A DNA stretch of 63,186 bases, filler included, from Psammoneis japonica (Eukaryota): the NCBI GenBank assembly GCA_008632985.1. It is 3 parts of 3 records of this genome, joined end to end, with 100 filler letters (N's around TTAATTAATTAA, not from the genome) between each part and the next. Parts side by side here need not be neighbours in the genome. Positions count along the whole stretch, not along the records: positions 1 to 23,108 come from QPGO01000434.1; positions 23,209 to 46,033 come from QPGO01000436.1; positions 46,134 to 63,186 come from QPGO01000444.1. One strand, given 5' to 3'. Below are positions 1-63,186 of the stretch, piece by piece (positions within the stretch are counted from its first letter, which is position 1; the number at the start of each line of letters is the position of its first letter). Made by a program: the position numbers and the translations under genes. Below the pieces are notes generated by a model that was given only the letters and a program-made list of their open reading frames with translations, made no database searches and was not told the DNA's origin.

Positions 1-780
1 GCACGAGCGAAGACACCGACAATGGTGCAAGTGCCGGAGAGAGATGCAAAGACAGCAATCCAACGATGTTGCAAGAGGGCACAAAAGAGAGAAAAGATCT
101 GTTTGAGTCAGCACCATGTCTTCAATGAAAAGAACAAAGCAAGACAACATTGGTGTGCACAAAAACTCACACAGAGAAGCACGGCACCAGCACCTGCAAA
201 ATGACCACATCTGCGGTGAAATGGAACAACACAAGGAGGCAAGAACATGCTTTTCTACAAACACAAAGCAACAACGAGCAAACGACCAATGTAAACTCAC
301 CAGTGGGGTCAAAACTTGGGGTGCCTGGATCGTCAACGGCGGGCAGGGAGACAGATGGAAGAGAGGCAATCTGGTTGTTCCACGAAGCAGGACGACAAAA
401 GCAGGCTGCAAATCGGCATGAGCAATGGTGGAAAGTTGGAGCTTGGGATCGAGTGACTGGTGCGGTCCATGCAAATCGTTGCAGAAGCTTGGAGAACGGA
501 GGCAGCGCCATGGTGGTGCGGCATGGACCGGGGCAGAAGCAGCGCACCATGGTGGAACGGGGGCGGAGCCAAAAACGGTGACGGCGACGGTGTGGACCCA
601 TGGACTTCGACATCCCCATCTTCGATTCCCACACATCAAGATGCGGGACAAGGAGGTTCAAGGTGAGTGCCATTGCGAACGAGAACGGGAAAAAGACGCG
701 TGATTCCACGAGAATCAGAACTCACCACATTTTGAGTCATTCTGACCCATTCCAGAGCCAGGGCTCACTCACATGGCACG
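1..780. mobile_element. Degenerate repeat/TE relic, TpA-depleted (runs off window start)
   Basis: Almost no TA dinucleotides and many overlapping Tyr-free spurious ORFs, the same signature as the recognisable TEs in this window. No family motif recognised. Confidence 0.4.
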
Positions 781-1334
781 ACCCAATGGCTCACAACACT
801 GTCAAGCAAGGTAGGGGTCGAGAGGCGGTGTCGTACCGGTCAAATCGGCCAAAAGCGCCATTGTCGGAGGGAGCGGTGGTTGTCGATCGGCCGCTCGGAA
901 AAATTATGAGCCATCAACCCGACCGCGCACCGTTCGGAGTCGCACAGAATTTCTCGGTACAAAATGTACACAAGTGTACGTCAGTATAAAAATCGTGTAG
1001 AAGGGGTGTAAGTAGAAACTTACTGTCTCTCCTTGGACTACGAGGATTCTGCCGTTAAACTATACCAGCATGTATAATTCTACGTGGTGGATTTGAATCA
1101 ATCCCACCAACGTTTTTAAATTTCGATCGTAGTAACGGCTTTAGGTGCTGTGATGAATATATATATAAGTTTGAATCAAATATCATATGTAGCGTTAATA
1201 ATTTTGAATGATTGCGCGACTGCCAGTCGGCACCAAAAACCGTCGCCAATAAGTAAACCTGCAGTACAAAAGTACTCTTTTGCAATACTTTGGTACTTCA
1301 GTCTTGCACATGAAAGCGCTCCCTAAGTAGTTAA

Positions 1335-1625
1335 CGGTCGAATTATATATATAAAATCCTCACAGCGGGAGACCCTATATACGCTCCCGTGTGCACTCAA
1401 CGCGCCTCGGTTACGACCTTCTCGTTGGGTTGCACAATGGCGAGAACGACCCACAGCTTGTCGTGTGGCCTTCTCGTCGGGCTGAGCAACCCGCCTGGTC
1501 GGTCTCCACCTTGTTGCTTGGACCCTTCTCGTTGGGTTCGGCGGGGCCGAACCCTCCTCGTCGGGCTCCATGAGTGCAAAGGGCGCGCACCTGCAGCACG
1601 GCAACCGTGTCTGCTCTAAGTAGAG
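1335..1625 (+). repeat. Short GC-rich repeat array (CCT(T/C)CTCGTYGGG x4 with hairpins), possibly non-autonomous Helitron-like
   Basis: Starts near TATATATATAAAAT; motif at ~1417, ~1469, ~1524, ~1553; perfect 9-bp stem GGGTTCGGC-GGG-GCCGAACCC; CTAAGTAG occurs on both flanks (1323, 1616). Confidence 0.35.
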
Positions 1626-1889
1626 CAGGACTGACGGAAAGCAAGACTGAGCCACCCGGCGCGGCCGGTGACCATGATGCTAAAACGAAAGTGAGAATTG
1701 AGAACAAGACGCCATCACAAGCGATTTGCTTGCTGATGCCACGTAGATGGTTTGACTTTTGCTGAAACAAAAATGAAAAGAGATGACGACGAATGCAATT
1801 CCAAAGCCAAACAATGCCGCCAAACACACATCGCTTGACACACGAGACATGAGGAGTGCAGTGCGGATGAAGACCTCCCCCTGTGAGAG

Positions 1890-2028
1890 GTGGAGGAACA
1901 ACAAGCGATTCTACCAGATCATGTTGATGCTCTTTTCCCAGATCATTCTAAGCAGCCACTGTGGAATCTCCCGCTCCATCCACACGTGTGGCCACCACCT
2001 GCGTTTGATTTGGAAAAGAAGGTGAGCC
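1890..2028 (+). pseudogene. 5' fragment of a third paralogue of the 6013/17645 gene family, truncated by repeat insertion
   Basis: QAILP...QPLWNLPLHPHVWPPPAFDLEKKVS matches PPPRFDLERKMS (6013 gene) and QAIVP...HVSPQHGFDFEKKVS (17645 gene); similarity stops abruptly at ~2028. Confidence 0.6.
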
Positions 2029-2063
2029 AGGACATGCTGCTTTTGTCGTTTGTCTTCAAGACT

Positions 2064-2293
2064 GGGGGAGACATCTTCGGAAGTGAGGAGACTGTCGAAA
2101 AAAGTTCTTGCACAGAATTTGTGCTAAAACAGTCTGTCAACCAGTGCAACTGGGGGTGTTTGGGACCTCTGGACAGACCCCACATGTTTTCTTGTGCACA
2201 CAAACAATTGTGCTGGGAAAAATGGGAAAACCCCCAAACATGCTGGCGACCAGACTGCCTTCGACGATCTCACTTCAAAAGACGCCCCCCCAA
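2064..2293 (+). repeat. Dispersed ~220-bp repeat, heavily mutated copy (partner at 42737-42944, minus strand)
   Basis: Co-linear alignment by eye with the reverse complement of 42737-42944. Differences are almost all TA->TG/CA, CG->TG/CA, a few AT->AC and short insertions. Confidence 0.85.
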
Positions 2294-2424
2294 GACAGGT
2301 TCAATGCAAGAAGCATCCTCGAAGTGTTCACTCGCACTGTAGTTTTCAAAATGGCGGCAGAGGTCGTGTTAGTCGGATCAGTCGCGCGAGTCGTGGATTG
2401 AGACTGGTGGCAGATCCGGAATGT

Positions 2425-5400
2425 ACGCTGAAACGTACGCATGTAGGCCCTACGTGCGCACCAGCACCCCACGATGGCCCCCGTGAAGATTTTCATCTGT
2501 TTTTTGTCCGTTCGTGCCCACAGGGGCACGAAAGGAGGCTACGTAGGACTGCACCAGCAAATCCTGTAGATGCACGTTTCCATGCCAACAAGATTCATGA
2601 ACCTCTCAAACGAAAAGAGACAATGGCGTCGTTCTGGATCAACGCCGTAGTTGCTGCGTCTGAAACCGCAGCGCACCGCTTTTCTGCTCGTAGACTTGTA
2701 CGCTGTCCTGGTACAAAGGTCATTGCATGCATAGAGTCTACGATGAGGTCACACTGAAGGAAGAATTCTCGAATTTGAATTCTCAGCAATCAACCGAGTT
2801 TGTTTACTTTCTATTTTTTTTATGCTGCCAACCAAGTCTTACAATCACACATCCCTGATTCTACCTGCGTGAGACGACACTGAGATTTCAGTCCATGCAT
2901 AAGTTCACTTGCACCAATGGATGAATCGGCGTTGTGCTCGGTGACGACGTCCGAATCAGATTGGGTGGAGCATTTCAATCCAACAGAGGACTTGAATTTT
3001 TGCGACGAGGATCTCCACTTGATTGAGGACAGCTTGATGGATGAGCATGATAGAACCGAGCAGTCAAAGGACCGTCCAAAATGGAAAGTGGACAATGATG
3101 GGAAAGATGTTAAGATTGCCTTTAGCCAAGCTCCCCAAAAGGTGTGGGAGACGGCCAAAGCCGAGATTACAGAGTGTCAAGGTTATTCAGAATGGTTCCA
3201 AGGACGCAAGCATGCATTGACTCCTCTGGTTCTGATGCTCAAGTTTCAGTTCACCTTAGATTGGACAAAGCGCGAGAGCAGAGGCAGTCGCATTGGGTGT
3301 GCCTTGAGAAGCATCTCGACACGGCATCTGGTGTCGAAGATTTGGTGTGTCAAAATGATGACGATGATGCGGCACCGGCTCAGAATGACAATGATGATGC
3401 CACTGCACAATCCAATCCAATGACTGTTGGTGAAGGAATGCTGCTGGCTCAGAGGACACGATGATGATGACATTGTAGATTGGGCTGAGTTGGAAAAACA
3501 CTTAGATTCAGACATGGAAGAGGAGGAGCGGATTTCTGTTATCGAGAGTCGCCGTTGGGAAGCAAAGGAGGCGTTGAAGAAAGCAAAGGAAATTCTTAGT
3601 GATGCAGTTGACTCCACCAAACGAAATGAGTGTGCGAGCCAAACTAATGTCGGAGTTGAAAGCTGGCGAGCACAAGGATCTCCTGAAGGCGTTCGTCAAA
3701 CAAATGGGGTGGAAGGTTTGTAAGACGCACAAGGCAAACCTGAAAAACGCAGTTACGTGGCTAGAGTGTACCCCCGCCTCTCGACCCTACATCGTGCTGA
3801 ACAAGGAGCAACTGAAGGTAAGCATGTGTAATTGCTGCCACTGACATTATTTTACTATGGATCTAACCGAGTCGCTCCGAACCATTATTTGCTGACAAAG
3901 GCAAAATACCGAGAATGTATTAACAGCACGATGCCGTCGAGTGTGACAAAAAACGATGACTTCATAGCGATTCTGAGCGGTGAAGTCTCCGCACCAGTTG
4001 CAAGAGATGGCGATAGTGAGCCAAAAACGCCACTGGAAGCAATGGTGAAAACACTTTCTTCCACCACTCAAAGGTGAGGCGGCGGAGCTCTGTAGATTGG
4101 GACATGAGATGGAAGAACAGTGCGGAAAAGATTTTCTTGGTGTTGCAAGCGGCGAAGGAGTGCGACTCGAAAACAGATCCGTATTTGTTGCAAACAATCT
4201 CTTCAGAGCCGGCCTGCTACAGAAGCAAAATCGCCCTTATCAAAAGGACAGTCCAGACTTCCTCTGCACTGGAACAATAGACGATAAGCGAATCGTAGCG
4301 GTTGTCGAGATGAAGGCGCGTTGCAAATCTACTACCGCCGCCAAGGAGCGTCAGCGCATTCCGAAGTTGGTGAATTTTCGTTGTATCATGTGATTCGCCT
4401 GAGTTACGCAAGTTCATGCTTAAACGTTCAGAGGCAGTTCAGGTGAGCTGATGCACGGAATAACTGTTTGACACTGTCGTTGTAACGGTAACTCACCTCA
4501 GTCTCCACGACTTCCTCGCTACAGTGCGCTCATCATGCAAGCACCCTTGGAGTCAACCACGTCATTCTTGCCACTGGAGACAGAGTAGGCCTTACAGCAA
4601 TGGTGGTTATTGAGTGCTCCGACGAGTTCCTTGAAAACTACGAAAAGTGCATCAACGACATGTACGAGTCGGCATTGAAGTGGGCGTACGAGGAGGGCGT
4701 CGACATTCCAACCGAAGAGCTCAAGGCTGCTGTGAAAACTGCACGAGTAAAGGTGGACTATGAGTCATTTATGAAATCAATTTACTTTTGGAAAGAACTG
4801 ACGAAGCCTCAGTACTTACCACTCCCACCGTGCGAGAGGATCATTCCCATGCAGGATGCGTACTGGAACAACACCAAGCATGGGTCGGACGTCAAAACCC
4901 AGTACTGCCAAAACCTATCAGCCCCAATTCCTGTCACATCTGCCGGAGCTAAGGCATACGACCGCATGCAAATGACAGCACTATCCGACATCCACAAAGG
5001 CGCTACCATGTTTATTACCAAGGAAGATCTCAACCAGTGCAATTCCCTTCACGACTTCAGAGACGATGCAAAGCACAAGATGAGCTTCAGAAAAGCACTC
5101 CTTCGATTGTCTAAGTTTTTCAAGAAGCTGAGCCAGCAAAATCTCCAAAGTGGAATTGGTTCTCCTTCGTCTTTTACAGGGATCGTTACACCATCACCAG
5201 CAACTCCAGTACAGCCGCCGAGGTGGATGCGCGGTGAAATTCAAAGGAACCAACCAATTTTGTAGCAAAAGGAACTGGAAAGTCTCCCAAGCGCTCTCAC
5301 CTAGAAGCTCTACTGAAACCAAAGGACAGTTCTGAAGAGGTCCCTTCCAAGCGATTCAAGAGTTGTCGGGTGTACCTGTGTTCAGAGCAAATGAAAACAA

Positions 5401-5897
5401 TGGAAGTAAGAAAGGGAGTGGAGCTTTGGCGCGATGTATCATGTGCGACTCCAAGACACATTGGTATTGCTCTGGCTGTCGTCAATGGTATTGTTGCGAT
5501 AGTCCCCGTCCGCAAAGCGCTGGAGTCCCATACTTTCAAGATTCGTCAACGTACCGTGATGGGAAAAACAGGGATCGACCAATCGCCGGCGTGTACAATG
5601 CTTTATGCACTGTCACCCATCCATTGTGAACCAGGGATAGTAATATGTATTTGTATTTAGTGAATATATCATCTTTTTGACCACCGGCGTAATTGTAGTA
5701 CTTTGGAATATCATTTGTTGACAAGACGAGCGTTGTGTTGATGCTTTATCAATGAGAGCCGGTGTTTGTTTTGCACGTACAACTCGGTATGAAACCTACA
5801 GGGGCGTCGTTCGTGCCCACAGGAGCACGAACTTTTGCGTTCGTGCCCACACGCGCACGAAACTATCACGCGGGATAGTAGGCCTACGTTTCGACGT
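2425..5897 (+). mobile_element. Putative DNA transposon carrying YqaJ-like nuclease and piggyBac-like C-terminus
   Basis: Imperfect inverted ends (ACGCTGAAACGTA at ~2425 / TACGTTTCGACGT at ~5885). Palindromic subterminal motif GTTCGTGCCCACAGG(G/A)GCACGAA near both ends (~2510; ~5809 and a variant at ~5839). Ends are approximate and no TSD was established. Confidence 0.5.
2917..5629 (+). pseudogene. Disrupted, intron-containing transposon protein: YqaJ/lambda-exonuclease-like PD-(D/E)xK domain + piggyBac-like segment + Cys-rich zinc-binding tail
   Basis: Motifs SEWFQGRKHALT, LGHEME, DSPDF...VEMKAR, Q|CAHH; then YWNNTKHGSDVKTQ (cf. piggyBac YN..MGGVD..DQ); tail CIMC..KTHWYCSGC...C. In-frame GT-AG introns 3818-3900 and 4443-4524; several frameshifts/stops. 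Confidence 0.6.
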
Positions 5898-6012
5898 GAC
5901 CAAAGGGTTTCTGCGGTCGCGACACGACGATGATCTGTACCGCTATCACAAGAACCGCAACTCTAACGTACCTTCTGCTATAAGGCCGTCGCTCAACGAA
6001 TACAAAAGCGTA

Positions 6013-7983
6013 ATGGCAAATCGATACCCTAACATGCATCCGCCCTATCTGCCCTGGTCTGACAGAGAGCACTGTCATGCCACAATGCCTCCGCCCTCGC
6101 CTTTCTTCCCACCATGGATGCACGGATATGCCGCACCGCCAGATCCATTTACTGTTCAAGAGGGACAGCCACCATGGAGACCGCCGCCGCATCCCCTTTT
6201 TTGCCCACCACCTCGATTTGATTTGGAGAGGAAAATGAGCTCTAAACATAGGCTCTACTTCTATCACAACCGGTTTATTTCGAAGCAATCACCGTTCTGC
6301 CGGTCTCTTCTCGCTCAACCAAATGCAACCGAGGACAGCTTGCGTACTCTATCGCGTCAACTTCTACAAGATGGAATGTTCAACGTTTCTTTAGATGGCT
6401 TGTGTGAGGTTCGCGATCCATTGGCTCTTCATGATTATGCTCAGTATTACCAGTACGACCCTGTTCTCTGCCGTGCTTTGAAAATCGCTTCGGACAAGGA
6501 GCTATTGAAAAAGGACAGCTCTGCTCCCTTTAAAAATTCGCCATCGACAGGTTCAACGGGGGAGCCAACGCCACACACCCCTTTGCCTCAAAACAATTCC
6601 ATGGATTCTCCGCTTCCGTTGCGGCCCAAGCTCGCCTCTCCCACAGCGCCACCTCCCAAGCCAATTCGTGACTCAGATTTCTTATACTTCTCTGGCCATT
6701 TGCGAGTATCAAAATGGTGCAGGCTTACTTCAAAATGCGTCGACCAAGGCATCTCTGAGGATGACATAAAAGAAATATTCCAGACGCTCTACAAAAACAA
6801 ACTTTTCAACGTCAATGCTACAGGCCATTGTAGGATTATCCCAAACTTGCTTCCCCGCCTTGAGAAATTTACTACTCGGTTGGAAGACTCTCCCATGAAG
6901 CGGGCTTTGCAGTCGCATTTAGATGCCGCATCAGGGCTGAAGTCTCAACATGCAGCTGCTAAACGGTCGCGAGAACCACAGGAAGAGAGCGAGAGTATTG
7001 CCAAGCGAAAAAAGCCTTCTTCTGAACAAGCACTGGTACAGAGCAAAGTTTATAAAGACAACGCATATACTGCTTGCGTCAGTGCCGAGGTGAATCCAGG
7101 ACAGCATTCGCCCATGGAAACACCAGAGAAGGCCACGAGTGCGGTTCGTACGGGGAGTTCAACGGATTGCCAGAGCAAGGCTCGGAATGTAGATTGTCAG
7201 AAGACTCGACAGCGGTGCGAGAAACACAAGCCTAGCTCTTCCCGAGAATCTTCTGGTTGCGTCCACGCCAGCAAGAATGCAGAAAGGAAATCAGCCCCAG
7301 TTTCACCTGTGGTGGAGATGGCTGCCATTCGAACGAGCACCAGTACGGCAGGGGATTCGGTCATCGAGACTAAAGCAAGCAATAAGCAACAGCGAAATGC
7401 AGCGGTCGACGAGTACGAGGTGGACGCTGCCAATGAGAAGGTGCAGCAGTGCGAAAATTCCCAACACGCTCCGCTGAACCACAGTGGCTTGCAGCACTCT
7501 TATCTACAGGGTGCTCGTCATTTCCACGATTTGCAGGACTCCGGTAGACCTCGTCGCCGAAAACGAGGACGCCGGACAAGAAAACGGAGAAAGGTGGGTT
7601 CTAACAACAAACTCGACTCAAGCACCGACGTGGCTGCCAAGGGCCAAACCAACACCGTCATGGAGACAGATGCACCATTTGCCACTCCACGTAAGCCATA
7701 TCCGGAACGTCACAATGTGGATGCTGCTGTCGAGACGGAAATGATGACGAAACAAAAGCGAGCCCCCAATGATAGCAATATCGACAAAGCTGACGAGGCG
7801 TCGACGAGGGACTCAGCCTGTCTGCATTTTGGAGATAATGGACTGAATTGTGAATCACAAGACAACAACATGCAGAGACTCATGAAGGTTGCCAGAAAGC
7901 TCAACCTGCAGATAGATTGGACATCGGATGACCAATCGGAAGCCGCTGATGAGAGCTTCGGTTGTCACACTGTTTATTTGTAA
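6013..7983 (+). CDS. Uncharacterised protein (Pro-rich N-terminus, duplicated ~75-aa domain, low-complexity linker with basic NLS-like patch, conserved C-terminal motif)
   Basis: Long open frame (ORF 5752-7983). ATG 6013 (MANRYPN) chosen because it matches MANRIPN in the paralogue at 17645, and the upstream ORF part overlaps a TE end. Normal TA/Tyr content. Confidence 0.75.
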   Translation: MANRYPNMHPPYLPWSDREHCHATMPPPSPFFPPWMHGYAAPPDPFTVQEGQPPWRPPPHPLFCPPPRFDLERKMSSKHRLYFYHNRFISKQSPFCRSLLAQPNATEDSLRTLSRQLLQDGMFNVSLDGLCEVRDPLALHDYAQYYQYDPVLCRALKIASDKELLKKDSSAPFKNSPSTGSTGEPTPHTPLPQNNSMDSPLPLRPKLASPTAPPPKPIRDSDFLYFSGHLRVSKWCRLTSKCVDQGISEDDIKEIFQTLYKNKLFNVNATGHCRIIPNLLPRLEKFTTRLEDSPMKRALQSHLDAASGLKSQHAAAKRSREPQEESESIAKRKKPSSEQALVQSKVYKDNAYTACVSAEVNPGQHSPMETPEKATSAVRTGSSTDCQSKARNVDCQKTRQRCEKHKPSSSRESSGCVHASKNAERKSAPVSPVVEMAAIRTSTSTAGDSVIETKASNKQQRNAAVDEYEVDAANEKVQQCENSQHAPLNHSGLQHSYLQGARHFHDLQDSGRPRRRKRGRRTRKRRKVGSNNKLDSSTDVAAKGQTNTVMETDAPFATPRKPYPERHNVDAAVETEMMTKQKRAPNDSNIDKADEASTRDSACLHFGDNGLNCESQDNNMQRLMKVARKLNLQIDWTSDDQSEAADESFGCHTVYL

Positions 7984-8336
7984 CGCGGCGCTTTATGTTG
8001 CTGCTGCACTATTGGGTTTGAAAGCACCGACAAAGCGATTCAACCACGTTGGCGTTCTTTATATTGGCTTTGCGCAATGATCGGAGCTACAGAAGTATTG
8101 GTAAGGAAGAAGGTTCGGCCTCGTCGGAAGATTCACGGACCTTCGTCCACGATTTCAAACGTTGTAAAACGAAATTGAGCTCTGCTTGGGATTTTGTGCA
8201 TCACGACAAGTTCGAATCTTTGAATTCGAGTTCATCTATCACGAAGTGCTACTGTACAATGATGGGAAGCGATTCAGAAGAAATGTCATACAAGAGTTTC
8301 TAGAGTATCACTACGGTTACTCGAGCTATAGAGAAA

Positions 8337-9608
8337 TCAAGCCTTGACGGGACGAACGTAAACGTCCACATCGATGGGAGCCCACACATTGGTGCGATTG
8401 CCGTCCTGTAATTCGATCCTGTATGCATTTCCTTCGTCCCACTGCTTGAGGACTTTGCCGCGCTGAAATTCCCCAACGTTGGCTTCCACAATGGTCCCAA
8501 CCGGGAAACGCAAAGGCGCATCGGCACGACAGGCCATGAACCCGTTGCGATAGAAGTCATGATCCAAGTGTTTGCCGATAAAGACAAAACGACTCTCGCG
8601 CTTCTCGTTTTTCTTCCACTTGGCTGTTTCATCAAAACCACCCGAAAAGAGCATACCAACTCCCTGGAAGACGAACTTTTGGTTCATGCCCTTAACGGCA
8701 ATGACACCCTTGTAGCGGTAGAGGTTGGCTCCGTCTTGCGTAATGAGGCGCTGGATCCAGCGCTCCAGCATCATCATGTTTACGTCGCCTTCGACTTTGA
8801 CTCCGACAGAAGAGACAGTCTCGTCGTGCTGGTGTTCTTGATCTTCGTCCAAGAACTCTGGGTCAAAGTCGAGGACGCGACTAAGCTCAAACGCCTGAAT
8901 GTTCAAGAGGTCCTTGGGGTTCACTTGACTGTGCTTGGTGCGTTGAATCGTGGCAGTGGGATTGAGCGCCTTGAGCTCCTTCTCAATCTCGGCAAGTTTC
9001 TTGTCTGTAGACAAGTCGATCTTGTTGAGGAGAATCTTGTCGGCAAAGGCGACCTGTTCCACTGACTCGTTTTCGACACCCTCCGGTTTCTTCTCTTGGA
9101 GGCGCTCCATAATGTGCTTGGCGTCGACTACAGTAATGACACTATCGAGCCTGTACTTGGATTTGACTTCGTCGTCGATGAAAAAGGTCTGGCACACAGG
9201 CGCAGGATCTGCTAGGCCCTGCGAAGTAAGAGCAAGTCATGAGAATCCTGTGCTCAGTTAGGCCGCTTCCAGAAAAAGATTTTCACGTACCGTTGTCTCA
9301 ATAATGACACCCTGAAAGGTCTCTACTCGAGTGTAGAGATTCTTGAGGGCCTTCACCAAATCCCCGCGAATGGTGCAGCAAATGCATCCGTTCATCACTT
9401 CAATGACTTCTTCGTCAACATTCTCGGACAAAACCTTCTCATCGACTCCCACTTCACCAAACTCATTCTCAATGACGGCAAACTTCATACCATGGCTGGT
9501 ATCCCTGAGGATATGGTTGAGTAGAGTGGTCTTGCCTGATCCAAGGAATCCAGTGAGGATAGTCACTGGAACGACTGGCGTCTTGGCTCGTTTCGAAACA
9601 GGCGTCAT
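8337..9608 (-). CDS. COG0523/CobW-family (ZNG1-like) G3E metallochaperone GTPase; 2 exons (9608-9291, 9218-8337)
   Basis: GFLGSGKTTLLN Walker A, NEFGE, GCICC metal motif, ETT|GLADP split by a 72-bp GT..AG intron (9290-9219), NKID, CobW_C-like RYKG...VFIG. Confidence 0.95.
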
Positions 9609-9897
9609 GGCGCTACTACAAAAGCCTCGAATTGCAACAACTTTTGGTTGTGAGAGCAGATTGTGAGGTGTCTTTTGCATTGGATCGTCTTTTTGGCGCC
9701 TTTTTGGATTTTTAGGCTGAAAAGGAAAAGCCTCATGAATATGAAACAATGGCCTTGAAAAGGCTTTTCGATGTCGATCACGCTCAAACAAAGGCCTCAG
9801 GCTTTTGCTCAAACCCCATTGTGCGCCCACTTTTTTTTCAATCAATCAATCGCACACAACATCAAAGTTCGTTCAGCTCACGTTGCCCGCAGGAACA
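9609..9897. promoter_or_regulatory. Probable bidirectional promoter between CobW-family and nitroreductase genes
   Basis: Only ~290 bp separates two divergent start codons. Confidence 0.55.
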
Positions 9898-10698
9898 ATG
9901 ACTTCGCGAGACATGGTAATGGCAGGCACCGCCTTTGTTCTAGGGAGTGGGGCATTGTGGTTTCACCAGATCCGTCATCGGAGCAAGCAGGAAAGTACAA
10001 AGGAGATATCTTTTGAAACTACTACTACGACCCATCACGACGATGACCTGTCGGTTCTCCCGTGCATTCGCAATCGTCGTTCCGTCTTTCCTCGTCAGTT
10101 TCTGCAGAATCCTCCTCCCCTCGATGATGCCATCGTTGAATCCCTTCTCGAAGCCGCTCTTTGGGGACCCTTCCATGGAAAATGCTTTGCTGGCTGCCAG
10201 CATCCTGCGAAATTCGTAGTTCTTGGTAAAGAGAGTATGATTGAAATGCAGAAACTAACCTTAGATTACTACGACCGAAATTGGGAAAACGTCGGATGGG
10301 GCTCTGGGAAGCGTGGAAGTCGGGATGAATACGAGGCTTGGAGAAAGGTGACCGAGGACGAAATCACGGGGCGTTGGGCACCGTGCGCGCGAATGATTGC
10401 CATTGTCATGCGCCGGCAAACGGGGCCGAAACGTTTGCCCGAGTGGGAAGAGGCTGCGGCCGTGGCGGCCGCTACGCAAAACATGCACTTGCAAAGCACC
10501 AAATTTCCGCAGCTGGCGTGTTACTGGAGCTCGTGGCACGATGCGGCGAGGGACAGTGACGAAATGAAAGAGTTTTTGAACATGGAACCAGAGGACAGAT
10601 GCTTGGGCTTTTTTATTATTGCGCATGCCAAGAGGAACAGCACCAAAGACCGACGTAGGCGCGACAAGTCCCTCTTAGCTGTCGAATGGCGTCGTTAG
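9898..10698 (+). CDS. Nitroreductase-family flavoprotein (YdjA-like) with N-terminal hydrophobic anchor
   Basis: IRNRRSV..F, LLEAALWGPFHG, AAVAAATQNMHL, YWSS, FL..EPEDRCLGFF motifs of the nitroreductase fold; intronless; first plausible ATG at 9898. Confidence 0.88.
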   Translation: MTSRDMVMAGTAFVLGSGALWFHQIRHRSKQESTKEISFETTTTTHHDDDLSVLPCIRNRRSVFPRQFLQNPPPLDDAIVESLLEAALWGPFHGKCFAGCQHPAKFVVLGKESMIEMQKLTLDYYDRNWENVGWGSGKRGSRDEYEAWRKVTEDEITGRWAPCARMIAIVMRRQTGPKRLPEWEEAAAVAAATQNMHLQSTKFPQLACYWSSWHDAARDSDEMKEFLNMEPEDRCLGFFIIAHAKRNSTKDRRRRDKSLLAVEWRR

Positions 10699-13600
10699 AG
10701 TAAGACACCGGCGCAACGTTTCCTTAGAATTTGCCCCGACACCACCTCTATTTGCTTAGGGGCTGCTAGCTTGTTGGCTACATGGCACGGTGAATATATC
10801 GCATTAGTAAAGCGCCGCGTAACAATAAACAGCATCGTCCCAACAGATTTAGCTCTGTTATTTGTTGTTCCCAAAAACACTTGCATCACGCATCGATCCA
10901 CACCACCGCTTGTGTATTTTCAATTTCTGTCCTCGTCACATGCCAATCAAGTTTTGAACATAGCGAGCGTTCTCTGTTGTGTGTGAGTCACCTGATTGTT
11001 CGCTGCCCCACCAGCCTCAATGGACAGTCACTGCGGAGTGAGACTCACGATTTCCTTTGCAGGGTTTCAGAAACTTTGTGGTGGGCAAGGGCCTGATGTG
11101 TTGGGGAGGAGGAGTTTGCACTGTTGACAAACTCCCTCCTGCTGACAAGCATCCTCCTTTGAGGAGGTGGTGTGACAGCCTCCAGGACATTTCTTCTGAG
11201 GTTGTCAAGAGCTCGGTCTCTGAGTCTGCCGGCAAAGCCATGATGTGGATTGGCTGCTGGTCTTGCTGTCTTACATGGTTCAGAGATCTGGGGTGCATTT
11301 GCAGCACTTGGTTTCTGACAGCCAACACAGCACCCAGAAAACTGAACCTCTGTTGTGCCCCCCCTCTCAACAAACTTCCTGGGTGTCCCCCAGAGATGTT
11401 CAAGAATCTTGCAGAATTTCTGGAAGTGCTCTTGATGAGCCTGACCCCCTTCAGCTTCTTGTTCAATTTGTTTAAAATGGGGGCTGCTTTTTGACACACT
11501 GCAGCAGTTCTCAAGTGTGTTTCAACATCTGGGGGCACACTTCATGGTTCCTCTGGCAGTTGCCAAAGTTGCCACTTGAGTCTTCTGTGCTTCTTGTGGA
11601 ATGAGCAGCAAAGAGCAGCAAAATGAGCCAAACTCACCACACTTTGTTCCCCAGAGCAAGATTTGCTTCAAACAACTCCAAATTTGCCATGACACACAAA
11701 TCTTGATTGTCCAGATGCATGTCAAATCTGAGGACAATGGCAGTTTGCCAGCTCTGGCACTTTAAGATCAGCCACACATGATTTGATCATGTTGCATCTT
11801 GTGAGTGATGCACAAGAGCAAGTGCATGCATTGGGCCACAGCTGTCATCAAACAAAGACAAAACTGATTCCTCAAAGAAACAGGAGCAGATGAAGAGGAG
11901 GGGAGACAAGAAGATCCAACAATCAAACAGTCTTAAAGAGGAAATCCATTTGGCTGGCATTGCAAAGACAAAAGTTTCTGAGTTGAAAGGTCTCTGGTGA
12001 CAATGTGGGCTCATGGTGTCCAGCAAGAAAGCTTGTTTTTTGGAGATGCTGTGCAGCAGAAGATTTGTTTGACAGGATGAAAAAGTCAATGATGCAGTCC
12101 ATTGGTGAAAAAGTGCAGCAAAAGAGCTGCTCAAGTGGGGTCAACAAAAGCCATGACACTGGCTCATGACAGAAGCATGGGTGCCAAGGATGTCTGCTGG
12201 CAATGCCTGACATCTTCAGAGCCAGCTTTGGTTGTTTGAAGCATCATGTGAAGCATGAAAAAAATGCAAGACAATTGCCAAATCTAATGGAAGAACTTGC
12301 CCTTGCTCATGACAGATGCTTCTTCCCAAAGAAGGCACTCAGCTCCTTGGCAGACCACATTGGGAGGGCTTTTGGCAGAAGCCTCTTTAAAGTGGAACAT
12401 TGACAGAAAACAACAAGGTTCTGCAGTTCCAAAAGTGCCCCAATTTTCTCATGAGGAGTGCCAAGTGTTCTCTCTCTTGAAGCACTGCAGAGCACATTTG
12501 TCAAGAATCCAAAAGACACAGACACATGAGGACTTGGTGCAAACACCCAGGAAGAGCAGAGGCAAAAAGAAAAAGAGACAAAAGTGGGTGACAGATGCCC
12601 AAAACTCAAAGCATCTGAGCCAAACAAAACACATGCCACATGACATTTCACAGGACCCAAAAGAACTTCCTGCCTTGCTGCTTTTCCATGCATGATTTGG
12701 CCTGGGATGTGAAGGCAGCAGCAGCATGTTCTGTTTGGCAACTCCCACGCAGCTGGATGATTGACAAAAAATGCCACAACTTCAAGATTCATTGTGAACA
12801 ATGCAAGAACCTTCATGTTGTCTTTTTTTCATGCAGAGGGGTGTCAAGTGTAGAGTTTCAGGGTCAAAGATCTCCACGTTCGTCACACAAAATCTCAAGC
12901 ACATGGGGCACTGTGCCCAGAAATCTGTGCAAAAAATCTTCTCTTGGCAATCTAACAAGTTTCACAGTCTCAACAACTGACTCAGTCACAATGAAAGCAA
13001 TGGCCATTCTGTTCACTCACAGGGCAGGACAATGGACAAGTTGGTTGCACCAAGATTCAATGGGTCTGTCAACATGAAATGTTGTGGTGGGGGGACAAGT
13101 TCAACAAGCCACCCCAAACACTGTGCATGGTGTGCTGTGCACAATGCACAAAGGCAGTGGGGGTGGTGGTGCCAGCACCTGCAATGATGCATCAGCAAGT
13201 GTGGTGTCATCAAGGAGTGCAGATGGAACAGCAGGTGGGGGTTGGCAAAAGTGAGCAAAGCAAGACGGAAACAGCAGCAGCTTGTTGAGCTTCAGAGCAT
13301 GCTGTGATGGGCAAGCTCATTTGTGGGCACTGTGGGCAACTGGGCAATGTCATGGCTGAGACTCTTGGGGGCAATGGCATGGCTGACACTCTGAAGGCCC
13401 TGCAGCAGAGCAGTGTCACACCCTGGCCCAAAGCAAGCGGGGGTGGCTGGCTTCCAACCAAGGGGCCTTTTGGCTGGGGGGGGGGGGTTCGTCATGAGCA
13501 AGAAGACATCAAAGACTTGCAGATGTGGGACATTTGAGGGAGAAAGCAGAGCAGATGTCCCCAGGAGTGTGGAGTGGAAGATGCTGGCATGGCGGGGTTG

Positions 13601-13817
13601 GGCTGGCAGCCAAAAGAAGAGGCAATGGGCAAAGCAGCAGTCATTGCTGGAGAGCCCAAGTGTGCTCAATGGCAAGTTGGCGGGCAGCGGCAAGCCCATT
13701 TGAATGGTCAGCAGAAAAACAATTCAGGCAAGCCAGCAGTTGAAGAAGGTGATGGCTCGTGAGTGGCAGTGTCAATGGCGGCACACGGCATGTGTGTGGG
13801 AAGATGACGAGGGGCAG

Positions 13818-14489
13818 TGACAGGATTTGAACAGGATGTAGGTGCGCGCGAAATGTCGCGCGCCATTTTAGTTTGCCGCACACAGTTTTGTGTGCTCTTT
13901 AGTTCCGCGCGTACGCGCGCGATGCATTTTGCTTTTGAGCCACACGGCTCACAAGAACAACACCCTGATCATCACAGAAAATCTGTGGCACAGATTTGGG
14001 GTTCAGATTTGTTACAGATTTTCAAGGGGTCCGCAGAAACAGTTGCAGATTTTCAAAAAGCACAAATTTTCAATGATTCAGCGAAAACTGGGGTTGATTT
14101 TTGCTGGAACTCGGCTGATTCTGCGATCTTAGAAGAACCCTCCTGCAGGCCCGGCACGTTAAAAGCAGGCCCGGCACGGTCTGTGTGCACCCTGCGTGCA
14201 TTTGTGCTAAAGAGGGGGAAGACAGACGTTGCACAGATTCCAGATTTTCGGTTCTAAAAACTTGCAGATTTTGTTCGGCCCCTAAAAAATTCTTACAGAT
14301 TTTATTTTTCGGCACAGACTTTCTATGATAATCAGGGTACACCGGCAACAGCAGGGCCCTGGCCCGATTGTGCCGACTTGCACGTCTTTCGGCTCCTGCA
14401 ACGGTCTCTGAGCGGAGACTCATCTGCTGTCCAGACAGTGGCAAGGAGTTGTTGTTTGAATTCTTGCCATTTGCCTTCAATTCTTAACA
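13818..14489 (+). repeat. 5' LTR (contains MITE insertion)
   Basis: TGACAGGATTTGAACAGG...TTCTTAACA; matches the 3' LTR apart from the 375-bp insertion and small indels. Confidence 0.92.
13963..14337. mobile_element. MITE with ~25-bp TIRs and TA target duplication (Tc1/mariner-type signature) nested in the 5' LTR
   Basis: Left CA|CCCTGATCATCACAGAAAATCTGTG, right CACAGACTTTCTATGATAATCAGGG|TA; internal repeated (A/G)CAGATTT motif; absent from the 3' LTR. Confidence 0.85.
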
Positions 14490-15456
14490 GATTGACAGTC
14501 TCGCTCATTGTCAACCCATTGAGCAAACGCCATCATCATCGTTGATTTACCGACGACGCTTTTTTCAATTCCGCGTGGACCTCCGTGTGTGTTCTGCGCA
14601 TGCATCGGCAAGTCTACGCGCACTCAATGCCAGGCATCGGCAGGAATTTAACGTCACCGTCAAGTCTCCTTACAGCTGGACATCTGGATTGATTGCACTG
14701 CCTTTTGTTGCTGAAGACATGCATTCAACGGTCACATCCAAGTCTGTCCTTAATCCTCATCCCTTGATGTGCCCATTCAACGGTTGACGGTCAAGAACCC
14801 CACATGTTCAAAGCTCTTCGTCGCTGAAGACACATGTGTGCATCTTCACGGGCAAGAACTTGAACCCACTCTTCAGACTGCGGCTTTGCCACCACTCTAC
14901 AAGCACACCGAGTCCATTGTGCCTGATCTGCCCCGGACCACTGGTGCTCTGCAGTTCCACTGGGTCCATGAGGACGACTGTGAGAGCAAGCAGCCGTGAT
15001 TGCAGCCTGCGTTGGGGCGAGGGTAATTTCCCACATTTGTTTGTTCGTCCACAGCGCCTGGCGCCTGCGTCAACTGGCCAGCCTGATCGGGAAATCCAAC
15101 TGACATGAAACAAGAACGGTTCGGGGGTCTTGTCCACCTCCAGTCAGCTTGCCTGCAGGGGTTTACAACCCGCTGCTCCGCTCGCAAGCAACCCAAAGCG
15201 CCGCCAGCTGCGGGTTCGGACGTGCCGGCACAACTCTGCGGACCGGACAGGAAGCTCAGCAATTAACTGCGAACGGGTGGCACAACCCGGCGGCTTCTGA
15301 CTTGTGAGACAGCTCAAGTTTTCAAGTCAAGTGTCAAGTCGATCCCAAGTCATTTCAAGTCTGCTCTCCATCAAGTCGATCCCAAGTTGTTTCAAGTCTG
15401 CTCTCCCACTCCAGTCCACTCTCCAACTCTGGTCCCGGCACCCAATCAGTTGCACC

Positions 15457-16735
15457 ATGGTTCTCACCAGACAGCAACAAACCGATGGTTTTGAGCACGT
15501 TGTTGGAACTGTGCTTGCCCAAGGTGCTGGAAGCCCTCTTCATTTGGCTTTGACCCATGACGGCACGGACTCGTGCCAAGAACTGTTCACATTCACACCT
15601 TCCCAAATTGACTTGCTTGAGTGCGACAATGGCACCAATGTGATCCCATTGCCCCGAGGTTATAAGAACATGTTAGCAGCTCTAGCCAAGCTGTGCATTG
15701 TCAAAGCACACAAAGGCCTTGATGTCGCCAATGACTCCTCGTTGTTCACACATGATGAGTTCCTTGCCTGCCGCCTCAGCCCTGACTGCATGTCTTCTGT
15801 GTCCATCGGCAGCTCACCTCTTGCACCCCCGCATGTCACCAACTCGACCAAGGCACGCGACCCAGTGCGTGACTTCAAGCGAGGCATCAAGCGCAACCCT
15901 GCTGCTTTCACGGCTCTCAAATCCGACAAACAGTGGCACACTTGGCACACCTCACGAGGATGGACAACGCCACAGAGCTTGCATCGTCAAGGCCGTCAAA
16001 GATCATGACTGGAAAGTGAACGGCAACCCCGAGCTCACTAAGTTCATCTGCTCTGTCAACAACGATGAATGCGAGGAAGTCCTGGCCTGCAACGACATCA
16101 TGAATCACATTGAGCAAGAAGACAAAGACACTGCTGTTTGGAAATTTCGATGCATTGTGTCACACGAAGGACCTCTGAAGCCTCATGACCCAACCTGGAA
16201 AGGCTCAAGCTACAACATCATGCTTGAATGGGAAAGTGGGGAGATCATGTCTGAGCCTCTTGCCATCGTCACCAAGGACGACCCTGTCACCTGCGCCATC
16301 CATGCACGAGAGAACGGACTTCTCGACACTGATGGCTGGAAGCGGTTCCGCGCCATCGCGAGGCGTCAGAAGAAGCCATCCCACATGGCCAACCAAGCCA
16401 AGCTTCGCTCCTTCTGCACTGCACCTCGCTGCAAGTGCGGATGCAAAGTTCCCCGGAACTGCAAACATGCCATGTCCCTGGACGAACGCAATGGCAACCG
16501 CAAATGGGGAGATGCAACCAATCTCGAGATGGGCCAACTCGATGAACGCAAAGTCTTTCATGACTGCGGGCCCTCCGAGTCTTCCACTCCTCCTGCGGGA
16601 CACAAGAAGATCCGAGTGCACCTGGTGTGCGATGTGAAACATGAAGGCTCCCGCAACCCTGCTGACATTCTCAGCAAGCATTGGGGTCACTCCCAAATCT
16701 GGGACCTTCTCCGTCCCCTTGTGTTTTGGAACTTC
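15457..16735 (+). pseudogene. Copia gag (5' part) fused by deletions to integrase-RT linker, RT start and RNase H end
   Basis: gag FKRGIKRNPAAF..LK...W..W; pol EEVLAcNDI, WKFR.I..HEGPL, KGSSYNIMLEWESGE, DDPVTCAIhA, NGNRKW, KKIRVHLVcDVKH, then NPADILSKHWG. Deletion junctions near 15950 and 16648. Confidence 0.9.
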
Positions 16736-16787
16736 ATTCCATCCGAAGTCGAATCTGTTTCTGTGACTCCTCAAGCAAACTGGGGAG

Positions 16788-17066
16788 TGACAGGATTTGA
16801 ACAGGATTCAGGTGTGCGTGAAATGTCGCGCGCCATTTTAGTTTGCCACACACAGTTTTGTGTGCTCTTTAGTTCCGCGCGTGCGCACGCGATGCAGTTT
16901 GCTTTCGAGCCACACGGCTCACAAGAACAATGACAGCAGCCCGATTGTGCCGACTCACACGTCTTTCGGCTCCTGCAACGGTCTCTGAGCGGAGACTCAT
17001 CTGCCATTTAGACAGCAGTGAGGAGTTGTTGTTTGAATTCTTGCCATTTGCCTTCAGTTCTTAACA
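16788..17066 (+). repeat. 3' LTR (279 bp)
   Basis: TGACAGG...TTCTTAACA followed by TSD GGCAG. Confidence 0.92.
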
Positions 17067-17644
17067 GGCAGCAGCTGACAGCAGCACAACAAGAAGCTGG
17101 GGCCAGCCAGAGGAGCCAGGTGTGCCAACATCTGCGGCTGCAAGATTTTCAAGCAGCAAATGCAGCAAAAAGGTTCACAGTTTCAAGATGGACCACGTAA
17201 AAGTGTTGCAGCATGGGTTGGAAGAGATCGGATGGAAGGCATCATTTTTTGTTCATTGTTCGGCAACAGAATGTGCGATCGAGTGCAGGAACAAGAGAGA
17301 TGAAAGACGGCATGGCTTTGGTGTCATGCATGGGCACTTATGGCTTGTACGTTGAACGTACTGTACCGCTCCGAAATGAAGGTGATACAGGAACGAGTAA
17401 CATATTTAATGCATGCCCGTTTATTTTATATTCAAGTATGAATGTACCGGACTTCGAAACCAAAAACGCAACCTTCAAATCAAACTCGACTCCGTTCTGT
17501 CGTCTCGTTGAGATGCATTGATTGTGACAATGAAGCAGATGATCTTTTGTTCTTAAAACGCGTTCTATTTTGACGATGATACCGATGACGGCAAGCGAAA
17601 TAAGGTGCGAAAGGCGTCCCTCAGAAGCGCAGAACAGCAATGCT

Positions 17645-18544
17645 ATGGCAAATCGGATCCCCAACCTCTGGTTGTCCAACATCTCTCCGTCCGGGCCATC
17701 TCCCTCCCCTTCACAAGGGCTGCTCGGGCAGGCAATTGTGCCATCATATCCAATATCAGCTCGAGCGCAATTCATCCGACAGCGGCCATGGAGTCTACTG
17801 CCGCATCTACATGTGTCCCCACAACATGGTTTTGATTTTGAGAAGAAAGTGAGCTCTGCTCAAAGACTCTACTTTTATCCCAACCGTTACCTTTCGAAGC
17901 TATCACCGTTCTGTCAGTCTTTTCTCCCGAATGTAACCGAGGACTGGTTGCGTTCTCTAGCGCGTCAACTTCTCCAAGACGGAATGTTCAAGGAGTTGGA
18001 TGGCGAGTGCGAAGTTAACGATCCGGTTGCTCTTCATGCCTATGCTGATTGGTACAGCTACAACCCTGCTCTATGTCTCGTTCTAAAGATTGCTGCGGGA
18101 AAGGAGCTCGAGAAGCAGAATCAGAAGGGAGCGATGACGAACTGGACCGGTAACACAGGCAAAGTCGCTTCTGAGCAAAATTCTCAAGACAGAGCAATGT
18201 CTTTTCAGTCCACCAATGCTACCAACACTTCCGAACGCCGCACCGACACCATCATGAATAGTGCCGAGCATCAGAGTGCGGTTGCGACAGTTGAGAAGGA
18301 AATTCTGACGAAACAAAAGGAAACATGCAGTGATGCCACTATGGACAAAGATGGCGATGTGGTAACGGAGGGATTAACCAGTCGACAGCAGAAAAATGAG
18401 CTCGACTATAAGGAGTTACAAGACGACAACATGAGGAGACTAAAGGAACTTGCCAAAAAGCTCAACGTGCAGGTAGATTGGACGACCGATGATGACCCAG
18501 AAAGCCTTACTGAGAGCTGTTTGTGTCGCACTGTGTATTTGTAA
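17645..18544 (+). CDS. Uncharacterised protein, shorter paralogue of the 6013-7983 gene
   Basis: Shares RLYFY.NR..SK.SPFC.S.L...TED.LR.L.RQLLQDGMF...DG.CEV.DP.ALH.YA..Y.Y.P.LC..LKIA..KEL and C-terminal D.NM.RL...A.KLN.Q.DWT.DD...C.TVYL. Confidence 0.8.
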   Translation: MANRIPNLWLSNISPSGPSPSPSQGLLGQAIVPSYPISARAQFIRQRPWSLLPHLHVSPQHGFDFEKKVSSAQRLYFYPNRYLSKLSPFCQSFLPNVTEDWLRSLARQLLQDGMFKELDGECEVNDPVALHAYADWYSYNPALCLVLKIAAGKELEKQNQKGAMTNWTGNTGKVASEQNSQDRAMSFQSTNATNTSERRTDTIMNSAEHQSAVATVEKEILTKQKETCSDATMDKDGDVVTEGLTSRQQKNELDYKELQDDNMRRLKELAKKLNVQVDWTTDDDPESLTESCLCRTVYL

Positions 18545-18829
18545 TACAGATGTTGCTGCGTATGCACTATTTAGGTGGAAAATACTGATGCATATCTTAA
18601 TGTCAGCAGCCCACGTTCATTCCAATTAATAAGTTCGTGCGGACTGCCGCCTTCTTGCCTATATAGTCTTGGTTTTATGAGAATGCCCTCTCTTCGGCTA
18701 TGCTTTCATGGCGAGCATTCATTGACATTATATTTAGAGTATATAGTCTACCTTTAGATAGAAATACTGTAGAAACGGCCGTTCGATCATCGGTAATGTA
18801 TGGTGCGATCTTCAAAGCAGTTACTTAGT

Positions 18830-19743
18830 CTACTGCGTTCTATCAGCAGGAGTAAAAGGACCTTTCGAAGGATATTCAGAAAGCTTGTCTACACGAACAC
18901 TCCATTGATGAACGGTGTGATGGCTTGCATGATTCGTCACTCCCTCAACCACCTCGTCTCCCCAAGCTACGCGAAGGACAAATTCCAAGAATGGAGGGAG
19001 TTCGAGGTTCTGAATTTCAAGTGCCGGTGTTGCGCACCAGTAAGCACTCAATTTGGTTTCATGATGACAAACATAAAAGAATACAAAAAAGACAAGGCCT
19101 TGGACCACTCGTAGGGAAGATAGAAGGAACAAAACCAAAACTTGGCACCGAAGAGGTACATTTCAACACCGCAAACGAGAAGCTTGATGATCCAATGGAT
19201 ACGCAAGTGGTTCAGGACATCAGGATCTTTCTCCTGAGCGATATCAAAAAGTCTCCATTCTGGATTTATAAAAGACTTGAGGAATCCTTGAATAGGGGTT
19301 CCCGTTAGCATGAAGATATTCTTGTCCTTGCTCGTAGCCATGTACTGATGGTGAGTAAAGTGCTCCTTTCGGTACAGATCATAGTGAAAGTAGAGCTCGG
19401 GAGAAAACACCAAGTATCGCATAAAGAAGTTTGTACGATTACCTGATAGATAGTGGAAAGCCTCGTGGCAACAAATGACATTTCTTGGATACAAAACAAG
19501 AAGAGCAAGGTAGTACAAGAATCTTCCAAAGTCTCCGTATTGTCCGGTGGAGTAGAAGTATCCTGCAAAATGGAGCAATGTTCCTGTTACCACGTATCCC
19601 AAAAGATGATGAGAAGAGTCTTTCTCGTAGGAATAGATATCGTCGTGATGGACGACGCGAGTCGATGCTTTCTTTTCGTTGGGTTGGTTTTCAGCTCTGT
19701 CATCAGGGCGGCGCTTTGATGGACTTTCGACGGGAGTGCACAT
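18830..19743 (-). CDS. Membrane fatty-acid desaturase/hydroxylase superfamily protein (one frameshift near 19085)
   Basis: His boxes HEAFH and EHFTHH in ORF 19048-19743; third box HASHH in overlapping ORF 18830-19138; frame switch next to an A homopolymer; hydrophobic segments. Confidence 0.75.
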
Positions 19744-19925
19744 GAGTGTCAGTTGACAAAAGAAGAGGGGAAAAAGTGTTTTGTCTTCTTGTTCTAAGTT
19801 CTTTATGACGCAACAACTGTGATCAGAAGCGAATAATCATTCGAAAACTGCTTTGGTCCCTGCACACATGCAGGGTCGCTAAGCCGTTTTGCAACCATCG
19901 CGCTTTGTCGGCAAAATTAGCTCAG

Positions 19926-21570
19926 TCACGCTGACGGCGTTTCAGGACTGACTATACTGAAATCACACGTATGAGGTACGGCAGAAGCAGTCAGGCGGGT
20001 CAGTGGCGCCTTGGTCGGGGGTGCAGCATCCACGCCGGGTGGGTGCTTCTGTGGCATGTTTTGTTGCCACCACATCAAGACAGCAACATTGAAATGGAGC
20101 ACCACCATGGCAGGCAACCATCACTGTGACAGCCATTGCTGTGACAAGAAGAAGTGTGAGATCCCTGTGATGCAAACCCCACATCAACAACCAAGGCAGT
20201 GAGACAGAGGGGGGTTTGGCTGCCAGCCGCGCGCACTTTGTGCGCAAAATGAGCTCGGCCACTCTGCTTCAGGGCTGATTGTGCTGAAATCAAATGCAGG
20301 ACCAGACACATGTGAAGCCAGTCATGTGTTGAAACAGTGTGCCAGCAGGTTCTGTGTGCCAAAAACTTCCAAGACTTCGAAGCTCCTCATGACCAAAGCC
20401 CCCCGAAGATGTGGAAGGTGGCTGGACCATCCTCGCCACAAGAAAGCAGCCAATCAAGGCAGTTGCCCAACTTGCATGCTTTGTCCTCTTTGTCATCTCC
20501 AGAGTTGTTGTTTTCTGTGACATTCCAACCTTTCTGATGATGCTTTGCTGGCTGGGCAGCCACGCTGAGTCTTGTCTCTTTGCGCTTTTGGACAAAAGCA
20601 CTTTGTGCTCTCAAGAACAGAGTTTTGTCACTCTCTTTGTTTTCACCAATGGATCCTTTGACACCCATCTCCTGGGCAGCTGTCCTTGCAAGACTTGCCC
20701 AAACTGGCTGAATTTGTGGCTTTCGTTTGTGGCCTGTTTCATCATCTCCTCCTTCGTCTCATCCTTGGCACACTGAATGATGCTGGCTTCCCAGGTGCCA
20801 CACCCCAAGGCGAAGATTCCCTTCTCTCAGTGTGTCATCCTCTGGCTTTCTTGTCATCAGCACTGGAACTGGCATTGCTTGAATCAGGTGAGCTCAAGGC
20901 ACGGCTGCTCTCACAATGCTTGTCTTCATCTTCAGATGTGTCGCCACAAACATCAGACCAAGAGCTCATGTCATTGAGGCACTGGCACAAGAAAGTCAGT
21001 TGCTCCCTGCACTTTCATTGTTGTTGTTGCCATTGTCCATGTCACATGGGCAAGGTGATTTGGAAGCACTGTGGTCCTTGTCCTTCTTGGCTCGATTCAA
21101 ATCATTGAGACCAGGAAACAACACAGACTTGGAGCTGGGCTGAGGGAAGCAGTCATCAAGGCATTGACTTGATTTTTCCTCCCAGAACATGTGCACTCAT
21201 TGTTGTTGGTGCTGCCCTCAGCACTGTGTGGATCAGGTGAGTTTTTTGTCTCACTGCTCTTGTCACTGCTGTTCTCATTGTCAGATGTGTTGTGGAGTTC
21301 AGAATGAGAAAGCTTGCCATCAAAATGACCATCTAATTTCTGGCTTGGACTCCAGAACTGCATCAAAAGTCTCTTCCTCCCATGGCATGATGCGACCTTT
21401 TTGTCATTGTTGCTGTTGCTGCACTCTTGCTCATGTTGAGCAACATATGATGTGGCAGACTTTTTGGGAAAAATTGCAGACAGGCAACTGCCTTTGCTGC
21501 TTTCTTCACAATCAATGGCTGGCTGGTGCTGGCCACCTCCAACAAACACAAACGCTCAACTCAGGAGTTT
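19926..21570. mobile_element. Decayed TE relic, TpA- and CpG-depleted
   Basis: Composition signature; abuts and appears to truncate the 5' end of the next gene. No family motif recognised. Confidence 0.5.
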
Positions 21571-22495
21571 GTTGAGCCATGTGGTCAAAAATCGGACCAC
21601 TTGCTTGGATTCGGAGTTTATGATTGCACTTTCGAGATTTCTCGGAGCATCTCAGTTAAGTCGACTGCTGGATGAGCCTTGTTACGCTATGCTCTACCGG
21701 GTGATTGGGAGCGTTCCATCGCTCGAACATCTTTCCTTTCAGCGACGCTCTACTTCCACACTTGATGGTAACCTTCAAGTGATTCCAAAACTGGACACGC
21801 TATTCCAAGAACTCGAGGGACATCCGTCACTGACATCTTTGATCATCGCGGGTTTTGACTGCTTTGTTCAGCCGGAATACGAGGCACTTCTTATCATGCT
21901 AGAGCACGCTTCTTGTGGGCTCTCGGAGCTAAGCGTTTACGACAGATATATCCAGAGAACGACTGACTGGACTTCTGAAAATCAGGCTTCAACAAAACCC
22001 CCCGTTTGGAAAAGCTACCTATACATTCGCCATCACCCCATCGATCTTCTACATTGGGGTTGCCAACCGCAAAGGATAGCGGCCCTATTACTAGCAGCAA
22101 ACTTCGACTACTGGGGCTTCCGAGGGTACAGAAAGTGGCGCTCCCTGGGGAGGATGAAGCGTCAAGGGAGTCGAGACTTGCAAAAAGCCGAGACATGTTG
22201 TACTGTATAGTAGAACGGCACCCGAGACTAACAGATACTATGTCGTCTGTGGCCGAGCTGGACACGACCGGGAAGATCCTGCAACTGCTTGATCGAAACC
22301 GCTCAGGACGTTTCTTGTTTGTTGACCGGGAGATTTCTGCTCAGTTTCCAGACTCGCTTTGGCCGCTTGTCCTGGAACGACAACATAGGCAAAGGCACGT
22401 TTACGTTCAAATACGATTTCCTGGGCGCCTTGCTTCGGCAGGTTGATGCATTGTATTGGTTGCTACAAAACATTGGTGACCGGATCGGAGGATGA
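21570..22495 (+). pseudogene. LRR/RNI-like diatom-family gene, 5'-truncated and frameshifted
   Basis: LRR-like LEHLSF, LTSLII, LSELSV segments and C-terminal LLDRNRSGR...LWPLVLER...DALYWLLQ motif spread over three frames. Confidence 0.55.
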
Positions 22496-22631
22496 ACAGC
22501 CAGATTATAATCAGTAGTTCCATGGCGTCAATTATCTTCCTTATTGGTATTGTCTAGAAGTTGTTTATTTGTTTCGCTTGCTTCACAAGCATAAACTGTT
22601 GATCGATGTGAGTATGCTCGCCGTTTTAAAA

Positions 22632-23108
22632 TCATACCTGCAAGTGCTCCACTCGTCTGACTCCTTTCTCTCGCCAGAGAGCAGAATCAACCGTGTGGTC
22701 GTTTGCGCTGAAAGTAAGCGTGGGCTCTTCCTCAGCCATCTTGGGCTCGACCTCACCACCAAAGGCTCGTTGAAAGATAGAGGCAAACTGCTCTAGCATA
22801 CTGTTCTTCTCACCAGGAACAATCGACCTGTCATCACCCAACGCCATTGCCCAGAAACTTACTAGGTCGAGTGGAGTCATACGTGACGTATGAAGAGCAA
22901 AATTGTCCATCATTCGTGCTCCAGATTGTCGGGCTACGCCAGGAAAACCAAGCTCCAAAGCGCTGGCTACGCCATACATTTTCACGCTCACTTTCAAAAG
23001 TGGAGCGGTAAAAATACTGGCATATTCTTCTCGCGCGATACTTTCAATTTTATCCATGCAAGCATCTTTGTCAACGATTGGCATGCTCTTCCATTGAAGA
23101 ATATCTAG
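22632..23108 (-). CDS. 3' part of hypothetical protein cut by the contig end
   Basis: Open frame of >=150 codons with normal composition reaching towards the gap; no motif recognised. Confidence 0.45.
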   Translation of the reverse strand, partial: LDILQWKSMPIVDKDACMDKIESIAREEYASIFTAPLLKVSVKMYGVASALELGFPGVARQSGARMMDNFALHTSRMTPLDLVSFWAMALGDDRSIVPGEKNSMLEQFASIFQRAFGGEVEPKMAEEEPTLTFSANDHTVDSALWREKGVRRVEHLQV

Positions 23109-23208
23109 NNNNNNNNNNNNNNNNNNNNNNNNNNNNNNNNNNNNNNNNNNNNTTAATTAATTAANNNNNNNNNNNNNNNNNNNNNNNNNNNNNNNNNNNN
23201 NNNNNNNN
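23109..23208. other. Artificial contig linker (N-run + TTAATTAATTAA + N-run)
   Basis: Six-frame stop spacer; identical structure at 46034-46133. Confidence 0.97.
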
Positions 23209-26200
23209 TCCTCCCCCTCTTCCGCAACGGTTCCATCCGCGCCCTCTACGACCAATCCCGTTCGATCCCTGCTCCCGACACATCCGACGAACCTCCTGAC
23301 TTTGACAACACATCCTACGCCCACTCCGCCCAAGTTGCCGCCAACGTCAATGACCTCCATGCCGCCTGCGCCCGGGCCACCTCCTCCCTCCCCATCGCCT
23401 CTCTCACCCCCGAACGCATGGAGCTTGTCAAGCAACTCCACCCGCCCCGCAAACACCCACCGCTTCCTTCCCCCCCATCCACCAGACACCACCGCTCTAC
23501 CTCCTCCCCCCTGCACTTCACCACCAACGACCTCCGCAAAGCCCTCGCTAAATGTCAACCAGGCAAAGCTCCCGGCACCTTTGCCGATTCCACCGACCTG
23601 TTCAAGGCCCACGCCCTCCACCGCCACTCCACCCCAACCTCCACCTCATGCCCCTGCCTGCTCACCTTCAAACATCTGCTTGACCTCATTCTTGCAGCAG
23701 ACATCCCCACATCCATCAAGCCCGCCTTTTCTTCCAACTGCTTCCTCGCTCTCCACAAAGACTCCTCCAACCTTTCCAAACTTCGCCCCATCGGCGTCGG
23801 AACTGCCCTTCGCAGAATCGTCGGCACCCTCATCATGTTCCTCTTTGCCGCCACCTTCGCTGCCAACCTCCTCCTCTCCGGCCAATTCGGAGTCGGCGTC
23901 AAAGGCGGTCTCGACCACCTGGTCGACACCACCTGTGCCAACATTGAGCAATTCTTTGACCCAGACTCCACTCCAACCAAGGCCCTCCTCCTCCTCGACT
24001 CATCAAATTGTTTCAATGAATGCTCCCGTGACGCTTGTCGCGACACCCTCGACAACTCTGACGAATGCCACCCCCTCATCCCTTTCTTCGACCTGCTCTG
24101 CCAAAACCCCAACACTTGCTGGTGCCGTGACCACCGCTTGCAATGGTCCTCCTTCTCTCAGCCCGAAGGATTTGCTCAAGGCTGCCCCCTCAGCCCTGCC
24201 TTCTCCTGCCTTGTTTTGGCTCATGCATTCCAACCCATCAACGACGACCTACATCGTCGACTCCCTCCCCGCTCCAAGTCTGCCACCTCTTCTCACATCA
24301 ACGACACCCACATCTTCCTTCCCTTCTCCCAGCTCCCCTGGTTCCTCAAGCGCCTTTCTACCTCTGGTCCCCAATTCGGCATCAAGCTCAACCCCTCCAA
24401 GACCCAAATTCTCACCTCCATCACCGGCTCCTCTCCCATCAACTGCCTTCCACCCTCCGACACTGCTGCACTGTCCGAGGCCCTAGCCTTCCTCAACCCT
24501 CACAACGATCCCCACATCACACCCGAAATCACCACCGGCACTCGCTTCCTCGGTCGGCCCATCGGCTCACCCGCTTTCGCCCTCGATTTCCTCTGCAATG
24601 AGGCCATTTCCTTTGCCACCGACCTTCATCGCCTCACCGTCCGGCTCACCGACAAACAAACACAGAGCACCCTCTTCCACAAGTGCTCACTCCCTTCCAT
24701 CACCCACCTGCTGTCTGTGGACGCATGCTGCAACCTTTTGCCCTCCGATGACTTTCCACCTCCCTTTCAGTGAGCATCCCCCTTCGTCGACAAAATCATT
24801 GGCCACTCCCTGCGATTCCTCACCTGCCTCACCCAATGCACAGACCCCCTTCCATCTGCCTCCAAACTCATTGCCACCCTGCCCGTCTCTTTGGGCGGCA
24901 TCAGATGTCGCGACATCTCCGCCGTCGCCATCCCTGCCCTCATCACCTCCCTCCTCTGCTCCATCCGCTGCACCAAACATGGCATCCCACTGACCGGTGG
25001 TGCCATCTTCCACCTTCCCTCAAGCCGCTCTTCTGCTCTTGGTTCATGGTCCAACCCCCGCTCCACCCTCTCCCTCTACCAAATCTTCCGCCACTGCGCT
25101 CCCACCCTTCTCAAGCTCGACTCCCCCTCTTTTACCTCCCTTTCGCACGCAGTCGAACACCACAACCTACGCGGTCTCTCACAGCGCCTCCACCTGCACC
25201 ATCACACACACCACACCCTCCCCTTAATCCTCGCCGATCCTTCCATCCAACCGACACTCCCATCCCTGCTGTCGCCCCTCACAAGCCTGTGCCTTCACTC
25301 CCCATCCCGCATCCCACCCTCCAATCGCCTTCTGCCCCATCTTTTCATGATCCTCCTCTTGCGCAAGCTCCGTCTCCCTGTCATCCCACCCAACCTCTCC
25401 CAACACAACTGCCCATGCGGTCACGCCCGCCCCGACCCATGCGGCGATCACGCCTTTGCTTGCTCCAAAATGCACAAAGGCCCCCTGTCCAACCACATCC
25501 GTGACACGGTCTGTGCAATCATCGAGACCCTTGGTCCTCCATGCGGCCTCTGCCGATCCCGCCAACAAGTCTGCCTTGACCCTGCCGGACTCCCACCCGA
25601 CCACCCTCTAAAACGCCCCGCCAACCCTCTAAAACGCCCCCCCAACCCCAACTCACCCCCGGCTCCACACCACCAGACGCCCCATCCACCCATCAATTCA
25701 CAGCAATTGACATCACCGTGCCACCCGCTCCCCCACCTCCTGCACCTGGTTTGCCTGTCCCTGAAAACCCACTTGACAAGGCTCACCTCAGCAGCACTCG
25801 GGACAAGCTCCTCGGCTGCTCTACATCCTCCGCCCACGGTTCTGACATCATCGACGCCATCAACCAAGCAGGCCTCTTCCTCCTCCCTTTCACCTTCGAT
25901 CACCTGGGAGGCATCGGACGCCACTTCCATCTTTTCTTTTTTGGCGCCTCCACCACTGCCTCCTCCTCCGTCCCCCCCCTCCCCCCAAACCGCCCTGGTC
26001 CCATCCATCCTCTTTCTCTAACTCTCAAGCATCCTTCTCTGCCTTCACCAACTCCCTTTTGGCTCCTTCCAACCTCCTCACCCAATCTAACGCGGCCTGG
26101 AAACAACTTTCCCCCGCCCACTTCAGCTCCTCCTGCCATGCTGCCACACCCCTGCTTTGGGCTTCCCAAACCCTCAGCCTCAACTTTGGCTTTGCTCTCT

Positions 26201-26370
26201 CCAACCATCTCTCTGCATGTCGAGCTTTCCTCCTCCGCCATCCCTCCATCACCAACTCCTCCTCCCGACCGTCCGTCCGCACCCTCGGCCAACCCTTTTT
26301 CTCTCCCTCTCCCAGCGCGCTCCGCGCGTCCGCGCGCTCCCTCCGCCACCTATTTCCCCAACACCACAAC
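23209..26370 (+). mobile_element. Non-LTR retrotransposon of the restriction-like-endonuclease group (CRE-like), decayed, 5' end lost at gap
   Basis: RT motifs KAPG, LRPIGVGTALRR, QFGVG, LLD.SNCFN, GFAQGCPLSP, ShInD (YxDD), GIKLNPSKT, FLG.PIG; LP..LGG; CCHC finger CPC...DHAFAC; RPA(D) and IDITV RLE motifs; very C-rich sense strand. Confidence 0.9.
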
Positions 26371-26372
26371 TA

Positions 26373-26953
26373 CCAGTAAAAAACCGAATTGAGTCCTTGT
26401 GACTGAACTGAGTCCTTGTCCGACCCACATGTTGAATCGATCGATAAAATGATGAAAAAACCAAGTAATCAAACTGTTTTTGTTGCTGTGATAATCTTCA
26501 ATTGCTGCTGCTTCTGACCATGTGTTTGGATTTGGGTGTTTCAGTTTTCTCCGGCTGCCCGTTGCCGTCGAACATGGTCGTTTGTATTTTTTGAAGCGGA
26601 AACGAGATTCAACAATTCTCATGTAATTTTTTTATCAAGACACGTACATCATATATCCTCACTGCTCCGTGCTGCTTGCTGATTTGGAGATATGTTGAAT
26701 TTCTTCTGGTACTTGACACGTAGAAATGTACAGGGGGGCCGAATTGAGTCATTACGCGAAAAAGGTGCAACTTTTGCAGCTAGATTAAGCTAATCCCAAG
26801 CCCATTTCACAACCGACTATCATCAAAGAACTCGTTAAGAGATGATGAAAAGCTAGGAAATGCGAAGAAATGGTCAGTTTTAGGCCAATGATGGGCAAAA
26901 AATGGCCATTCAACATATGGCAAAAATAAGGACTCAATTCGGTTTTTTACTGG
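26373..26953. mobile_element. MITE, 26-bp perfect TIRs, TA TSD
   Basis: TA|CCAGTAAAAAACCGAATTGAGTCCTT ... AAGGACTCAATTCGGTTTTTTACTGG|TA; partial internal TIR copies near 26406 and 26739; no coding capacity. Confidence 0.92.
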
Positions 26954-27117
26954 TACCGACCCCATAAATATCTAATTCTTAAAAGTATGAGCGATGACTC
27001 AAAATGCTCTGCCTGTTTTGGGTTTATTATTGCAACCCGAACCGTTTGATCTCCCATTGTAGGATACGCCTGATTGAATGGCACAGTTGATAGCTGAGTT
27101 ATACGTAGAAGAAAAAA

Positions 27118-27918
27118 ATGTCAACGGGTTTTGGGCAGTGGTATGAGGATCAAAAAACATCCGAGGAGGACGGCAACGAAACATCCTCCTCGTGGTGGGG
27201 CGGCGACGGCGATACGCTTCCTCTGTTTGGAGACACGAGTCAGTACAGCATGTCCAGTCTCAAGGCTAGTATGGAGTCACAAATGCCACAGAAAGTCATG
27301 GGTATGAATTATCAGCAGCGACTAAAGGTATGTTTCAAAAATTTGAACTCGGTATGTTTGTTGCGAGGCCGTTGAAACGAATTCGCTTTCACTTGCTCAA
27401 CCGTTGTTGTTGATTGCCAATCATGTTTTTGTATTCAAAAGATGTTTACGGTTTTGATCTTTCTATCGGCGCTCTTCTTTGGCTTGGGATTCGGCGTGGG
27501 CATGCCTCTTATTGCCGTTCGGCCTCAAAAATTCGCTCTCTGTTTCACATTCGGATCGCTTACGTTTATGGGAAGCTTTGGTATTCTAGTTGGTCCTATG
27601 GAGCACTTCAAAAGCATGCTGACTGCAGAAAGACTTCCCTTTACAACTATCTATCTTGCGAGCATGTTTGCGACCATTTACTTTACCTTTAATGCTGGTG
27701 GCGCATCTGGTTACGTCCTTGTGTTGGCGTCAAGTGGCTGTCAATTAGTGGCGCTCTTGTGGTACCTTATATCCTTTATACCCGGTGGATCGGCGGGACT
27801 GCATATGCTAGCGAGTGCCATGGCGAAACTTTTACGACCAGTCGTTGTGGCGTGTGTCAAACTCCAAGCAGCCTGCGTCGCTCGATTTGCTAGCTGGATG
27901 ACGAGTAGCAATTCATAA
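27118..27918 (+). CDS. Got1/Sft2-family vesicle transport protein; 2 exons (27118-27327, 27442-27918)
   Basis: MNYQQRLK|MF, RPQKFALCFTFGS, GPMEHFKSM...RLPFT..Y, ALLWYLISFIPGG; in-frame 114-bp GT..AG intron. Confidence 0.92.
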
Positions 27919-28743
27919 GTGGTGTTGGATGGCAATACGTTTTTGCGCTCCTTTTATGCTTTGACCTGGATCAACATGCTATGAAGGAACTCATAAACTT
28001 GTGCTTGGGTCATGGGATAAGGTGTGGACTGCAGTACAATACAGAAGTTGATGTCGCCCGCTCTTTGACGGAAAGATTTCATTATTGCGAACACTATTCT
28101 TGCATAAGTTTCTTCTCTTACACTAATTACGTATCGCCACACCTCTAGAGCAAGCCCACTAGTAGAGGAAGGTCTCAATAATTTGCTGTTTCTACGACTA
28201 CATCAAAGCATAACAACCTTTACACGCAGGAATGCCCACTACTTCTAGTTTCAAGTTTCTTCTCGGCAGTTGCTCTTTTCAGCCTCAGCTTTGCGAATTG
28301 CAACTAGCTTTTTGTTTCCTTTTTCAGTGCATTCCTCGTCAAACTAAAAACTCTAGATTAACCCATGTTTCGAGGGGAAAAGCAACACAAATTGGAAATA
28401 CAGTAGTTCGCTCTCGCTAGCTAGGGTAGCGCCGTCCTGGTGCAGGGTGCAGGCAGGACAGATGGACGGACGGAAAGACGTTGGTCGTGAAATGGTCTGT
28501 CCATCTTCAGTCTCAAGTCACGGAAAATGATGTGAAGATCGATCCGGGACTGGTGAAGGAACGGAAATCTCTACGTGATTTTGTACTGGATGCTACGTAG
28601 GTTGCGTTGTTACGTACTGGTCGCATCACTCTAATTTTTTCGAAATTTTGAGCAACGAGAAAAAACGAACATACCGTTGCATTCATGGCCGGAACACACC
28701 GAAGAGGCAGAAGAACCAGAGAAAAGAGAAACAAGCCAACCCA

Positions 28744-30405
28744 ATGACAAAGAGGCATATTGAGAGAGATGGGACGACCAGCGAGGTCACACTTGATGAA
28801 GCGTTTGTCCCATATGAGATTGAGGTACCATCGTCTGGAAGCCTCGAAGGGATTAGGAGACGATGTACGCGACCTGTCGTCATTGTTACCATATTAATAC
28901 TGATTACAATTGGAGCTATTTTGGCGATTGCAGTGGTGACGACTAGACCGAAAAAAGGCGCAGCCAGCGTTGCCTCTGAACCACCTGAAAGTACAGTTCC
29001 ACTTACGATTTTGATTCAACTTGACGAGAAGCCTCAAGAAACGGGATGGGCACTGGCGTGTCAGTCTCAACCCGTGACGTCTGTTCGTGCCGGGTCTTAC
29101 ACCCAACCGAATGCACAAATTCAGGTACTTGTTCATGTTGTGGAGGGAGAAGTATGCATACTCTCTGTTGTGGATACTGGGGGAGATGGCATCCAAGATG
29201 GATTCTTTGAGGTGTACTTTGGTGATTTTTCTGGCCGACTGACCCGACGTGTCTTACGCCAGATCCCTGATCCCATTCTTTACATTTCAGGAGATTTTAC
29301 TTTTGAGACGCAAGGGTTGTTTACCGCCTTAGCTCCAGATTCGCCAACTTCAGGTCCAACGACGACTGGCAATCCGCAGACTGAAATTCCTCAGCCACCA
29401 ACACCAACTCCAGGGTCTCCTACATTTTCTCCCACGATATTGCCACCGGGGTCTCCTACAATATCTCCCACGACATTGCCACCAGGATCCCCAACAATAC
29501 CCCCGACGATTCTATCACCAGTCCAACCTAGCCAAAGGCCAACAATAACTGCCACTTTGTCACCGACAGAAAGAGACCCAATAGATGATCCTACGCCGCC
29601 ATCAACTCCGTCACGGACACAACGACCGACTCCTAGACCAACACCTCGAGACACGCCAGAGACACCTGAACCTACGACTCCTCCTGTGACGCCCACTCCA
29701 ACACTGCCATCGCGTACGCAGCGTCCGACTCCTCGAGACACGCCTTCTCCGACCCGAAAACCAACTGATGTACCATCACCGCGTCCAACAGATAGGCCGA
29801 CAAGTCCACCAACACCGCTTCCCTCTCCTGAACCTACGAGACCTCCGACATCGCCTCCTTCTTCTGAACCTACGAGACTTCCAACACAAAATCCGACAAG
29901 GCGGCCAACGCCACCTCCAGGATTGCCTTCTGTCGAGGTCAAATTCGAGAACAGCTACTCTGGTCTCTGCCTGAGCTATGATGATTACGAACCATTCAAT
30001 TTTCAGTTTGATGAGGAGACAGAGTACAGCTTACGCACAGACGAGTCGTGCAGCAGCAATGACAGAACGATCTGGAGTTTCCAAGCTGAAAACAACATAT
30101 TTGCGGGTAGCGGATTGATTCAAATAGAGTTGGAAGATGGTAGCCTCAGATGTCTCGCTGTGGCCTATCCTGGTCGAGACCAAATAGCTTATCCTCTCGA
30201 CTTGCTTCCTTGTGTTGAATCGGATGACGAGTTTCGTTGGAAGCTGGAAGAAGTACCAGAGAGTGACGACTTGTATCAAATTGTGAATGAAGAGTTTGAC
30301 CTTTGCATTGATTTCTGCAAGAGCTGTTCCGAAAATAACGTATGGGTACGTCGCTGTGAAGAGGATAACGACGACCAGAACTTTGCTGTCCTGAGAGAAC
30401 CATAG
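28744..30405 (+). CDS. Type II membrane/surface protein: TM anchor, small beta domain, Pro/Thr-rich (PT-repeat) stalk, C-terminal ricin-B-like lectin domain
   Basis: Hydrophobic VVIVTILILITIGAILAIAVV; PTRxPT and PGSPTxxPT repeats; three CL/CI...C...W/F repeats at the C-terminus. Confidence 0.8.
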   Translation: MTKRHIERDGTTSEVTLDEAFVPYEIEVPSSGSLEGIRRRCTRPVVIVTILILITIGAILAIAVVTTRPKKGAASVASEPPESTVPLTILIQLDEKPQETGWALACQSQPVTSVRAGSYTQPNAQIQVLVHVVEGEVCILSVVDTGGDGIQDGFFEVYFGDFSGRLTRRVLRQIPDPILYISGDFTFETQGLFTALAPDSPTSGPTTTGNPQTEIPQPPTPTPGSPTFSPTILPPGSPTISPTTLPPGSPTIPPTILSPVQPSQRPTITATLSPTERDPIDDPTPPSTPSRTQRPTPRPTPRDTPETPEPTTPPVTPTPTLPSRTQRPTPRDTPSPTRKPTDVPSPRPTDRPTSPPTPLPSPEPTRPPTSPPSSEPTRLPTQNPTRRPTPPPGLPSVEVKFENSYSGLCLSYDDYEPFNFQFDEETEYSLRTDESCSSNDRTIWSFQAENNIFAGSGLIQIELEDGSLRCLAVAYPGRDQIAYPLDLLPCVESDDEFRWKLEEVPESDDLYQIVNEEFDLCIDFCKSCSENNVWVRRCEEDNDDQNFAVLREP

Positions 30406-30908
30406 AAAGAGTAGCTCAGCTGACCTGAGGATTGCTACGCAGTGAAAAATAATGAACTGTAAAGCTGGCGAGTCGCAGCGAGACAAGACTAATTGCGTCT
30501 AGGATTCTCGCATGACCACACCTACCCTACCGCTGCTTGCTAATTCATATCCATACAAAATCCATTTGTTCATGATGCTGGATAGACGGACACAATCAAT
30601 AGACGGAGGTGCAATTGAAGTTGATGGTGGCTTACATCTTTCATAGTAGCACCTAATCAAACTTGACAACGCCTCAATTAAAAGATAGGCATGTCAAAGT
30701 AGAAACTTAGTTATTGTACATTATTTCCACGTGACCCCTACTGTATCGAGGCGGAGTGAATCCAATCGAGCATATCGGAGGTATATGTGGTCTAGTATTC
30801 GACTTTCCCTGGGTTTACATTCAAAAAAGGGCTTATCTTGTTTTTCAACGTCGTTTTTTGAATTGTCGCTTCGTCGCCTTTCGTTTGTCCTACTCTACCC
30901 TTCAATCC

Positions 30909-31870
30909 TTAGTCTCGGAAACGACAAACGCAGCAACATACCAGTAGAAGCATCATGCTATGAATCACCATGCCTAATAGTTGTTGCTCCACATGCGCAC
31001 CGACGTGTTCAAATGCATACTCTGCCACGGTGAACAAGGCATAGAAAAAGGTCAATACGCACAGTAGGGTCAGCAAGACTGTGCAGCATGTTTTGGGACC
31101 CAATGTTGTATCGAAAAAGTAATAGAGAAAATGCGGTCCACCCCCTGGTATCCATCTATGTATCATGCTCCAAGTAAACGCAACGTAACAAACACCAAAG
31201 AGCGGTGCTACAGAAAAGTCTGACGATCGCACCGGGAGGCCACCCAACAAGCCAACCTCTGAAAGAGAAAGCACTACGTTGGCATTATGCCATAGCAAGG
31301 TCCGCACAGTCTTTAGCGGAGACGTGTCTACCTTGCACCGAAGCATGTTTGTCCATATTCCGTATCGAACAACCATGGACACCAAGAGACTTGTTGGAGC
31401 AGCAATTTCAAACAGCACTACAGCAAGTCGCAGCATCCAACGAGGTATGTTTTGCTCCTGAAGGATGCAGTGACAAATCATGGCGTTGATTCCAAAGGAA
31501 GCTGTTAATATATTCCACGCCCAACTTGTGAATGGCATCATCGTCCGAAAGCCATGCATGGGTATTAAAGCTTTTTGCACTTGGACTTGGGCAAGTAATT
31601 TGTGGCCTGATCCCAGCCGGGTCGGAAAAACACTTCCCGAACTTGCAAGGTCAACATAAAGATGGCAATCACTGTACGTATCCACGTCAGAGTTGGTAGA
31701 GATAGTATGTCATCAAACACTCGATTCGTAAAGGTTTCCACAGTCGCAATCTCATCGAGCGACTTCCAATTGGGTAGCGTCTTTACAAACACAGCAGACA
31801 TCACTCCCAGCAAAGCTACCGCTGCAAGTGGAGGCGTCCCATCTGCTTCCTTTCTAACTTCTGTTGCCAT
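30909..31870 (-). CDS. Multi-pass membrane protein (FAR-17a/AIG1-like), one frameshift near 31580
   Basis: ORF 31870-31565 joins ORF 31685-30909 if one base is restored at SK|(L)QKAL; motifs FTSWAW, HNAN, FLYYFFDTTLG. Confidence 0.7.
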
Positions 31871-32236
31871 CTGATGCTTCAGTCGTACACCTCTTTTGGG
31901 GGTTGCTCTTCAGATTCAGTTGCTACTCTGATAGCTATTAGAGTCTATCGCATTGCTGTTTCGGCAAGCCTCAAGCCGATGATTGCATGTCGGGGAGCAA
32001 GAAATTCCGGATTTTCTTCCGTAGAATTTACTCGACCTAAATTCTACTCATACATTCCAAGTCTGACAAAGGGCTGCATTGCATGAGGGGGTTACTTTCG
32101 ACCAAATTGTTCCCCCGTTATGTCCCGCCGGTAAACTGACGAACATCGCAGAAATATGAGCGATACTATGGCGAACTTTGCGGCGCTGCATCGCTTCAGT
32201 CTTGGCGGATATTCGAACATAGAAGGTAGATGAGCA

Positions 32237-33074
32237 ATGCCCTTCTCTGCTAGAAATAGCGTTGCTATTGTGCCGTCTACTGCGGTCGCTGTTGCGTGGT
32301 GGCAGCTTCTGCGATTTTTTTCCAGAGAAGAAAATCGTTCGACGACGAACCAACGCGGTGTGCAAAGTATTCATGTGAATGTGGAAAGGTTCAGGCCAAT
32401 ATCTCTATTCCACCTGCTAATTATAGGTACATTGAGATCCCTTCCTTTCAGTGCTTATGCAATGATTGCGTCGATTTTGTGAACAAGGTATAAGACCAAC
32501 GCACAAACCGGGTATCTACGTTAATGAGTTCTTTTCACGTTTGTGTGGCTAAATCTATTTTGTTTTATTTTCATCATTTCTATCAAAGGTTCAATCGCAT
32601 TCCGCTTCAAACAACAACAGATTGCTTTCTCCCGGAATCGAAACCTTGGTTTTGCTAGACTCGGAAATTGAGCTCACTTCTGGCGCGGATTTGATTCGAT
32701 CAATGAAACTATCCAAGAACACCGAGAACCGCCGCATCTATTCAACTTGCTGTGCAACGCCCATGGCAATAAGCATAATGGGAACAGGCGTCACCTTGAT
32801 TTATACAAAAAACTTGAATGACGAAAACAGCAGCATGCCGGAGTTGAAACCAATCGTGTGTTTCAACGTCAATGGCAAGATCAAACAACAAGACTATCCC
32901 GAGTTGAAGCTTTCACAGGGACAGCTTGCCCCAAAAGCGATTCTTTATTGTCTGGCACATATGGCATCCATTGCATTGCTCGGGAAAAAAGATGGACAAG
33001 GAAAAGGATTTCCCATGGAAGGAGAGATAGACGTTGGAATCGACTCGATTGATTCAAGATTTGAGTCACAATAA
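32237..33074 (+). CDS. DUF6151/GFA (Mss4-like) Zn-binding protein; intron 32488-32588, probable frameshift near 32296
   Basis: CECGKV, CLCNDC, RIYSTCCATPM motifs; in-frame GT..AG intron. Confidence 0.72.
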
Positions 33075-33169
33075 GTGACGGGTGAACCGCTTTCCAGTGA
33101 TGTGTTTAGGTTGTTGTAGTGCAACTTTATATCTCGCTAGTGACCCATTTGTTGTTTTGTAGCTTGTGT

Positions 33170-36100
33170 GTCAGGCTGCCAGAGTTGCAGCATTGCCGTG
33201 CTCTATGCAGGGTGCAAATCTCTGGGCACTCGTGGAGTTTCTAGAGACTGGGCACTCAGACAAGTCTCAGGTTGCAGAACCACCGCAGTGAAGGTCCGAC
33301 AATGTCCTCCCCTGTCCCTGGTCCTTCAAAGGCCGCTGCCCACTCCTCCTTCCCACTCAGAATTCCCATGTGCAAAACTTCACCCACCCCAAAAACTCCT
33401 CACTCATGTTCAAAACAACTCCCGCTCTGCAAAAAAGCTCTGCTCACACCCAGAAGGAGCATGCTTTGCTGCAGCACTTAAAAAATCACAACAAAACACA
33501 GCCAGCCCACACCCAGAAGCATGTTCAATGTGGTGGCAAGCATGAACAACTGTTGGTTGTGACCAGAGAGTGTCTCGCGCTGTGGGCCTGGCGAGGCGTG
33601 CAACAGCTGGGCCCAAGGAGGAGATGATGGAAATGCAAGCACAAGCAGAAAGCAAGCAACATTGTCATGACCAGCATGCCAGAGTTGAGGCCAGTGATGT
33701 GTTCCAATGCCAGTGGTGAGATCAAGCAACAAAAGACCATGTCAAGTTAAAGCTTCAACAGGGATGGCTCTTGTGCCAAAGGTTGTTTTGAAAGAGATTG
33801 ACAAGGAAAAGAGAGCTTCCTGCTAAAAGAGCAGCAGATGTCAAAATTGACTCAGCAGTTGACTTGGGGTTTGAGCAAAAGTGAGATGAGTGAACACTTT
33901 TTAGCAGCTCGTCAGGGTCGCTGCAGCGCCTCTTGGCTGCTCTCTGGCAGCCGTTTCTTGTTTTTTGTTTTTTGCTTGTGGCTTGTTGCATGGTCTCACA
34001 CTGTCAAGTTGCCAGAGTTGTTGCAGCAGCACGACAATGCCAGCTGTGTGGAGGAGTGCAGCATCTCTGGTGGGTGCTTGTGGAGTTTTTGGGAGCTTTG
34101 AACCAACAAGACAGCCTCTGGCTGCAAAGCTGTCATGTGGCAAAGATCTTGCAGCCAACGTCTTTTCCTGCCATGTCGCTTCAAAAACAGCTGCCCACTG
34201 ACTCCATCCACTCAGAACTCTGACATGCTGCAAAACTTCACGTGCCCCAAGAGCTTCTCGCTGACATTCAAAGTGACTCTCCTGCTCTGCAAAAGAGCTT
34301 TTCTCACAGTTTGCGCCAAGAAAATCTGCTCACACACAAGAGCTCACCTGCCCCAAAGCTCTGCACACAGCTGGAAAAAGCAGGCTTTTTGCCCACAACA
34401 CTCAAAGCCAAGGCTTCAGTCAGTGCCACATCCAGAAGTGCACTTTGTGCCTGCAGCACTCAAAACCAAGGCTTCTGTCAGCCCTGCAAGCACCCAGAGA
34501 TGTGCAGTGCTTTGTGCGGCAAACACAAGAGCAGCATTTTCTGGTTGTGACCAGAGTCTCTGATGCCTGCCTTGGGCAGAAGTCATGCAAACAGCTTGCT
34601 GGTCTGACCTGCTGATGAGCTTTCACTTGACTTGGCTGCTGCCATGCAAGTGGAGGTTAAAACTCTGTTCTCTTCATCAAGCCATTGAGCAAAACCGACC
34701 CCTCCAGCACTCTTGGCACAGCTGAAAACTTGCTCCAAAATTGGCTCACAACATGTGAATTTTTTGCTGAACACACAACAACTTGGCTTGTGCCCTGCAA
34801 GGGTGTCTTGCTGGGCTTTTGATCAAAATCTCATCTGTGGTGTCATTGCCTCTTTCTCATTTGGAAAACTTGGTTGTTGCTCTTGTTCAAAATTGAGATT
34901 TGCTCAATGAAAAACATGTGTTCTGGTTGTTGACCTTGCTCCTTCATTGTGAACAAATTGACTTTGACAATTCGCTGAATTGGCAAAGTGGGAGACCTGG
35001 CTTCATGAGAAAAGGCAGCTTGGCAGAGCTTTTGGGCCATGGTTGAGATTTGTCTTGAACTTGGCTGTCTTGCGTCTTGGTGTTCTTGGCTGTGCTGGCA
35101 CATTGCACCATGTTCCAATCTTTTGTGTTTCAATGAGAGTTGGTTTTTGTGATGGCTTTTCATTGCAAAACATGACAGCAATGTCCCTCCTGGCAGAAGA
35201 CAGCAGAGAACTTGTCAGTTTGGTGCATTTTCTTCAGCAAGAGTGGGTGCTGCAACACTGCTTTTTCTGCTCACCTGAGTGCAATGTTGCTGCACTTTAT
35301 TTCTTGTTTTTGTTTGTTTTTGTCAACTTGTCTGAGCTTTAAGAAACAAAAAAAGCATGGAAAAAAAGCATCAGTTTGTTGCTGTTTGCTGCAAGCTGCT
35401 TGCTCTCATGCCACAATTTTGTCCTCTTGACTTTCCTGTGGCTTTTCTGCATTGGTGTGTGCAGAGTCCTGGGTGTCATTGATGTGTTCCTGTCATGTTG
35501 TCATTGTTTGTGTGCTGCTTGGATTCATGCTGTGTTTTTGCATTGCTTTGTGTGAGAATTGCGCGCCTTTTTTCCATGGAGCCATGCCAGCTGTCCTGGC
35601 AATCATTGCCCACGTCCTTGGAAGCAGTCAGTTTTTGCAAAAAAAGCTTTTTGTCACACTCGCATTTGAAGTTTGGGGGTTTGTTTCAAGGTTGATCTTG
35701 TGGCTTGTGGCATTGTGGCCACACATGTCATGTTGTGCCCAACAGCAGCAGACTTGAACTTCCAAACTCCAGAGTGAAAGACCCCACAGCAGTGCCAGCC
35801 AACCTGACAACAGCAAGCTGAAGACTCTGGCTGTGTCTGTTGGTCCCCAGGCAACACCTTGAGAACTGCAGCTGGGCATTGCAAAGTTGATCTTGCAGCA
35901 TTGTGACTCCATGTCACCTTGTTCCCAACAGCAAAGAGTTGCTCACACCCAAAGGTTTGGTTGCCAAAGGATGGCATTTTGGATCCATGAGCAAAACTTC
36001 AAAAAGCAATGCATTGGGAGTGCCTGAAATGCAGAGAGTTGTTTTGCAGTGGCAAAATGGCTCAAGGAGAGAGGAGAAATTTGCAGCAGCATTTTTGAAA

Positions 36101-38850
36101 CAAGCTTCTTTTTGTTGGCAACACCAAAGAACTCTGTGACAAAAACAATGAGCCATCCTCCATTTCATCCTGATGCAAAGCTCATGCAAGAGCAGATCTC
36201 ATTGGAGGATTGGCTGAGGTGTGAGTTGGAAATGTGAAACTGGGCTTTGTTGGCTGGCTGCGTGCTGCACAAGAATTTTTAGAGGCTTGAAACCTTGCCA
36301 AGCTTTCCTGCTGCGAGTTGTCACAAGTGAGTCTTTGTGGCCAATCTCACCAATGATGCAGTTGTTGCAATGTGGCTTCAATTGTCCATGTTGACTTTTG
36401 CACAAAGCCAGCAAGCCAGTCGGCGCCAGCACTCAAACAAGCATGGCACACAAAAAGCCCTCTGCTGCAATTTTCTACAGCAAGAGACAAAGCTGGTGCA
36501 TTCTCACAGCAGCAACAAGGAAGAGCTGCACAGACAGCGGCCATGATTTTTGGCATTTGCCAGAAGAAATCTGCGGCCATCATGACCAAAATGGAGTGCT
36601 TGTTGTCAATCCGCAACTTCAAAGTGGCGCTGAATAAAGTGCAGATTCTTGACCCACAGCAGCAAAACCTGGGCCAATGTTGGGGCTTGTCAAAATTGTG
36701 AAAGCCAACACTGGATCATGGAAGGAAAGGACTCAAGCTTGCAGCTTTGTTGTCTGTCAAAAGGGAGCAATTCAATGAGAAGTTTGTTTTGAAAAGAGAG
36801 CATCTTTTCTTCATTGTTGTTGTCAGTCGGCTCACCATGCAGCAAGAATGGCATGGTGGGTTGCAACAGAGGGGCGCGCCATTGTCGCACACACAATCAA
36901 TCTTGGCCCTGGCCTCATTGAGCTGCTGAATGAAGCTGACCCATCTGATGCTTTTGGCACAGCCACAAACTTGGTTGTCCAAAATTGGCTCACAACATGT
37001 GCATTTTTCACTGTGCACACAATGACTTGTGAGACATGTCAAATTTTAAGGCAGCATGCCCTTGACCAGCAAAAATTGCTTGTGCTCCACAAGGGTGTCT
37101 TGAAGGGCTCTTCCTGCACTTTTTCTGTTCAAAACATGTGCAAGACATTTGGAGCTCTTTTTGTGCAGTCACTGGCTGACCTGCATCTGCAGCTGGGGCA
37201 AATTCTCATCTGTGCCACTGCCTTCCTCATCTGGAAAATGTGGTTGCTTGTGTTCAGAATTGAAATTTGCTCAATGAAAAGCCTGTGTTTTTGTTGAGTG
37301 CTCTTTCATTTTGAGCAAATCAACTTCAACAATTGCCCAAATTGGCAAAGTGGGATGAGACCAGACTCAAGGAAATTTGGTCTCACAGTGCTTGGGCTGT
37401 TGATCAGATTTGTTTTGAACTTGGCTGCCTTGCGTCTTGGCGATCTCTTGGCTGTGCTGGCACTGCATTGTGTTCCAATCTTTTGTGTTTCAACATTCCT
37501 GGCAGAAGACAGTGGAGAAGTTGTCAGTTTGTTGCATTTTCTTTGGCAAGTGTGGCACAATGCCTCCATTTTTGCTCGCCTGTGTGCACAATGTTGCAGC
37601 ACTTTGTTTCTTGTCTTTTTTTGTTTTTGTCAATTTGTGAAAGGAAAGTGCCAGTGTTTGTCATTGTTTGCTCCAAGCTGCTTGCTCCCATGTCACACTT
37701 CTGACCTCTTGCCTTTCCTGTGGCTTTTTTGACTTTGCTGGTGTGCGCCGAGTCCTGCGGGTGTTGTTGATGTCTTTTTCTGCAATGTTGTCATTGCTCG
37801 TGTGCTGCTGCTCTTGGGCACATCTTGTGTTTTTGCAGTTGTTGCAATGTGGCTTCAATTGTCCATGTTGGCCTTCGCACAAAGCCAACAAGCAAATTGG
37901 CGCCAGCACTTGAACAAGTGCGACACACAAAAAACCCTCTGTGCAATCTTCTGCAGCAAGAGACAAAGAAAAGAAGATGCATTTTCAGAGCAAGGGCAAG
38001 AAAGAGCTGTGCAAAGAGTGGAGACAATTTGGTGTTTGCCAGCAGAAATCTGCTGCTGTGGCCAAAATGGAGTGCAGTGTGCAAGCATGGACCATCAGCC
38101 CAGACAACTTGACACCCCAAAAAGTGTTTGCAGCGTGCTTGTTGTCAATCTGCAGCTTTAAAGTGGCATTGAATGAAGTGAAGATGGACTCACAACAGCA
38201 ATCTGAGTTGATGTTGGAATTGAGTTGCTGTTGGAATTTGTCAAAATTGTGCAAGCCAAGCCAAGCTGGGCAGAAGGAAAGGACCCAAGCTCACGGCTTT
38301 GCACACTGTCAAAAGGGGCTGGTTCGGTGAGAAGTTTGTTTTGAAGAGAGAGCCTCTTTTCATTGAACATCAAGTTGCAACAGAGGGGCACACCACATGC
38401 AAACAACAGATCTTGGTGCTGGCTGAGTTGTGTGGTGGTGCCCAATGCAACAAAGAGACAAAGAGCACAACAGAAAAAAAAAAACATGGAAAAGACCCCC
38501 ATGGCTGCTGAAAAAATTGACTGTCAAGAACCTCAAATGATGATGGCTTTGTTCTTGGCAACACTGGAAAATGAACCAGCATCAGAACACTGTTTGGAGT
38601 CACAGCTGCAGTGACTGCCTTGGCTTGCTTTTGAAAAATTTTGGCATCTGTGGAGAGTGCAAAACCACAGGCACAAAAAATTTGTTCCTCGCGTCAACGG
38701 ATCTTCTTCTTGTCAAGCACAAAGAACATGTTGCAGACATGCTGACTGAAAGCTTGGCATGAATTGTTGGTGTTTGCCAAATTGCTGAACCGCTGCATGC
38801 TGGATGCCGTGGCAACGCAATGTCCATCCTGCACCTTCTTGGTCGAGGTG
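33170..38850. mobile_element. Extremely decayed TE domain with internal tandem duplications
   Basis: Near-absence of TA and CG. Duplicated blocks ~33350-33570/34200-34560, ~34640-35560/36900-37830 and ~36355-36910/37835-38420. Confidence 0.65.
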
Positions 38851-39134
38851 AGCTGTTGACTGCGGTAAAACTCGGGACTGCGACAGCGCAGCGGCAATTC
38901 AATGCCGATTTTATCATGGATCTCCAAAGGAGACATTTCCTGTCGAAGGCAATGACCTAACATAAATTGTAATCCACCACTAAGATATTTTAAAAATTTT
39001 CGATGACCTTTTGAATGACCAGCATTTGAAACAAGAGTCATGCGGTGGTGGTTGCCACACAAGCTTCCATTTTTTTTGCGGCGCAGTTACCATCGCATTT
39101 GATCCCTCCATTTTGCAATCAAGTCCGAGAGACC

Positions 39135-41453
39135 ATGAGGACACTTACTCAAACGTACATCCCGATTGTAGTGATACTTAGCTTTTCCCTTGGGTTCTTT
39201 CTTCATTACGCCCTAGACAAAGACTGGCGAAGTCTTATTCAAGCTGAAACGACACATCGCAGGAGTGACACCACCACCAGTGTCGAAACCGACGGGGGCG
39301 AGTCATTAGTTGTTGCGGCGGCTGACGAGCAAATCAATGATGCTCCGCTCTTTGTATTGCATGTGGGACCGAAGGAAACAGGAGGCCCAGAAATCCAGTG
39401 GTATTCTGCAAAATACAGAAACATCCTCGAGCAAGACAATTTCTATTACCTCGGCAACTGGAGAGAACAGCCTTATTCGAAGCTTCAAGGCCTGTACCAG
39501 GTATGTTTTAAGGCCAGGAGTGTTTTGAATGAGAATGAATGCAAACGCAAATGGACCGACCTACAAAAAGAGGTGGACCTTCACTTTGCACAGAAACATA
39601 ACGTCTTCGTCGCGGAAGACCTTCTTTCAGCATTTCATGATGAACGAGACGCCAACGAACACTTGTGGAAGTTTCTTGTACCCATGTTAAGCAAGTGGCG
39701 CGTTCGCATCATCTATTCTTATCGCCGCTACTATGAATGGCTCCCGAGTAAGTACAATCAATTGTACAACCCCCAAAAGGGAGGAAAGCGAGAACGCTGG
39801 CCGGATGGCGGAGGTAGAGTGACCCCAACACTTGCAAGCTACATGACCTACTTTCTTACCAACAAAGACCACAAAAAACCCCCAACCATCAAGGCGAGAT
39901 GGGAGGAACACTTTCCAGGAAGTGTTCAGGTGTTCAATACCCACGAGAACGACGATCTGATTTCAGGTTTTTTCTGCAGCATGCTTCCCGAGGCATCCAA
40001 GGCTTGCGTCCATGCGACTACGTCGCGTGGCGATTTATCAATCCTCTACAAACAGGCCGGGCTATATCAGCATGGGCCCAATCGTATTCGATATGATATG
40101 CTTGCTCTTGAAGCCGCTGAGCGAGGATGGATCAACAAGGCCATGTCGCGTTCAGTCGCCATTGAAGCGATTGAAAAGTATTCCAAGGAGGAGCTCGGAC
40201 GCCACAACCTTACCGACTTTCAAACAACATGCTTGTCGGCTAGTGACCGCAAGATAGTCTTGGAAGCCACGCTAGAGCTAGAACAGGAAATGGCATCTTC
40301 ACCCGCCAGTGAGTTAGAAATAAAGGCTGACATTAAAAGGGGCCACGATAACGGAGTGTTTTGCTCCGTCGACGCCGAATGGGAATTTCAGAGAGACGGG
40401 AGGTGGCGAAGGTTCTTTAAGCGCTTCAATTCAGATATGGAAGTACAACTGCCAGTGTTGGATGAAATCAAAATCGACAAGAATGCACGCATACCGCCGC
40501 TTTCGGAATCTCTGGTTGCACCAGCCAAACTCCTGTGCCTTTATGTCGGAGACGAGGGGAGTACCGTCATGTCTGAGAGTTTGAGGGAACATCCTCATGT
40601 ATACAGTCCCGCATGGAAAATTGAACCAGTGAATCCTCGTAACTGGGACGAAGAAAACTTCTCACTGAAGAAACAATTGGAAGCGATTCGGTTTCTGCTC
40701 CGAATGTCAAGTAATATCCACAAATTTCAAACCAAGCCGGGGTTGTATATTGAAGAGGACATACTAGTTGCGAAGGTTGGGGACGCCCGTGCTACCTATC
40801 TAAAGGCACGCGTTTGCAAGAATATGGAAAACAAAACAAGGACTTGGACCGATTGCATGACAGAGGTGATTGATGACTTGGTTTGTGGTGAACCAGAAGA
40901 CACGATTGATCACTTGATTCTGCCCGTGCGGTATGGCTTTGATAGGATTTGCAGCAAGTTTGTGCATCAGCACAAGGCCCTCTACAAGCGACTGTCACAA
41001 TTCCATGGTGATAACAGGGATAAGACGAAGAATGTAACCGTGGCGTTTTCAAAGAACGAAGCAGCAAGGCTCGTTGTTGAACAAGAAGACTACCTACAAG
41101 ATTTTCTTGAGACTGTACGTGTGGCTCAGTCAAGATGCCCTGATCAATCGAGAAAGGCACAGATTCATATCTTTGATTACGACAGAGCCAAGAAGATTGG
41201 AGTGAAAACTGCTCTGACCGAGTTGTTTGCGGATATTGGCCTCCGACACGAGGAGGGAGATCTGCAACTGGGTGACTTGGCGGACAGAAAGCCTAGCAAC
41301 TACTGCGAGAAGATCTTTGACGACGACTCTCAAGTAGTGCTGAAGGATGCTGAGATCAAGTACAATCAATGGTTACGAAATACATGTGAAGGGGAAGACA
41401 CTATCCTTGGTGTAGCACACTTGACGAAGAATGAAAATGAAAAAAGGGAATAA
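39135..41453 (+). CDS. Type II membrane protein with sulfotransferase-like P-loop domain(s)
   Basis: N-terminal TM; LHVGPKETG (cf. LH.GP.KTG), YRRYYEWLPSKYNQ, FFC..LP; second degenerate LREHPHVY segment; 773-codon open frame from ATG 39135. Confidence 0.72.
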   Translation: MRTLTQTYIPIVVILSFSLGFFLHYALDKDWRSLIQAETTHRRSDTTTSVETDGGESLVVAAADEQINDAPLFVLHVGPKETGGPEIQWYSAKYRNILEQDNFYYLGNWREQPYSKLQGLYQVCFKARSVLNENECKRKWTDLQKEVDLHFAQKHNVFVAEDLLSAFHDERDANEHLWKFLVPMLSKWRVRIIYSYRRYYEWLPSKYNQLYNPQKGGKRERWPDGGGRVTPTLASYMTYFLTNKDHKKPPTIKARWEEHFPGSVQVFNTHENDDLISGFFCSMLPEASKACVHATTSRGDLSILYKQAGLYQHGPNRIRYDMLALEAAERGWINKAMSRSVAIEAIEKYSKEELGRHNLTDFQTTCLSASDRKIVLEATLELEQEMASSPASELEIKADIKRGHDNGVFCSVDAEWEFQRDGRWRRFFKRFNSDMEVQLPVLDEIKIDKNARIPPLSESLVAPAKLLCLYVGDEGSTVMSESLREHPHVYSPAWKIEPVNPRNWDEENFSLKKQLEAIRFLLRMSSNIHKFQTKPGLYIEEDILVAKVGDARATYLKARVCKNMENKTRTWTDCMTEVIDDLVCGEPEDTIDHLILPVRYGFDRICSKFVHQHKALYKRLSQFHGDNRDKTKNVTVAFSKNEAARLVVEQEDYLQDFLETVRVAQSRCPDQSRKAQIHIFDYDRAKKIGVKTALTELFADIGLRHEEGDLQLGDLADRKPSNYCEKIFDDDSQVVLKDAEIKYNQWLRNTCEGEDTILGVAHLTKNENEKRE

Positions 41454-41557
41454 CTGTACATTCAAAATTAAGTCTTTCGCGTTTGCACAATCCATAGAGA
41501 TAGGATTATTCTGATATCATATTCATCGCTTCCTTACACCTGTACTGTCCTGTCTGA

Positions 41558-42564
41558 CTACGCTGGAGACGGCTTTGCAGAATGCCTCTTGGAAACTTGC
41601 ATGCTTTCGTCCACATCAACCAATTCGCTTCTAAACACGGGTTGAACTTGTTCCGCGTCCATCAAGTCTTGGTCACGCAAACGAGCAGCCTTGGCATCCC
41701 AAGAATACACCGCAGTGGCGAACGAAATCCAATCATGAATCATGCGTCGGTCTCGTCTCACAAACGAAACCACAAAGCCAACCACAATAAGAAAGAACCA
41801 CGGTGTAAAGAGAGAAAAGACAAAGGCCGAAATCACCCCCAGCTTTTTCCCGCCACTGGATACAATTAATATTCCCACCATGGCACGTCCAACGGTGCGT
41901 CCTGTGAGGGCAAGTGACACAAAGTTATAAATCACACACCATCCGTAGTATATCAATCCAAAGAGCAACGAATTCTTGTCGGTTGCGTAGTCCTCGTCCG
42001 TAAAAACGCCATAAACAGACTCAAAAATCATAACAGCCAATCCAAATATAAGCGTGGTAATGACGGCATCAATAATCCAACCCGAAAGCCTCGAAATACA
42101 GCCAGCGCAACGTCCCTGTAGAGCAACAGCTCGAAGCGACGGCTTCTTGGGGTACATGGGCATTGGGTCTTCTTTGCGCCGGGGGCTGGTGGCAAATCAT
42201 GATAAAAGTGGTTACATCTCGTGCACTTGCATCGAAACAGAGAAAACAAGACTTCATCTAAAAGCGCTAGCTGAAGTCTTACTCCATCCATGAGGTTGGA
42301 AAACACACCGGCGGAGGACTGAGTGATGATTCTCGGCAAGTCCGATCGGTCTACGAGTTCTTGAACGTCGACTCTCGCAAGCACTGCGTCCATGTCGACT
42401 CTATCCAAGAGCCTGTTGATATCGATACGATCCAAGTGACGATTGATGTCAATGTTATCCAGAAGAGCGTCCACATCTACACGTTGTACAACGCCGTCGA
42501 CGTCAACAAATTCCACAATCGGAGAAACTACCGATCCAATAGCGCGACCTAGAGCTCGACTCAT
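41558..42564 (-). CDS. RDD-family membrane protein with N-terminal D(V/I)xxL(L/V)DR(V/I) repeats; one frameshift near 42165
   Basis: AG..SRL...IID, GRTVGRAMVGI, RRMIHDW...TAV RDD motifs in ORF 41558-42163; repeat region in ORF 42028-42564. Confidence 0.8.
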
Positions 42565-42669
42565 GTTGCTTATTTCAGTCTAACTCAAAAGAGTCAATCG
42601 TAAGGACGGATTCTTTAGACAGAAAGGTATTGCTTTGGGTTATTACAAGAGGAAAAGAGGGCTATGTTT

Positions 42670-44170
42670 CAGCACATTGGCGTTTCAGGCGTCATCGTGA
42701 TTCGCCTCTGAAAAATGAGAAAGAAAAAGCCATAGATTGGGGGGCGTCTTTGGAAGTGAGATCGTCGAAGGCGGTCTGATCGCCAGTGCGTTTGGGGGTT
42801 TTCCCAGTACATTTTGTACGCGCAAGAAAACACGTAGGATCTGTCCAGAGGTCCCAAATACCCAATCGCACTGATTGATAGACTGTTTTAGTACAAATTC
42901 TACGTAACTTTCTTCGACAGTCTCACTTCCGAAGACGTCCCCCAAGATAGACCGCGCGAGCGAAATAAGAACGTCAATCCGTCCGTCCGCTCATTGTCGC
43001 GTCCGTCGAGCGTCGAGGCGAGCGCTGTCCCCATTCCCCCGACCGGCGAGACACGCGACACACGCAGACGTTTCACTGCCGCTTTTCTCGCTGGCAGTCC
43101 TTTACACATTGAGGATGAGTGAGCTCGCTTTATAATGCTTGCAACAGATGGCTGGAGAAGGCTTTACAAGCACAGCTGCTGCCTGGGTGGCAGGGTCCTC
43201 AGAGCGAGGGTGGGAGAGAGTGTGGTGCTGCGGGGGCAGCTGGCAGAGCACGTGCTCTCTCTCTCTTTCTGCCTGACGCTTTTGCACCTTGTTGTTGGTG
43301 TGCAGGAGAGCCTTCCTTGGCTCTTCATGAGAGTGACCCCAACAGGGCAGAGGCTGAGCTGCACGCAGGGCTCAAGCATCATGGCAGCAATTGCCCGCAT
43401 GTTTGGCGCACATGGCACAGGCAAGCGCAGCATTCCAGCACACAAAACAAGAGACACAGAGGTGTGCAGAGCAGCTCTTGCTTCTGGTGCCAGCAGCATG
43501 GGGCTCATCACAAACTGCTTTGAGCGACAACAAGAAAACGATGCTGTCAAGCTGAGCCCGCGCTGCTCTTGGGTTGAAGAAAATGGCTTGATTCTGGTGG
43601 GCAGCGCACAGGCCGGCCAGTCAGACGATGCTGTTCTTGTTTCTTGTGTGGATTGCTTCGCTTTGGCTCCTTTGGAGCAAGACTTGACTTTGGAGAGCAG
43701 ATCTCAAAAAACTTTCAAGTTTGGTGCAAAGCTCAAGAAGAAACTTGACGTTGGGGCAGAACTCTCGAGAAGTTTGCTGGTGCAAAAAACTTGACTCTTT
43801 GTTGGCGGTGTGGCACAGCCAGCCAACAGGAGCTCTCACAACGATGCTGCTCAGCTTTGTGTTGGTGTGGCTGGGAATGATGCTGTTGGGTCACCACAAG
43901 TGCCATGGCAAATGACCCATTTGATGACATCATGATGTTGTGTTTTTGGCATTCGGGACGCTGATGACAACAACCCCTCGCATCATTTCATGCAGACACA
44001 ACGAACACACGCACAGGCGCTCAGCAAAAGCGTGCAATTTCGTTTTTTTACAAAAATGCAATACGTTTTTGCAAAAAACAGAATTGTTCAGAATTGGAAC
44101 GAAAACACACATTTCAACCTTTATGCATGCGCATCACGCACACAACATCTCGCACTTCACTGTGCGATGA
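42670..44170. mobile_element. TE relic between divergent RDD and BTB genes; left end unmutated, interior TpA-depleted
   Basis: Contains the dispersed repeat shared with 2064-2293; TA essentially vanishes from ~43170 to ~44040. Confidence 0.55.
42737..42944 (-). repeat. Dispersed repeat, near-ancestral copy
   Basis: Retains 9 TA and ~14 CG dinucleotides relative to the 2064-2293 copy. Confidence 0.85.
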
Positions 44171-44264
44171 TCACGTTGATGGCATTGCCGCTGCCGCCGC
44201 CGCTCTAAGTTGTATCATTTTACTGCTTTCGATCAACTCACTCCGTCCATATACATACAGTACA

Positions 44265-45356
44265 ATGTTCTTTCCTAACCCGAACGAACGAGCTGTGTTC
44301 GTTCCTGATCGGAATGAACGAGGTGAAGGCGCACCTTCGTTTCGCTTTGGCTTTGATGACAGAAATGAGAGGGCCATCAAGAGGCGACGAATCATGGCGG
44401 AAGACTGTGAGTCTGATCACGAACCCGAAAAGCCTGAGATTTACAACCTGAGCTGGCGATGAACGAGGAGGAGAGCAAGAGCGATTGGTTATTCGTATTT
44501 CGTTCGTGGAAGAAGCGTCGGGAGAGAATAAAGTGAACGAGTACCACGTGCACCAGAGCATCCTATCTGCTGGTGCCAGAAAGAGTGACTACTTCTGCTC
44601 GCTCTTCACAATAACTATGCCGAGCAACAGGCGCAAACGAGCAACATTGAATTGCCAGAGCTTGCTGCGAAAGCGTTTCCAGCCATGTTGGATTACATGT
44701 ATGCGGCAGACGATACTCTGGAGATTAGCACGGAGAATGCTGCGGCTCTGTATCATTTAGCTCAGTACTTTGGAGTACAACGCTTGCGTTGGAAGGCAAA
44801 AAACTTTTGGGCAGAGGACTTGGACCATGTTACATGTGGAACGTATGTCGAGCATGCTAAAGCCTTGAACGAGGAAAAGTTGTTGAAGGCTGCTGTTGAC
44901 ACTTGCGTGGATGATATTGTGCGCGTAGAGACAACGTCGCGGCTTGTGCACGTTGGCGACCTGGACTTGTGGCATGACTTATTGACAAGGGTACCCAAGG
45001 ATGTCGAAAAGAGTAAGCACATGAGTTTGCTTGTTGCTGCCTTGGTAGAGAATTTCGAGGTGGATGCTGCTGGCCTCGAGTTGATCGCTGCAGACGATGT
45101 CTTGCCCAACATTCATTTCAATGCTGCGATTGGGCTTTTGGATGCCGAGCGCAAAACTCTCGAAGCAAGCTACAGTGCTCTAACGTCGCTGCAAAAGCGG
45201 TGCATTGGCGCTCTTGTCGAGGGCTGGAGTCGAATTGATCTTTCAAACGTCAATCGGATCAGGCTGCTGCATCCTTCTATTCTCGGTGAAATCGTGGTTC
45301 AATCAATGAAGAAAGCACAGGATCGTGTTCCTTTCTTGTTTGGCGCTGCTCCTTGA
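44265..45356 (+). CDS. BTB/POZ-domain protein (about three 1-nt frameshifts at ~44458, ~44488, ~44610)
   Basis: LSWR..EESKSDW, YHVHQSILSAG...S.YF..LF, IELPE....FPAMLDYMY, ENAAAL..LA.YFGV; pieces join if single bases are restored. Confidence 0.8.
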
Positions 45357-46033
45357 AGTCGTTCATGGATAGACTCTTGTTGCTTGTATTGGTCATGGGG
45401 ATGATACACCGCAAGCTCAGAAGCGACCGGGATGGAAGTTTGATTTACTTTTACTGTGTGAAAATGATAGGCGCGGTTTGCTCTTTTTACCGTGGGTCTG
45501 GGGATGTTGCGGTATGGACGACAATTTCATAGGCGATACAAATAGAAGAAATCAGAATGGTCGTCCTGCTCTAGCTAGCGCAGTTGCTTTCCACATTAGG
45601 TTTTAATGGAATGGAGATCTTTGTTGCACGTTGCCTGACGCGATACCGGTACGGGTTGACACGTGAGAGAAAATGTTCTCCATTATTCAAATTGACTGCA
45701 TACGTCGTGTAGTTTTCAACTCTCTACAAATCCATTGAAACAGCTGCCACTACTCTAGAGAGCAGACATGATCAGTTTTAAACTTAAAAAGCACAGAGTT
45801 TCTGGCCAACGTGGAACGCGAAGTCGTCAGGTAAGATGAGCGCTCCCTCTGCTGCTGTAACTCTCTAGCGTGCCGATCGCAGACACGCAGACAAGCTGAC
45901 AAGCAAAATAAGACACACCCGAGATCAAATGGGGGACCGCGGTATGAATTTACGTGCGTGCCTCACCGTGTTGTAAAAATGAAAAGCCACAACTGCTTCT
46001 GAGCACACTCAACAATTGGAAGAACACTCTGCT

Positions 46034-46133
46034 NNNNNNNNNNNNNNNNNNNNNNNNNNNNNNNNNNNNNNNNNNNNTTAATTAATTAANNNNNNNNNNN
46101 NNNNNNNNNNNNNNNNNNNNNNNNNNNNNNNNN
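46034..46133. other. Artificial contig linker
   Basis: N-run + TTAATTAATTAA + N-run. Confidence 0.97.
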
Positions 46134-47426
46134 GACTTTCGAGTGTAGATTGCTGTTTGGCGGCGGAGGAGGACATTTTTTCCAGGTCGGGAATGCAACC
46201 AAGGACACGCCACTTTGCTCTGTCATGCCATTGGTTGCAGGCAACATGAGCCGACGTAACTGTGACAGGTTCTCCGCAGGAAGACGACATGGAGGCTGTC
46301 TTCCCAGTCTTGTCAACGTGAATCATCAAACATTCAGGAACTCTTTAAGAGGATCGGAGACCCTGGCTGTGCACGCACTTCTGCACCACTCTCCTGCCAA
46401 AACACACTTGTCGTGCTTTCCCTTTGAGACATGCATTCCGCATGGATCGGCAGTGGGGTTGGCCCATGTGCAAGCATCCAGCATGAACGATTCCCACACA
46501 TCTTTGAAATTCCATCGCGGAACTCTTGCTGTTGTCTCACCGCGTTCCCCATTGACGCTTTCTAGGTTGACTGGAATCATCTCGCATTCCGGACCTGCAA
46601 AAGATTTGTGCAGGTTCTCCATCAGTTTGGTGTGGCGAGGGATTTGCGTTCCAAGATGGAAGGCACTGCCACAGTGTCTTTTGATGAACTCGGCGATCTT
46701 GTCGCACAGGTGAAGCGGTGCTCTGCAGTTGTCTAAGAGCTTGCACAGCTCTGCACAAGCACCGTTGAGGTTGCTGAGAGATGGCATGCGCGCAAAGGCG
46801 TCTTCGGATGGGCTGCGGTGCACCTCACCCAATCGGCTGTCTTCACTCCGCGAATCATCTTCGTCCAAGCTGTTTGATTCGTCAGGATTTGTAACTTCAG
46901 AGCCCTCCATTGTGACATCTGGCAGTGCGTCAAACGAGTCATCTGGTGACAAGCTGGCTTCGGAAGACAAGTCCAGGGACATGTCATGAATTTCCTCATG
47001 ATGGGATCGCGACCCAAGAGCGGAAATGTCATCATCAAACGGTGGTGACCATGGTTCATCGCTTCTGTCATTTTCGTTGTCAGTGGACCCAAGCCCAATG
47101 TTTGCCATGGACGCACCTTGTCTGGACCGCCTCAGCCATGGCTGTGACGCGTCATCTGATGAGGAGGAAATGTCGAGATCAACTGACCCACATCTGCGAG
47201 AGAATTTGTTGCTGGCGTTGGAAGATTTAGCCACAACCCTTGCTGACAACTCTGGCATTGGGCAGTTTGTGACTGCATCGCGACGTGACAAGTTGGGCAT
47301 CTCTTGAGCAAACAAAAAACACAGTGGGTCATGATGGAAATGGGTGAGCATCCGTTTGAAGGATCGTTTGCAACGGGGACATGCCACCACACCACCCCCA
47401 CCCTGCCAACCACCATTTCCTTCCAT
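46134..47426 (-). pseudogene. Plavaka/CACTA-like transposase, copy A (N-terminal half, cut by gap)
   Basis: N-terminal CPRC...H....C finger; LNGAcAELCKLLD; VPRWNF; IhVDKTG; EPV..TSA; W..LGcIPDLEKMSSSAA; homologous to 52886-56530. Confidence 0.7.
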
Positions 47427-47779
47427 TTGTCATTGCAGCAGGTTTGTGGGCTGCCCAAACACATGTGTGTTTGAATGGCAGCACCAGCTCAGTTCTTGAA
47501 AAGTGAAACAGTTTGGGCGGCAAGGAAGGAAAACACGACATGAATTGGCGCGAAAACATGGGTGCATTGTGTTCTTCCCATCAATGAAAACATTGACAGG
47601 TGAGAATGAATCGAACGCGTTGCGATGATTGATGACTTTGAGCATGAACAACTGACTGCAAATGTTGTTTTTCTGCGGAAAGGAAAAAATGAGTTGTGAC
47701 GTGATGAGCCGTGATGCGTTGCAGTGAGAAGTCCAGGAGGGGCGCACCCACACCCACTGCAGCACCAGACACAAACGTT

Positions 47780-49202
47780 GCAATCAACAATGAACGCTGT
47801 TGTGCAAAATGACCGCTTGACGGCACATTGGCCAAATGACCACTGGAGGAGATTTGAAAGTTTGACAATCATGACGGCAGATGGAAGGCGACAAATCATG
47901 GAATCGGAGCAGAAGGCGGCTTTTGATGAATTGGGTTGTTTGATGCAAAGTTCACCACAAGGCAGGATGGTGCATTCTGATGACACGGGTGTGGCTTTGA
48001 TCGAGTTTGAGAGCGGTGCACATGCGGTTGACCCGTGCCTGCGCCGTGACGCAATGGACCTGCAACGCATGATGAATGAGGACAACATCGAAGGGAGGTG
48101 GCGGGAACTGTGGAAAGAGAGGTGCAACCACATGGTTTGGCTGCACGAACATGTGAGTGATTGGAGCACAGAAGTGATTGAGCACATGCACGCCAGCACA
48201 GGCAGGATCTGAATTCATGACAACCTGAACTGGTTGAATGGCGTCGTCAACCGTGGGATCAATGCTCGCCATTGCCCGGAGCATTGGGGCTGCATCGCGA
48301 CTCACCAAGACAGGCAAGGAAGGATGTGCTGTGTCTGCAGCACTCTGCACAATGAAGGAGAGAAAGAGCTGAGGGATGAATTTGCAGTGGGTGCGTGTGA
48401 TGATGCAAAACCAGTCATTGACAGGGGAGACGTTTCGAGATTGAGACGGAATTCGAGCGTCAGCATGCCGACCTGTGGCATGGACGAGACAGGCACTTGT
48501 GGACCGTTGGGAGAAACATCGGCAAGGGGAGGCACACACGGACTTGCAATGGACAAGAAGGGAATTGTTTGCGATGCATTAAAACTGGCGAAGTGGTTCC
48601 AGCGTGACATCGTGCGAGACAACCATGAAAGACTTTGGTTCTGTGAGCAAATGGAGTTCTTCAGGTTGTCTCCACGGACAGTCAATGAATGGATGCTGGA
48701 CATCATCTGGAAGGAGGATGGTGAGCGGGAGAAATTTCAAAGCAGGAGAAAGGAAAAGCGTTGGGTGGAGAGACGTTGTCGCATTGAAGTTGACGAATTC
48801 GTGAGAATGGTCGGAGCGGAGACGAGGGCTTTCACCCACATGACTGACTGTTCCGACATCGGGCGACACATCAAGTTGAGAGTTACAAAGTTAGAGGGTG
48901 ATGATGAGTTGGGCCAGAGAAAACGATTTGGCACCAAAAAGGATGGATGTGCTCAGGCCCCAACAGCAAACCGGAACAACGTCAAAGCAGGTGAGGGGTT
49001 TGTTCATTGCAGTAAAAACAACTTTCACAGGTGCACGTTTCACAATGATGTTTTGAACAAAATGCTTTTGCAAGCAATTTGCACTGTGGAAGTGGATTTC
49101 GAAATTGCAGCAAAAGAGAGGTTTGAACTGGAATTCGCAATGATTCAAAATTTTCACAAGATTGCACGGAGTGGTGAAATGGATGAATTGTGTGCACATT
49201 AA
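47780..49202 (+). pseudogene. Tyr-free decayed cargo ORF(s) of element A, function unknown
   Basis: ORFs 47724-48212 and 48234-49202 with protein-like composition but no Tyr; lie between the transposase and ORF2. Confidence 0.45.
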
Positions 49203-49355
49203 AAGATTTGGTTGATTCTCAATTGTGTTGCATTTGAGAAAAAGGAATCATTGATGGTGACTGTGAGATTTTTGGTGTTAAAGAGAGGTTTGAAAATTTT
49301 CCAACGGCGAAAACAACTGGGACACAAGGCATGGAGCCACCCACAATTGGCAACA

Positions 49356-50579
49356 ATGGCAAGGAAGAAGAAGAAAGGAACTGCAGGGGTGGCTGGAGAT
49401 CAACCAACAAGCCCAAGGCCAGCCACAGCGTTGGTGCGGGTGGGAGCCACTGGGGATCACCAGCCCACAAAGAGAGAGGTAGAAGAGGTGGCGCGGAAGG
49501 AACTTTTCCCAAAGGCAAAATTCCTTGTCAAGGCGGACATGGCAAGCAGCGGCAAAGTGTCGCAGCTCATCAGGAAAAAGACAGCTGGAGGAAATTGCAG
49601 CAAGCAAGACTGGGCAGGAGCGTGGGAAGACTGGGCAAAGAAGTGCGTCATGCGTGCAATTAACGCGAAAAGGAGCACGGTCACTCAGGCGATCAAGAAC
49701 AATGCAATGGCTGGCAAGTGTTTTGTGGTGCACGGCATGTTGAGTGCAGTTGCACTTGACACAACTGCACCTTTGTTTGTTGAAGTCATGTTGACAGAGA
49801 ATGAAGCAGAGGAGACACGCAGTCAGAAGCTGGCAGCAAAGGGTGGAGGTGGGAAGAAGATCAAGAAGAGGAAGAAGAACGATCGTACGGAAGAGGAAGA
49901 GCCGTTCCTGGCACTTGGGGGGAGGAGACTGTGACAACGATTGTGGAGGACAAGCGCAAGAACAAGAAAGCATGTGCTTGGTTCTACGAAAACATCCTGA
50001 AATTCACAAAGAGCACCACCACATGGAGAAGGAAGGTGGAGTCGGGTGAGACAAAGGCAACCGGTCTGGCTGCAGCGAGCAACGAGGCTCCAGCGCTGTT
50101 GACATTGGAAAACTGCTGGAAGAGTTGGGAGCACAAGGCACGTCATGACAAGACTGTTGCAGCAGGGGGGGGGTTCGGACGAAGAAGATGAGGAGGAGTC
50201 GGAACCAACACCCAAGCACACGGACCCGTCAAGGCAATGAGACTCGTGGAAAGATGCAGGGATCAAGCGATTCAACAAACTGCTTGCGGCAGCAAAGAAA
50301 GACAGGTTGAGTGAGGAGGGCATGCAGTTCGACACATGGCACAGCGAAGGCAAGAAAAGGAAGAGTGACGAAAGAGGCAAGGGATCAAAAAGAAAGAAAA
50401 AGCAGGTGGAGGAGGCAAGAACACAGGCAACGATGGAGCTTTCAAGTGACGACAAGGAGAAGGAGGAAGAGGCAACGGACGAGAACAGAGGAGATGAGGA
50501 CAGCGACGAAGGGGAGGAGGACAGCGATGCGGAAAGCGATGCGAGTGTAGATGCAGATGGTGAGCGAGCTGCGGCATGA
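49356..50579 (+). pseudogene. Accessory ORF2 of Plavaka-like element A
   Basis: VARKELFPKAKFL, SNEAPALLTLENCW, SWKDAGIKRFNKL; homologous to 51150-52378. Confidence 0.65.
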
Positions 50580-51149
50580 AAAGGCAGCGGAGGCTTTTGT
50601 CAGTGTGACAATGGAAAGAGGACAAGCAATGTAGCAGGCTTCAATGCCAACAGTTGCAAGCTTTGATGGGGCATCAAAGGGATCATTGTTTTGTGATCTA
50701 ACCTTTCGTTTGACAACCAGTGCATGCAACAGAACCAGTGTGTGCAATGGAAGGTTCTCTTGACCAATGCAACGCAATGATTGGCATTGAATTGTCACTG
50801 ACCAAAACGTTGTGAACATTGCTTTCAAAAGGTAAAAAGTGACGGAATTCTGATGGTTGAGGGAGGGGTCCCATGGGCAAAGGAGGGGTCCCATGGTGAA
50901 AAATGCAATGCTGTGACACACAACAAAAAATCACGTTCTACACAACTCACTCAATGTGAAACTGTTGCACTCATGCCTGTGACAGTGTTGAAAATTGCCT
51001 GCAAGAAGGGTGGTCAGGATCACTGTGTTTCACGCTCTGATGCTTCACCTTGTTGCCATGTGCCAATGCATGATTGCATTGCCACACAATCCTTGGTTTG
51101 TTGATTTTTTCAAACATCATTTTAAACAAGAAAAGCATTTCATCGGTCA

Positions 51150-52378
51150 AGTCAATCCCTTGTTGCGTCTGCAGTGCAATGACCGAGTGCCGTGTTGACT
51201 GTGTGCACATTTTCTTGCTGCAACTCTCTTAAACTGAGCTGATGATCATCATCAGACTGGCCTCCATCGGACTCGTCTCCTCTGTTGTTCGTTTTGCCTT
51301 TTGCACCTTCCTCCTGCTCATCGTCGTCACCATTGTCGTCCCTGCTGCTCTCCACCATTGGGCTGTTCATTGCCTTCACGTTCTCCGCATCACCGGTTGG
51401 TGCTTTCTTCTTCTTCTTTTTGCTTCTCCGGACTTCTTGCACTCGCTTTTCTTGATCTCTGCATGCCACTTTTCAAACTCCTTGCCCTCGTCACCTCTTT
51501 GCACAAATCATTGAGCCGATTGATTCCGTCATCTCCCCAAGACACTCGTTGTTTCTTTGGCTTCATGCACCAAGGGGCAGGCCTTGTTTCTTCGGGCTCC
51601 ATTTCCTCACCCAATTCTTCCGCCGCCTCCTCCTTGTTCCTGCATGCCCACACCTGCCAACAATTCTCCATGGCCAACAGCGCCAAAGCTTCGTCACCGA
51701 CCTTAAACAACTGTGAGACCTGTGCATTCCCAGTTTTGATGGTGCCACTCCATGCCTGCTTTTGCTTGGTGTGAGGCAGGATGTGATCACAGAACCACTT
51801 GCGTGCCTGCTTGTTCCTTCGTTTGCCGCCGGCGACAGTGTCCAGGGCAAACGAATCCCATGTCAGCACAAACGGGATGTCTTTCTCTTCATTCTTGTCA
51901 CGGCTTGACTTTTTCCTGCCTTGCTTTTCCTCCTGACTGCCGCCTTGAGTTTCTTTTCTTTTTCCTTTCCCTCTTCCTTGGCGACAATGCCCACACAGAC
52001 AAAGCATCGCCATCATCTTCTTGTGAGATGCGCGCAACTCTCGAATCACACACATTGGTCACTTGGCTTGCGGGCCATTGCCTCCGCCCCAACAGCCGAA
52101 CACACCGTGTTTCTGCGATTGTCAATTTGCCTTTTTTCCGCCTTTTTTGCCCATTCCTCACAAGTTCCTGACCAATTTGAAGTGTCCATGTTGCCACCAG
52201 CAATCTGTTTCTTGACAAACATTGAGACGCTCCAATTGCTTGCCAATTCTGATGGACTGAGAAACTTCACCTGTGGAAAGAGATCATTTCTGGCCACCTT
52301 CTCTGCTTCTGATTTCAATGCACCATGCGCTGCCTGCGCACCTGTTCTCTTCAACACTGCCTGAAGTCTCGGGCTCAT
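51150..52378 (-). pseudogene. Accessory ORF2 of Plavaka-like element B
   Basis: VARNDLFPQVKFL, GDEALALLAMENCW, SWGDDGINRLNDL. Confidence 0.65.
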
Positions 52379-55300
52379 TGGCTCAACAGTCTCATTTTTT
52401 TCTCTTCTTTGCCGGTGGTGCTGGAGACGACATCTTGATCTTTTCATGTCAACGATGAGAGGAGTGTTGCTGCTTGACAGTGCAACCGTCGTTTGGGTCG
52501 TGTTGAGACAGCCAGCCACTCTGTTTTTCTCTGTGACATTGCACAAATCATTGTCAGCAAAATTGAAATTTGAAAATGTGTTTGTGTGTGACAACGAACA
52601 GCTCAACTTGCTTTTTGATGTGGCTGTCATTGCGCTTCAATGGAGACAATGTCCTGCATTTTGATGGCAAATGAAGAGCACAACATCCACTGCAAATGCC
52701 AGATAAAAAATCAAAATGCAGACACGTCACACCCATGAGAATCATCCAAATCTGGAAGACAATGTAATGTTTGCCAATTTCCCGCCATTTTTTGCCTGTT
52801 GTTCTTCCTTTCCCTTCTCATCCACAAGACAAGGACGACAAGCATGAGTCTTGATGAAGGCCCTGTCAATGTTGTCTGATTGACAATGGATGGAAACCCT
52901 CTTCTCTGTCCTGGGTGTGGCAAAAGTTTTTTGTGAATGGCCTGCCATTGGAGATGCTCGCCAATGTGTCACTCAGTTGCCCAAGAGTTGCAAACCCAAG
53001 ATCAAATCCCAGATCAAAGCGACATTCCTGCCACAATGGAGGGGCTGCCCAAAGAAAGCGGTGGTTCTTCCTCTTCGTCCTCTGATGATGATGAATCCCA
53101 TCCGAGGCGACATGCTCGCAGCAGATTCCCAAGATCTTCAACGAGTGATCTGAGCAGCAGCCCCTTGTTCCCCTCCCCGGATGATGCACCGCACAGAATG
53201 GACGACATGTCCTCTGTTTCATCAAACCACAGCATGCATGGAGTTGAGCTTTCAGCAATGAACGATTTGGATGTTGGCGGTGGTCAATCCTTTGCTGCAG
53301 TGTTGGACATGACAATGGAGGAGGAAGAGGACATTCACGATGAGGATCAACATTTGGGGATCAGGCATCACGCTCCTGCAGAAGAGGCCTTGGCTTCCAC
53401 TCCCTCTTTGACAAATCTTGACGGAGCTTGCGCAGAGTTGTGCAAGAAGCTCATGGACACATGTGGTGCTCCCCTGGAATTGTGCGATTGCATTGTTGAT
53501 TTCATTGAGAGGCACACTGGGAACAGCGACATTGAGCTTGGTGCAGTTCTGCCAAGGAGAAAAGAGTTGATGCGCACCTCAACTGAGCACTTCCCTCTTC
53601 CACCCAGCGAGTCCATTCCTGTCACTCTAGAAACCAAAAATTTCAAAACCGGTTTGCCAAAACGAGTGTCAGTGCCAAGATGGGATTTCACAAAGGTTTG
53701 GGAACAGTTTTTGCTCAATCCTCACCTGTGGCGCAGCAGAGAGAATGTGGCTGATCCAGACAATCCTTTTTTGGAAGCACAAAGTGAGGGGACCGGGTGA
53801 CAAGTGCCTTTTGGCGGGTGAGTGGCACAGGCACAGTCGCGAAGAATGGACAACTGACCCGGAGAAACAATTTCTCGAGTGCAATGTCATTTGCCTCGAC
53901 AAGACTGGCAGGACACAAGGGATGGGATCACATTGTGGAGAACCAGTGATCATGACCTCTGCGCATGTTGCCTTCAACAAATGGTCTGACAAGAGTGTCT
54001 GGAAACCAATTGGTTGTCTCCCTGATTTGGAAAAGATGTCATCATCTGCGGCAAGGAATCTCTCAAACAATTGCAAGGCGGAGAAGGGACGCTCGTCAAG
54101 AGACTGCCACACTTGCTTGCGCGTTGTTTTGGAGCTACTTTTGGAAGTCATGAGAAAAGGAGGCATGAAAACATGCGTGCGATGAGGGGATGAGATGCGA
54201 CACCTCCGCGCAATCCCGCTGATTGTTCTGATCACAGGAGATGCAAAAAGCGGCAACTGCGGAGGTCACAACTGTCGCCAATGTTGCTGTCGTTTTTGCC
54301 CCATTAGCTTCAACAAACTGGACGACCCATGGATTGAGTGCGAGTTCATCCGAGGACTGGATCTCCAACAAGTGCAAACTGAGGCCAACAACGACAACAG
54401 ATCAGACCAAGAAAGGAAGCACTGGCTGGGCATCTTGCATCACCTCAAGCAACACAACGCACCTGCCAACTGTCTTTTTGAGGCAGACTTTGGTGCACAA
54501 CCACATGGCATTGCCCTTGCAACAGCAAGCAACATGATGCATCTCTTTGAAAACGGCACCTTGAAAAGGGCAATCAATTCATTTGTGGACAGCATGACAC
54601 CTGTGGTCGCAAGTGAGGTGGACAGCACAGTGGAAAGGATTTTCAGCAATCACCGGTCAACTTGCAAAGCATCCTTTTTGTGAACAAACTTCAAAGGAGG
54701 AGCAACGTCACTTGCCTTCCTCAACTCTCACCACTGGGCTGGAATGGCTTTTGTTTTCCACCTTCTCCTGTCAACCAGCGAGGGACGAAATGCATGTGAG
54801 TCATGCTTCCTTGACGAGGACGCAGACGAACCCATTGTTCCAGAGAATCGCAAGACACCCAAAGCAAACTTTGAGAGTTGCTGCCAACATGGTGAGTGCT
54901 TGGACTCTGACGATGAAAGGTCGGAGGAGTCCGAAGAGGGTGGCTGGGACGAAAATGAGGATGAGAAAGAGGAGAGTGAGGCAGAGGATGGTGACGACAA
55001 CCAAAAAAAGAAAAAATGCAAGGGAAAAAGACTCAGCTGCAGCGCCCGGCAATTCATCAATTGCTTGAGGATCTTCTTTCTTCCATGCATGGTGCAGGCT
55101 GGGCGATCCACCCATCACAAGCACAACTCCCAGTTCATCCATTCAGAAAACAAACACGAAAATCCGTCTCCTCATTGACTGGATGTTGCAATTCATCGCG
55201 CGAACAGAAGGGTGCAGGTGGAAGCTTCAAAAGCTTCATGAAACACTCCATCTCTTGGTGTTTCTTTGTCATTGCCAACACGCAATGAACTTTGATGCAG

Positions 55301-55711
55301 GCTTGGGGGAACGCCTCTTGAAAGACTTTTTCAAGCTGCCATTGTCTGCCACACAACAATGCAACCTTGATGGTTTTCTGAAGCAGGTCGTGTCGCGTGT
55401 GGAGGAGGACAGTGCATTTTGCCAACTGGGAAAAAGGAAACATCAAGACTCACCTGCAGCTGAGGGATTGGTGCTGTGACGTTTGAGTGGAACAGCTTGC
55501 GCGCTCGTTGCCAAGTTCATCCTGTGTCGCTGAACTTCATGTCAGAAAAGTGGGAGGATTGTGTTGGTGAAGACAATGAAAACACACGTCTGACTTGCAA
55601 GACAGAGTTTTGCCATGCAAGTGGGAGGGATGCGCACCGTGCGCACCCCAGTTGCAAAAGCGAAGGCCCACGGCATGACTGTGCCTGTGTGACCTTTGGC
55701 ACACGAAAGGG

Positions 55712-56157
55712 TGCAGCATGCATGCAGACAAAAGGTCATTTTGTCACGCCCTTTGTGACATTTAAAGGCTGCAACACGTCGGCGTGATGCATTGGCTCTT
55801 GTTGGCAGCTGTGTGTTGCACTCCTCCCCATGTGTCACGCGTCCATGCGGCTCTTTGCTGACGTGTGCTGACACTGCACGGTTTTGGCAGAACAGTGTGG
55901 GTGCGTGCGAAGGAACACACAGAACTGCACAGAGTTTTGCGCGTTCGACAGTGATCAACGTTGCTGCAGACAACTCCCACTCAGGTTTCGAACCCCTGGC
56001 CTCCTGCCCAATGGTTGCGAGATGAACCACTCCGCCATGAATTCACAACGCAGCATGCATGCAGACAAAAGGTTATTTTGTCACGCCCTTTGTGACATTT
56101 AAAGGCTGCAACACGTCGCCGTGATACGTTGACTCTCATTGGCAGCTGCACATTGCA
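55712..56157 (-). mobile_element. TRIM (miniature LTR retrotransposon, 446 bp)
   Basis: 109-bp direct repeats 55712-55820 and 56049-56157, outer ends TG...CA, 4-bp TSD AGGG. Removing it restores host frame TRKG|DQQFP. PPT GGGGAGGAG on the minus strand abuts the 3' LTR. Confidence 0.9.
55975..56046 (-). ncRNA. tRNA-like / Pol III A-box + B-box module inside the TRIM
   Basis: Minus strand reads TGGCGGAGTGG ... GGTTCGAAACC at tRNA-like spacing; cloverleaf imperfect, anticodon not assignable. Confidence 0.55.
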
Positions 56158-56537
56158 AGGGCGATCAACAGTTTCCCTCCCGTTTGCTGTGTTTCTTCGA
56201 ACAGGAAGACACAGGATCAATTTTTGCAGCGGCCCATCCAGCTGCTTGTCAAGCTGACCAGAGAACTGTGGGGCAACGGCATCAGCACACAAACTTGGTC
56301 AGTCGCTGGCAGCTTGATCACAAACAAAACAACTGGCTTTCAATGCCTGAGAAGACTCAGCACTCGCCTGAGTTGCAGGTTGTCCCCATCAAAGCAATTG
56401 GGGACAATGTTTTGGTTCACGAAGAATGTCCAGGAGCAGCAGAAGCGCAAGAAAAGGCCCCATTTGTTTGGGCTGCACAGGACAGAAGGAAGTGTTGGTC
56501 AGATTTGTTTCTAAAATGGGATGCGCGCATCAATCTG

Positions 56538-59500
56538 TCATTCACTCACAGTGATTTCCCAACTCTTTCTTGCAAACATGATGAGTTTGATCCTTTCAGA
56601 ATTGGCAAAGTCATTGTGGTGCACGTGAAGCAGTGCGGCGTGAGCACCTTCCATTGCTTTTGTTCTGATGTCTTCTTCTGAAACTCCAAGATGAGCTTCT
56701 TCCTGATCAGAAGGCTTTCCCAGCCACCGTTCTCGTTGTTCTTGGGTTGTAAGGTTGCTTGCAAAGAACACACTCGCGCGGCTCTTTGCAGCATCATTGT
56801 CCATTGTGCATGTGTCGAACACAGCCGATGATTTCTTCCATTGTTTGACAACCTGGAAGAAGGTTGTGAGAGCAAAGGGAGTCACTGTGTCCCCCCCTTC
56901 TCCATTTTTGGAGAGCAAGGCCCAAAGATCAATTAGATTCTGGAAAAATTGAGTCGTCCCAAAACGAGAATTGTGCCACTCTCCATCTGGCATCCAGCAG
57001 CAGCCCAACATGATTTGGTCGAACCCATGATCATCAAAATCAACAATTTTCTCAAACTGCTGCTTGACTCTCTTGACGAAATCTCTTGCTTTCACATTGC
57101 AATTTAAGTGCAGATCAGGATGGCCATCTTAGAGAGAAACTGTTGGAACGACGTTTGTGGTTGTTTTGTTGGTTTCCTCAAATGCCATTGTGTGTGCCTT
57201 GTCTCGCCTGTGTTGGTCGGACGACCCTGAGGCCACCCCCTTCTCAGAGCACAATTCTTGAGAAGATGGATGCCTTGCATTGAGCAGACGGGTCATCCCC
57301 AACCACAGCACATTGTGTGTTTCCCCATTGGTTTCGTCACTTGCGAAACAATCTCCCAAGTCACCATGGTCCTCTTCACCCTCGGAGCATTGTGCAACTT
57401 GGTTGTGCTCATCATCAATGGGCTCTTTGCTTTTGTCCTCTTCACCCATGCAAGCAGTTGGAAGTTTGCTTGTGTTCTCGTCAATTGACCCCTCCTCGCA
57501 ATCGCCAATTTTGTTCATTGCAAATGACAACAAATCACCGGCGGCCTTCTTCCTGTTAGAATGAGAATTCAATGTGACAATGTCAGTGAAATCAGACAAA
57601 AAACAAATGTGGTTGCCATGAAAAAATGACCTCTCTTTGCCGTTCCAGTTCGGCTCGAACTTCATCAATTGACACGAATGGGGCTGGCTCCCATCCCCCC
57701 ATCAGAGAACAAGAGCAACAGATGCTGTCCGCAACAAAAGACATCGCAGATTCCCATCTTTTATGAGCTGCACTCAGGTCACACAGCAAAGACGCTGGAC
57801 CATTCTTTCCACAGTCTTCCAAATCAAAATCACCCACTGTCCGTTCCAAGAGTGAATCGCGCTCCTCCACCGGGACCTTCATTTCCTCCATTTGCTTTGC
57901 TGCTCCCAACTTGGCTGCCGGATGGACAAGATTGCGAAGGTCAGGGTGAGCATGGATCCCCGTGCCACACAGCATCAACATCTGTGCAGAGTTCATGCAT
58001 CTGAACTCTCCATGGTCAGCGCCTGTGTGATCCCATGTTTGGACCACGGTTTTAAACACATCCTCGAACGCCTTGTGGTCAAACGTTGGCTTGCCAACAT
58101 TGTCCTTGATCCAGTCCATGACAACAACCAGTCCGCCAACAAGCAAGTCCATCAAACCATTGAGTTTCATCCCGCACTCTGCCACATGAACCTCCTCGAA
58201 ATCGAGTCCCGGGCTCTGCATGCGTCGGTTGTTGCGATCCCCCGCAATGCTGCCGAGTGGCCTTGCAGCTTCTCTGAAGCAATGAAGGACACGATCTCCA
58301 GCCATGAAAGGGCACTTCGCAGCATCTGTGTTGCACAACAAGCAGTGAAAATGGGAGAATCCGGTTTGACACCCAGCCACAATGGCGCAACAAAAGCAAT
58401 CGCACACACCAACCTTGTCGATGTTGTCGATGATTGCCGAACAACCGCACGAGAAATTAAAGTCCTTCACGATGGCAAACGTAAGACGTTTCCTTGGCAT
58501 GACAATGACGGGATGCTCAACTGTGTTGGACGGAAGATTTGGCTTGTCAATTTCCTCTTCCACCCACACAGAAGTGAGGGTCAAGGAAAAAATCTTTGAT
58601 GTTTCTGTGGGTTGGCTTGCCCGACGGAGGATGACAAGGGCCATGGCATCTCATCATTTCTGCAGCATGTGACAGATCAAGTTTTGCGAAATGACCATGC
58701 ACACGCAATCGGAACTTGGCATGCCCATGTGCCGAGCTGACATGGTTTCCAGCATTGCCTTTGGATGCAGTGATGACCTTCAAGACCAAGAGCGACCAAC
58801 AGCATCTCGCAGTGATGAGCAAAGAGCACCAGTCTTGGTGCACCCATCCATGTCACAATCTTCTTTGTCAATGTGAAGCTCAGTGTTTGAATCAACGGAT
58901 TTTTTGCCGGACGATGAGATGCACTTCAGACGCGTTCCAGATGTGGGTGGAAATCCGTGTGACATTGGGCCCGTAGACTTCTACGTGCGAGCTCCCAGCA
59001 AAATCATGCGGCAATTAAAATGTCAATGATCGCCAACAGAAAATGAGGCAATTTTGCGAACGCACAAACTCGCCCATGATTGAAGTGCATCATTTTTTAC
59101 TTGGCCAGTTGCATTCTTCAGACATTGAAGAATGCAACTGGCGCATTGTTGTTTCTGCAAACTTGTCACACAAAACGTCTGGGGCTTCGCAAAACAGTGA
59201 GTCTGGACAATTTTTTTTAAACATCACACATGGAAAGCTACGTGCGAAACATGCGACGGATGACAAAAATCATTTGTGTCACACGTCAGTGCTGCGAGCT
59301 CCCACCTGGGGCTGGAACGGTCTTCACTTGAATTTCCACGCCTTCTCTTCTAAAATGCTTGGCTCCAACCATCTCATGGAGCTCAGCTGCGAAAAGACCA
59401 TCACGGTGCGGGTCATGGAAGGAACGCATTTCTTTCAAAGCAACAAGATTGATTTTGTCCTCGCAGAGTTGCGCGGCGTCCAAGATTGAGGCTGTCATCA

Positions 59501-61445
59501 GCTGCACATCCTTTGGAAGCTTCTCCCACTTGTCCCTGCCAAAGATGGCACCAGGCTTGTGAGTGGGTCCCACTTCAGCTAACTCACCGTCTGCGACTTC
59601 GCAATTCTGGCCACAACAACCAAAACAGATCCGACAAGCAACTTGCATTCTGGTCCATCCCTTTTTTCGTTTGGCTTGCCATGTTCCAACACTGCACAGA
59701 GTGTCAACGACACACTGAGCTGCAATCCAAAAAAGTGTTTCTGATGCATCTTGTCCGTGTGTCGCAAATGAGTGACCACGTTGGAAAAATGAGAGGTTGG
59801 CTGGGTCGGGCAAGCAATTGCAACCATCAATTCTTGCGTCGGATTGTTGGGAGCCAAGCCGTTTTCAAATCCATGCACAAACTTGCGGAGTTGATTCACC
59901 AAGCAGAAATCGGAGATGCTGTGGAACAACTGGTGCTTGACACAGCTCCCCTCAAAGGAACCGGCAATGGGGGTTTCCTCAAAGACGACAAGGTGAGAAT
60001 GTTGTGACTTCACCTCACCCGGAATTGCAAACGGAGATGGTTCAGGAAACACTTTCACAAGCTCTTCTTTTGTGAAATTGTCTGGCGGAGGAGGAGGTGA
60101 CTGATGAGTCATGCCGAGGGTCGGCCACTTTGTTCGGGAATGTTCAAATTGTTCCTCGAGAGTCGGCACATCTTGGAGAATCAGCGATTTGTTCTGAGAA
60201 ACATCAGAAGGTTCATCATCTTTGGGGTTTTTGAGACTGGGGCTTGAGGAGCAAAGGGAGGCAGCTGAAGAGGTGGCAAGAAGAACAGAAGAATTGGAGA
60301 CAAGAAGAGGAGGACAAACAACCAATCAAACAATGTGATGGATTCACACCATTTGGATTTTTTTGTTTCCGAGCATTTTTCGTAACAGATGGAACTGCAT
60401 TGCAGATTTCTTTCTTCTTGCACTGAGTGGCAAAGTCATGAAGCCTGGCTTTCCACACAGCCTCAAAACGATCCCTTGTGGCCTTGCTTTTGCCGGAATC
60501 GTCAGCGGCAGAAACCACACGATCAATTTTCACACATCTTAAAAGAGTCTCATCGACATGTGTTGCGCGCATTTGTTCTCGCTCGACATCAAGCATCGCT
60601 GGTCGCATGGGCTTTGCCCAAGAATTTTTGTGTTGGTGGAACAATGACTTCACGAATTCAGGGAAGGACATGGGGCGTTCGTCTTTGGTCGTCTCACAGA
60701 GACCAAGAGCCAGGAAATTCTCCAAAAAGTTGATGCAAGTCGATGTCTCATCACATTCGCCGAACAGGGAGCAAAGCCAATGATCGTCATCACCATTCCT
60801 TTCAGGTGCATGCGGTGGAATCTTGTCACAAAGAATCAAAAAACCAATGTGAAGGCATTGCGCGCAATGCAAAACCTTCCCTTCAAAACTTCTCAGCTCA
60901 GTGTGCTTGACAAGTGGCTCTGCCTTTGGGTTGCACAATCCGGGATCATGGAGAAGCTTGCACAACATGGAAATCTTTGCCATCATGTTGGTTGTGATGT
61001 CTGTTGATTTTGCCTTGTCGCCGACGACTTTCACATCCTCCACTTTGGGAGCACGGCGATGCTCCAACGCATGAGGATGTTTGGCGCCTTGACTGGAATG
61101 ACTCCATCCTTTTGTGGAAAGAAAGTGCAGCAAGCTCTTGCACCCAAGTTCCTTTGCAACAATGCGGTTCACAGCCATTGGCTCTACAAAAAAATGAGGT
61201 CTGCCCTTTGACTTTTGCCACATGTGGGCAAGCGCGATCCAATTTGGAGAGGGATCACAAGTGGAATCGCAGTGGAACTGAACCTTGGATTTCACCGTCT
61301 CGATTGTCGCTTTGACGCGGCTCCGCTCGTTGCTGTCAATCACTCCAAAACCATTGGCAAAGAGAGATTCAAATGCGGCCTCCTCGAGGTGGGAACCGTT
61401 GTTGTCTTGCGACAGAGAGGCAACCGATGGGTCATGTGGCGCCAT
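56538..61445 (-). pseudogene. Long decayed minus-strand cargo gene(s), convergent with transposase B
   Basis: Chain of Tyr-free ORFs (60216-61667, 59579-60325, 59286-59813, 58780-58965, 57592-58644, 57129-57668, 56538-57095) in shifting frames; contains an HIDKED...G.T motif. Confidence 0.55.
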
Positions 61446-61699
61446 GGTTGCTGTTCCAACACCAAAAAATCTGGTTTCTGCAGAAATGTGCCAGAGTGGT
61501 GCATGGGAGAAGTCACATGTGCGCCTGGTGGGATTTGGAGTTTTAAACACAAAAACCCACCAGACGTGCGTGCAACTTCTCAAGGGGAAATCCTGCGTGA
61601 GATCACACCGGGAAAGGGCAATGCGAAGTGCAGAATTGATGAAAGAAAACACTGTGCATGACAGCATCAGGAGAAAGGGTGTGTGTGCTGGAAAACAAC

Positions 61700-63186
61700 A
61701 TGGATTTCTGCATGTGCGTCAAGGTGCGTGAAGAACACATGGGTGCCTTCAAGTGACGCATGCGAACAATCACAAAGAAACATTCAGAAATGGAGATGGC
61801 ACAGAGAGAAGTCAGAAACATGGATCCAAAACAAAGTGACACACAACAGAAAAAAAAAACAACAACAAGAGACGATGAAGGTGACGGCAACGGGATTGAT
61901 GAAAAAGAGGGATTCAGATGGAAAGACGCCGGAGATGGTGAAAACAGGTGGTGCAAAAATGAAGAAGGAAGAGAAAAACAGGACGGGCAAAATGAAGAAA
62001 GAGAAAAAGAAGCCAACAACACGACGTCAAGAGGGGAGCAGCGATGCGATTTGGCATTTTGAGGGGCCTCTTCCTCTGGATGATGTTCACCCAAATGCAA
62101 GACATGCAGTGTGGCTTTTTTGGGACGGTGACGAGGAAACATCCAACGCAGCAGCGGCACATTTGGAGTTCTTGCAAGAGAGCGGACAAGACATGTGGAA
62201 TGAAGAGGACGATGTGGACGACCAGGCAAATTGGAGCACAGTTGTTGATTGAACAACCAGTGCACACTTCACATGATGAAAATTGCATTGCATGCAATTG
62301 CAATGTTTGGCTTCCAGTTAAAGATCGTTGGTTGTTGTGAAAAAGGCAGAGCACAAAAATTAAAAAACATCTGTGTTCAAACATGAAGAACAGCAGGAGA
62401 TCAATGGTCAACTAAATGACAAAAACTGTCATGTGCAGACAAGCAGGTTTTATGATGCAGCAGTGCATTTTTGTCATGCGTGCAGATGTTACGATGTTGT
62501 GCACTCTGATGATCCAAAAGCACATGAAGTGTGCATGTCAGGAAATGCCCCTTCTGCTGACTGTTCCAGTTGTCTTTCACATCTGTCAATTGTGCCCTTG
62601 TGCCCGCATTGTTGCCCTCCATCTTGGTGTGTGTGAGCAATGCATGCAGCCCGAGTGCGTGTTCCTTGGCAACAAAGGATGCGCCGCCATTGCTCAAACT
62701 TGGTTTGCTGCAATCACGGCAGAGCTCATGAGCCGGGAGCACCTTTCCAAATTTTGCAGGTTGATGTGTGACCACGTGGGGTGTCACTGTGTGTGGCACA
62801 ATGTTGCAATTCTGCGCAAGCACCCGTGGGATTGTCCTGTGTGAGAGTGTGGTGGTGTGCCAACCTCCTCGGGCACTTTGGGACGTCAGGCAGTTGCGCC
62901 AATGACAGAGAAACCAAAAGGCATCGGAGGGGATGCTCTGTTGTGTCTATGTCTGGGGGAGCGGCGCCGTCATGGTGTCGCATCTCTTTGCATTTCTTTC
63001 CCTGATGTCAGTGTGTTTTCTACGTTAAATTCTGTGTGATTCAGCAGTTTTCAAGTCAGTTGTTTCAGCGCAAATTTCATGTGCAATTCTGCGCGTTTGG
63101 CCAGAATTTCGAGTCGACGACCGTGCAAGGTTTGTCCTCTTGTTCTTCTCACCAACACACTTCCTTTGAGTTTTTCTTTCCAATGT
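61700..63186. mobile_element. Continuation of TpA-depleted TE domain to window end
   Basis: Same composition; acidic/Cys-rich plus-strand remnants; no family motif recognised. Confidence 0.4.

Follow-up and report, generated by a model that had tools for sequence, protein, structure and literature searches.

Nine blocks of this window have lost nearly all of their TpA dinucleotides, and we consider, with a probability of about 0.75, that they are relics converted at TpA by a localised, dinucleotide-specific process of the same kind as that in Bigelowiella natans, together with CpG decay. The window is the whole stretch of 63,186 bp that was analysed; since it is a concatenation of three pieces (1-23108, 23209-46033, and 46134-63186), adjacency across the linkers is not genomic. 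Of the "reverse-RIP" interpretation offered in the first-pass annotation, the TpA transitions, their action on both strands, and their localisation stand, whereas the fungal framing, the repeat-targeting, and the claim that no such system had been described do not. The features are listed below, with strand where one applies, TA as observed/expected counts, and other dinucleotides as observed/expected ratios (o/e) unless counts are given.

1-811: TpA-poor domain at the window start; TA 2 observed/40 expected, CG 0.70, TG 1.67, CA 1.57
1413-2339: TpA-poor domain holding the mutated MITE copy (2062-2290, minus relative to its partner); TA 7/51
8340-10695: host genes with ordinary TpA (Pfam), a CobW/G3E GTPase (minus) and a nitroreductase (plus)
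10962-13838: TpA-poor domain, an almost CpG-free relic; TA 8/185 (0.04), CG 20/171 (0.12), TG 1.70, CA 1.85
13811-14490, plus: 5' LTR-like direct repeat of the copia-derived element, in blocks 13811-13960 and 14362-14490
14339-17338, plus: TpA-poor domain, a truncated Ty1/copia-type element; TA 21/164 (0.13), pol fragment 15457-16834, 3' repeat 16782-17067
19051-19836, minus: FA desaturase, host gene with ordinary TpA (Pfam)
19978-21618: TpA-poor domain with sharp edges; TA 2/102 (0.02), CG 0.25
23109-23208: artificial linker, N44-TTAATTAATTAA-N44, between separate contigs; a second linker lies at 46034-46133
23163-26350, plus: TpA-poor domain, a non-LTR-type reverse-transcriptase (RT) element; RVT_1 match, relatives P0001-P0005, protein match 23397-25625
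27376-27915, plus: Got1/Sft2, host gene with ordinary TpA (Pfam)
33243-38865: TpA-poor domain with old internal duplications; TA 12/394 (0.03), CG 0.19, TG 1.79, CA 1.77
41561-42196, minus: RDD, host gene with ordinary TpA (Pfam)
42737-42945, plus: unmutated MITE copy in normal DNA; inverted repeat 42737-42770/42912-42945, 34 nt, 88% complementary
43166-44048: TpA-poor domain without any TA; TA 0/49, CG 0.45, TG 1.57, CA 1.88
44589-45353, plus: BTB, host gene with ordinary TpA (Pfam)
46147-63186: third contig, TpA-depleted throughout its 17 kb; TA 63/1096 (0.06), CG 0.61
57772-61490, minus: relic of a gene of ~1,100 aa, from a small family without Pfam domains; protein matches P0248 and P0249

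Extent and contents of the TpA-poor domains

Over the whole window the o/e values are 0.31 for TA, 0.70 for CG, 1.43 for TG, and 1.38 for CA. A two-state HMM on TA density calls nine TpA-poor domains, totalling 35,990 of 63,186 bp (57%), in which 131 TpA are observed where ~2,204 are expected (o/e 0.06). TG (1.62) and CA (1.55) are enriched equally there and CG stands at 0.51, whereas the other A/T dinucleotides are not depleted (AA 1.28, TT 1.30, AT 0.81). The remaining 27.2 kb has TA 0.59, CG 0.98, TG 1.19, and CA 1.15. The contrast between TA-poor, TG/CA-rich domains and normal host DNA (TA ~0.6) drawn at first pass is thus borne out, and an exact recount of the ~8 TA reported by eye for 11040-13810 also gives 8. 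Among 63 non-overlapping 1-kb windows, 26 have rho(TA) ≤0.10; in 200 mononucleotide shuffles the 1-kb minimum was 0.64.

The process is confined to particular domains and is not genome-wide, with neighbouring genes and intergenic DNA spared: in the normal domains, ORFs have a TA o/e of 0.55 and the DNA outside ORFs one of 0.64. At 19978-21618 the edges are sharp, with 14 TA in the 400 bp to the left, 2 in the 1,641 bp inside, and 16 in the 400 bp to the right.

Three protein families and one MITE are all that was identified in the TpA-poor DNA. A Pfam search with 133 ORFs from the TA-poor zones gave one match better than E = 0.001 and, for three further ORFs, chance-level matches only (E 0.006-0.01); the ORF search of 1-811 against Pfam gave no match. 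Among the transposon labels assigned earlier, support was found for copia, because relatives of the ORF at 15686-16930 carry PF07727 (RVT_2), for the non-LTR-type RT (RVT_1), and for one MITE with 34-nt terminal inverted repeats. "Repeat-targeted" is not supported: two domains lie at single-copy depth, and most of the TpA-poor DNA is without a recognisable transposon protein. The first, 10962-13838, has a summed contig depth of 59-103 (~63 for single-copy DNA); the second, 19978-21618, is at haploid, single-copy depth (an 8,983-nt contig over 20066-23100, depth 32.7, 0 differences). Duplicates inside 33243-38865 share 75-81% identity, plus one 51-nt block at 86%, and their commonest double difference is a CA<->TG doublet. 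In 11 pairs with TpA-poor DNA, 28 of 67 double differences are CA<->TG, whereas a host paralogue pair has none among its 15.

Among named proteins, the closest relatives of the host genes come from diatoms, which points to a diatom, not a fungus, as the most likely host; the fungal framing was wrong.

Direction, strands, and flanks

At 37 ancestral-Tyr positions in three unrelated protein families, the window carries Cys 15 times, His 9, Phe 5, Arg 2, Tyr 2, and other residues 4 times, and relatives outside the window have normal Tyr and TA content. Polarised in this way from TA (Cys 15 + His 9 vs Tyr 2), the direction TA->TG/CA, that is, A:T->G:C transitions at TpA, is supported, as first proposed. 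Because such a change never makes an in-frame stop and removes every Tyr codon, proteins are inactivated while long open frames are kept; replacement of Tyr by Cys or His in the RT core means inactivation of the protein despite an open frame.

In the gene-family relic, the ORF at 60219-61718 (minus) is 60% identical to P0248 by phmmer (224 of 393 aligned positions), and the 21 Tyr of P0248 align to C9 H6 F3 R1 I1 S1, with none kept. P0126 has 0 Tyr in 500 aa vs 21 in a 60%-identical relative, and P0249 matches three successive segments. For copia, 12 consensus-Tyr columns read C5 H2 W2 R1 E1 Y1, and the same kind of columns in 31 relatives, used as a control, hold Y in 323 and C or H in 8 of 371 cells (2.2%).

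The RT element (TA o/e 0.13; CG 0.86, little CpG loss) has 0.4% Tyr, 3.8% Cys, and 4.6% His. Of 80 related metagenome loci, 75 have a TA o/e of at least 0.41, and the corresponding figures in relatives from these loci are 2.7%, 1.4%, and 2.7%; five unrelated TA-poor metagenome contigs of the family show the same depletion. At the strictest threshold, C or H occupies only three of six consensus-Tyr columns, with two F and one Y. The element lies at the beginning of the second of the joined contigs.

The claim that copy pairs show TA in one copy and TG or CA in the other holds for the MITE-like pair, 42739-42946 and the reverse complement of 2062-2290: of 26 mismatches, 7 are TA<->TG/CA and 8 are CG<->TG/CA. 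There are 9 TA in the copy in normal DNA and 1 in the copy inside the TpA-poor domain, and the TA-site outcomes are 3 TG and 4 CA. Since both outcomes occur, in non-coding and coding sequence alike (the MITE pair and Tyr->Cys/His), the process acts at the DNA level and on both strands, in agreement with the first-pass view.

The 5' LTR-like repeat of the copia element is split by ~400 bp with more TA, and its two blocks match 16782-16930 at 93% and 16939-17067 at 91% identity. Of the 20 mismatches, 16 fall at TA- or CG-derived sites, 4 being TG-versus-CA doublets; with most of the divergence between two repeats of a single insertion at such sites, the change postdates integration. The element is extremely high-copy (summed depth 2e4 to 1.26e5 vs ~63 for single copy), and 1,010 of 5,627 placed contig pieces are at least 99% identical to the TA-poor window copy. 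At 16720-16721 the window has TG and all 11 contigs have CA, and therefore the family majority there is not TA. Low TA may be a property of the family in this genome; TA-poor masters may have kept amplifying, which weakens the simple picture of each copy being hit after insertion.

Survival of TpA depends on its flanks. Residual sites in the TpA-poor domains comprise 72 YTAR, 56 mixed, and 3 RTAY, the corresponding counts for normal DNA being 180/591/328 (chi-square 121, p = 6e-27). Relative to normal DNA, TTAA survives at 0.59, and ATAT, GTAC, ATAC/GTAT, and ATAG/CTAT at 0.005-0.009. The bias is repeated in the five TA-poor metagenome loci (47/68/8 vs 2605/7427/4037). The flank does not predict the changed strand (Cys occurs 10 times after Y and 5 after R, and His 6 and 3 times), so that neither TAY nor RTA is supported as a simple motif of a single-strand deaminase.

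CpG loss to TG/CA is a second, separable process in the same domains, of varying degree (CG o/e 0.12-0.86 vs 0.91-1.43 in normal domains), and metagenome locus L016 combines TA 0.11 with CG 1.0. Its cause is presumably 5mC decay.

Known systems and a possible mechanism

The statement that no described system has this signature is superseded by a 2026 preprint, which describes in B. natans a hypermutation of integrated viral DNA that is confined to TpA and consists of A>G/T>C changes, with TpA-depleted, CpA+TpG-enriched clusters (bioRxiv 10.64898/2026.01.13.699255). According to that text, 230 of 231 de novo mutations in two viral regions were A>G or T>C changes, all of them at TpA; the genome holds 124 clusters, with windows of rho(TA) ≤0.43 and rho(CA+TG) ≥1.52; and reverse transcriptase and DDE endonuclease are over-represented among coding sequences with low TpA (10.64898/2026.01.13.699255). 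Both thresholds are passed by 27 of our 63 1-kb windows. As far as the preprint's available text goes, the two cases share changes at TpA alone that yield TpG and CpA, in non-host regions adjoining normally mutating DNA, and in both single-copy DNA is affected. In B. natans, a rhizarian alga, the process was measured de novo, mainly in giant-virus and virophage insertions that are partly depleted (rho 0.45 in the giant-virus region), whereas here only the end state is seen, a historical footprint on transposon relics of a probable diatom, near saturation (rho 0.00-0.13). New here are the saturation on transposons, the strong flank effect, and the separable CpG loss; the latter two find no mention in the available part of the preprint. 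A literature search for TpA-specific hypermutation in diatoms found no report.

RIP of ascomycete fungi is a C-to-T process that acts mainly at CpA, creates TpA and stop codons, and requires duplicated sequence and a sexual cycle. The present pattern resembles RIP in its dinucleotide-specific, saturating transitions on both strands of integrated DNA, its sharp contrast to genes, and the inactivation of mobile elements. Unlike RIP, the present process destroys TpA, raises GC (50.4% vs 47.1%), and cannot give rise to a stop codon; two of the domains it affected are single-copy by depth, and the host is not a fungus. In animals, APOBEC3 on single-stranded cDNA and ADAR on double-stranded RNA likewise fill viruses and retroelements with context-dependent transitions, but these are strand-asymmetric (G>A or A>G), whereas the changes seen here in a DNA transposon and in integrated LTR-like repeats are symmetric. 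Decay of 5mC at CpG gives the same products, TG and CA, and is the second layer in every TpA-poor domain, yet it cannot remove TpA, which in L016 is lost without CpG loss. The earlier judgement that RIP and CpG decay alone cannot account for the pattern stands. The genome of a diatom, P. tricornutum, is methylated, according to the available part of a mutation-rate paper (PMC6604790).

Most probably, the TA-free blocks are what is left of mobile elements or other DNA foreign to the host (copia, non-LTR RT, MITE, gene-family relic, and other stretches), and a localised TpA-specific process has turned nearly every TpA in them into TpG or CpA. That its target is double-stranded DNA after integration follows from the presence of both outcomes, from the changes in non-coding sequence, and from the differences between the LTR-like repeats at such sites. 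The process stops sharply at domain edges, erasing RTAY almost fully and sites with one R/Y flank largely, and sparing YTAR, above all TTAA; the separable CpG loss overlies the same domains. The footprint is then most probably the long-term, saturated outcome of a B. natans-like process. We infer that the chemistry is enzymatic base conversion at TpA, by an enzyme probably directed by chromatin state or foreignness and not by sequence duplication. Adenine deamination to inosine by an ADAT2/TadA-like deaminase ranks first, tentatively and at somewhat less than even odds. A defence function is interpretation only.

Other explanations

Second in rank, and rather unlikely, is a modification of thymine in place of adenine at TpA (a TET/JBP-type dioxygenase might, e.g., oxidise it to 5-hydroxymethyl- or 5-formyl-uracil), after which the base mispairs with G, giving T>C. 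TpA being palindromic, T>C on one strand and A>G on the other leave the same sequence. Modified thymine occurs preferentially before A in dinoflagellates and kinetoplastids. The two outcomes are about equally frequent, and the symmetric tetranucleotide dependence, with no link between flank and strand, fits an enzyme reading a duplex site. In the same domains CpG, likewise a palindromic pyrimidine-purine step, is also lost through change of its pyrimidine, but a shared pyrimidine pathway is not required, as L016 loses TpA without CpG loss. Against thymine stands that the only published proposal, in the preprint text available, is an adenine deaminase, itself a proposal.

Far less probable is A-to-I editing of transposon transcripts by an ADAR/ADAT-like enzyme with a 5' U preference, fixed by reverse transcription. 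Two identified elements are retroelements, and U before the edited A is given in the available preprint text as the usual context of ADAR and tRNA A34 deaminases (10.64898/2026.01.13.699255). However, the same changes are found in the MITE, an element that transposes as DNA; coding-strand CA outcomes (Tyr->His, 9/24) would require antisense editing; the LTR-like repeats point to post-integration change; and the B. natans mutations are reported to arise in integrated single-copy DNA (same preprint, available part, 10.64898/2026.01.13.699255).

Equally improbable is that nothing is targeted, the elements being intrinsically TA-poor or a genome-wide TA->TG/CA bias being visible only without selection. 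TpA is indeed mildly low even in normal DNA (0.59), and low TA may be a family-wide trait of the high-copy copia element in this genome. Against this stand conserved Tyr residues replaced by Cys or His in three families, RT core included, and relatives elsewhere with normal Tyr and TA; non-coding MITE and LTR sites changed too, non-ORF DNA beside host genes keeps its TA, and the domain edges are sharp.

Least probable is a sequencing, base-calling, or polishing artefact, for which the depleted domains, as the likeliest carriers of DNA modifications, would be the natural place. The first-pass annotation had asked whether raw reads carry TA at the depleted sites: accurate k-mer contigs from sequencing run X1 (depth 31-33) agree with the TA-free assembly, a 712-nt contig covering 10752-11464 with 0 base differences and 1 gap, and contigs over 19498-23100 reproducing the TA-free sequence with 0 differences, which makes an assembly artefact unlikely. 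Run X1 is one sample, possibly that of the assembly, so polishing error is excluded but the agreement is not independent confirmation. The five unrelated metagenome RT contigs share both the depletion and the flank bias, and independent proteins in public collections, such as P0244 (Y 0.8%, C 4.1%, H 4.7%), are Tyr-poor and Cys/His-rich.

TpA depletion and the DNA that carries it

TpA is scarce across the window as a whole, with an observed/expected ratio (o/e) of 0.31. A two-state HMM divides the window into normal DNA and nine TpA-depleted domains (1-811, 1413-2339, 10962-13838, 14339-17338, 19978-21618, 23163-26350, 33243-38865, 43166-44048, and 46147-63186), hereafter LOW domains. These make up 35,990 bp (57%) and hold 131 TpA where roughly 2,204 would be expected. 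The first-pass annotation had described transposon DNA almost devoid of TA beside normal host genes, and the measured o/e of 0.06 in LOW domains versus 0.59 in the remaining 27.2 kb bears this out; its estimate of about eight TA in 11040-13810 proves on recount to be exactly 8. In LOW domains TG stands at 1.62, CA at 1.55, and CG at 0.51, versus 1.19, 1.15, and 0.98 elsewhere. GC is higher in LOW domains, and AA, TT, and AT are not depleted there, so the loss concerns TpA rather than A or T.

At the scale of 1 kb, rho(TA) is 0.10 or lower in 26 of 63 windows, and the minimum never fell below 0.64 in any of 200 shuffles. The edges are sharp: 19978-21618 contains 2 TA in 1,641 bp, and the 400 bp on either side contain 14 and 16. 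Within normal domains the ORF part has a TpA o/e of 0.55 and the non-ORF part (12.5 kb) 0.64; unconstrained DNA adjoining host genes is thus not depleted, and there is no genome-wide bias. One stretch, 2001-3500, adjoins a LOW domain and is intermediate (TpA o/e 0.32-0.41, TG+CA 1.32-1.42); it may be partly mutated DNA, scored mostly as normal by a two-state model that set the boundary at 2339/2340.

The principal features, other than host genes, are as follows.

Features of the window
23109-23208 and 46034-46133: artificial linkers, N44-TTAATTAATTAA-N44 (four 44-N runs)
13700-17460: truncated copia derivative with LTR-like direct repeats at both sides, very high-copy
23397-25625: RVT_1 reverse transcriptase (RT), with relatives in public data
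2062-2290 and 42737-42945: MITE, two copies with 34-nt terminal inverted repeats
57772-61490 (to 61718 with the ORF at its end), minus strand: gene relic of ~1,100 aa, from a small family (third contig)

As the linkers are artificial, the window is a concatenation of three contigs (1-23108, 23209-46033, and 46134-63186), and features separated by a linker are not genomic neighbours.

The copia assignment comes from ORF 15686-16930, which has 153 relatives, many with RVT_2 (copia-type RT). In the public sequencing run X1, summed k-mer depth over 13700-17460 is 2e4 to 1.26e5 versus ~63 in unique DNA, spread over 5,627 contig pieces. One run contig connects 13863 to 16898, a junction that looks like a solo-repeat form. 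The 5' LTR-like repeat is split by about 400 bp at 13839-14338 (TA o/e 0.40, short tandem repeats) that are missing from the 3' repeat; possibly these bases were inserted later and were largely spared by the mutation process.

The family of the third-contig relic is small: 38 matches among 1.84 billion representatives, none longer than 1,135 aa except for one weak match of 5,745 aa. In 16 scanned relatives the matching part is free of Pfam domains (one of them, P0250, carries unrelated SdrD_B-type domains in its N-terminal part), and the Atlas lead, DUF2828, is weak (score 0.88, recognition 1391). An AlphaFold model of another relative, P0248 (pLDDT 73.4, pTM 0.73), had no match in the PDB by Foldseek (best E 0.47) or VIA-align (best Z 3.8). 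Terminal repeats delimiting 10962-13838, 19978-21618, or 43166-44048 were not found.

Host genes recognized by Pfam encode a CobW/G3E GTPase, a nitroreductase, a fatty-acid desaturase, Got1/Sft2, an RDD protein, and a BTB protein. Among named proteins, the closest relatives of the CobW exon come from diatoms (Nitzschia sp. Nitz4 at 75%, Conticribra weissflogii at 74%, a Bacillariaceae MAG, and Pseudo-nitzschia; unnamed matches reach 81%), so that the host is most likely a diatom and not a fungus. Relatives of the transposon proteins include one from Nitzschia inconspicua and one whose gene identifier begins with "Sro," which we take to be a diatom prefix. Two long host ORFs with normal TpA and no Pfam domain, 5722-7980 and 17543-18541, share a stretch of 76% identity (6164-6467 vs 17778-18072) and are therefore paralogues in an unnamed gene family.

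Direction of the change and its substrate

Tyr codons (TAY) serve as a built-in probe of polarity. The relic ORF at 60219-61718 (minus strand) contains no Tyr in 500 residues. Against P0248, to which it is 60% identical, the commonest mismatches are Tyr to Cys and Tyr to His, and the relative's 21 Tyr align to Cys (9), His (6), Phe (3), Arg, Ile, and Ser (1 each), with none kept. At 12 consensus-Tyr columns the copia fragment reads C5, H2, W2, R1, E1, and Y1; in 31 relatives the same columns hold Tyr in 323 of 371 cells and Cys or His in 8 (2.2%). The window RT has 0.4% Tyr versus 2.7% in its relatives, with Cys and His elevated, and at its Cys positions the relatives have Tyr 14% of the time; under a strict threshold, however, Cys or His occupies just 3 of 6 consensus-Tyr columns.

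Pooling the ancestral Tyr positions (n=37) gives C15, H9, F5, R2, Y2, and 4 others, and both retained Tyr codons lie in a CTAC context. In all, 24 of 37 are now TGY or CAY, versus 2.2% in the controls, and the polarity first proposed, TA to TG/CA, holds. A TE consensus or active copies that were themselves TA-free had been named as grounds for abandoning that proposal. In the RT family this is countered by 80 metagenome loci, of which 75 have a TpA o/e of at least 0.41, versus 0.13 for the window copy. Given that relatives are TA-normal and that Tyr is replaced by Cys or His, lack of TA is not an inherent trait of these families: TA came first, and TG/CA replaced it.

Copy pairs had been described as having TA in one copy and TG or CA in the other, and the two MITE copies do so at 7 sites. 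Nine TA remain in the copy located in normal DNA, compared with 1 in the copy from a LOW domain; the 26 mismatches between them include these 7 TA/TG-or-CA differences (3 TG, 4 CA) and 8 between CG and TG or CA. Of the 20 positions at which the LTR-like repeats of the copia element differ, 16 fall on sites derived from TA or CG. Among them are four TG-versus-CA doublets, the product expected when two copies independently resolve one palindromic site. Across 11 pairs that include LOW DNA, such doublets account for 28 of 67 double differences; a pair of host paralogues has 0 of 15.

RNA hyperediting of the ADAR type, if fixed through retrotransposition, would leave A>G solely in retroelements and solely on their transcribed strand. 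Tyr to Cys (A>G on the sense strand) is indeed present, and so is Tyr to His (T>C), at 9 of 24 changed codons; the MITE is affected, as are differences between LTR-like repeats that arose after insertion. Together, these observations count against RNA editing and argue for action on integrated duplex DNA.

Among the 5,627 copia pieces in the run contigs, 1,010 are at least 99% identical to the TA-poor copy, and at 16720-16721 all 11 of 11 contigs read CA where the window reads TG. TA-poor copia versions may themselves have been amplified, in which case mutation and amplification were probably interleaved.

Base-calling or polishing error is an unlikely source of the TA-free sequence, since contigs built from X1 reproduce it: 0 base differences and one gap over 10752-11464, and 0 differences over 19498-23100, at depths of 30-33. 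No TpA-type difference between X1 contigs and the window was found in single-copy LOW stretches. X1, which contains 0.66 of the sampled words from 9001-19000, is possibly the same sample as the assembly. Its depth in unique DNA switches between ~63 and ~32 along 9001-23100 (19498-23100 is at haploid depth), a pattern suggestive of a diploid, heterozygous organism; allelic differences cluster at 10632-10718. In X1 the depth over the LOW domains 10962-13838 and 19978-21618 is that of single-copy DNA (at least 85% identity), although they could have been repeats at the time of mutation. A second run, X2, looks like a transcriptome, with extreme depth at the desaturase gene and no contigs in LOW domains; such missing cover is no proof of silencing. 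Cover in a third, X3, is restricted to the copia element.

Flanking bases and CpG loss

The 131 residual TpA are strongly biased by their neighbours: 72 are YTAR, 56 mixed, and 3 RTAY, versus 180, 591, and 328 in normal DNA (chi-square 121, p = 6e-27). The survival ratio below is the TA/(TA+TG+CA) share in LOW relative to normal DNA, calculated per NTAN class. TTAA survivors are distributed across the five largest LOW domains.

Survival ratio of TpA by flanking bases
TTAA: 0.59
CTAA/TTAG: 0.26
CTAC/GTAG: 0.10
GTAA/TTAC: 0.08
CTAG: 0.06
ATAA/TTAT: 0.04
ATAT, GTAC, ATAC/GTAT, ATAG/CTAT: 0.005-0.009

Five of the 80 metagenome RT contigs (L016, L052, L065, L027, and L014) are TpA-poor (o/e 0.11-0.33), Tyr-poor, and Cys/His-rich. 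They have the same bias, with 47 YTAR, 68 mixed, and 8 RTAY versus 2605, 7427, and 4037 in the other 75, so that the process is not peculiar to the Psammoneis genome. In L016 and L014 TA density is normal again over the final 300-450 bp.

A single-strand motif (A* in TAY, or A* after RT) was rejected. The ratio of RCAR+YTGY to RTGR+YCAY is 1.41 in LOW versus 1.25 in normal DNA, a tetranucleotide bias that is only mild, and the 24 Tyr-codon events reveal no link between flank and changed strand. Recognition of a duplex site appears to fit better, in what is a small sample.

CG o/e ranges from 0.12 to 0.86 across LOW domains, each lying below every normal domain (0.91-1.43), which is consistent with cytosine methylation and decay of 5mC to the same TG/CA products. 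As a sole cause, 5mC-driven decay fails: it cannot remove TpA, which is the more strongly depleted of the two, and it covers just part of the TG/CA excess. Moreover, L016 combines a TpA o/e of 0.11 with a CG o/e of ~1.0, and the window RT domain retains CG at 0.86, so TpA loss can occur without CpG loss.

Known systems, candidate mechanism, and consequences

Mutation processes that remove one dinucleotide from selected DNA are rare, and RIP is, to our knowledge, the sole well-understood case. RIP converts C to T at CpA in duplicated sequence, which it requires, and so raises TpA, lowers GC, and creates new stop codons. The window has the opposite signature: its LOW domains have a TpA o/e of 0.06, more CA and TG, and higher GC, and wholly contain 25 of 39 ORFs of at least 200 aa. 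Fungal RIP does not account for this.

The first reading of this DNA knew of no described system with such a signature. That part does not stand, as a 2026 preprint on the rhizarian alga Bigelowiella natans describes one, the single report so far of a TpA-specific process (10.64898/2026.01.13.699255). In its mutation-accumulation lines, an integrated giant-virus region and a virophage region had 231 mutations, of which 230 were A>G or T>C and every one of these hit TpA; the rate was ~6e-7 per site per generation, ~1,000-fold over background, in some lines only. Applying the cluster criterion given there (at least 3 successive 1-kb windows with rho(TA) of at most 0.43 and rho(CA+TG) of at least 1.52), we find that 27 of 63 windows qualify on both counts, with runs of 3, 6, and 13 among them.

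As in B. natans, the substitutions are nearly all A>G or T>C at TpA, giving TpG or CpA, as judged here indirectly from polarised comparisons. Likewise, non-host regions are hit (here recognizable, in part of the LOW DNA, as copia, RT, and MITE relics) and neighbouring DNA is normal (TA o/e 0.55-0.64). The earlier interpretation is supported in part: from the polarised comparisons and the MITE and LTR pairs, the process is TpA-specific, has two outcomes, and acts locally on integrated DNA; it is also flank-dependent and separable from CpG decay. The window thus adds a new lineage, at saturation, to a type of hypermutation with one previous description. Its novel aspects appear to be the occurrence in a diatom, the saturation on transposons, and the rule for flanking bases. 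Beyond the preprint, our literature search, covering few subscription journals, returned no report of the signature and none for diatoms. A mutation-accumulation study of P. tricornutum describes a GC->AT bias and, in the portion of its text available, mentions no TpA or transposon hotspot (PMC6604790).

In the mechanism we propose, an enzyme would convert a base at TpA. Adenine deamination to inosine is our first-ranked candidate, held tentatively; an ADAT2-like adenine deaminase is the preprint's own hypothetical proposal for B. natans (10.64898/2026.01.13.699255). Oxidation of thymine to a G-pairing base ranks second and is rather improbable, and since TpA is palindromic the two are indistinguishable from sequence alone. 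Targeting would depend on chromatin state or foreignness and not on duplication: domains present in single copy are affected, and the MITE is mutated only inside a LOW domain (one pair). We put at roughly 40% the probability of a dedicated diatom system for base conversion at duplex TpA (RTAY > mixed > YTAR, sparing TTAA), directed at transposons and non-host DNA regardless of copy number, saturating, and homologous to the Bigelowiella process. If this is true, TpA editing would be an ancient means of genome defence with a wide distribution, spanning at least the stramenopile-alveolate-rhizarian (SAR) groups. It would also be a functional mirror image of RIP, killing proteins through lost Tyr codons and TA-rich signals with no stops created.

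The footprint on transposons of a probable diatom and on five unrelated environmental contigs suggests that the process is widespread among marine protists, with both transposons and viruses among its targets. De novo mutations in Bigelowiella, and candidate enzymes, can be checked against the flank rule (erasure of RTAY, survival of TTAA) as a fingerprint. Certain diatoms are amenable to genetic manipulation, so the enzyme could be sought directly.

There are practical consequences for annotation. Repeat or RIP indices based on dinucleotides would misread TA-free elements, and searches for protein domains largely miss them: Pfam returned one weak RVT_1 match and three at chance level from 133 stop-to-stop ORFs in TA-poor zones. 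Under the genetic code, a change from TA to TG or CA never makes an in-frame stop and removes TAA and TAG stops along with all Tyr codons. With TGA as the only stop left, TA-free DNA acquires an excess of long ORFs, often overlapping on both strands, and these spurious ORFs mislead gene prediction. For the same reason the mutated RT is still open over a frame of 954 codons with one stop, despite the loss of its core Tyr residues.

Follow-up and report, generated by a model that had tools for sequence, protein, structure and literature searches.

Hypermutation specific for TpA in selected DNA has been described once in the searchable literature, in 2026 and in one rhizarian alga. In Bigelowiella natans, a TpA-directed process acts on integrated NCLDV and virophage DNA (Mettrop et al., bioRxiv 10.64898/2026.01.13.699255, 2026) and, according to the text of this preprint, mutation-accumulation lines acquire de novo TpA>TpG/CpA changes, for which an ADAT2-like protein is the candidate. 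The long-term signature described there consists of TpA depletion together with CpA+TpG enrichment in clusters, 124 of which were counted in about 95 Mb, and these clusters contain few annotated genes and are enriched in reverse-transcriptase/transposase domains (bioRxiv 10.64898/2026.01.13.699255). In ascomycete fungi, RIP ruins repeated or foreign DNA by transition hypermutation, spares genes and makes compositionally distinct domains; it generates TpA from CpA/TpG by C>T changes and lowers G+C. Editing by ADAR or APOBEC in animals leaves enzyme-driven transition clusters with a neighbour preference, and decay of 5-methylcytosine converts CG to TG/CA in repeat-rich, gene-poor DNA. Diatom transposons are CpG-methylated (PMC5124317). 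In a literature search covering sources outside subscription journals, no account of TpA-removing hypermutation in diatoms was found; diatom methylome papers held no TpA content and the RIP papers were opposite in direction.

The stretch of DNA analysed here (the window, 63,186 nt, from the diatom Psammoneis japonica, assembly GCA_008632985.1) consists of three contigs, with N-linkers between them at 23109-23208 and 46034-46133. Two genes assign the host to the diatoms; a dinoflagellate host was considered as well, but the spliced-leader motif had no match. Two intervals on different contigs, 2064-2293 on the plus strand and 42737-42944 on the minus strand, turned out to hold separate insertions of a single MITE of 207 nt, both bounded by inverted ends and flanked by a 4-bp target duplication:

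2063..2292, plus strand: copy A of the MITE, decayed ('after'), with 1 TA and 6 CG according to the alignment to copy B
2059..2062 (left) and 2293-2296 (right): target-site duplication of copy A, AGAC, read directly from the flanks
42738..42944, minus strand: copy B of the MITE, near-consensus ('before'), 207 nt with 9 TA and 14 CG
42734..42737 and, as second unit, 42945-42948: target-site duplication of copy B, AGAT, read directly from the flanks

True element limits are therefore 2063-2292 for A and 42738-42944 for B, and the ends of the MITE family map to 42737/8 and 42944/5 on copy B. Between the terminal inverted repeats of B, 29 of the first 33 nt match, and its hairpin fold has a z of -6.9; the inverted ends of A are decayed. 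The target-site words differ between the two copies. In the same organism's sequencing run, word depth amounts to 4,200-30,800 within B vs 52-56 in its flanks, and the loose ends of contigs mapped to B reveal flanks that vary between copies. Terminal inverted repeats, target-site duplication, shortness, absence of coding sequence and high copy number are all present as in a MITE. A sensitive blastn search of the window with B returned A and B as the sole matches, and a search of metagenome contigs with a 19-nt core of the MITE gave two matches, both due to chance and without wider similarity. A tblastn search with a 753-aa paralogue detected only a motif of 33-42 residues at 1902-2051, adjoining copy A. 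The two intervals thus represent separate insertions, in the nuclear genome of a diatom, of a non-autonomous DNA transposon that is 207 nt long and present in high copy number.

Copies A and B were compared by a transition-aware global alignment of 2064-2293 (plus strand) with 42737-42944 (minus strand), with which MAFFT agrees. Of its 208 columns, 182 are identical and 26 are substitutions, nearly all of which (24) are transitions; relative to B, copy A has 8 insertions totalling 22 nt and no deletions. This alignment reproduced the numbers of an earlier note, which had proposed the two intervals as a natural before/after pair. Eight of nine TA are lost (five to TG, three to CA) with CTAA at 2125-2128 as lone survivor, eight of 14 CG are lost (six to CA, two to TG) with six kept in A, and four AT>AC changes are found at 2141, 2150, 2178 and 2250. 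Also, the insertions include the short duplications listed in the note, a GAG inserted behind GTGAG and nine nt that copy the GGGAAAA stretch. The note's statement that almost no other substitutions occur was slightly generous, since six of the 26 (at 2065, 2069, 2100, 2241, 2242 and 2277) lie outside every target class. All eight insertions lie outside these classes as well. Sixteen substitutions fall on the 46 TA/CG positions of B vs ten on the other 162 (Fisher p = 3e-6). None of the TA changes in A requires a T that is preceded by T.

The direction of change was determined from the MITE family, of which the sequencing run of the same organism contains hundreds of copies. Contigs of this run at least 80% like B were mapped to B and, with the caveat that mapping to B enriches for B-like copies and that weighting by depth gives more influence to young identical ones, the depth-weighted majority agrees with B at 24 of the 26 differing sites and with A at the other two. 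A consensus that matches the TG/CA copy, which the earlier note had named as the outcome that would make B the derived form, was thus not obtained, and A is the derived copy because the family majority equals the TA/CG-rich B at 24 of 26 sites. Copy B has three private changes (at 42812, 42822 and 42879), and the two sites with an A-like majority, 42879 and 42822, are private gains of B, one TA and one CG. With the changes polarised in this way, A has lost seven of eight ancestral TA and seven of 13 ancestral CG; among its changes, T>C/A>G makes up about half (seven at TA, four at AT) and C>T/G>A at CpG about a third. T>C and A>G variants both occur in the family at three TA sites (42808/9, 42817/8 and 42859/60), which implies an ancestral TA, the sole state that can give both in one step. 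When distinct contigs are counted, the decayed state is commoner at some sites, for example at 42809 with G in 24 of about 32 covering contigs. By identity to B, the 298 mapped pieces fall into classes of 116 (at least 99%), 60 (95-99%), 65 (90-95%) and 57 (below 90%). Copy B, which adjoins genes, is approximately the master sequence of the family.

The earlier claim that TpA is hit at least as hard as CpG could not be established from the pair alone (Fisher p = 0.17) and found its support elsewhere. Among minority variants of the family, 9/18 TA positions, 4/28 CG positions and 3/161 other positions vary (TA vs CG, Fisher p = 0.017), and in the composition of the window 40 of the 59 TA-poor bins keep a CG o/e of at least 0.35, while no bin with TA o/e of at least 0.4 has a CG o/e below 0.6. 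By a rough estimate, change at the CG sites of A was 6-10 times as fast as at non-target sites. The suggestion that ApT is a secondary target stands weakly and in refined form: three of the four events are ATC>ACC and, among trinucleotides, ATC/GAT comes next in the order of depletion within the depleted domains, and no AT>AC-type variant reaches 5% in the MITE family as sampled by mapped contigs at least 80% like B. The main component of the process is T:A>C:G at TpA and the second is C:G>T:A at CpG, which is slower and trails the TA loss, with A-T-C as a weaker echo of the TpA motif. Both the TA and the CG component push YpR steps to TG/CA, with G+C roughly constant.

Loss of TA depends on the neighbouring bases. 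Ratios of the frequency in depleted to that in normal domains are 0.82 for TTAA, 0.20 for CTAA/TTAG, 0.088 for GTAA/TTAC, 0.044 for ATAA/TTAT and 0.011 for GTAC. TTAA is spared and the remaining NTAN are down 5- to 170-fold. A multiplicative strand model, which fits roughly (X2 = 18.9 on 6 df; CTAC/GTAG 14 observed vs 5.9 fitted), gave per-strand survival values by 5' neighbour of the T of 0.062 for A, 0.137 for G, 0.261 for C and 0.873 for T. Ordered by 3' neighbour, depletion follows T>C>G>>A, with TAT/TAC as the most and TAA as the least depleted. The target on each strand is the T of 5'-V-T-A-3', i.e. the A of 5'-T-A-B-3', and a 5' T is protective, whereby TTAA survives.

TA loss is regional. 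TA o/e is bimodal over the window, with 59 of 124 bins below 0.15 and 47 of 124 at 0.4 or above. In depleted domains TA o/e is 0.02-0.13 and CG o/e 0.08-0.61, TA is reduced to 0.08 of its normal-domain frequency, G+C is 0.48-0.49 vs 0.475, and TG and CA are about equal in five of six domains. The regions concerned are the following (TA, CG and TG/CA values as o/e):

1400..2300: local TA-poor patch with copy A, 0-3 TA per 100 nt
11001..13500: strongly depleted domain, TA 0.05, CG 0.08, TG/CA 1.7-1.8
20001..21500: strongly depleted domain, TA 0.02, CG 0.23
23209..26000, plus strand: remnant of a retroelement, TA-poor (TA 0.13, CG 0.84), whose match to reverse transcriptase is weak
33501..38500: strongly depleted domain with diverged internal repeats, TA 0.03, CG 0.17
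43150..44000: sharply delimited island free of TA, at a distance of 200 nt from copy B, TA 0.02, CG 0.38
46134..63186: whole third contig, TA 0.06, CG 0.61
60219..61718, minus strand: 500-codon open frame without tyrosine, a hypermutated gene copy

According to 100-nt counts, copy A sits at the right edge of its patch (about 1400-2300). Edges are sharp, as illustrated by the absence of any TA over 43200-43999 beside 4-8 TA per 100 nt. Six pairs of repeats located within TA-poor domains or next to them, the repeats of 33501..38500 included, have 66 double mismatches at adjacent positions, of which 29 are CA<->TG, vs none of 17 in a genic paralogue pair. All seven non-transposon genes with a Pfam match are located in TA-normal domains. 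Ten ORFs of these domains, eight with and two without a Pfam match, have TA o/e values of 0.50, 0.53 and 0.58 in the three codon phases, the other sequence of TA-normal domains has 0.63, CG o/e in all of these is 0.9-1.1, and NTA codons are in normal use. TA loss is regional because genes keep TA at synonymous sites, and the process spares genic domains, synonymous and non-coding sites included. Outside them nearly all TA is gone, and thereby all Tyr codons and all TAA/TAG stops. Pfam searches at E <=0.001 of depleted-domain ORFs, including those of 11001..13500 and 63 of the ORFs of at least 110 codons on the third contig, returned no family, apart from one RVT_1 match in 23209..26000 (E = 2.7e-6) that lies under Pfam's own cut-off. 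On the third contig four ORFs of at least 300 codons are present vs 0.30 expected. Copy A, within its TA-poor patch, acquired its changes in situ through a transition process that is regional and depends on sequence context.

The tyrosine-free ORF of the third contig has an intact relative, P0121, to which 217 of 362 aligned residues are identical. The 19 aligned tyrosines of P0121 are replaced in the ORF by Cys (9), His (5), Phe (3), Arg (1) and Ile (1), the codons being TGY nine times and CAY five times, and Y163, a tyrosine conserved in the family alignment, is Cys in the window ORF. The family of P0121 comprises 74 representatives. No Pfam family was found for P0121 or for 13 of 15 longer members, and the other two carry unrelated Pfam domains outside the matched part; a family protein used as single-protein query against viral_contigs found no relative. 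An AlphaFold model (pLDDT 75.5) gave no Foldseek match at E <=0.001 in PDB or BFVD, and its best VIA-align Z was 4.0; the absence of a clear structure match is no evidence of a new fold. The spectrum of changes seen between A and B recurs in the family minority variants, in the window-wide composition and in the tyrosine-free ORF.

When these features are compared with known systems, the diatom case agrees with B. natans, as described in the preprint, in that the mutated A is preceded by T, TpA becomes TpG/CpA and the process is confined to particular regions of an otherwise ordinary genome. B. natans changes are almost only A>G/T>C, which the TA component of the diatom fits, whereas the loss of CpG is additional. 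The hosts differ, a diatom (stramenopile) and a chlorarachniophyte (rhizarian), and so does the evidence, which is decay written in the sequence in the diatom and de novo mutation in B. natans. Also, depletion is far deeper in the diatom (TA o/e 0.02-0.13 in domains, 59 of 124 bins) than in the NCLDV region of B. natans (Rho 0.45), and its targets include a MITE copy in DNA that is only putatively foreign, whereas those of B. natans are integrated viruses. The diatom neighbour rule, in which TTAA is spared, has no counterpart in the main text of the preprint, which never mentions 'trinucleotide', 'CpG' or 'diatom'. The diatom case thus joins TpA hypermutation of the B. natans type and newly adds CpG loss and a neighbour rule. 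Fungal RIP resembles the diatom process as a gene-sparing transition hypermutation with compositionally distinct domains, but C>T at CpA with AT enrichment is not what is found, since TpA is destroyed and G+C is unchanged. Many unmutated MITE copies coexist, as 116 of 298 mapped pieces are at least 99% like B and word depth exceeds that of the flanks 80- to 590-fold; duplication alone is therefore probably no trigger, at least at 207 nt, although the MITE may fall below a RIP-like length threshold. The loss of seven of 13 ancestral CG in A resembles decay of 5-methylcytosine, which explains only the CpG half, whereas TA disappears more quickly and, in 40 of the 59 TA-poor bins, with no accompanying CG loss. 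Unlike ADAR or APOBEC editing, the diatom process affects a cut-and-paste DNA element and its flanks, on both strands equally. ADAR favours a 3' G, and natural ADAT substrates include UAA. Consequently, the 3' order T>C>G>>A differs from that of ADAR and does not obviously match ADAT, and the preference for 5' T agrees with the 5' U favoured by ADAR (Discussion of bioRxiv 10.64898/2026.01.13.699255).

We consider it likely that copy A decayed by a regional, neighbour-dependent transition process at TpA, and in addition at CpG, which is probably enzymatic and probably aimed at silenced or foreign DNA. Sharp domain edges together with the neighbour rule argue for an enzyme aimed at such DNA rather than for spontaneous chemistry; hints of foreign DNA are limited to the sub-threshold RVT_1 match and the MITE itself. 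The most likely enzyme would be a polynucleotide adenine deaminase that converts A to I, read as G, as proposed for B. natans. Loss of CpG would most simply be ordinary deamination of 5-methylcytosine in methylated repeats, and a dual A/C deaminase might be an alternative.

The opposite polarity, with A in an ancestral TG/CA state and B in a lineage that gained TA by RIP-like C>T at CpA as well as CG, deserves mention as two sequences by themselves cannot be polarised and B does have two truly private gains. It is extremely unlikely in view of the family majority and of the T>C plus A>G variants at the same TA sites, and it would require seven TA and seven CG gains in a genome in which TA is under-represented throughout. 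Ordinary age-dependent neutral decay would replace regional targeting by a genome-wide bias, with genes kept by selection and B merely young; the six substitutions and eight insertions of A outside the target classes indicate that it is not brand new, and the identity classes of the family form a continuum. However, synonymous-rich phases (0.53, 0.58) and, in genic domains, sequence outside the listed ORFs (0.63) show no stronger depletion than phase 1-2 (0.50), NTA codon use is normal, edges are sharp and TA is bimodal over the bins, which makes this account quite improbable. Composition native to foreign DNA that was TA-poor on arrival, or selection against TA and CG in these regions, would be in line with the lack of recognisable host genes in depleted domains, but a copy of a resident, TA-bearing MITE family took on the local composition, repeats within domains differ by CA<->TG doubles, and the conserved Y163 became Cys, so that we regard this possibility as highly improbable, too.

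Modified-base motifs cause systematic consensus errors in nanopore assemblies, and modified TA or CG in depleted stretches might have been misread as TG or CA by the base-caller; random TG/CA calls at one site would also yield CA<->TG doubles. Such an artefact is very improbable, since the contigs of the sequencing run average about 214 nt with a word depth of 52-56 in unique flanks and look like accurate short reads, and since one of these contigs, of 891 nt and depth 52, placed on 42739-42863 (minus strand), has 14 other letters, equal to the A/B count there. Moreover, conversion is near-complete and beyond usual base-calling error, A contains eight insertions as well, and the tyrosine-free ORF and its relative disagree at 145 of the 362 residues, well beyond TA/CG sites. 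Real TpA mutations of this kind were also found with Illumina data in B. natans (bioRxiv 10.64898/2026.01.13.699255). A different agent, chemistry on the thymine side, is unlikely: in silenced DNA, oxidised thymine (5-hydroxymethyl- or 5-formyluracil formed by a TET/JBP-type dioxygenase) at T-A and T-C could mispair with G and cause T>C, and the events can equally well be written as T>C at V-T-A and A-T-C. In agreement with this, hydroxymethyluracil of dinoflagellates occurs preferentially at TpA and TpC, and 5-formyluracil forms mispairs with G. On the other side, the literature titles and abstracts among the matches listed include no report of hydroxymethyluracil in diatoms, and the window bears on no enzyme, whereas B. 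natans, the only experimental precedent, is read as A-deamination by its authors (bioRxiv 10.64898/2026.01.13.699255).

Returning to an enzymatic process at TpA, the footprint in a diatom, polarised by a before/after pair and hundreds of family copies, means that the process is not limited to one species, and it may be a widespread eukaryotic genome defence with a sign opposite to that of fungal RIP. For annotation, TA-free DNA has few stops and yields long false ORFs, its proteins lack tyrosine, and homology searches fail on it. The neighbour rule constitutes a testable fingerprint for candidate deaminases or thymine-modifying enzymes. As a tentative idea, which we hold with less confidence than the process itself, diatoms might share with Bigelowiella an enzyme-driven DNA-editing defence, inherited across SAR or acquired convergently, that turns A to G at T-A-B in silenced or invading DNA until TpA is gone. 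If true, a large share of the nuclear genome of this species would have been rewritten, losing every tyrosine codon and every TAA/TAG stop, and the enzyme could be traced by its fingerprint, the exemption of TTAA together with the order T>C>G>>A.

In parts of the window, TpA and CpG steps have undergone transitions that are regional, depend on the neighbouring bases and accumulated in place. Two 100-nt linkers at 23109-23208 and 46034-46133, each with N44 on either side of a 12-nt all-frame stop word, divide the window into three contigs, so that the two copies of the element that document this process lie on different contigs and synteny and distances across linkers are meaningless. A TA-poor patch (about 1400-2300) has copy A at its edge, and copy B is found among genes. 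Inverted repeats terminate both copies (29 of the first 33 nt match between the ends of B), a 4-bp direct repeat flanks each of them (AGAC for A, AGAT for B) and the fold of copy B is a long hairpin (z = -6.9); the element is therefore a MITE.

2063-2292, plus strand, copy A, exact limits from alignment, ends and flanking AGAC
42738-42944, minus strand, copy B, exact limits from family ends and flanking AGAT

A conserved motif of 33-42 residues (1902-2051) of a paralogous gene family (1902-2051, 5722-7980, 17543-18541) stops some 35 nt short of copy A, at a splice-donor-like GTGAGC, and copy A may lie inside an intron or a broken paralogue.

Alignment of 2064-2293(+) with 42737-42944(-), using MAFFT and a transition-aware global aligner, gave 182 identical columns out of 208 and 26 substitutions, 24 of them transitions. 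The transition-aware alignment reproduced all the counts of the earlier note, which had reported heavy loss of TA and CG from copy A and some AT>AC changes.

Dinucleotides of copy B and their fate in copy A
TA: 9 in B; 1 kept in A (CTAA, 2125-2128); 5 changed to TG, 3 to CA
CG: 14 in B; 6 kept in A; 6 changed to CA, 2 to TG
AT>AC: 4 events in A

Of the 26 substitutions, 16 hit the 46 TA/CG positions and 10 the remaining 162 (Fisher p = 3e-6); six substitutions fall outside all three classes. As estimated from this pair, with wide error bars, the rate of change per site was about 17-28 times that of non-target sites for TA and 6-10 times for CG. All length differences are on the side of the decayed copy, which has 8 insertions (22 nt in total; 0 deletions), several of them short tandem duplications; one adds GAG behind GTGAG and another is a 9-nt duplicate of the GGGAAAA stretch. 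A single family-wide 1-nt deletion variant was seen.

The direction of change was determined from the MITE family in the same organism, for which two sequencing runs from one sample, both containing the window, were available. In one run, X1, word depth was 52-56 in the unique flanks of copy B and 4,200-30,800 in bins of the element, corresponding to hundreds of family copies. Contigs of the two runs were aligned to 42600-43100 at 80% likeness or more; among the 298 X1 pieces, 116 were at least 99% alike, 60 at 95-99%, 65 at 90-95% and 57 below 90%, and the family boundaries lie exactly at 42737/8 and 42944/5. A metagenome scan for further copies gave two chance matches only. At the 26 sites where A and B differ, the depth-weighted family majority agrees with B at 24 and with A at 2, although aligning the family to B favours B-like copies. 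The family consensus is thus not the TG/CA copy, and the polarity proposed in the earlier note stands. The two exceptions, 42879 (T>C, 99%) and 42822 (G>A, 100%), are private changes of copy B that created a TA and a CG, respectively; a third private change is at 42812. Losses in copy A therefore amount to 7 of 8 TA and 7 of 13 CG of the ancestral element, and ordinary transitions in the genic domain run opposite to the hypermutation. When distinct contigs are counted, the decayed state is commoner at some sites (at 42809, 24 contigs have G), which is what independent single-copy decay beside collapsed young identical copies would give.

Minority variants of the family (5-33% of depth) are an independent replicate of the A/B spectrum. 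They were found at 9 of 18 TA positions (T>C at three, A>G at six), 4 of 28 CG positions and 3 of 161 other positions (TA versus CG, p = 0.017; TA versus rest, p = 2e-8). At three TA sites both T>C and A>G variants are present, and only an ancestral TA yields both in single steps.

Over the whole window, observed/expected ratios (o/e) are 0.31 for TA, 0.70 for CG, 1.43 for TG and 1.37 for CA. In 500-nt bins TA o/e is bimodal (below 0.15 in 59 of 124 bins, at least 0.4 in 47) and co-varies with CG o/e (Spearman 0.76). CG is below 0.35 in 19 of the 59 TA-poor bins and not in 40, and is at least 0.6 in all 47 TA-normal bins. TA is thus lost in places where CG is not, but CG is never lost where TA is kept. 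G+C is nearly unmoved (0.478-0.489 in depleted versus 0.475 in normal domains), and TG and CA are roughly balanced in five of six depleted domains, indicating no strand bias in those five. Unlike the other depleted domains, a retroelement remnant at 23209-26000 has 291 CA versus 130 TG and a strong strand asymmetry (A 0.19, C 0.45, G 0.14, T 0.22), which may reflect a strand-specific variant of the process, e.g. on a cDNA strand, or mere C-rich low complexity.

All seven non-transposon Pfam matches (CobW, nitroreductase, Got1, RDD, BTB and, below cut-off, fatty-acid desaturase and ricin-type lectin) lie within TA-normal domains; a Pfam search of the depleted domains found nothing but one sub-threshold reverse-transcriptase match. 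Named homologues of CobW and Got1 are from diatoms throughout, with identities of at most 81% overall for CobW (70-75% for named matches) and at most 71% for Got1. An atlas-based assignment likewise gave eukaryotic algae, and a search for a dinoflagellate spliced-leader relic found none.

The sequence around TA strongly affects its survival, as judged by word frequencies in 26.9 kb of depleted versus 22.8 kb of normal domains.

Frequency ratio (depleted/normal) of TA-containing words
TTAA 0.82
CTAA/TTAG 0.20
GTAA/TTAC 0.088
CTAC/GTAG 0.085
ATAA/TTAT 0.044
CTAG 0.042
ATAT 0.013
GTAC 0.011
ATAG/CTAT 0.007
ATAC/GTAT 0.006

Of 86 TA left in depleted domains, 29 are in TTAA. A model with independent hits on the T of each strand, dependent on the base 5' of it, gave survival factors of 0.062 after A, 0.137 after G, 0.261 after C and 0.873 after T, with a rough fit (X2 = 18.9 on 6 df), and hence a motif V-T-A, which on the A side reads T-A-B (order T>C>G>>A). 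The pair obeys this rule: the only TA surviving in A is CTAA, none of its changes requires T after T, and at a TTAG/CTAA site family variation is confined to the strand whose T follows C. The earlier note had also made ApT a secondary target. Three of the four AT>AC events are ATC>ACC, and ATC/GAT is the most depleted trinucleotide after words with TA or CG; seen from the A side, the change (G-A-T>G-G-T) keeps the favoured 3' T, so that ApT is probably not a target of its own but a less suitable site for one and the same activity. Loss of CpG also varies with context, from a depleted/normal ratio of 0.27 for TCGA to 0.94 for GCGC; the spared palindromes start with G in the CG type (GCGC) and with T in the TA type (TTAA).

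Decay also left its mark on coding sequence. The third contig (46134-63186) has four ORFs of at least 300 codons versus 0.30 expected from a second-order Markov model, and its six frames hold 801 TGA, 67 TAA and 29 TAG.

60219-61718, minus strand, 500-codon ORF, tyrosine count 0

Its sole close relative in 5.8 billion clusters, P0121, is identical at 217 of 362 aligned residues and has 21 Tyr. Opposite 19 aligned Tyr the window has Cys at 9 (all TGY), His at 5 (all CAY), Phe at 3, Arg at 1 and Ile at 1; the nearly invariant Tyr163 of the family is Cys. Tyr content is 1.2-5.2% in the other aligned family members (n = 33), and 0-0.4% in six further long depleted-domain ORFs versus 2.0-3.7% in four genic ORFs. 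A process unable to make TAA or TAG leaves ruined genes open, and the frame at 60219-61718(-) is such a Tyr-free pseudogene. The family comprises 74 representative clusters; Pfam assigned no family to 16 members, two long ones having unrelated domains elsewhere, and structure comparison gave no match (model pLDDT 75.5; best Z 4.0). For gene callers, the abundant long ORFs on both strands of 46134-63186 that result from TAA/TAG loss are a pitfall.

Plain neutral ageing is contradicted by the genic domains and by the sharp domain edges (43200-43999 has 0 TA, adjoining sequence 4-8 per 100 nt). In ten ORFs from TA-normal domains (eight Pfam-matched, two long ones without match), TA o/e is 0.50 in codon phase 1-2, 0.53 in 2-3 and 0.58 in 3-1, CG o/e is 0.9-1.1 and NTA codon use is ordinary; genic-domain sequence outside them has 0.63 for TA and 0.98 for CG. 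Synonymous phases are therefore not emptied, which also argues against a genome-wide bias countered only by protein-level selection. That A is ancestral is contradicted by the family majority and by the three sites varying in both directions. An origin of the depleted domains from foreign DNA already poor in TA, or from selection acting on TA and CG, is contradicted by the polarity of the family, the Tyr-free ORF and the repeats: in six repeat pairs in or beside TA-poor domains, 29 of 66 adjacent double mismatches are CA<->TG, versus 0 of 17 in a genic paralogue pair, and such doubles imply a single ancestral TA or CG from which one copy went to TG and the other to CA. Diverged internal repeats at 34700-38400 (68-88% alike, offsets 1.5-2.4 kb), in a domain nearly without TA or CG, are useful extra natural replicates of decay. 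Misreading of modified bases by a base-caller is unlikely, as X1 contigs resemble accurate short-read contigs and an 891-nt X1 contig of single-copy word depth carries exactly A's 14 differences over 42739-42863.

One neighbouring base has an about 20-fold effect in -ln survival (2.79 versus 0.14), and domains are sharp at the kilobase scale. Spontaneous damage does not produce this combination; we infer an enzyme that would drive the TpA transitions. Adenine deamination would be the likeliest chemistry, held tentatively, with thymine oxidation ranking second and rather improbable. The simplest account of the CpG loss would be deamination of 5mC in methylated repeats, methylation in diatoms being predominantly CpG according to PMC5124317, and a dual A/C deaminase may instead lie behind it.

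In a full-text literature search, TpA-removing hypermutation was not found described in diatoms; the yield was RIP, methylome papers and a single preprint on Bigelowiella natans (bioRxiv 10.64898/2026.01.13.699255), the only experimental precedent found. Fungal RIP is of opposite sign. According to the preprint, two integrated viral regions received 231 of the 302 nuclear point mutations in 15 B. natans mutation-accumulation lines; 230 of these 231 were A>G/T>C, all at TpA (about 6e-7 per site per generation), and an ADAT2-like DNA adenine deaminase was proposed. The words 'diatom', 'CpG' and 'trinucleotide' are absent from its main text. We file the diatom process with this newly described kind of hypermutation, to which, as far as that text goes, it adds a new lineage, the effect's depth, the coupled CpG loss, the neighbour rule and Tyr-free open frames.

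Follow-up and report, generated by a model that had tools for sequence, protein, structure and literature searches.

The question raised by this locus is whether the few TA dinucleotides left in a repeat block of the diatom Psammoneis japonica are a random remnant or owe their survival to the bases around them. The window, by which we mean the whole stretch of 63,186 nucleotides analysed from assembly GCA_008632985.1, consists of three pieces joined by artificial linkers (N44-TTAATTAATTAA-N44, at 23109-23208 and 46034-46133), which contain TTAA and were masked from all TA counts. Two-state segmentation found nine TA-poor blocks in the window. One of these, at 10962-13838, is a TA-erased, CpG-eroded repeat block with 2.8 TA and 7.0 CG per kb; the TA-rich blocks of the window have 28 to 83 TA per kb. 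Exactly eight TA steps are present in 11040-13810. The original prediction, made by inspection of the sequence, was that survivors are mostly TTAA or CTAA, and six of the eight are indeed of this kind: TTAA at 11472 (in TTTAAA, 11471-11476, the slowest hexamer in our fits), 11762 (TTTAAG, 11761-11766), 11933 (CTTAAA, 11932-11937) and 12387 (TTTAAA, 12386-12391), and CTAA at 12284 (TCTAAT, 12283-12288) and 12952 (TCTAAC, 12951-12956), all read on the plus strand. The other two, on the same strand, are not YTAR: CTTACA (11270-11275, TA at 11272), which lies at the 7th percentile of predicted rate, and TGTAGA (12849-12854, TA at 12851), which is TCTACA on the other strand and so belongs to the TYTA class. 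The chance of at least six of eight being TTAA or CTAA is 5.9e-5 against their share in unexposed genome DNA (0.117) and 0.007 against flanks with the same composition as the region itself. TYTA/TARA accounts for seven of the eight, and in predicted rate all eight fall in the slowest 20% and seven in the slowest 12%. The same bias, also noted at the outset, recurs in 33400-38800, inside another TA-erased block (33243-38865), where 9 of 12 TA are TTAA, CTAA or TTAG and all 12 are TYTA/TARA.

Part of the block is a decayed multi-copy open reading frame on the minus strand (11846-12568) and belongs to a repeat family. In a relative of 70% identity (L002) there is a SAP domain (Pfam PF02037, E 6e-14), while the window copy gave no Pfam match for itself. 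Rates could not be derived from the relatives of this stretch, of which there are three copies at 69-70% identity, TA-poor themselves. Two of the three window TA in the stretch that they cover are not conserved in them; the TTAA at 12387, however, lies in a TTTAAA kept in all three distant relatives and is thus an old survivor. Short-read contigs from the same sample, which are for that reason not biologically independent support, cover every bin of 3200-23100, and the pieces at 10752-11464 and 20066-23100 match with zero substitutions; the latter overlaps a further TA-erased block (19978-21618, 1.2 TA per kb). As TA-poor pieces are matched letter for letter, the scarcity of TA was not produced by the assembler. 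A half-depth read contig over 12004-12795 differs by 22 letters and 12 gaps and represents a second allele. Among the allele differences listed inside 11040-13810 none is a TA change, so that the erasure seems older than the allele split. The best explanation of the eight TA is that they are the slowest contexts remaining in an old, saturated block.

The direction and specificity of the loss were read from repeat families E, A and B, which together gave 388 sites and 6,020 site-copy observations. Family E is an element of 7.5 kb whose direct terminal repeats are 278 bp long; pieces of it lie at 14362-17059, and CTTAACA, which had been noted in LTR ends, is present at 14483 and 17060. Its copies range from 2 to 32 TA per kb. 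The two least-mutated copies served as anchors and were excluded from the outcomes; where both have TA, the other copies have TA 1,499 times, TG 1,487 times, CA 999 times and CG 5 times. TT, TC, GA, AG, CC and CT come to 19 in total, so that 2,486 TG and CA stand against 24 other products, and transversions of A to C or T amount to 0.2%. Because one site may be TG in some copies, CA in others and TA in the anchors, the direction of change is loss of TA. The T:A to C:G transition is almost confined to this dinucleotide: A to G was found at 30% after T, versus 0.9% after A, 1.4% after C and 0.7% after G in family E, and at 0.3-0.9% at AA and GA in families A and B (0.7-0.9% at AA). Among the AA sites of family E, where counts are small and non-independent, the order is AAT 1.8%, AAC 1.2%, AAG 0.6% and AAA 0.3%; this order mirrors the rule at TA at a low level and may reflect slight leakage of the TA process. 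A loss hazard near 1.0 per site at TA, against about 0.01 at other adenines, is something that repeat dating and annotation must allow for.

Families A and B bear on whether copies were mutated separately. The family A copy in the window (46134-51043) was aligned with its relatives as 7 copies, 90-93% identical, and the family B copy (51043-62516) as 11 copies in pieces 85-93% identical. At shared mutated sites the median agreement between copies in TG versus CA was 49% in family A and 54% in family B. Copies agree about half the time, as expected for independent events, and each copy was thus mutated on its own after insertion, in family B at least largely so. The median concordance of 0.69 in family E reflects shared ancestry, and confining this family to those 139 of its 258 sites where the anchors have TA reduced this non-independence without removing it. 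For families A and B, 249 of 357 sites passed the flank filter, and 240 of the 357 were inferred without any surviving TA. Sites that are uniformly TG or CA are absent from the counts, an ascertainment effect, and the alignments are pairwise to one copy. The rates are historical ones from a single genome. Neither element strand is favoured (bias factors x0.94-1.09). Same-strand clustering showed no excess in 15 distance bins, with no positive z above 1.7 and one negative value of -2.9, and processive or strand-coordinated action was rejected on this ground. The mutation of TA is post-insertion and site by site, strikes either strand equally but one strand per site, and affects only TA. CpG decay in the same blocks is a separate, slower process: C to T is found at 7.7% at CG and 0.5-1.0% elsewhere in family E, and copies with 2-4% CpG loss have already lost 27-77% of their TA.

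To these sites (139 from family E and 249 from families A and B) we fitted a competing-risk model in which a hit on either strand removes the TA, with exposure set per copy and bootstrap intervals taken over sites. The pooled per-strand factors for the mutated A were, at +1, C 1.60, T 1.63, G 0.71 and A 0.54; at +2, A 0.65; at -2, A 1.48 and T 0.73; at -3, T 0.65 and A 1.33; and at -4, T 0.74. Family E and families A and B agree in direction for +1, for A at +2, for A and T at -2 and for T at -3 and -4. The rate at which a TA is lost depends on roughly three bases to its left and right, and the fitted hexamer rates, per-context values of the kind that the original prediction had proposed to derive from family alignments, span 23-fold, from 0.48 for TTTAAA to 11.0 for AATATT. 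Protection reaches two to three bases outward, a T at -3 and an A at +2 each multiplying the rate by 0.65, so that TTTACC and TTTACA survive where CTTACA and ATTACA do not. The additive form of the model errs by up to 0.08 in tetramer shares; GTAA/TTAC is over-predicted (0.25 vs 0.17) and TTAA under-predicted (0.16 vs 0.22).

The flank effects divide into a part that acts on the duplex and a part that chooses the strand. A at +2, equivalent to T at -3 when the complementary strand is read, reduces total loss (log -0.44 [-0.58,-0.35]) but has no effect on strand choice (-0.05 [-0.15,0.07]), and T at +1 similarly raises total loss (+0.41; strand choice +0.03). C at +1 acts mainly on strand choice (+0.72 [0.62,0.83]), and small residual effects on this choice were found at +2 and +3 (G +0.22, T -0.20). 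Hence loss is slowed equally on the two strands when a T-run precedes or an A-run follows the TA, and is sped up on both by ATA or TAT, whereas a C just 3' of the A makes its strand the mutated one. The original prediction had offered an enzyme or a structure-specific process as the source of the selectivity; selectivity of both sorts is in the data, as a duplex-level part and a strand-choice part, and the two are not exclusive. An adjacent CpG also slows TA loss on both strands, by x0.27 for CGTA and x0.56 for TACG (39 family sites), though for TACG in family E alone the interval spans 1 (0.44-1.10). In the genome sample described below, the Mantel-Haenszel odds ratio for survival beside CpG was 2.6 in TA-poor blocks and 1.0 in TA-rich DNA (63 sites). 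To probe whether methylation underlies the protection, copies with little CpG loss were compared with those with more; the factors were 0.81 and 0.68 (192 and 418 observations), a difference in the expected direction but confounded by subfamily.

A systematic sample of the genome (39 x 10 kb) shows that this bias in surviving TA is real, genome-wide and not due to drift. The 385 kb sampled contained 171 kb of TA-poor DNA (4.0 TA per kb) and 214 kb of TA-rich DNA (41.5 TA per kb). TA-poor blocks that were examined are multi-copy or bear reverse transcriptase, while Pfam-bearing host genes sit in TA-rich blocks. Of the 681 survivors, 363 (53%) are YTAR, a class with a 17% share in unexposed DNA, and hardly any RTAY is left (30 of 681 versus 30% expected). 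The YTAR rule is thus upheld as an enrichment but is a partial label: TYTA/TARA is the better description (479 of 681), and TTAC/GTAA and CTAC/GTAG roughly match or exceed CTAG in survival, varying by data set. The bias is present in CpG-poor and CpG-rich blocks alike. Rates derived from the families place 69% of the survivors in their slowest fifth and predict survival with an AUC of 0.82, versus 0.72 for TYTA/TARA and 0.68 for YTAR; outside the DNA of the training families the AUC was 0.83 (591 survivors).

It might be argued that drift, GC-biased conversion, ancestral composition or selection accounts for the survivors. The eight TA of 11040-13810 are few, and avoidance of TAA and TAG in coding DNA lowers the baseline for TTAA (its ratio is 0.59 relative to all TA-rich DNA and 0.38 relative to non-ORF DNA). 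The ranking of survivors nevertheless persists with the non-ORF baseline. Loss simulated on TA-rich DNA without regard to context yields 16% YTAR and a rank correlation of -0.27 over ten tetramer shares, whereas the family rates reproduce these shares (rho 0.96); survival is not proportional to ancestral tetramer frequency. Furthermore, only 24% of TG, CA and TA sites in the same blocks have Y..R flanks, and A is stable at AA, CA and GA. We give almost no credence to an explanation of this type, and the assertion that the bias is not drift holds.

A process that converts TpA to TpG or CpA has already been reported. Mettrop et al. (bioRxiv 10.64898/2026.01.13.699255) described such hypermutation in Bigelowiella natans, where it affects NCLDV and virophage DNA that has become integrated, and observed in mutation-accumulation lines that the change arises de novo, at a rate raised about 1000-fold, in only some lines. 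The main text of that preprint gives no flank rule; it treats the enzyme as unknown and suggests ADAT2. As far as that report describes its system, the two have in common the same change, restriction to TpA, both orientations, foreign or repeat domains and a footprint poor in TpA and rich in CpA and TpG. They differ in that our host, a diatom, belongs to another supergroup, that multi-copy repeat families are struck and that our rates are historical. Our literature search, whose coverage excluded subscription journals, found no paper on TA loss or a flank rule in diatoms, and this preprint was the only relevant report. A quantitative flank rule makes the enzyme question testable, and its application to the 231 de novo mutations of Bigelowiella would tell whether two distant lineages share one machine.

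None of the systems compared, as their cited sources describe them, matches the whole rule. RIP, the repeat-induced point mutation of ascomycetes, likewise hypermutates repeats on both strands by transitions at a specific dinucleotide (PMC2621366). RIP, which is triggered through RID by homology pairing during the sexual cycle, is opposite in direction and base: it makes TpA from CpA and TpG, whereas the diatom process consumes TpA. Fungal RIP was rejected here, as TpA falls tenfold and the anchors have TA where copies have TG or CA. Also in contrast to RIP, TA is retained in the window by a pair of gene duplicates that are 74% identical. This old duplicate (6164-6503/17778-18108 and 7710-8013/18271-18571, 70-74% identical) keeps both TA and CG, and duplication alone, at such divergence, is thus no trigger of TA loss. 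Deamination of 5mC at CpG affects these blocks too and likewise yields TG and CA but is separate and slower. The human ADAR1 deaminase domain (hADAR1d) edits the DNA strand of DNA/RNA hybrids at TAG (94%) and AAG (81%), with 5' T the best neighbour (PMC5389660). ADAR resembles the diatom process, on that account, in a duplex substrate and 5' T, and two PF02137 genes are present in the genome; unlike with ADAR, TAG is slow in the diatom repeats (+1 G 0.71), AA is spared (0.9%) and strand bias is absent (0.94-1.09). ADAR editing of RNA, cDNA or hybrids was rejected since 3' G is not favoured, AA is spared and no sense-strand bias is seen; the lack of strand bias and of same-strand clustering speaks more generally against RNA, cDNA or long stretches of single strand as the edited substrate.

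On balance we favour a distributive A to G mutator, probably a deaminase, acting on double-stranded repeat DNA. A targeted mutator would convert TA to TG or CA in repeat or silenced domains and leave the survivors as a residue; the palindromic TA step would be engaged as duplex DNA, via shape or a symmetric read-out, one adenine would be flipped and deaminated to hypoxanthine, replication would fix G, and targeting may be by chromatin state. A duplex substrate is suggested by flank effects that are equal on both strands, although an enzyme working on single strands could by chance have preferences that look mirror-symmetric. Local melting was rejected as the cause: fitted rates do not track nearest-neighbour stability (rho -0.11, p 0.19, n 136), and hexamers of A and T only include both the best and the worst survivors (TTTAAA, 27 low and 38 high; AATATT, 0 and 54). 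This independence makes read-out of shape or by a protein likelier than melting; A-tracts are stiff. From sequence, a lesion on A is indistinguishable from one on the paired T. We put forward more tentatively that diatoms, and perhaps Bigelowiella, may own a natural double-stranded DNA adenine deaminase that is guided to silenced repeats, reads TA with the shape of about 3 bp to either side of it, is impeded where a (methylated) CpG lies next to the TA and rewrote close to half of this genome. It would be the A to G counterpart of RIP and of double-stranded DNA cytosine deaminases and, if real, a new genome-defence chemistry useful for base editing. The flank rule states the requirements on such an enzyme: AATATT preferred over TTTAAA about 20-fold, the strand of TAC chosen, AA spared and action slowed beside CpG.

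An unlikely but worthwhile alternative is that a TadA- or ADAT-type deaminase acts on DNA made transiently single-stranded in silenced domains, by bubbles, R-loops or replication forks, with the symmetry due to chance or to strand exposure. The genome has an ADAT2-like gene, and ADAT2 is the candidate of Mettrop et al. (10.64898/2026.01.13.699255). TAY exceeds TAR on the mutated strand, as YAY exceeds YAR for an engineered TadA-8e variant (PMC12528748), and adenine base editors are reported to prefer a pyrimidine at -1 (10.64898/2026.07.20.739671). TadA base editors (ABE8e-YA, ABE3.1) and ADAT2 thereby share A to G, a 5' pyrimidine and this 3' preference with the diatom rule in the accounts cited. 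The resemblance of the engineered TadA, so far as it is described, covers the +1 term only (C 1.60, T 1.63): at -1, T is far above C, with CA 20-fold under TA. Moreover, the editors are engineered, use a single-strand substrate and accept YA, whereas the diatom process shows strict TA, mirror-symmetric +2/-3 effects and protection by CpG. TACG is slow here and is the natural TadA site. Same-strand clusters and strand bias, an indirect test of this proposal, are both absent, and rates bear no relation to duplex stability (rho -0.11, p 0.19). The amphioxus ADAT2, reported to prefer GAA and hairpins (PMC10354150), was likewise a poor fit to the rule.

The data may also be read as the trace of a base modification of TA in repeats (an oxidised thymine such as 5hmU or 5fU, or methylated adenine), placed as a silencing mark by a duplex-reading enzyme and later miscoding like 5mC at CpG. 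We regard this as unlikely, although it explains the duplex symmetry, the distributive single-strand hits and the domain restriction equally well; TA and CpG loss also co-vary across family E copies (rho 0.51), a correlation confounded by age and subfamily. The products are, however, almost pure transitions (19 others vs 2,486 TG and CA), and to our knowledge no TA-specific mark of this sort is known. Far less probable is an error-prone polymerase of the Pol eta type in patch repair of methylated repeats. It would work on duplex DNA near deaminated 5mC, and Pol eta-linked mutation is reported to strike A in WA motifs, AA included (PMC4686820). That signature is missing: AA is mutated about 30-fold less than TA (0.9% vs 30%), and A to C or T at TA is 0.2%. 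Copies that have lost 2-4% of their CpG are missing up to 77% of TA, and TA next to a CpG is protected, not sensitised. The AA rate largely refutes this proposal.

For the favoured A to G mutator, the genome offers several deaminase genes. A PF00383 profile search gave 9 matches, of which 6 loci were read; from their motifs we take these to be dCMP deaminase, TadA, ADAT2, RibD and two guanine-deaminase-like proteins. Genome searches with PF00383, PF14437 and PF02137 gave no standout mutator gene, and the deaminase genes that turned up resemble housekeeping genes or are widespread in diatoms. Two genes of the ADAR/ADAT1 family (PF02137) were seen, at G000:C79:344200-345700 (L148) and G000:C40:112300-113800 (L147). 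Homologues of the former (G000:C79:344.5-345.4k) occur across diatoms, PF02137 being the sole Pfam domain listed, and one of them matches solved ADAR domains weakly; this diatom-wide, stand-alone ADAR-type gene is one candidate mutator. An endonuclease V gene is present and, as a repair route for inosine, counts against the inosine route; no match to MPG/AAG was found in the genome search. At G000:C79:87900-89300 (L143) a zinc-deaminase domain shares one open frame with a downstream segment that, by motif, resembles the N-terminus of a 2OG-Fe oxygenase. dCMP-deaminase matches of equal score lie on two contigs (G000:C41:506240 and C317:55748). Together with the near-identical loci L059, L060 and L096, the first two of which were left out of the fits as duplicates of the third, they suggest haplotig redundancy, and such pairs could give recent mutation spectra.

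A TA-poor block at 23209-26350 carries, on the plus strand, a reverse transcriptase remnant (PF00078, E 2.7e-6, under the cut-off) and has largely retained its CpG (54 per kb). A TA-rich host gene contains a 608-aa open frame (28579-30405) with 36-nt tandem repeats at 29410-29517 and a ricin-B-type lectin domain match below the Pfam cut-off. Finally, one copy of an inverted repeat pair (2066-2290/42739-42943) is TA-erased, with 1 TA, while the other has 9, which indicates that TA loss is local to the domain.

Follow-up and report, generated by a model that had tools for sequence, protein, structure and literature searches.

A degraded copia Pol reading frame in the diatom Psammoneis japonica (GenBank assembly GCA_008632985.1) carries Cys or His at positions where conserved Tyr is expected. 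The window, meaning the whole stretch of DNA that was analysed, comprises 63,186 nucleotides, filler included, and all positions count along it. It is likely, on the evidence below, that a process converting TpA to TpG or CpA acts on transposon and foreign DNA in the diatom chromosome, and that it hit a twice-deleted Ty1/copia remnant while host genes were spared.

The peptides quoted in the original prediction fall in a single open frame (15686-16933, plus strand). At a threshold of E 0.001, Pfam assigned no family to the remnant. When longer proteins were searched, 408 matches were obtained (best E = 1e-104; identity 51-61%), and PF07727 (RVT_2) was present in 120 of the 120 matches listed from these 408, which were gag-pol proteins, many of 1800-1950 aa. 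An index-free HMMER search of a representative library gave 3072 matches to the Pol remnant. Five full-length homologues were used as tblastn queries, with amino acids numbered on the best homologue (P0001). Only three pieces survive (tblastn), at aa 18-172, 1190-1420 and 1876-1904 of P0001; RT core, integrase and protease are gone from this copy (tblastn, Pfam). RVT_2 spans aa 1401-1610 of P0001, so the Pol piece covers the region just upstream of RT together with the first residues of RT. Direct long terminal repeats flank the element and are 91-93% identical in two blocks. The stretch ~13812-17067 is a Ty1/copia LTR element that was deleted twice, with its Pol remnant at 15953-16729. Its parts are as follows.

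10962 to ~17198: TA-poor domain around the element, both edges sharp in TA density (TA map).
13812-14490, plus strand: 5' LTR, with 13812-13960 repeated at 16782-16930 (93%) and 14362-14490 at 16939-17067 (91%).
13961-14361: 401-bp insert interrupting the 5' LTR, only partly TA-poor (TA o/e 0.38).
15457-15954, plus strand: N-terminal part of gag, ~aa 1-172 (tblastn match 15490-15954, aa 18-172), in another frame than the Pol piece.
15955-15956: deletion junction 1, with the rest of gag, protease and integrase gone (homologue jump aa 172 to 1190).
15953-16648, plus strand: Pol piece, the core of the finding, ~210 aa upstream of RT plus the first ~20 RVT_2 residues (aa 1190-1420).
16641-16643: deletion junction 2, with RT core and RNase H gone (homologue jump aa 1420 to 1876).
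16643-16729, plus strand: C-terminal tail of Pol, aa 1876-1904 (tblastn; alignment columns 240-267).
16782-17067, plus strand: 3' LTR, direct repeat of the 5' LTR blocks.

Sister copies were taken from 4840 contigs of one sample's DNA run, which is perhaps the window's own source and is not independent evidence against an assembly artefact. These contigs diverge from the window exactly at 15955/15956 and at 16641/16643, which confirms the two internal deletions. Inspected by eye, the loose end of the sister copies at 16641 carries on RT as the homologues do. The gag piece contains 1 Tyr in 166 aa.

Conserved columns were defined by at least 80% agreement among the best 120 of the 408 gag-pol homologues. 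Measured against this reference, which consists of outgroups 51-61% identical and not of the family's own intact consensus, Tyr was retained at 1 of 10 conserved columns, with Cys at four of the others, His at three, Arg at one and Trp at one. Other residues were retained at 99 of 115 conserved columns (Fisher p = 1.2e-6 against Tyr), which bears out the claim that conserved Pol tyrosines read as Cys or His. The columns with a Tyr, or a possible Tyr, origin are listed below; counts give residues among the homologues aligned.

16070-16072, plus strand: TGC (Cys), Tyr plurality, plausible (Y 41/120).
16088-16090, plus strand: TGC (Cys) from TAC, a single step TA>TG (Y 120/120).
16106: CAC, plausible Tyr origin (Y 52, H 47 of 120).
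16196: TGG at a Tyr column, not a single step, unflagged in the original prediction (Y 99/120).
16211-16213, plus strand: TAC, sole surviving conserved Tyr (Y 106/120).
16301-16303, plus strand: CAT (His) from TAT, TA>CA (Y 120/120).
16430-16438, plus strand: TGC AAG TGC, two Cys, TA>TG (Y 99/120 at 16430, Y 103/120 at 16436).
16442: flagged position of likelier Phe origin (F 80, Y 36 of 120).
16460-16462, plus strand: TGC (Cys) at a Tyr column (Y 106/120).
16547-16549, plus strand: CGC (Arg), both TA letters changed, unflagged in the original prediction (Y 120/121).
16601-16603, plus strand: CAC (His) at a Tyr column (Y 99/121).
16628: flagged position of likelier Phe origin (F 83, Y 36 of 127).
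16688-16690, plus strand: CAC (His) at a Tyr column (Y 99/109).

Eleven flagged positions were thus sorted into seven at Tyr-majority columns, two at which Tyr is plausible (16070 and 16106) and two at which Phe is the likelier ancestor (16442 and 16628). The Tyr said to have escaped, in KGSSYN, is real (16211). The comparison with intact homologues that had been named as a refutation test was run and the refutation failed, the homologues carrying Tyr, not Cys or His, at these columns. Tyr in the homologues at the lost columns, taken with the standard code of the host (see below), upholds TA as the ancestral state, as do the sister copies that still have TAC at 16070 (depths below). At codon level, 49 mismatches to the homologue majority were found. 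Seven were single-step TA>TG/CA changes, all at Tyr codons; the remainder comprised 10 CG>TG/CA changes, 8 other transitions, 12 transversions and 12 multi-step changes. The conserved Tyr columns read TGY at four and CAY at three, so both strands were affected.

A change of TpA to TpG or CpA is an A to G change on one strand or the other; in coding sequence, TAY codons for Tyr become TGY (Cys) or CAY (His), and the stops TAA and TAG disappear. Replacement of TA by TG or CA cannot make a stop of a sense codon. The proposal that protein function was destroyed without stop codons holds to that extent, but this copy is also dead through its two large deletions.

CpG decay of the ordinary kind (CG to TG or CA), which methylated diatom transposons are expected to undergo, runs in parallel and converts Arg to Cys or His. 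It co-occurs in the copia remnant, as Arg to Cys or His and as Thr to Met, and CG>TG/CA changes are in excess both among the homologue mismatches (10/49) and among the differences between the LTRs (5/20). Methylated LTR elements have been reported in another diatom (Maumus 2009, PMC2806351). The sites assigned to this decay are listed below.

15980-15982, plus strand: TGC (Cys) at an Arg column, CpG decay and not Tyr loss (R 89/120).
16151: TGC at an Arg column (R 95/120).
16247: ATG from ACG (T 119/120).
16271: ACC from GCC after C (A 115/120).
16382: CAC at an Arg column (R 118/120).
16415: TGC at an Arg column (R 68/120).

CpG decay is thus a second process that supplies part of the Cys and His codons by way of Arg. 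A Tyr origin stands at most of the flagged sites; the Cys and His codons at 15980, 16151, 16382 and 16415 trace to Arg instead.

Over the full window the TA o/e was 0.31, with a bimodal distribution. The shortage was restricted to blocks of transposon character: eight TA-purged blocks totalling 33,096 bp had a TA o/e of 0.05, against 0.56 in the remainder. CG o/e in the purged blocks was 0.49 (0.95 in the remainder), TG 1.63 and CA 1.57, and AA, TT and AT were undepleted. On the window strand the purged blocks held 3246 TG and 3360 CA. Between purged blocks the CG o/e varied from 0.11 to 0.81 while the TA o/e stayed at or below 0.11. There were 54 TA-free stretches of at least 200 bp, the longest of 1457 bp. 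Stops counted in six frames of the purged blocks were TGA 1502, TAA 109 and TAG 56, and the scarcity of TAA and TAG accounts for the abundance of long open frames on either strand. The 106-107 TAs left in the purged blocks were enriched in TTAA (29%, against 4.3% in the remainder) and in CTAA/TTAG (24% against 8.4%), and ATAT was absent (0 against 7.4%).

The purge extends to frames unrelated to the copia remnant. An ORF at 60219-61718, minus strand, has no Tyr in 500 aa, and the 19 aligned Tyr of its only homologue are replaced in the window by Cys (9), His (5), Phe (3), Arg (1) and Ile (1). The homologue, found by homologue search, is a nameless protein without a Pfam domain. An ESM Atlas search with this ORF gave no usable match. 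Pfam applied to 88 purged-block ORFs gave sub-threshold matches only, with a weak Plavaka match (E 0.016) at 53631-54182, and Pfam applied to 26 long ORFs gave a sub-threshold RVT_1 at 23157-24773 (E 3e-6, 27.5 bits against a cut-off of 29.6).

The direction and context of the change were measured in a related copia family. In 269 homologues the alignment covers at least four of the 10 Tyr columns. Six of these, all predicted proteins of Logan, ENA and JGI assemblies, retain 0-2 Tyr and otherwise carry Cys or His there, in a pattern that differs in each from that of the window. Starting from one of the six, 62 metagenome loci belonging to a single copia family were collected, with whole-locus TA o/e from 0.04 to 0.83. 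Thirty-two metagenome copies were aligned, and the ancestral state at 44 TA sites was taken from the 11 TA-rich copies, a choice that leans towards TA and is offset by both outcomes, TG and CA, being present among the copies at 27 of the 44 sites. TA was the state lost. Six heavy copies had lost TA at 70-91% of sites (for example 21/23, 28/33 and 17/23), with a background divergence of only a few percent in these three. Pooled, the six had lost 147 of 185 TA sites, by A>G at 81/185 and by T>C at 66/185. Outside TA their A>G changes were 53/1405 (3.8%) and their T>C changes 46/816 (5.6%). By 5' neighbour, A>G frequencies in the six were 0.397 after T, 0.056 after A, 0.043 after C and 0.022 after G, and the change is accordingly specific to TpA. 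TA loss was 55% after a 5' A or G, 40% after C and 33% after T, with a mirror image on the 3' side. This family and the leftover TAs of the window agree, and both point to RTAY as the preferred site.

The simplest chemistry for such a spectrum would be deamination of adenine to inosine in a 5'-TA context. After a change on one strand the A of the other strand would sit behind C and be protected; the site would no longer be TA on either strand, and double changes would for that reason be rare. Double changes at TA sites were found in 2 cells only. The process is probably enzymatic, and would most simply be an adenine deaminase making inosine, as has been proposed for the alga Bigelowiella natans.

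The main mechanistic rival dispenses with a dedicated mutator. It supposes a modified base, for instance a modified adenine or a hydroxymethylated thymine, as a heritable mark at palindromic TpA in silenced chromatin, which mispairs or deaminates and decays like methylated CpG. TpA is self-complementary like CpG, the products are the same TG and CA in the same blocks, and in two data sets the flanks favour one palindromic 4-bp class (RTAY) above another (YTAR). In dinoflagellates 5-hydroxymethyluracil prefers TpA. The loss of TA, however, was uneven from copy to copy, with 9% to 91% lost among copies of comparable background divergence (2-4%), and this fits an activity that is switched on better than it fits steady decay. 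The B. natans preprint, in its text, likewise shows bursts in some lines only (10.64898/2026.01.13.699255). A modified base is therefore regarded as unlikely, though it deserves more weight than any other alternative.

An enzyme acting on TpA, the favoured reading, could also be placed before integration, in the retrotransposition cycle. An ADAR- or ADAT-like activity would then edit the genomic RNA, or a deaminase the single-stranded cDNA, and integration would fix the result. The element is a retrotransposon, and ADAR favours a 5' U according to the text of the same preprint (10.64898/2026.01.13.699255). Many sister contigs also share the Cys codons of the window, as if edited copies were inherited. 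At codon 16070, A at 16071 accounts for 7240.6 of 50899.1 depth (14%; 11 contigs, TAC), and ~86% share the TGC of the window. At codon 16547, T accounts for 1300.7 of 1538.9 depth (85%), giving TGC in sister copies against CGC in the window. Part of the TA loss may, because the sister copies share Cys states in the differences listed, predate the spread of the subfamily, and would in that case be neither private nor post-integration. Most of the listed differences between window and sister copies are TG or CA in the window and CG in the others, which is private CpG decay. Another listed difference is given below.

16720-16721, plus strand: TG in the window, CA in all sister contigs (codon from 16721: L 96, M 12 of 108).

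Here one ancestral YpR site was resolved two ways. Summed word depth on the element was 3e4 to 1.5e5, against 30-90 on the flanks, and is a rough sign of a high-copy family.

Several results speak against editing within the cycle. The change is symmetric between strands, the sense strand of the heavy copies having 81 A>G and 66 T>C changes and the Tyr columns of the window Cys at 4 and His at 3. The preference for 5' T over 5' A (0.397 against 0.056) is far sharper than the U~A preference of ADAR. In the one stretch compared with the contigs, a TA-free block of 1356 bp (19978-21333) is covered by just one contig, at unique depth, and ORFs of no known retroelement family were purged too. The targets in B. 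natans, in the text of the preprint, are integrated DNA viruses (10.64898/2026.01.13.699255). The cores of the two LTRs add 20 differences, comprising 2 transversions, 3 of TA against TG/CA, 5 of CG against TG/CA, 8 at four sites where one LTR has TG and the other CA, and 2 other transitions. LTRs are normally identical at integration, and this pattern points to independent post-integration decay of the same YpR sites; the differences could in principle stem from replication intermediates. Editing in the retrotransposition cycle is given a small probability, about half that of a modified base, and the TpA process most probably acts on integrated, chromosomal copies.

An artefact of sequencing or assembly, such as systematic miscalls at modified TpA in long reads, is very improbable. 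The library type of the runs is without record, and the only runs containing the window may be those it came from. Nevertheless, proteins predicted in Logan, ENA and JGI assemblies show the same replacement of Tyr by Cys/His, TA loss is graded across the 62 metagenome loci from several assemblies, and some sister copies still read TAC. The window contains N gaps, and host DNA of the same assembly has normal TA content.

Host genes provided the second refutation test named in the original prediction. The CobW gene at 8337-9236, minus strand, aligned with its own 120 homologues, has lost no Tyr at the 6 conserved Tyr columns and matches 161 of the 166 columns conserved for other residues; it is without the Tyr to Cys/His pattern. 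All of its homologues that carry an organism name come from diatoms (Nitzschia, Conticribra, a Bacillariaceae MAG and Pseudo-nitzschia; 70-75% identity), and its best matches overall reach 81%. Ten host-like ORFs hold 128 Tyr in 4157 aa (3.08%), and nine ORFs in TA-poor blocks (3228 aa) have 0.15% Tyr, 4.4% Cys and 4.9% His. The code is thus standard and the effect local. Two further readings, an altered genetic code and selection on the element against TA, have nothing in their favour beyond the raw TA shortage and can be dismissed as next to impossible, since host genes encode conserved Tyr as TAY and the element has lost invariant Tyr, has purged LTRs and non-coding DNA, and carries two large deletions.

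A wider reading can be built on a TpA-directed editor, and we regard its truth as evenly poised. In this reading, diatoms would run a chromosomal, RIP-like defence of opposite chemistry to RIP, in which an A-to-G editor specific for TpA, and best at RTAY, acts on silenced transposons and foreign DNA and erases >90% of TA per copy without making stops. The system would be old, widespread in SAR and mappable across metagenomes by Tyr to Cys/His exchanges; its age and SAR-wide extent are proposed because one chlorarachniophyte and copia relatives in several environmental assemblies share the signature. The exchange at invariant Pol columns gives a simple protein-level marker, and the RTAY flank preference is a constraint for any candidate enzyme. 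Purged DNA is full of long open frames because TAA and TAG were removed, and gene callers output Tyr-free 'proteins' from it, several of which are already in public collections.

RIP of ascomycete fungi changes C to T at CpA, creates TpA and makes stop codons. Like RIP, the process described here is a dinucleotide-specific storm of transitions by which chromosomal transposon copies are inactivated one at a time. Unlike RIP, it runs in the opposite direction, with TpA lost and CpA/TpG gained, and stops are removed, not made. As to whether repeats alone are affected, the copia family stands at very high summed depth and the TA-free block at 19978-21333 at unique depth. With the decay of methylated CpG through deamination of 5-methylcytosine, the process shares a palindromic dinucleotide that goes to TG or CA on either strand. 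It differs in that the target is TA and not CG, and in that the strength of CG decay varies independently between blocks. Animal ADAR hyperediting and APOBEC3 hypermutation of retroelements are similar as deaminase-type transitions that inactivate retroelements. Their substrates are RNA or single-stranded cDNA and their changes fall on one strand, whereas here both strands are affected equally and the 5' T is strict.

The closest system is that of B. natans, and the phenomenon is, by the text of that preprint, already in print for another lineage. Mettrop et al. 2026 (bioRxiv 10.64898/2026.01.13.699255) report in their text that 231 of 302 new mutations in mutation-accumulation lines fell in two integrated viral regions, and that all but one of those in the viral regions were A>G or T>C, all of these at TpA. 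Genes low in TpA were enriched for reverse-transcriptase and DDE-endonuclease domains, some lines acquired new mutations at ~1e-7 to 1e-6 per site and generation, and an ADAT2-like deaminase was put forward as the candidate enzyme (10.64898/2026.01.13.699255). The preprint text, supplements aside, contains no mention of diatom, tyrosine or retrotransposon. A literature search with subscription journals outside its scope found TpA-specific hypermutation only in this preprint and none for diatoms, and term searches in Maumus 2009 (PMC2806351) and Hoguin 2023 returned no statement on TpA or dinucleotides.

A mutator directed at TpA in invading DNA and producing A-to-G changes was thus first reported only in 2026 and in one rhizarian alga, and the diatom case widens the phenomenon to a major and genetically tractable algal group. 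As far as the preprint text goes, the two cases agree in that changes are A>G or T>C only, at TpA only, giving TpG or CpA; in that foreign or transposon DNA is targeted and host genes are spared; and in that the affected sequence forms TA-poor clusters rich in CA and TG, with targets hit unevenly. By the same text they differ in that B. natans is a chlorarachniophyte and the present host a diatom (stramenopile), with an LTR retrotransposon as target, and in that new mutations were measured in B. natans whereas the signature here is static. The purge here is near complete, with a TA o/e of 0.05 against 0.45 in the giant-virus region of B. natans. The preprint text has no counterpart to the Tyr to Cys/His marker in protein, to CpG decay in the same DNA or to the RTAY preference. 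These three features are new here, as are the near completeness of the purge and the presence of the process in a diatom and in environmental copia relatives.

Dinucleotide composition and a TA map delimited eight blocks of the window, 33,096 bp in total, in which the observed/expected frequency (o/e) of TA was 0.05 and TG and CA were enriched.

TA-purged blocks of the window
1-820, TA-purged (TA map and composition)
10962-13800, TA-purged, strongly CpG-poor (CG o/e 0.11)
15265-17198, TA-purged (TA map and composition)
19978-21333, TA-purged, strongly CpG-poor (CG o/e 0.25)
23550-26350, TA-purged, not strongly CpG-poor (CG o/e 0.81)
33243-38865, TA-purged, strongly CpG-poor (CG o/e 0.19)
43166-44048, TA-purged (TA map and composition)
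46347-63186, TA-purged, not strongly CpG-poor (CG o/e 0.61)

The CG o/e values differed widely (0.11, 0.25 and 0.19 versus 0.61 and 0.81); TA decay and CpG decay vary independently between blocks. Loss of TA was influenced by the flanking bases, RTAY (ATAT, GTAC, ATAC) being almost absent while TTAA and CTAA/TTAG persisted. The same flank dependence was obtained from two data sets, the TAs surviving in the purged blocks of the window and the polarised substitutions of a related copia family at 62 metagenome loci (L001-L062).

In most of the eight blocks, a Pfam search of the ORFs recognised no protein family. Block 23550-26350 is 45% C on the + strand (C 1264, G 401), with mostly C-ending codons, and ORF 23157-24773, which extends into it, gave a sub-threshold RVT_1 match (E 3e-6; Pfam). 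This block is probably a strand-skewed element of a different kind. Within 46347-63186, a Plavaka transposase family match at 53631-54182 (+) was sub-threshold (E 0.016; Pfam) and too weak for use. ORF 60219-61718 (-) encodes 500 aa with 0 Tyr; its sole public homologue, at 59% identity, has no Pfam domain, and Tyr residues of this homologue are replaced in the window by Cys (9) and His (5).

Block 19978-21333 comprises 1356 bp with zero TA. In contigs of one DNA sample, possibly the source of the window, it fell on a single contig of 8983 bp, which had the depth of unique sequence (32.7) and showed zero differences; a purged block is therefore not necessarily repeated today. A fatty-acid desaturase gene adjoins this block. 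A 401-bp insert (13961-14361) within the 5' LTR of the copia element showed partial TA depletion, with 11 TAs and an o/e of 0.38, and may have arrived later. Two diverged repeat pairs were located in host-like, TA-normal DNA.

Diverged repeat pairs
17778-18108 and 6164-6503, 74% identity
42739-42943 and 2290-2066, 80% identity

Six homologues of the copia Pol remnant in public protein collections (P0132, P0145, P0224, P0232, P0237 and P0255) are predicted 'proteins' with 0-2 Tyr, and represent read-throughs of TA-purged copia remnants. TA purging creates long spurious ORFs, which gene callers take as genes.

Follow-up and report, generated by a model that had tools for sequence, protein, structure and literature searches.

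TpA loss and CpG loss differ in extent in a dead non-LTR retrotransposon and other TA-poor domains of a diatom genome

In the 63,186-nucleotide stretch of Psammoneis japonica DNA that we analyzed (hereafter, the window), a dead LINE copy has lost nearly all of its TpA dinucleotides while CpG is still abundant. Positions 23209-26370 hold 17 TpA, with an observed-to-expected ratio (o/e) of 0.13, and 173 CpG, with an o/e of 0.85, which bears out what the initial annotation had described. The sequences support the view that TpA and CpG are lost by two distinct processes, which have not gone equally far. We consider it likely that a mutation process targeted at mobile DNA destroyed the TpA of this diatom LINE after its insertion and that CpG decay is a separate process, slower or conditional. 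After insertion, the genomic DNA of the LINE would have been exposed to a process that converts TpA to TpG or CpA through an A:T>G:C transition on one strand or the other, and the Tyr codons of a 451-aa reverse transcriptase (RT) ORF and the first residue of RT motif C would have been erased along with nearly all TpA. Decay of CpG to TpG/CpA, which is chemically opposite (C:G>T:A), would proceed in the same domains more slowly or only under certain conditions, and would barely have begun in the LINE copy. The TpA process presumably acts on DNA in place in the diatom and may be enzymatic, with an adenine deaminase as the leading candidate by analogy with what a preprint proposes for Bigelowiella natans; CpG loss would arise from 5-methylcytosine.

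The TA-poor domain at 23209..26383 (+) appears to be a non-LTR retrotransposon copy, now dead, that combined an RT with a C-terminal restriction-like endonuclease and whose 5' end is truncated by the contig edge. The host genome is that of the diatom: for a CobW-like gene, all best hits that carry a name are from diatoms, whereas an 807-aa ORF gave a single hit that did not identify the host. By blastx, it matches residues 216-1243 of the 1264 residues of ORF2 of a full-length metagenome relative, L008 (E 2e-133), and because the match falls into three frame pieces, the copy carries two frameshifts and one in-frame stop. An RT-bearing open frame of 520 codons lies at 23211..24770 (+), and its ATG-started part is the ORF at 23418-24773, with 451 codons and a TGA at its end. 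This lone in-frame TGA (24771..24773, +) sits opposite a Trp in the alignment to L008 ORF2, and the frame resumes past it up to 26021. Upstream of 23418, the frame is also open to the contig edge and keeps two Tyr (TpA at 23247 and 23316). The RT frame matches Pfam RVT_1 with an E of 2.7e-6 and 27.7 bits, under the 29.6 cut-off (the relative L008 scores 32.5 bits), and is 41-44% identical to the proteins P0001 and P0002. A profile of alignment A1 matched LINE-1 ORF2p (1.3e-10) and R2 (5.7e-9) in the PDB; together with the RVT_1 match, this identifies a reverse-transcriptase domain of LINE type.

Downstream, a Cys/His motif (CxCG...GDHAFxC) at 25410..25466 (+), located by blastx alignment to the corresponding motif of L008 ORF2, marks the start of the putative restriction-like endonuclease domain. 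A likely PD-(D/E)xK acidic core, A-I-D-I-T-V, was read by eye in a shifted frame at 25703..25720 (+); it was set by eye beside L-L-D-I-T-I of L008 ORF2, since it falls between two blastx pieces and has no tool alignment. The element probably terminates in a short A-run at 26378..26383 (+), downstream of the end of the ORF2 match at 26259. TpA density is back to normal from 26445, so that the domain ends within about 60 bp of this inferred element end. The order of RT, Cys/His motif and the PD-(D/E)xK-like core read by eye resembles that of the R2/CRE/NeSL group, as do the N-terminal C2H2-type zinc fingers of L008, although L008 differs in additionally carrying an 802-aa ORF1. Pfam found no AP-endonuclease family in L008 ORF2, and the N-terminus of the window element itself is cut off at the contig edge. 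A second copy of the LINE was found neither within the window nor, at the nucleotide level, among 31 metagenome loci. Contigs of run X2 skip GT..AG introns and are thus RNA-like; none of them covers 23209-25876 or 33214-38549, an observation that carries no evidential weight. An intronless ORF covered by these RNA-like contigs lacks a near-identical protein in the public collection, on which ground B. natans was rejected as the source.

The 451-codon ORF contains 22 His, 19 Cys and, as first annotated, no Tyr; none of its five TpA lies within a Tyr codon. At the Tyr content of the relatives (1.7-3.2%), a stretch of 451 residues would lack Tyr altogether with a probability of 4e-4 to 4e-7. The catalytic YxDD of motif C had been reported to read HIND, and we indeed found a degenerate H-I-N-D (CAC ATC AAC GAC) in frame at 24294..24305 (+), aligned to a motif C that is [Y/F/L]-x-D-D in 12 of 12 relatives; the window has H at the first position and N at the third. 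Of the 38 Tyr of L008 ORF2 that align to the window, 9 are replaced by Cys, 5 by His, 8 by Phe, 6 by Leu and 9 by other residues, and one is kept. At nine columns of conserved Tyr, the window reads TGC at three and CAC at two. Conserved Tyr has thus given way to Cys or His, and we therefore infer changes of TA to TG and of TA to CA on both strands, with the direction in the LINE read from relatives at 33-44% protein identity. Likewise, all 19 of the 19 Tyr of ORF 60219-61718(-) that align with its relative P0127 are gone (9 Cys, 5 His, 3 Phe, 1 Arg and 1 Ile); the viral contigs searched with this ORF contained no relative. Pooled over the LINE and this ORF, Tyr>Cys and Tyr>His stand at 18 to 10 (binomial p 0.18), and both strands were hit by the TpA change in the window. 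The pattern is that of A:T>G:C at TpA giving TpG and CpA, for which the support in the window is indirect and comes from the aligned Tyr sites, the relatives and the mass balance described below.

The base composition of 23209-26370 (A 0.182, C 0.457, G 0.141, T 0.220) would yield far more TpA: 2000 mononucleotide shuffles gave a mean of 126.6 +/- 9.2 and a minimum of 98. Both CA (1.23) and TG (1.45) are raised, and the CA+TG o/e of 1.29 is close to the 1.30 predicted from TA loss alone; a CpG deficit equal to the TpG/CpA excess, the mark of 5-methylcytosine-type decay, was not seen in the LINE. The surviving TpA hint at a neighbor bias, with TTAA and CTAA spared. Reads at 80% likeness gave 845 differing places, and the best-supported 40 of these 845 are too few for a context-resolved spectrum. 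The 173 CpG are fewer than the 204.7 +/- 9.7 averaged over the shuffles (173 or fewer in 0.05% of shuffles), and three sites (23526, 25348 and 26125) that are CG in other copies are CA or TG in the LINE copy; on these two grounds, some CpG decay has occurred. The correct null for LINE CpG is the single-strand o/e of 0.85; a strand-symmetrised CpG odds ratio of 0.61 was set aside as a product of C/G skew.

Across the window, nine TA-poor segments occupy 37.0 of 63.0 kb (59%) at a TpA o/e of 0.04-0.19, whereas the DNA between them has 0.51-0.69, a single short flanking segment excepted; with the sharp 3' limit of the LINE, this shows a TpA change confined to domains of mobile or foreign DNA. CpG o/e is 0.19-0.85 in the nine TA-poor segments and 0.82-1.24 in eight flanking segments. 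When the sequence was divided into 124 windows of 500 bp, the TA-poor ones had a median CpG o/e of 0.55 and the others one of 0.95. Both dinucleotides had been described as lost in 11040-13810 and 33170-38850, and this held: TpA and CpG o/e are 0.04 and 0.10 in the former and 0.04 and 0.19 in the latter. The corresponding unstranded comparison domains are 10851..13911 (TpA o/e 0.07, CpG o/e 0.19), where the CA+TG o/e of 1.75 compares with 1.80 predicted from TA plus CG loss and 1.43 from TA loss alone, and 33139..38962 (0.04 and 0.21), which contains diverged internal repeats. CpG is retained in the TA-poor domain 14339..17347 (0.13 and 0.70), and the whole 17-kb contig at 46134..63186 is TA-poor (0.06 and 0.61), both again unstranded. 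In the nine segments, adding the lost TpA and the lost CpG to the background predicts the CA+TG excess to within 0.08 (r 0.95), and the missing CpG of 10851-13911, 19954-21682 and 33139-38962 is matched by extra TG/CA. The TpA change happens after duplication, because direct repeats in TA-poor DNA carry CA-versus-TG double differences, 4 between 13812-14490 and 16782-17067 and 27 among the internal repeats of 33139..38962, as against 0 in a more diverged genic paralogue pair. A scan of seven TA-poor stretches, about 33 kb in all, gave 168 ORFs of at least 90 aa on both strands. None of the 87 ORFs from TA-poor segments other than the LINE matched Pfam at the curated cut-off, and two sub-threshold matches among them were taken as chance.

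The initial annotation proposed that TpA conversion is faster than, or independent of, CpG loss. Extent and per-site rate agree with this, but location calls for a qualification: TpA and CpG o/e correlate over the 124 windows of 500 bp (Spearman 0.76), so that what is uncoupled is how far the two losses have gone and not where they fall. Nor are the two depletions equal and tightly coupled, given the wide span of CpG o/e among the TA-poor segments. The rate was read from metagenome relatives. From L004 to L028 (96% identical), 9 of 21 TpA became TG/CA, compared with 6 of 68 CpG (p 9e-4); from L008 to L012, conversion reached 105 of 146 TpA and left 6 in place; among CpG, 58 of 201 were converted and gains (53) offset the losses (58). 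Per site, TpA in the relatives is thus converted about 2.5 to 5 times as often as CpG. Within one family, between L002 and L010, TpA and CpG differences are about equally frequent and occur in both directions. TA-poor metagenome relatives have a CpG o/e of 0.58-1.03.

Might nothing have been lost at all? A C-rich family with C-ending codons would be expected to have few TpA and Tyr, and codon position 3 of the LINE is 62% C. The seven closest relatives (L001-L006 and L010) are likewise C-rich and G-poor (C 0.36-0.44, G 0.13-0.17), so the C-richness is native to the family, and even they have a TpA o/e of no more than 0.43-0.63. However, these relatives keep 1.7-3.2% Tyr; conserved Tyr positions are precisely where the window carries Cys or His, its H-I-N-D is inactive, and on the family baseline 17 or fewer TpA have a Poisson probability of 3e-9 to 2e-17. 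We regard native composition as contradicted and scarcely credible. Since the relatives combine C-richness with that TpA o/e and with a CpG o/e of 0.75-1.14, a range that includes the 0.85 of the LINE, it is TpA and not CpG that the LINE has lost. Editing before insertion, either ADAR-like A>I change of the element RNA or editing of the cDNA that was later copied into the genome, is in our judgment very improbable. The element is a retrotransposon, and ADAR-type enzymes prefer U before the edited A, according to the preprint (bioRxiv 10.64898/2026.01.13.699255). Editing of sense RNA would leave only sense-strand A>G, but the LINE has Tyr>Cys (9) as well as Tyr>His (5), and CA and TG are both up. 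Furthermore, segments without any sign of an RT are equally TpA-free, and the same sites are resolved differently between repeats of one segment. RNA hyperediting of the ADAR type is thus largely contradicted, and post-insertion mutation of TpA in DNA remains the preferred reading.

Two accounts bear on the CpG content of a targeted domain. Both processes may run at fixed rates in every such domain, so that CpG content reflects age, a possible account but in our view not the probable one. The graded CpG o/e of the nine segments, lying as a set below the flanking segments, is consistent with it, as is the faster per-site TpA conversion in sister copies. In addition, there are 77 transversions in 1066 sites between the repeats of a CpG-lost segment and 3 in 278 between those of a CpG-retaining one (p 2e-5), although there is one repeat pair per class and the comparison dates duplication, not the onset of targeting. 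At a likeness of at least 80%, read depth reaches 827-2496 for the LINE family, where single-copy DNA has about 55-62, and it is 61.9 for 33214-34547, part of a CpG-lost segment; depth summed over contigs is not, however, a copy count. Against such an account, the TpA-free L012 has on balance lost no CpG even though it differs from L008 by 25% (405 transversions over 3533 sites), and the TpA-saturated 17-kb contig, whose tested ORFs had no Pfam match, still has its CpG o/e of 0.61. The earlier suggestion that CpG content dates the domains is thus favored by the repeats and opposed by L012 and the contig, and TA-only loss as the earlier stage is plausible. Alternatively, CpG loss may be set not by time but by 5-methylcytosine on the element or TE class, the LINE being TpA-targeted and poorly methylated. 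We hold this to be rather unlikely as it stands, yet differing methylation fits the data as well as staging by age does. Diatom TEs are methylated only in part, which agrees with it, and so do the span of CpG o/e (0.19-0.85) among equally TpA-saturated segments, the weak correlation of CpG o/e with residual TpA inside the 63 TA-poor windows of 500 bp (0.29), and the CpG o/e near 1.0 of the TA-poor relatives L012, L026 and L028. On the other side, CpG o/e falls a little short of the flanking median even in the LINE and in the rest of the CpG-retaining segments, which suggests some CpG decay everywhere.

That diatoms carry a TpA-specific DNA-editing defence against transposons and foreign DNA (a 'reverse RIP', probably by an adenine deaminase) and that it is the same process as in the chlorarachniophyte could well be so, though we stop just short of expecting it. 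Because the two processes would then be one, the TpA process would possibly be widespread in the SAR supergroup. If such an enzyme-driven defence exists in diatoms, the mechanism would be extended from one rhizarian alga to a major marine algal group, TpA would have been wiped from over half of the sampled sequence, and the enzyme could be sought in diatoms, several of which are transformable and gene-editable. For annotation, TpA-erased dead elements lose Tyr and escape domain searches, and since TpA erasure takes away the TAA and TAG stops, long false ORFs would appear on both strands. As such a process would saturate well before CpG decay, TpA and CpG together could act as a two-hand clock that times the silencing of a mobile element; with separate measures of methylation and age, TpA loss ahead of and apart from CpG loss offers a testable ordering of the events in TE silencing.

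Fungal RIP turns CpA into TpA (C>T), raises TpA and makes stop codons. The process proposed here resembles it as a defence-like, domain-bound burst of transitions that kills TE frames and skews dinucleotides, but runs in the opposite direction: TpA is depleted and CpA/TpG enriched in the window, TAA/TAG stops vanish and long frames appear on both strands, so RIP itself does not account for the pattern. Decay of CpG by 5-methylcytosine is resembled by 10851-13911, 19954-21682 and 33139-38962, where the CpG deficit equals the TG/CA gain; it differs from the TpA process in the base change and, evidently, in schedule, being near absent in the LINE while TpA loss is near complete.

Our literature searches found no paper on a TpA signature in diatoms. 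The signature itself is already known from a 2026 preprint by Mettrop et al. on Bigelowiella natans, in which integrated viral and foreign DNA is hypermutated at TpA (bioRxiv 10.64898/2026.01.13.699255). In that text, 230 of 231 new mutations in two viral regions of B. natans lines are A>G or T>C, all stated to be on TpA, and TA-poor coding sequences are enriched in reverse transcriptase and DDE domains; the term CpG has 0 occurrences in the portion available, and the relation to CpG decay is untreated there (bioRxiv 10.64898/2026.01.13.699255). The two systems share conversion of TpA to TpG/CpA on both strands, restriction to foreign or mobile DNA domains, and a long-term footprint of TpA depletion with CpA+TpG excess and of TA-poor coding sequences enriched in those two domain types. 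They differ in the host, a chlorarachniophyte there and a diatom (stramenopile) here; in depth, which is far greater here, with a Rho of 0.45 in a giant-virus region there against a TpA o/e of 0.04-0.19 over 59% of the window; and in the kind of evidence, newly arising mutations having been measured in B. natans, whereas the diatom presents a footprint in contigs of one sample.

The LINE, a non-LTR retrotransposon copy at 23209–26383 (+), is C-rich (45.7% C and 14.1% G over 23209–26370) and has 17 TpA (observed/expected ratio, o/e, 0.13), against 126.6 ± 9.2 (lowest 98) in 2000 mononucleotide shuffles, and 173 CpG (o/e 0.85). The initial annotation had read CpG as abundant here despite TpA loss, and this holds, as does its description of a Tyr-less frame with a degenerate YxDD: the 451 codons of 23418–24773 (+) include no Tyr, 22 His and 19 Cys, and H-I-N-D (CAC ATC AAC GAC, 24294–24305 (+)) aligns with reverse transcriptase (RT) motif C of 12 relatives, in which Y, F or L is followed by one residue and D-D. 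The RT domain of the frame matches Pfam RVT_1 (E 2.7e-6, slightly below the curated cut-off), and its relatives include a protein of the diatom Seminavis robusta as well as two others at 41–44% identity. A contig scan detected 31 loci of the family in metagenome contigs. One locus, L008, is a whole element with an ORF1 of 802 aa and an ORF2 of 1264 aa, the latter carrying, in order, N-terminal C2H2-type fingers, RT, a Cys/His motif and a PD-(D/E)xK-like core; Pfam detected no AP-endonuclease family in it. Since the LINE matches residues 216–1243 of L008 ORF2 (E 2e-133), with the match split over three reading-frame pieces, and has one in-frame TGA, opposite a Trp, it is a dead copy; by sequence it would be a restriction-like-endonuclease LINE whose 5′ end is truncated by the contig edge. 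Its endonuclease region also contains a tandem duplication of about 21 nt (25600–25640), which encodes L-K-R-P twice and adjoins the position aligned to K-R-P-A-D in L008 ORF2.

On the sense strand, the seven closest relatives (metagenome loci L001–L006 and L010) have C and G fractions of 0.36–0.44 and 0.13–0.17, TpA o/e of 0.43–0.63, CpG o/e of 0.75–1.14 and 1.7–3.2% Tyr. With these as baselines, the Poisson probability of 17 TpA in the LINE is ≤3e-9, and the probability of zero Tyr among 451 residues is ≤4e-4. The C-richness is native to the family and the TpA scarcity is not; the CpG o/e of 0.85 falls within the family range. A strand-symmetrised CpG value of 0.61 for the LINE was rejected as a sign of CpG loss because it merely mirrors the C/G skew.

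Among the 38 Tyr of L008 ORF2 aligned with the LINE, 9 are replaced by Cys (TAY>TGY), 5 by His (TAY>CAY), 8 by Phe, 6 by Leu and 9 by other residues, and 1 is retained. An open frame of 500 codons unrelated to the LINE lies at 60219–61718 (−) in the wholly TA-poor 17-kb contig (46134–63186); here, all 19 Tyr of a 60%-identical relative, the best of 38 in the representative library, are replaced (Cys 9, His 5, Phe 3, Arg 1 and Ile 1). Neither this frame nor its nine best relatives tested had a Pfam match over the shared region, and a search of viral contigs with it found no relative. Pooled over the LINE and this frame, Tyr-to-Cys and Tyr-to-His changes number 18 and 10 (p = 0.18). The occurrence of both products indicates that both strands were affected, which argues against an origin of the TpA changes in the LINE through pre-insertion editing of its sense RNA.

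Segmentation yielded nine TA-poor segments (1–957, 1381–2435, 10851–13911, 14339–17347, 19954–21682, 23209–26380, 33139–38962, 43104–44205 and 46134–63186), which have TpA o/e of 0.04–0.19 and together cover 37.0 of 63.0 kb. The window comprises three separate contigs, and adjacency is meaningless across the joins (23109–23208 and 46034–46133), each made of two N-runs of 44 around a 12-nt all-frame stop linker. Six of the eight intervening segments have TpA o/e of 0.51–0.69, and two short ones have 1.14 (423 bp) and 0.35 (427 bp); their CpG o/e is 0.82–1.24 (0.93–1.02 in the six long ones). The TA-poor domain of the LINE stops less than about 60 bp from the point where the element is inferred to end on its 3′ side. 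Direct repeats within TA-poor segments differ by 4 and 27 CA-versus-TG double differences, compared with none in a more diverged genic paralogue pair; such doubles point to a single palindromic dinucleotide that was resolved in different ways in the two copies after duplication. Because TAA and TAG vanish, long ORFs are numerous: a scan of seven TA-poor stretches (about 33 kb, omitting 1381–2435 and the LINE) gave 168 ORFs of at least 90 aa on both strands, and none of the 87 searched matched Pfam at the curated cut-off. Contigs from a short-read run (X1) differ from TA-poor 30695–35753 at 8 of 5068 letters; the TA-poor state is therefore not confined to one assembly, although the X1 sample may be identical. 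Environmental copies of the LINE family (L012, L026, L028 and L011/L013/L018) have TpA o/e of 0.01–0.26 and CpG o/e of 0.58–1.03, so that the process is not restricted to the P. japonica genome.

At 13961–14352, a MITE-like insert of some 390 bp, with its ends inverted, lies within one direct-repeat copy and is missing at 16931–16938 in the other; the segment bearing it (13912–14338) has a TpA o/e of 0.35, milder than its flanks (0.07–0.13), which would fit a later arrival undergoing stepwise conversion. Segments 33139–38962 and 43104–44205 show GpC o/e of about 1.5 and ApT o/e of 0.63–0.76, unlike the remaining TA-poor segments, and this could reflect family composition or further A:T>G:C drift. 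A CobW-like gene (8340–9236 (−)) has 5511 relatives, and the best named ones among 120 listed are all diatoms (Nitzschia, 75%; Conticribra weissflogii, 74%; Bacillariaceae, 71%; Pseudo-nitzschia, 70%). Flanking host genes contain GT..AG introns (27324–27437, 114 nt; 32485–32585, 101 nt) that are skipped by the contigs of the RNA-like run X2, indicating that X2 is RNA-derived. X2 contigs also lie over an intronless 807-codon ORF with a single match, at 38% identity, in the public protein collection; that collection therefore lacks the proteome of the source organism, and Bigelowiella natans was rejected as the source.

TpA loss had been proposed to be separate from CpG loss, and this proved correct for extent and incorrect for location. 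Both dinucleotides are gone from 11040–13810 and 33170–38850, as first described (TpA o/e 0.04 each; CpG o/e 0.10 and 0.19), whereas CpG o/e across the nine TA-poor segments is 0.19, 0.21, 0.28, 0.55, 0.61, 0.70, 0.83, 0.85 and 0.85. TpA and CpG o/e correlate over 124 windows of 500 bp (Spearman 0.76), but only weakly (0.29) in the 63 TA-poor windows, where CpG spans 0 to 0.92; the two losses therefore have common targets and differ in extent. A mass balance that starts from flanking composition and moves all lost TpA and CpG into CA/TG matches the observed CA+TG within 0.08 in all nine segments (r 0.95). TA loss alone predicts 1.42–1.46 in the three CpG-poor segments, where 1.73–1.77 is observed, and 1.30 in the LINE, where 1.29 is observed. 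Thus, the CpG-poor state arose by transitions, which the LINE barely has at CpG; traces are seen at 23526, 25348 and 26125, which read CA or TG where other X1 copies have CG.

Faster conversion of TpA than of CpG, as initially suggested, is found in two comparisons of sister copies among the metagenome relatives and not in a third. From L004 to L028 (96% identical), 9 of 21 TpA became TG/CA versus 6 of 68 CpG (p = 9e-4), and from L008 to L012 (75% identical), 105 of 146 TpA were converted and 6 retained. In the latter pair, 58 of 201 CpG changed to TG/CA, and 53 CpG of L012 face CA/TG in L008, amounting to no net CpG loss. Between L002 and L010, however, TpA and CpG differences are about equally frequent and run in both directions, so the rate ratio is not universal. 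The initial annotation further staged the domains, taking TA-only loss as earlier and TA plus CG loss as later. The graded CpG o/e series, the higher TpA rate and repeat transversions (77 of 1066 sites in a CpG-lost segment versus 3 of 278 in a CpG-retaining one, p = 2e-5) agree with this order. However, the repeat evidence is a single pair in each class, L012 is old by transversions with no net CpG loss, and the 17-kb contig is TpA-saturated while its CpG o/e is still 0.61 and its tested ORFs have no Pfam match. Uneven cytosine methylation among elements would explain the same data, and staging should not be treated as a rule.

The chemistry would fit deamination of adenine to hypoxanthine at 5′-TpA on either DNA strand; a change targeting thymine on the other strand would look identical, since TpA reads the same when reverse-complemented. 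The 161 TpA surviving in the nine TA-poor segments are context-biased: TTAA accounts for 23% (3% in flanking DNA) and CTAA/TTAG for 22% (8%), and ATAT, ATAC, ATAG and GTAC are 4–10 times under-represented. By hand calculation, a simple model that assigns a single factor to each 3′ neighbour roughly fits nine of ten contexts. The bias hints at a neighbour preference, and it could also reflect the manner in which new TpA arise.

A comparable signature is known from B. natans. According to a preprint (bioRxiv 10.64898/2026.01.13.699255), mutation-accumulation lines show a mutation rate raised about 1000-fold in two integrated viral regions, with changes almost exclusively A>G or T>C and located on TpA; RT and DDE domains are over-represented among TA-poor coding sequences there, and the authors propose an ADAT2-like deaminase as the enzyme. 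The words "CpG" and "diatom" do not occur in its main text as accessible, and literature searches yielded no report of the TpA signature in diatoms. P. japonica would thus be a new host lineage for a known type of process, in which TpA erasure is much deeper than in B. natans as described there. Beyond what that source describes, the present analysis adds that TpA loss proceeds apart from CpG loss.
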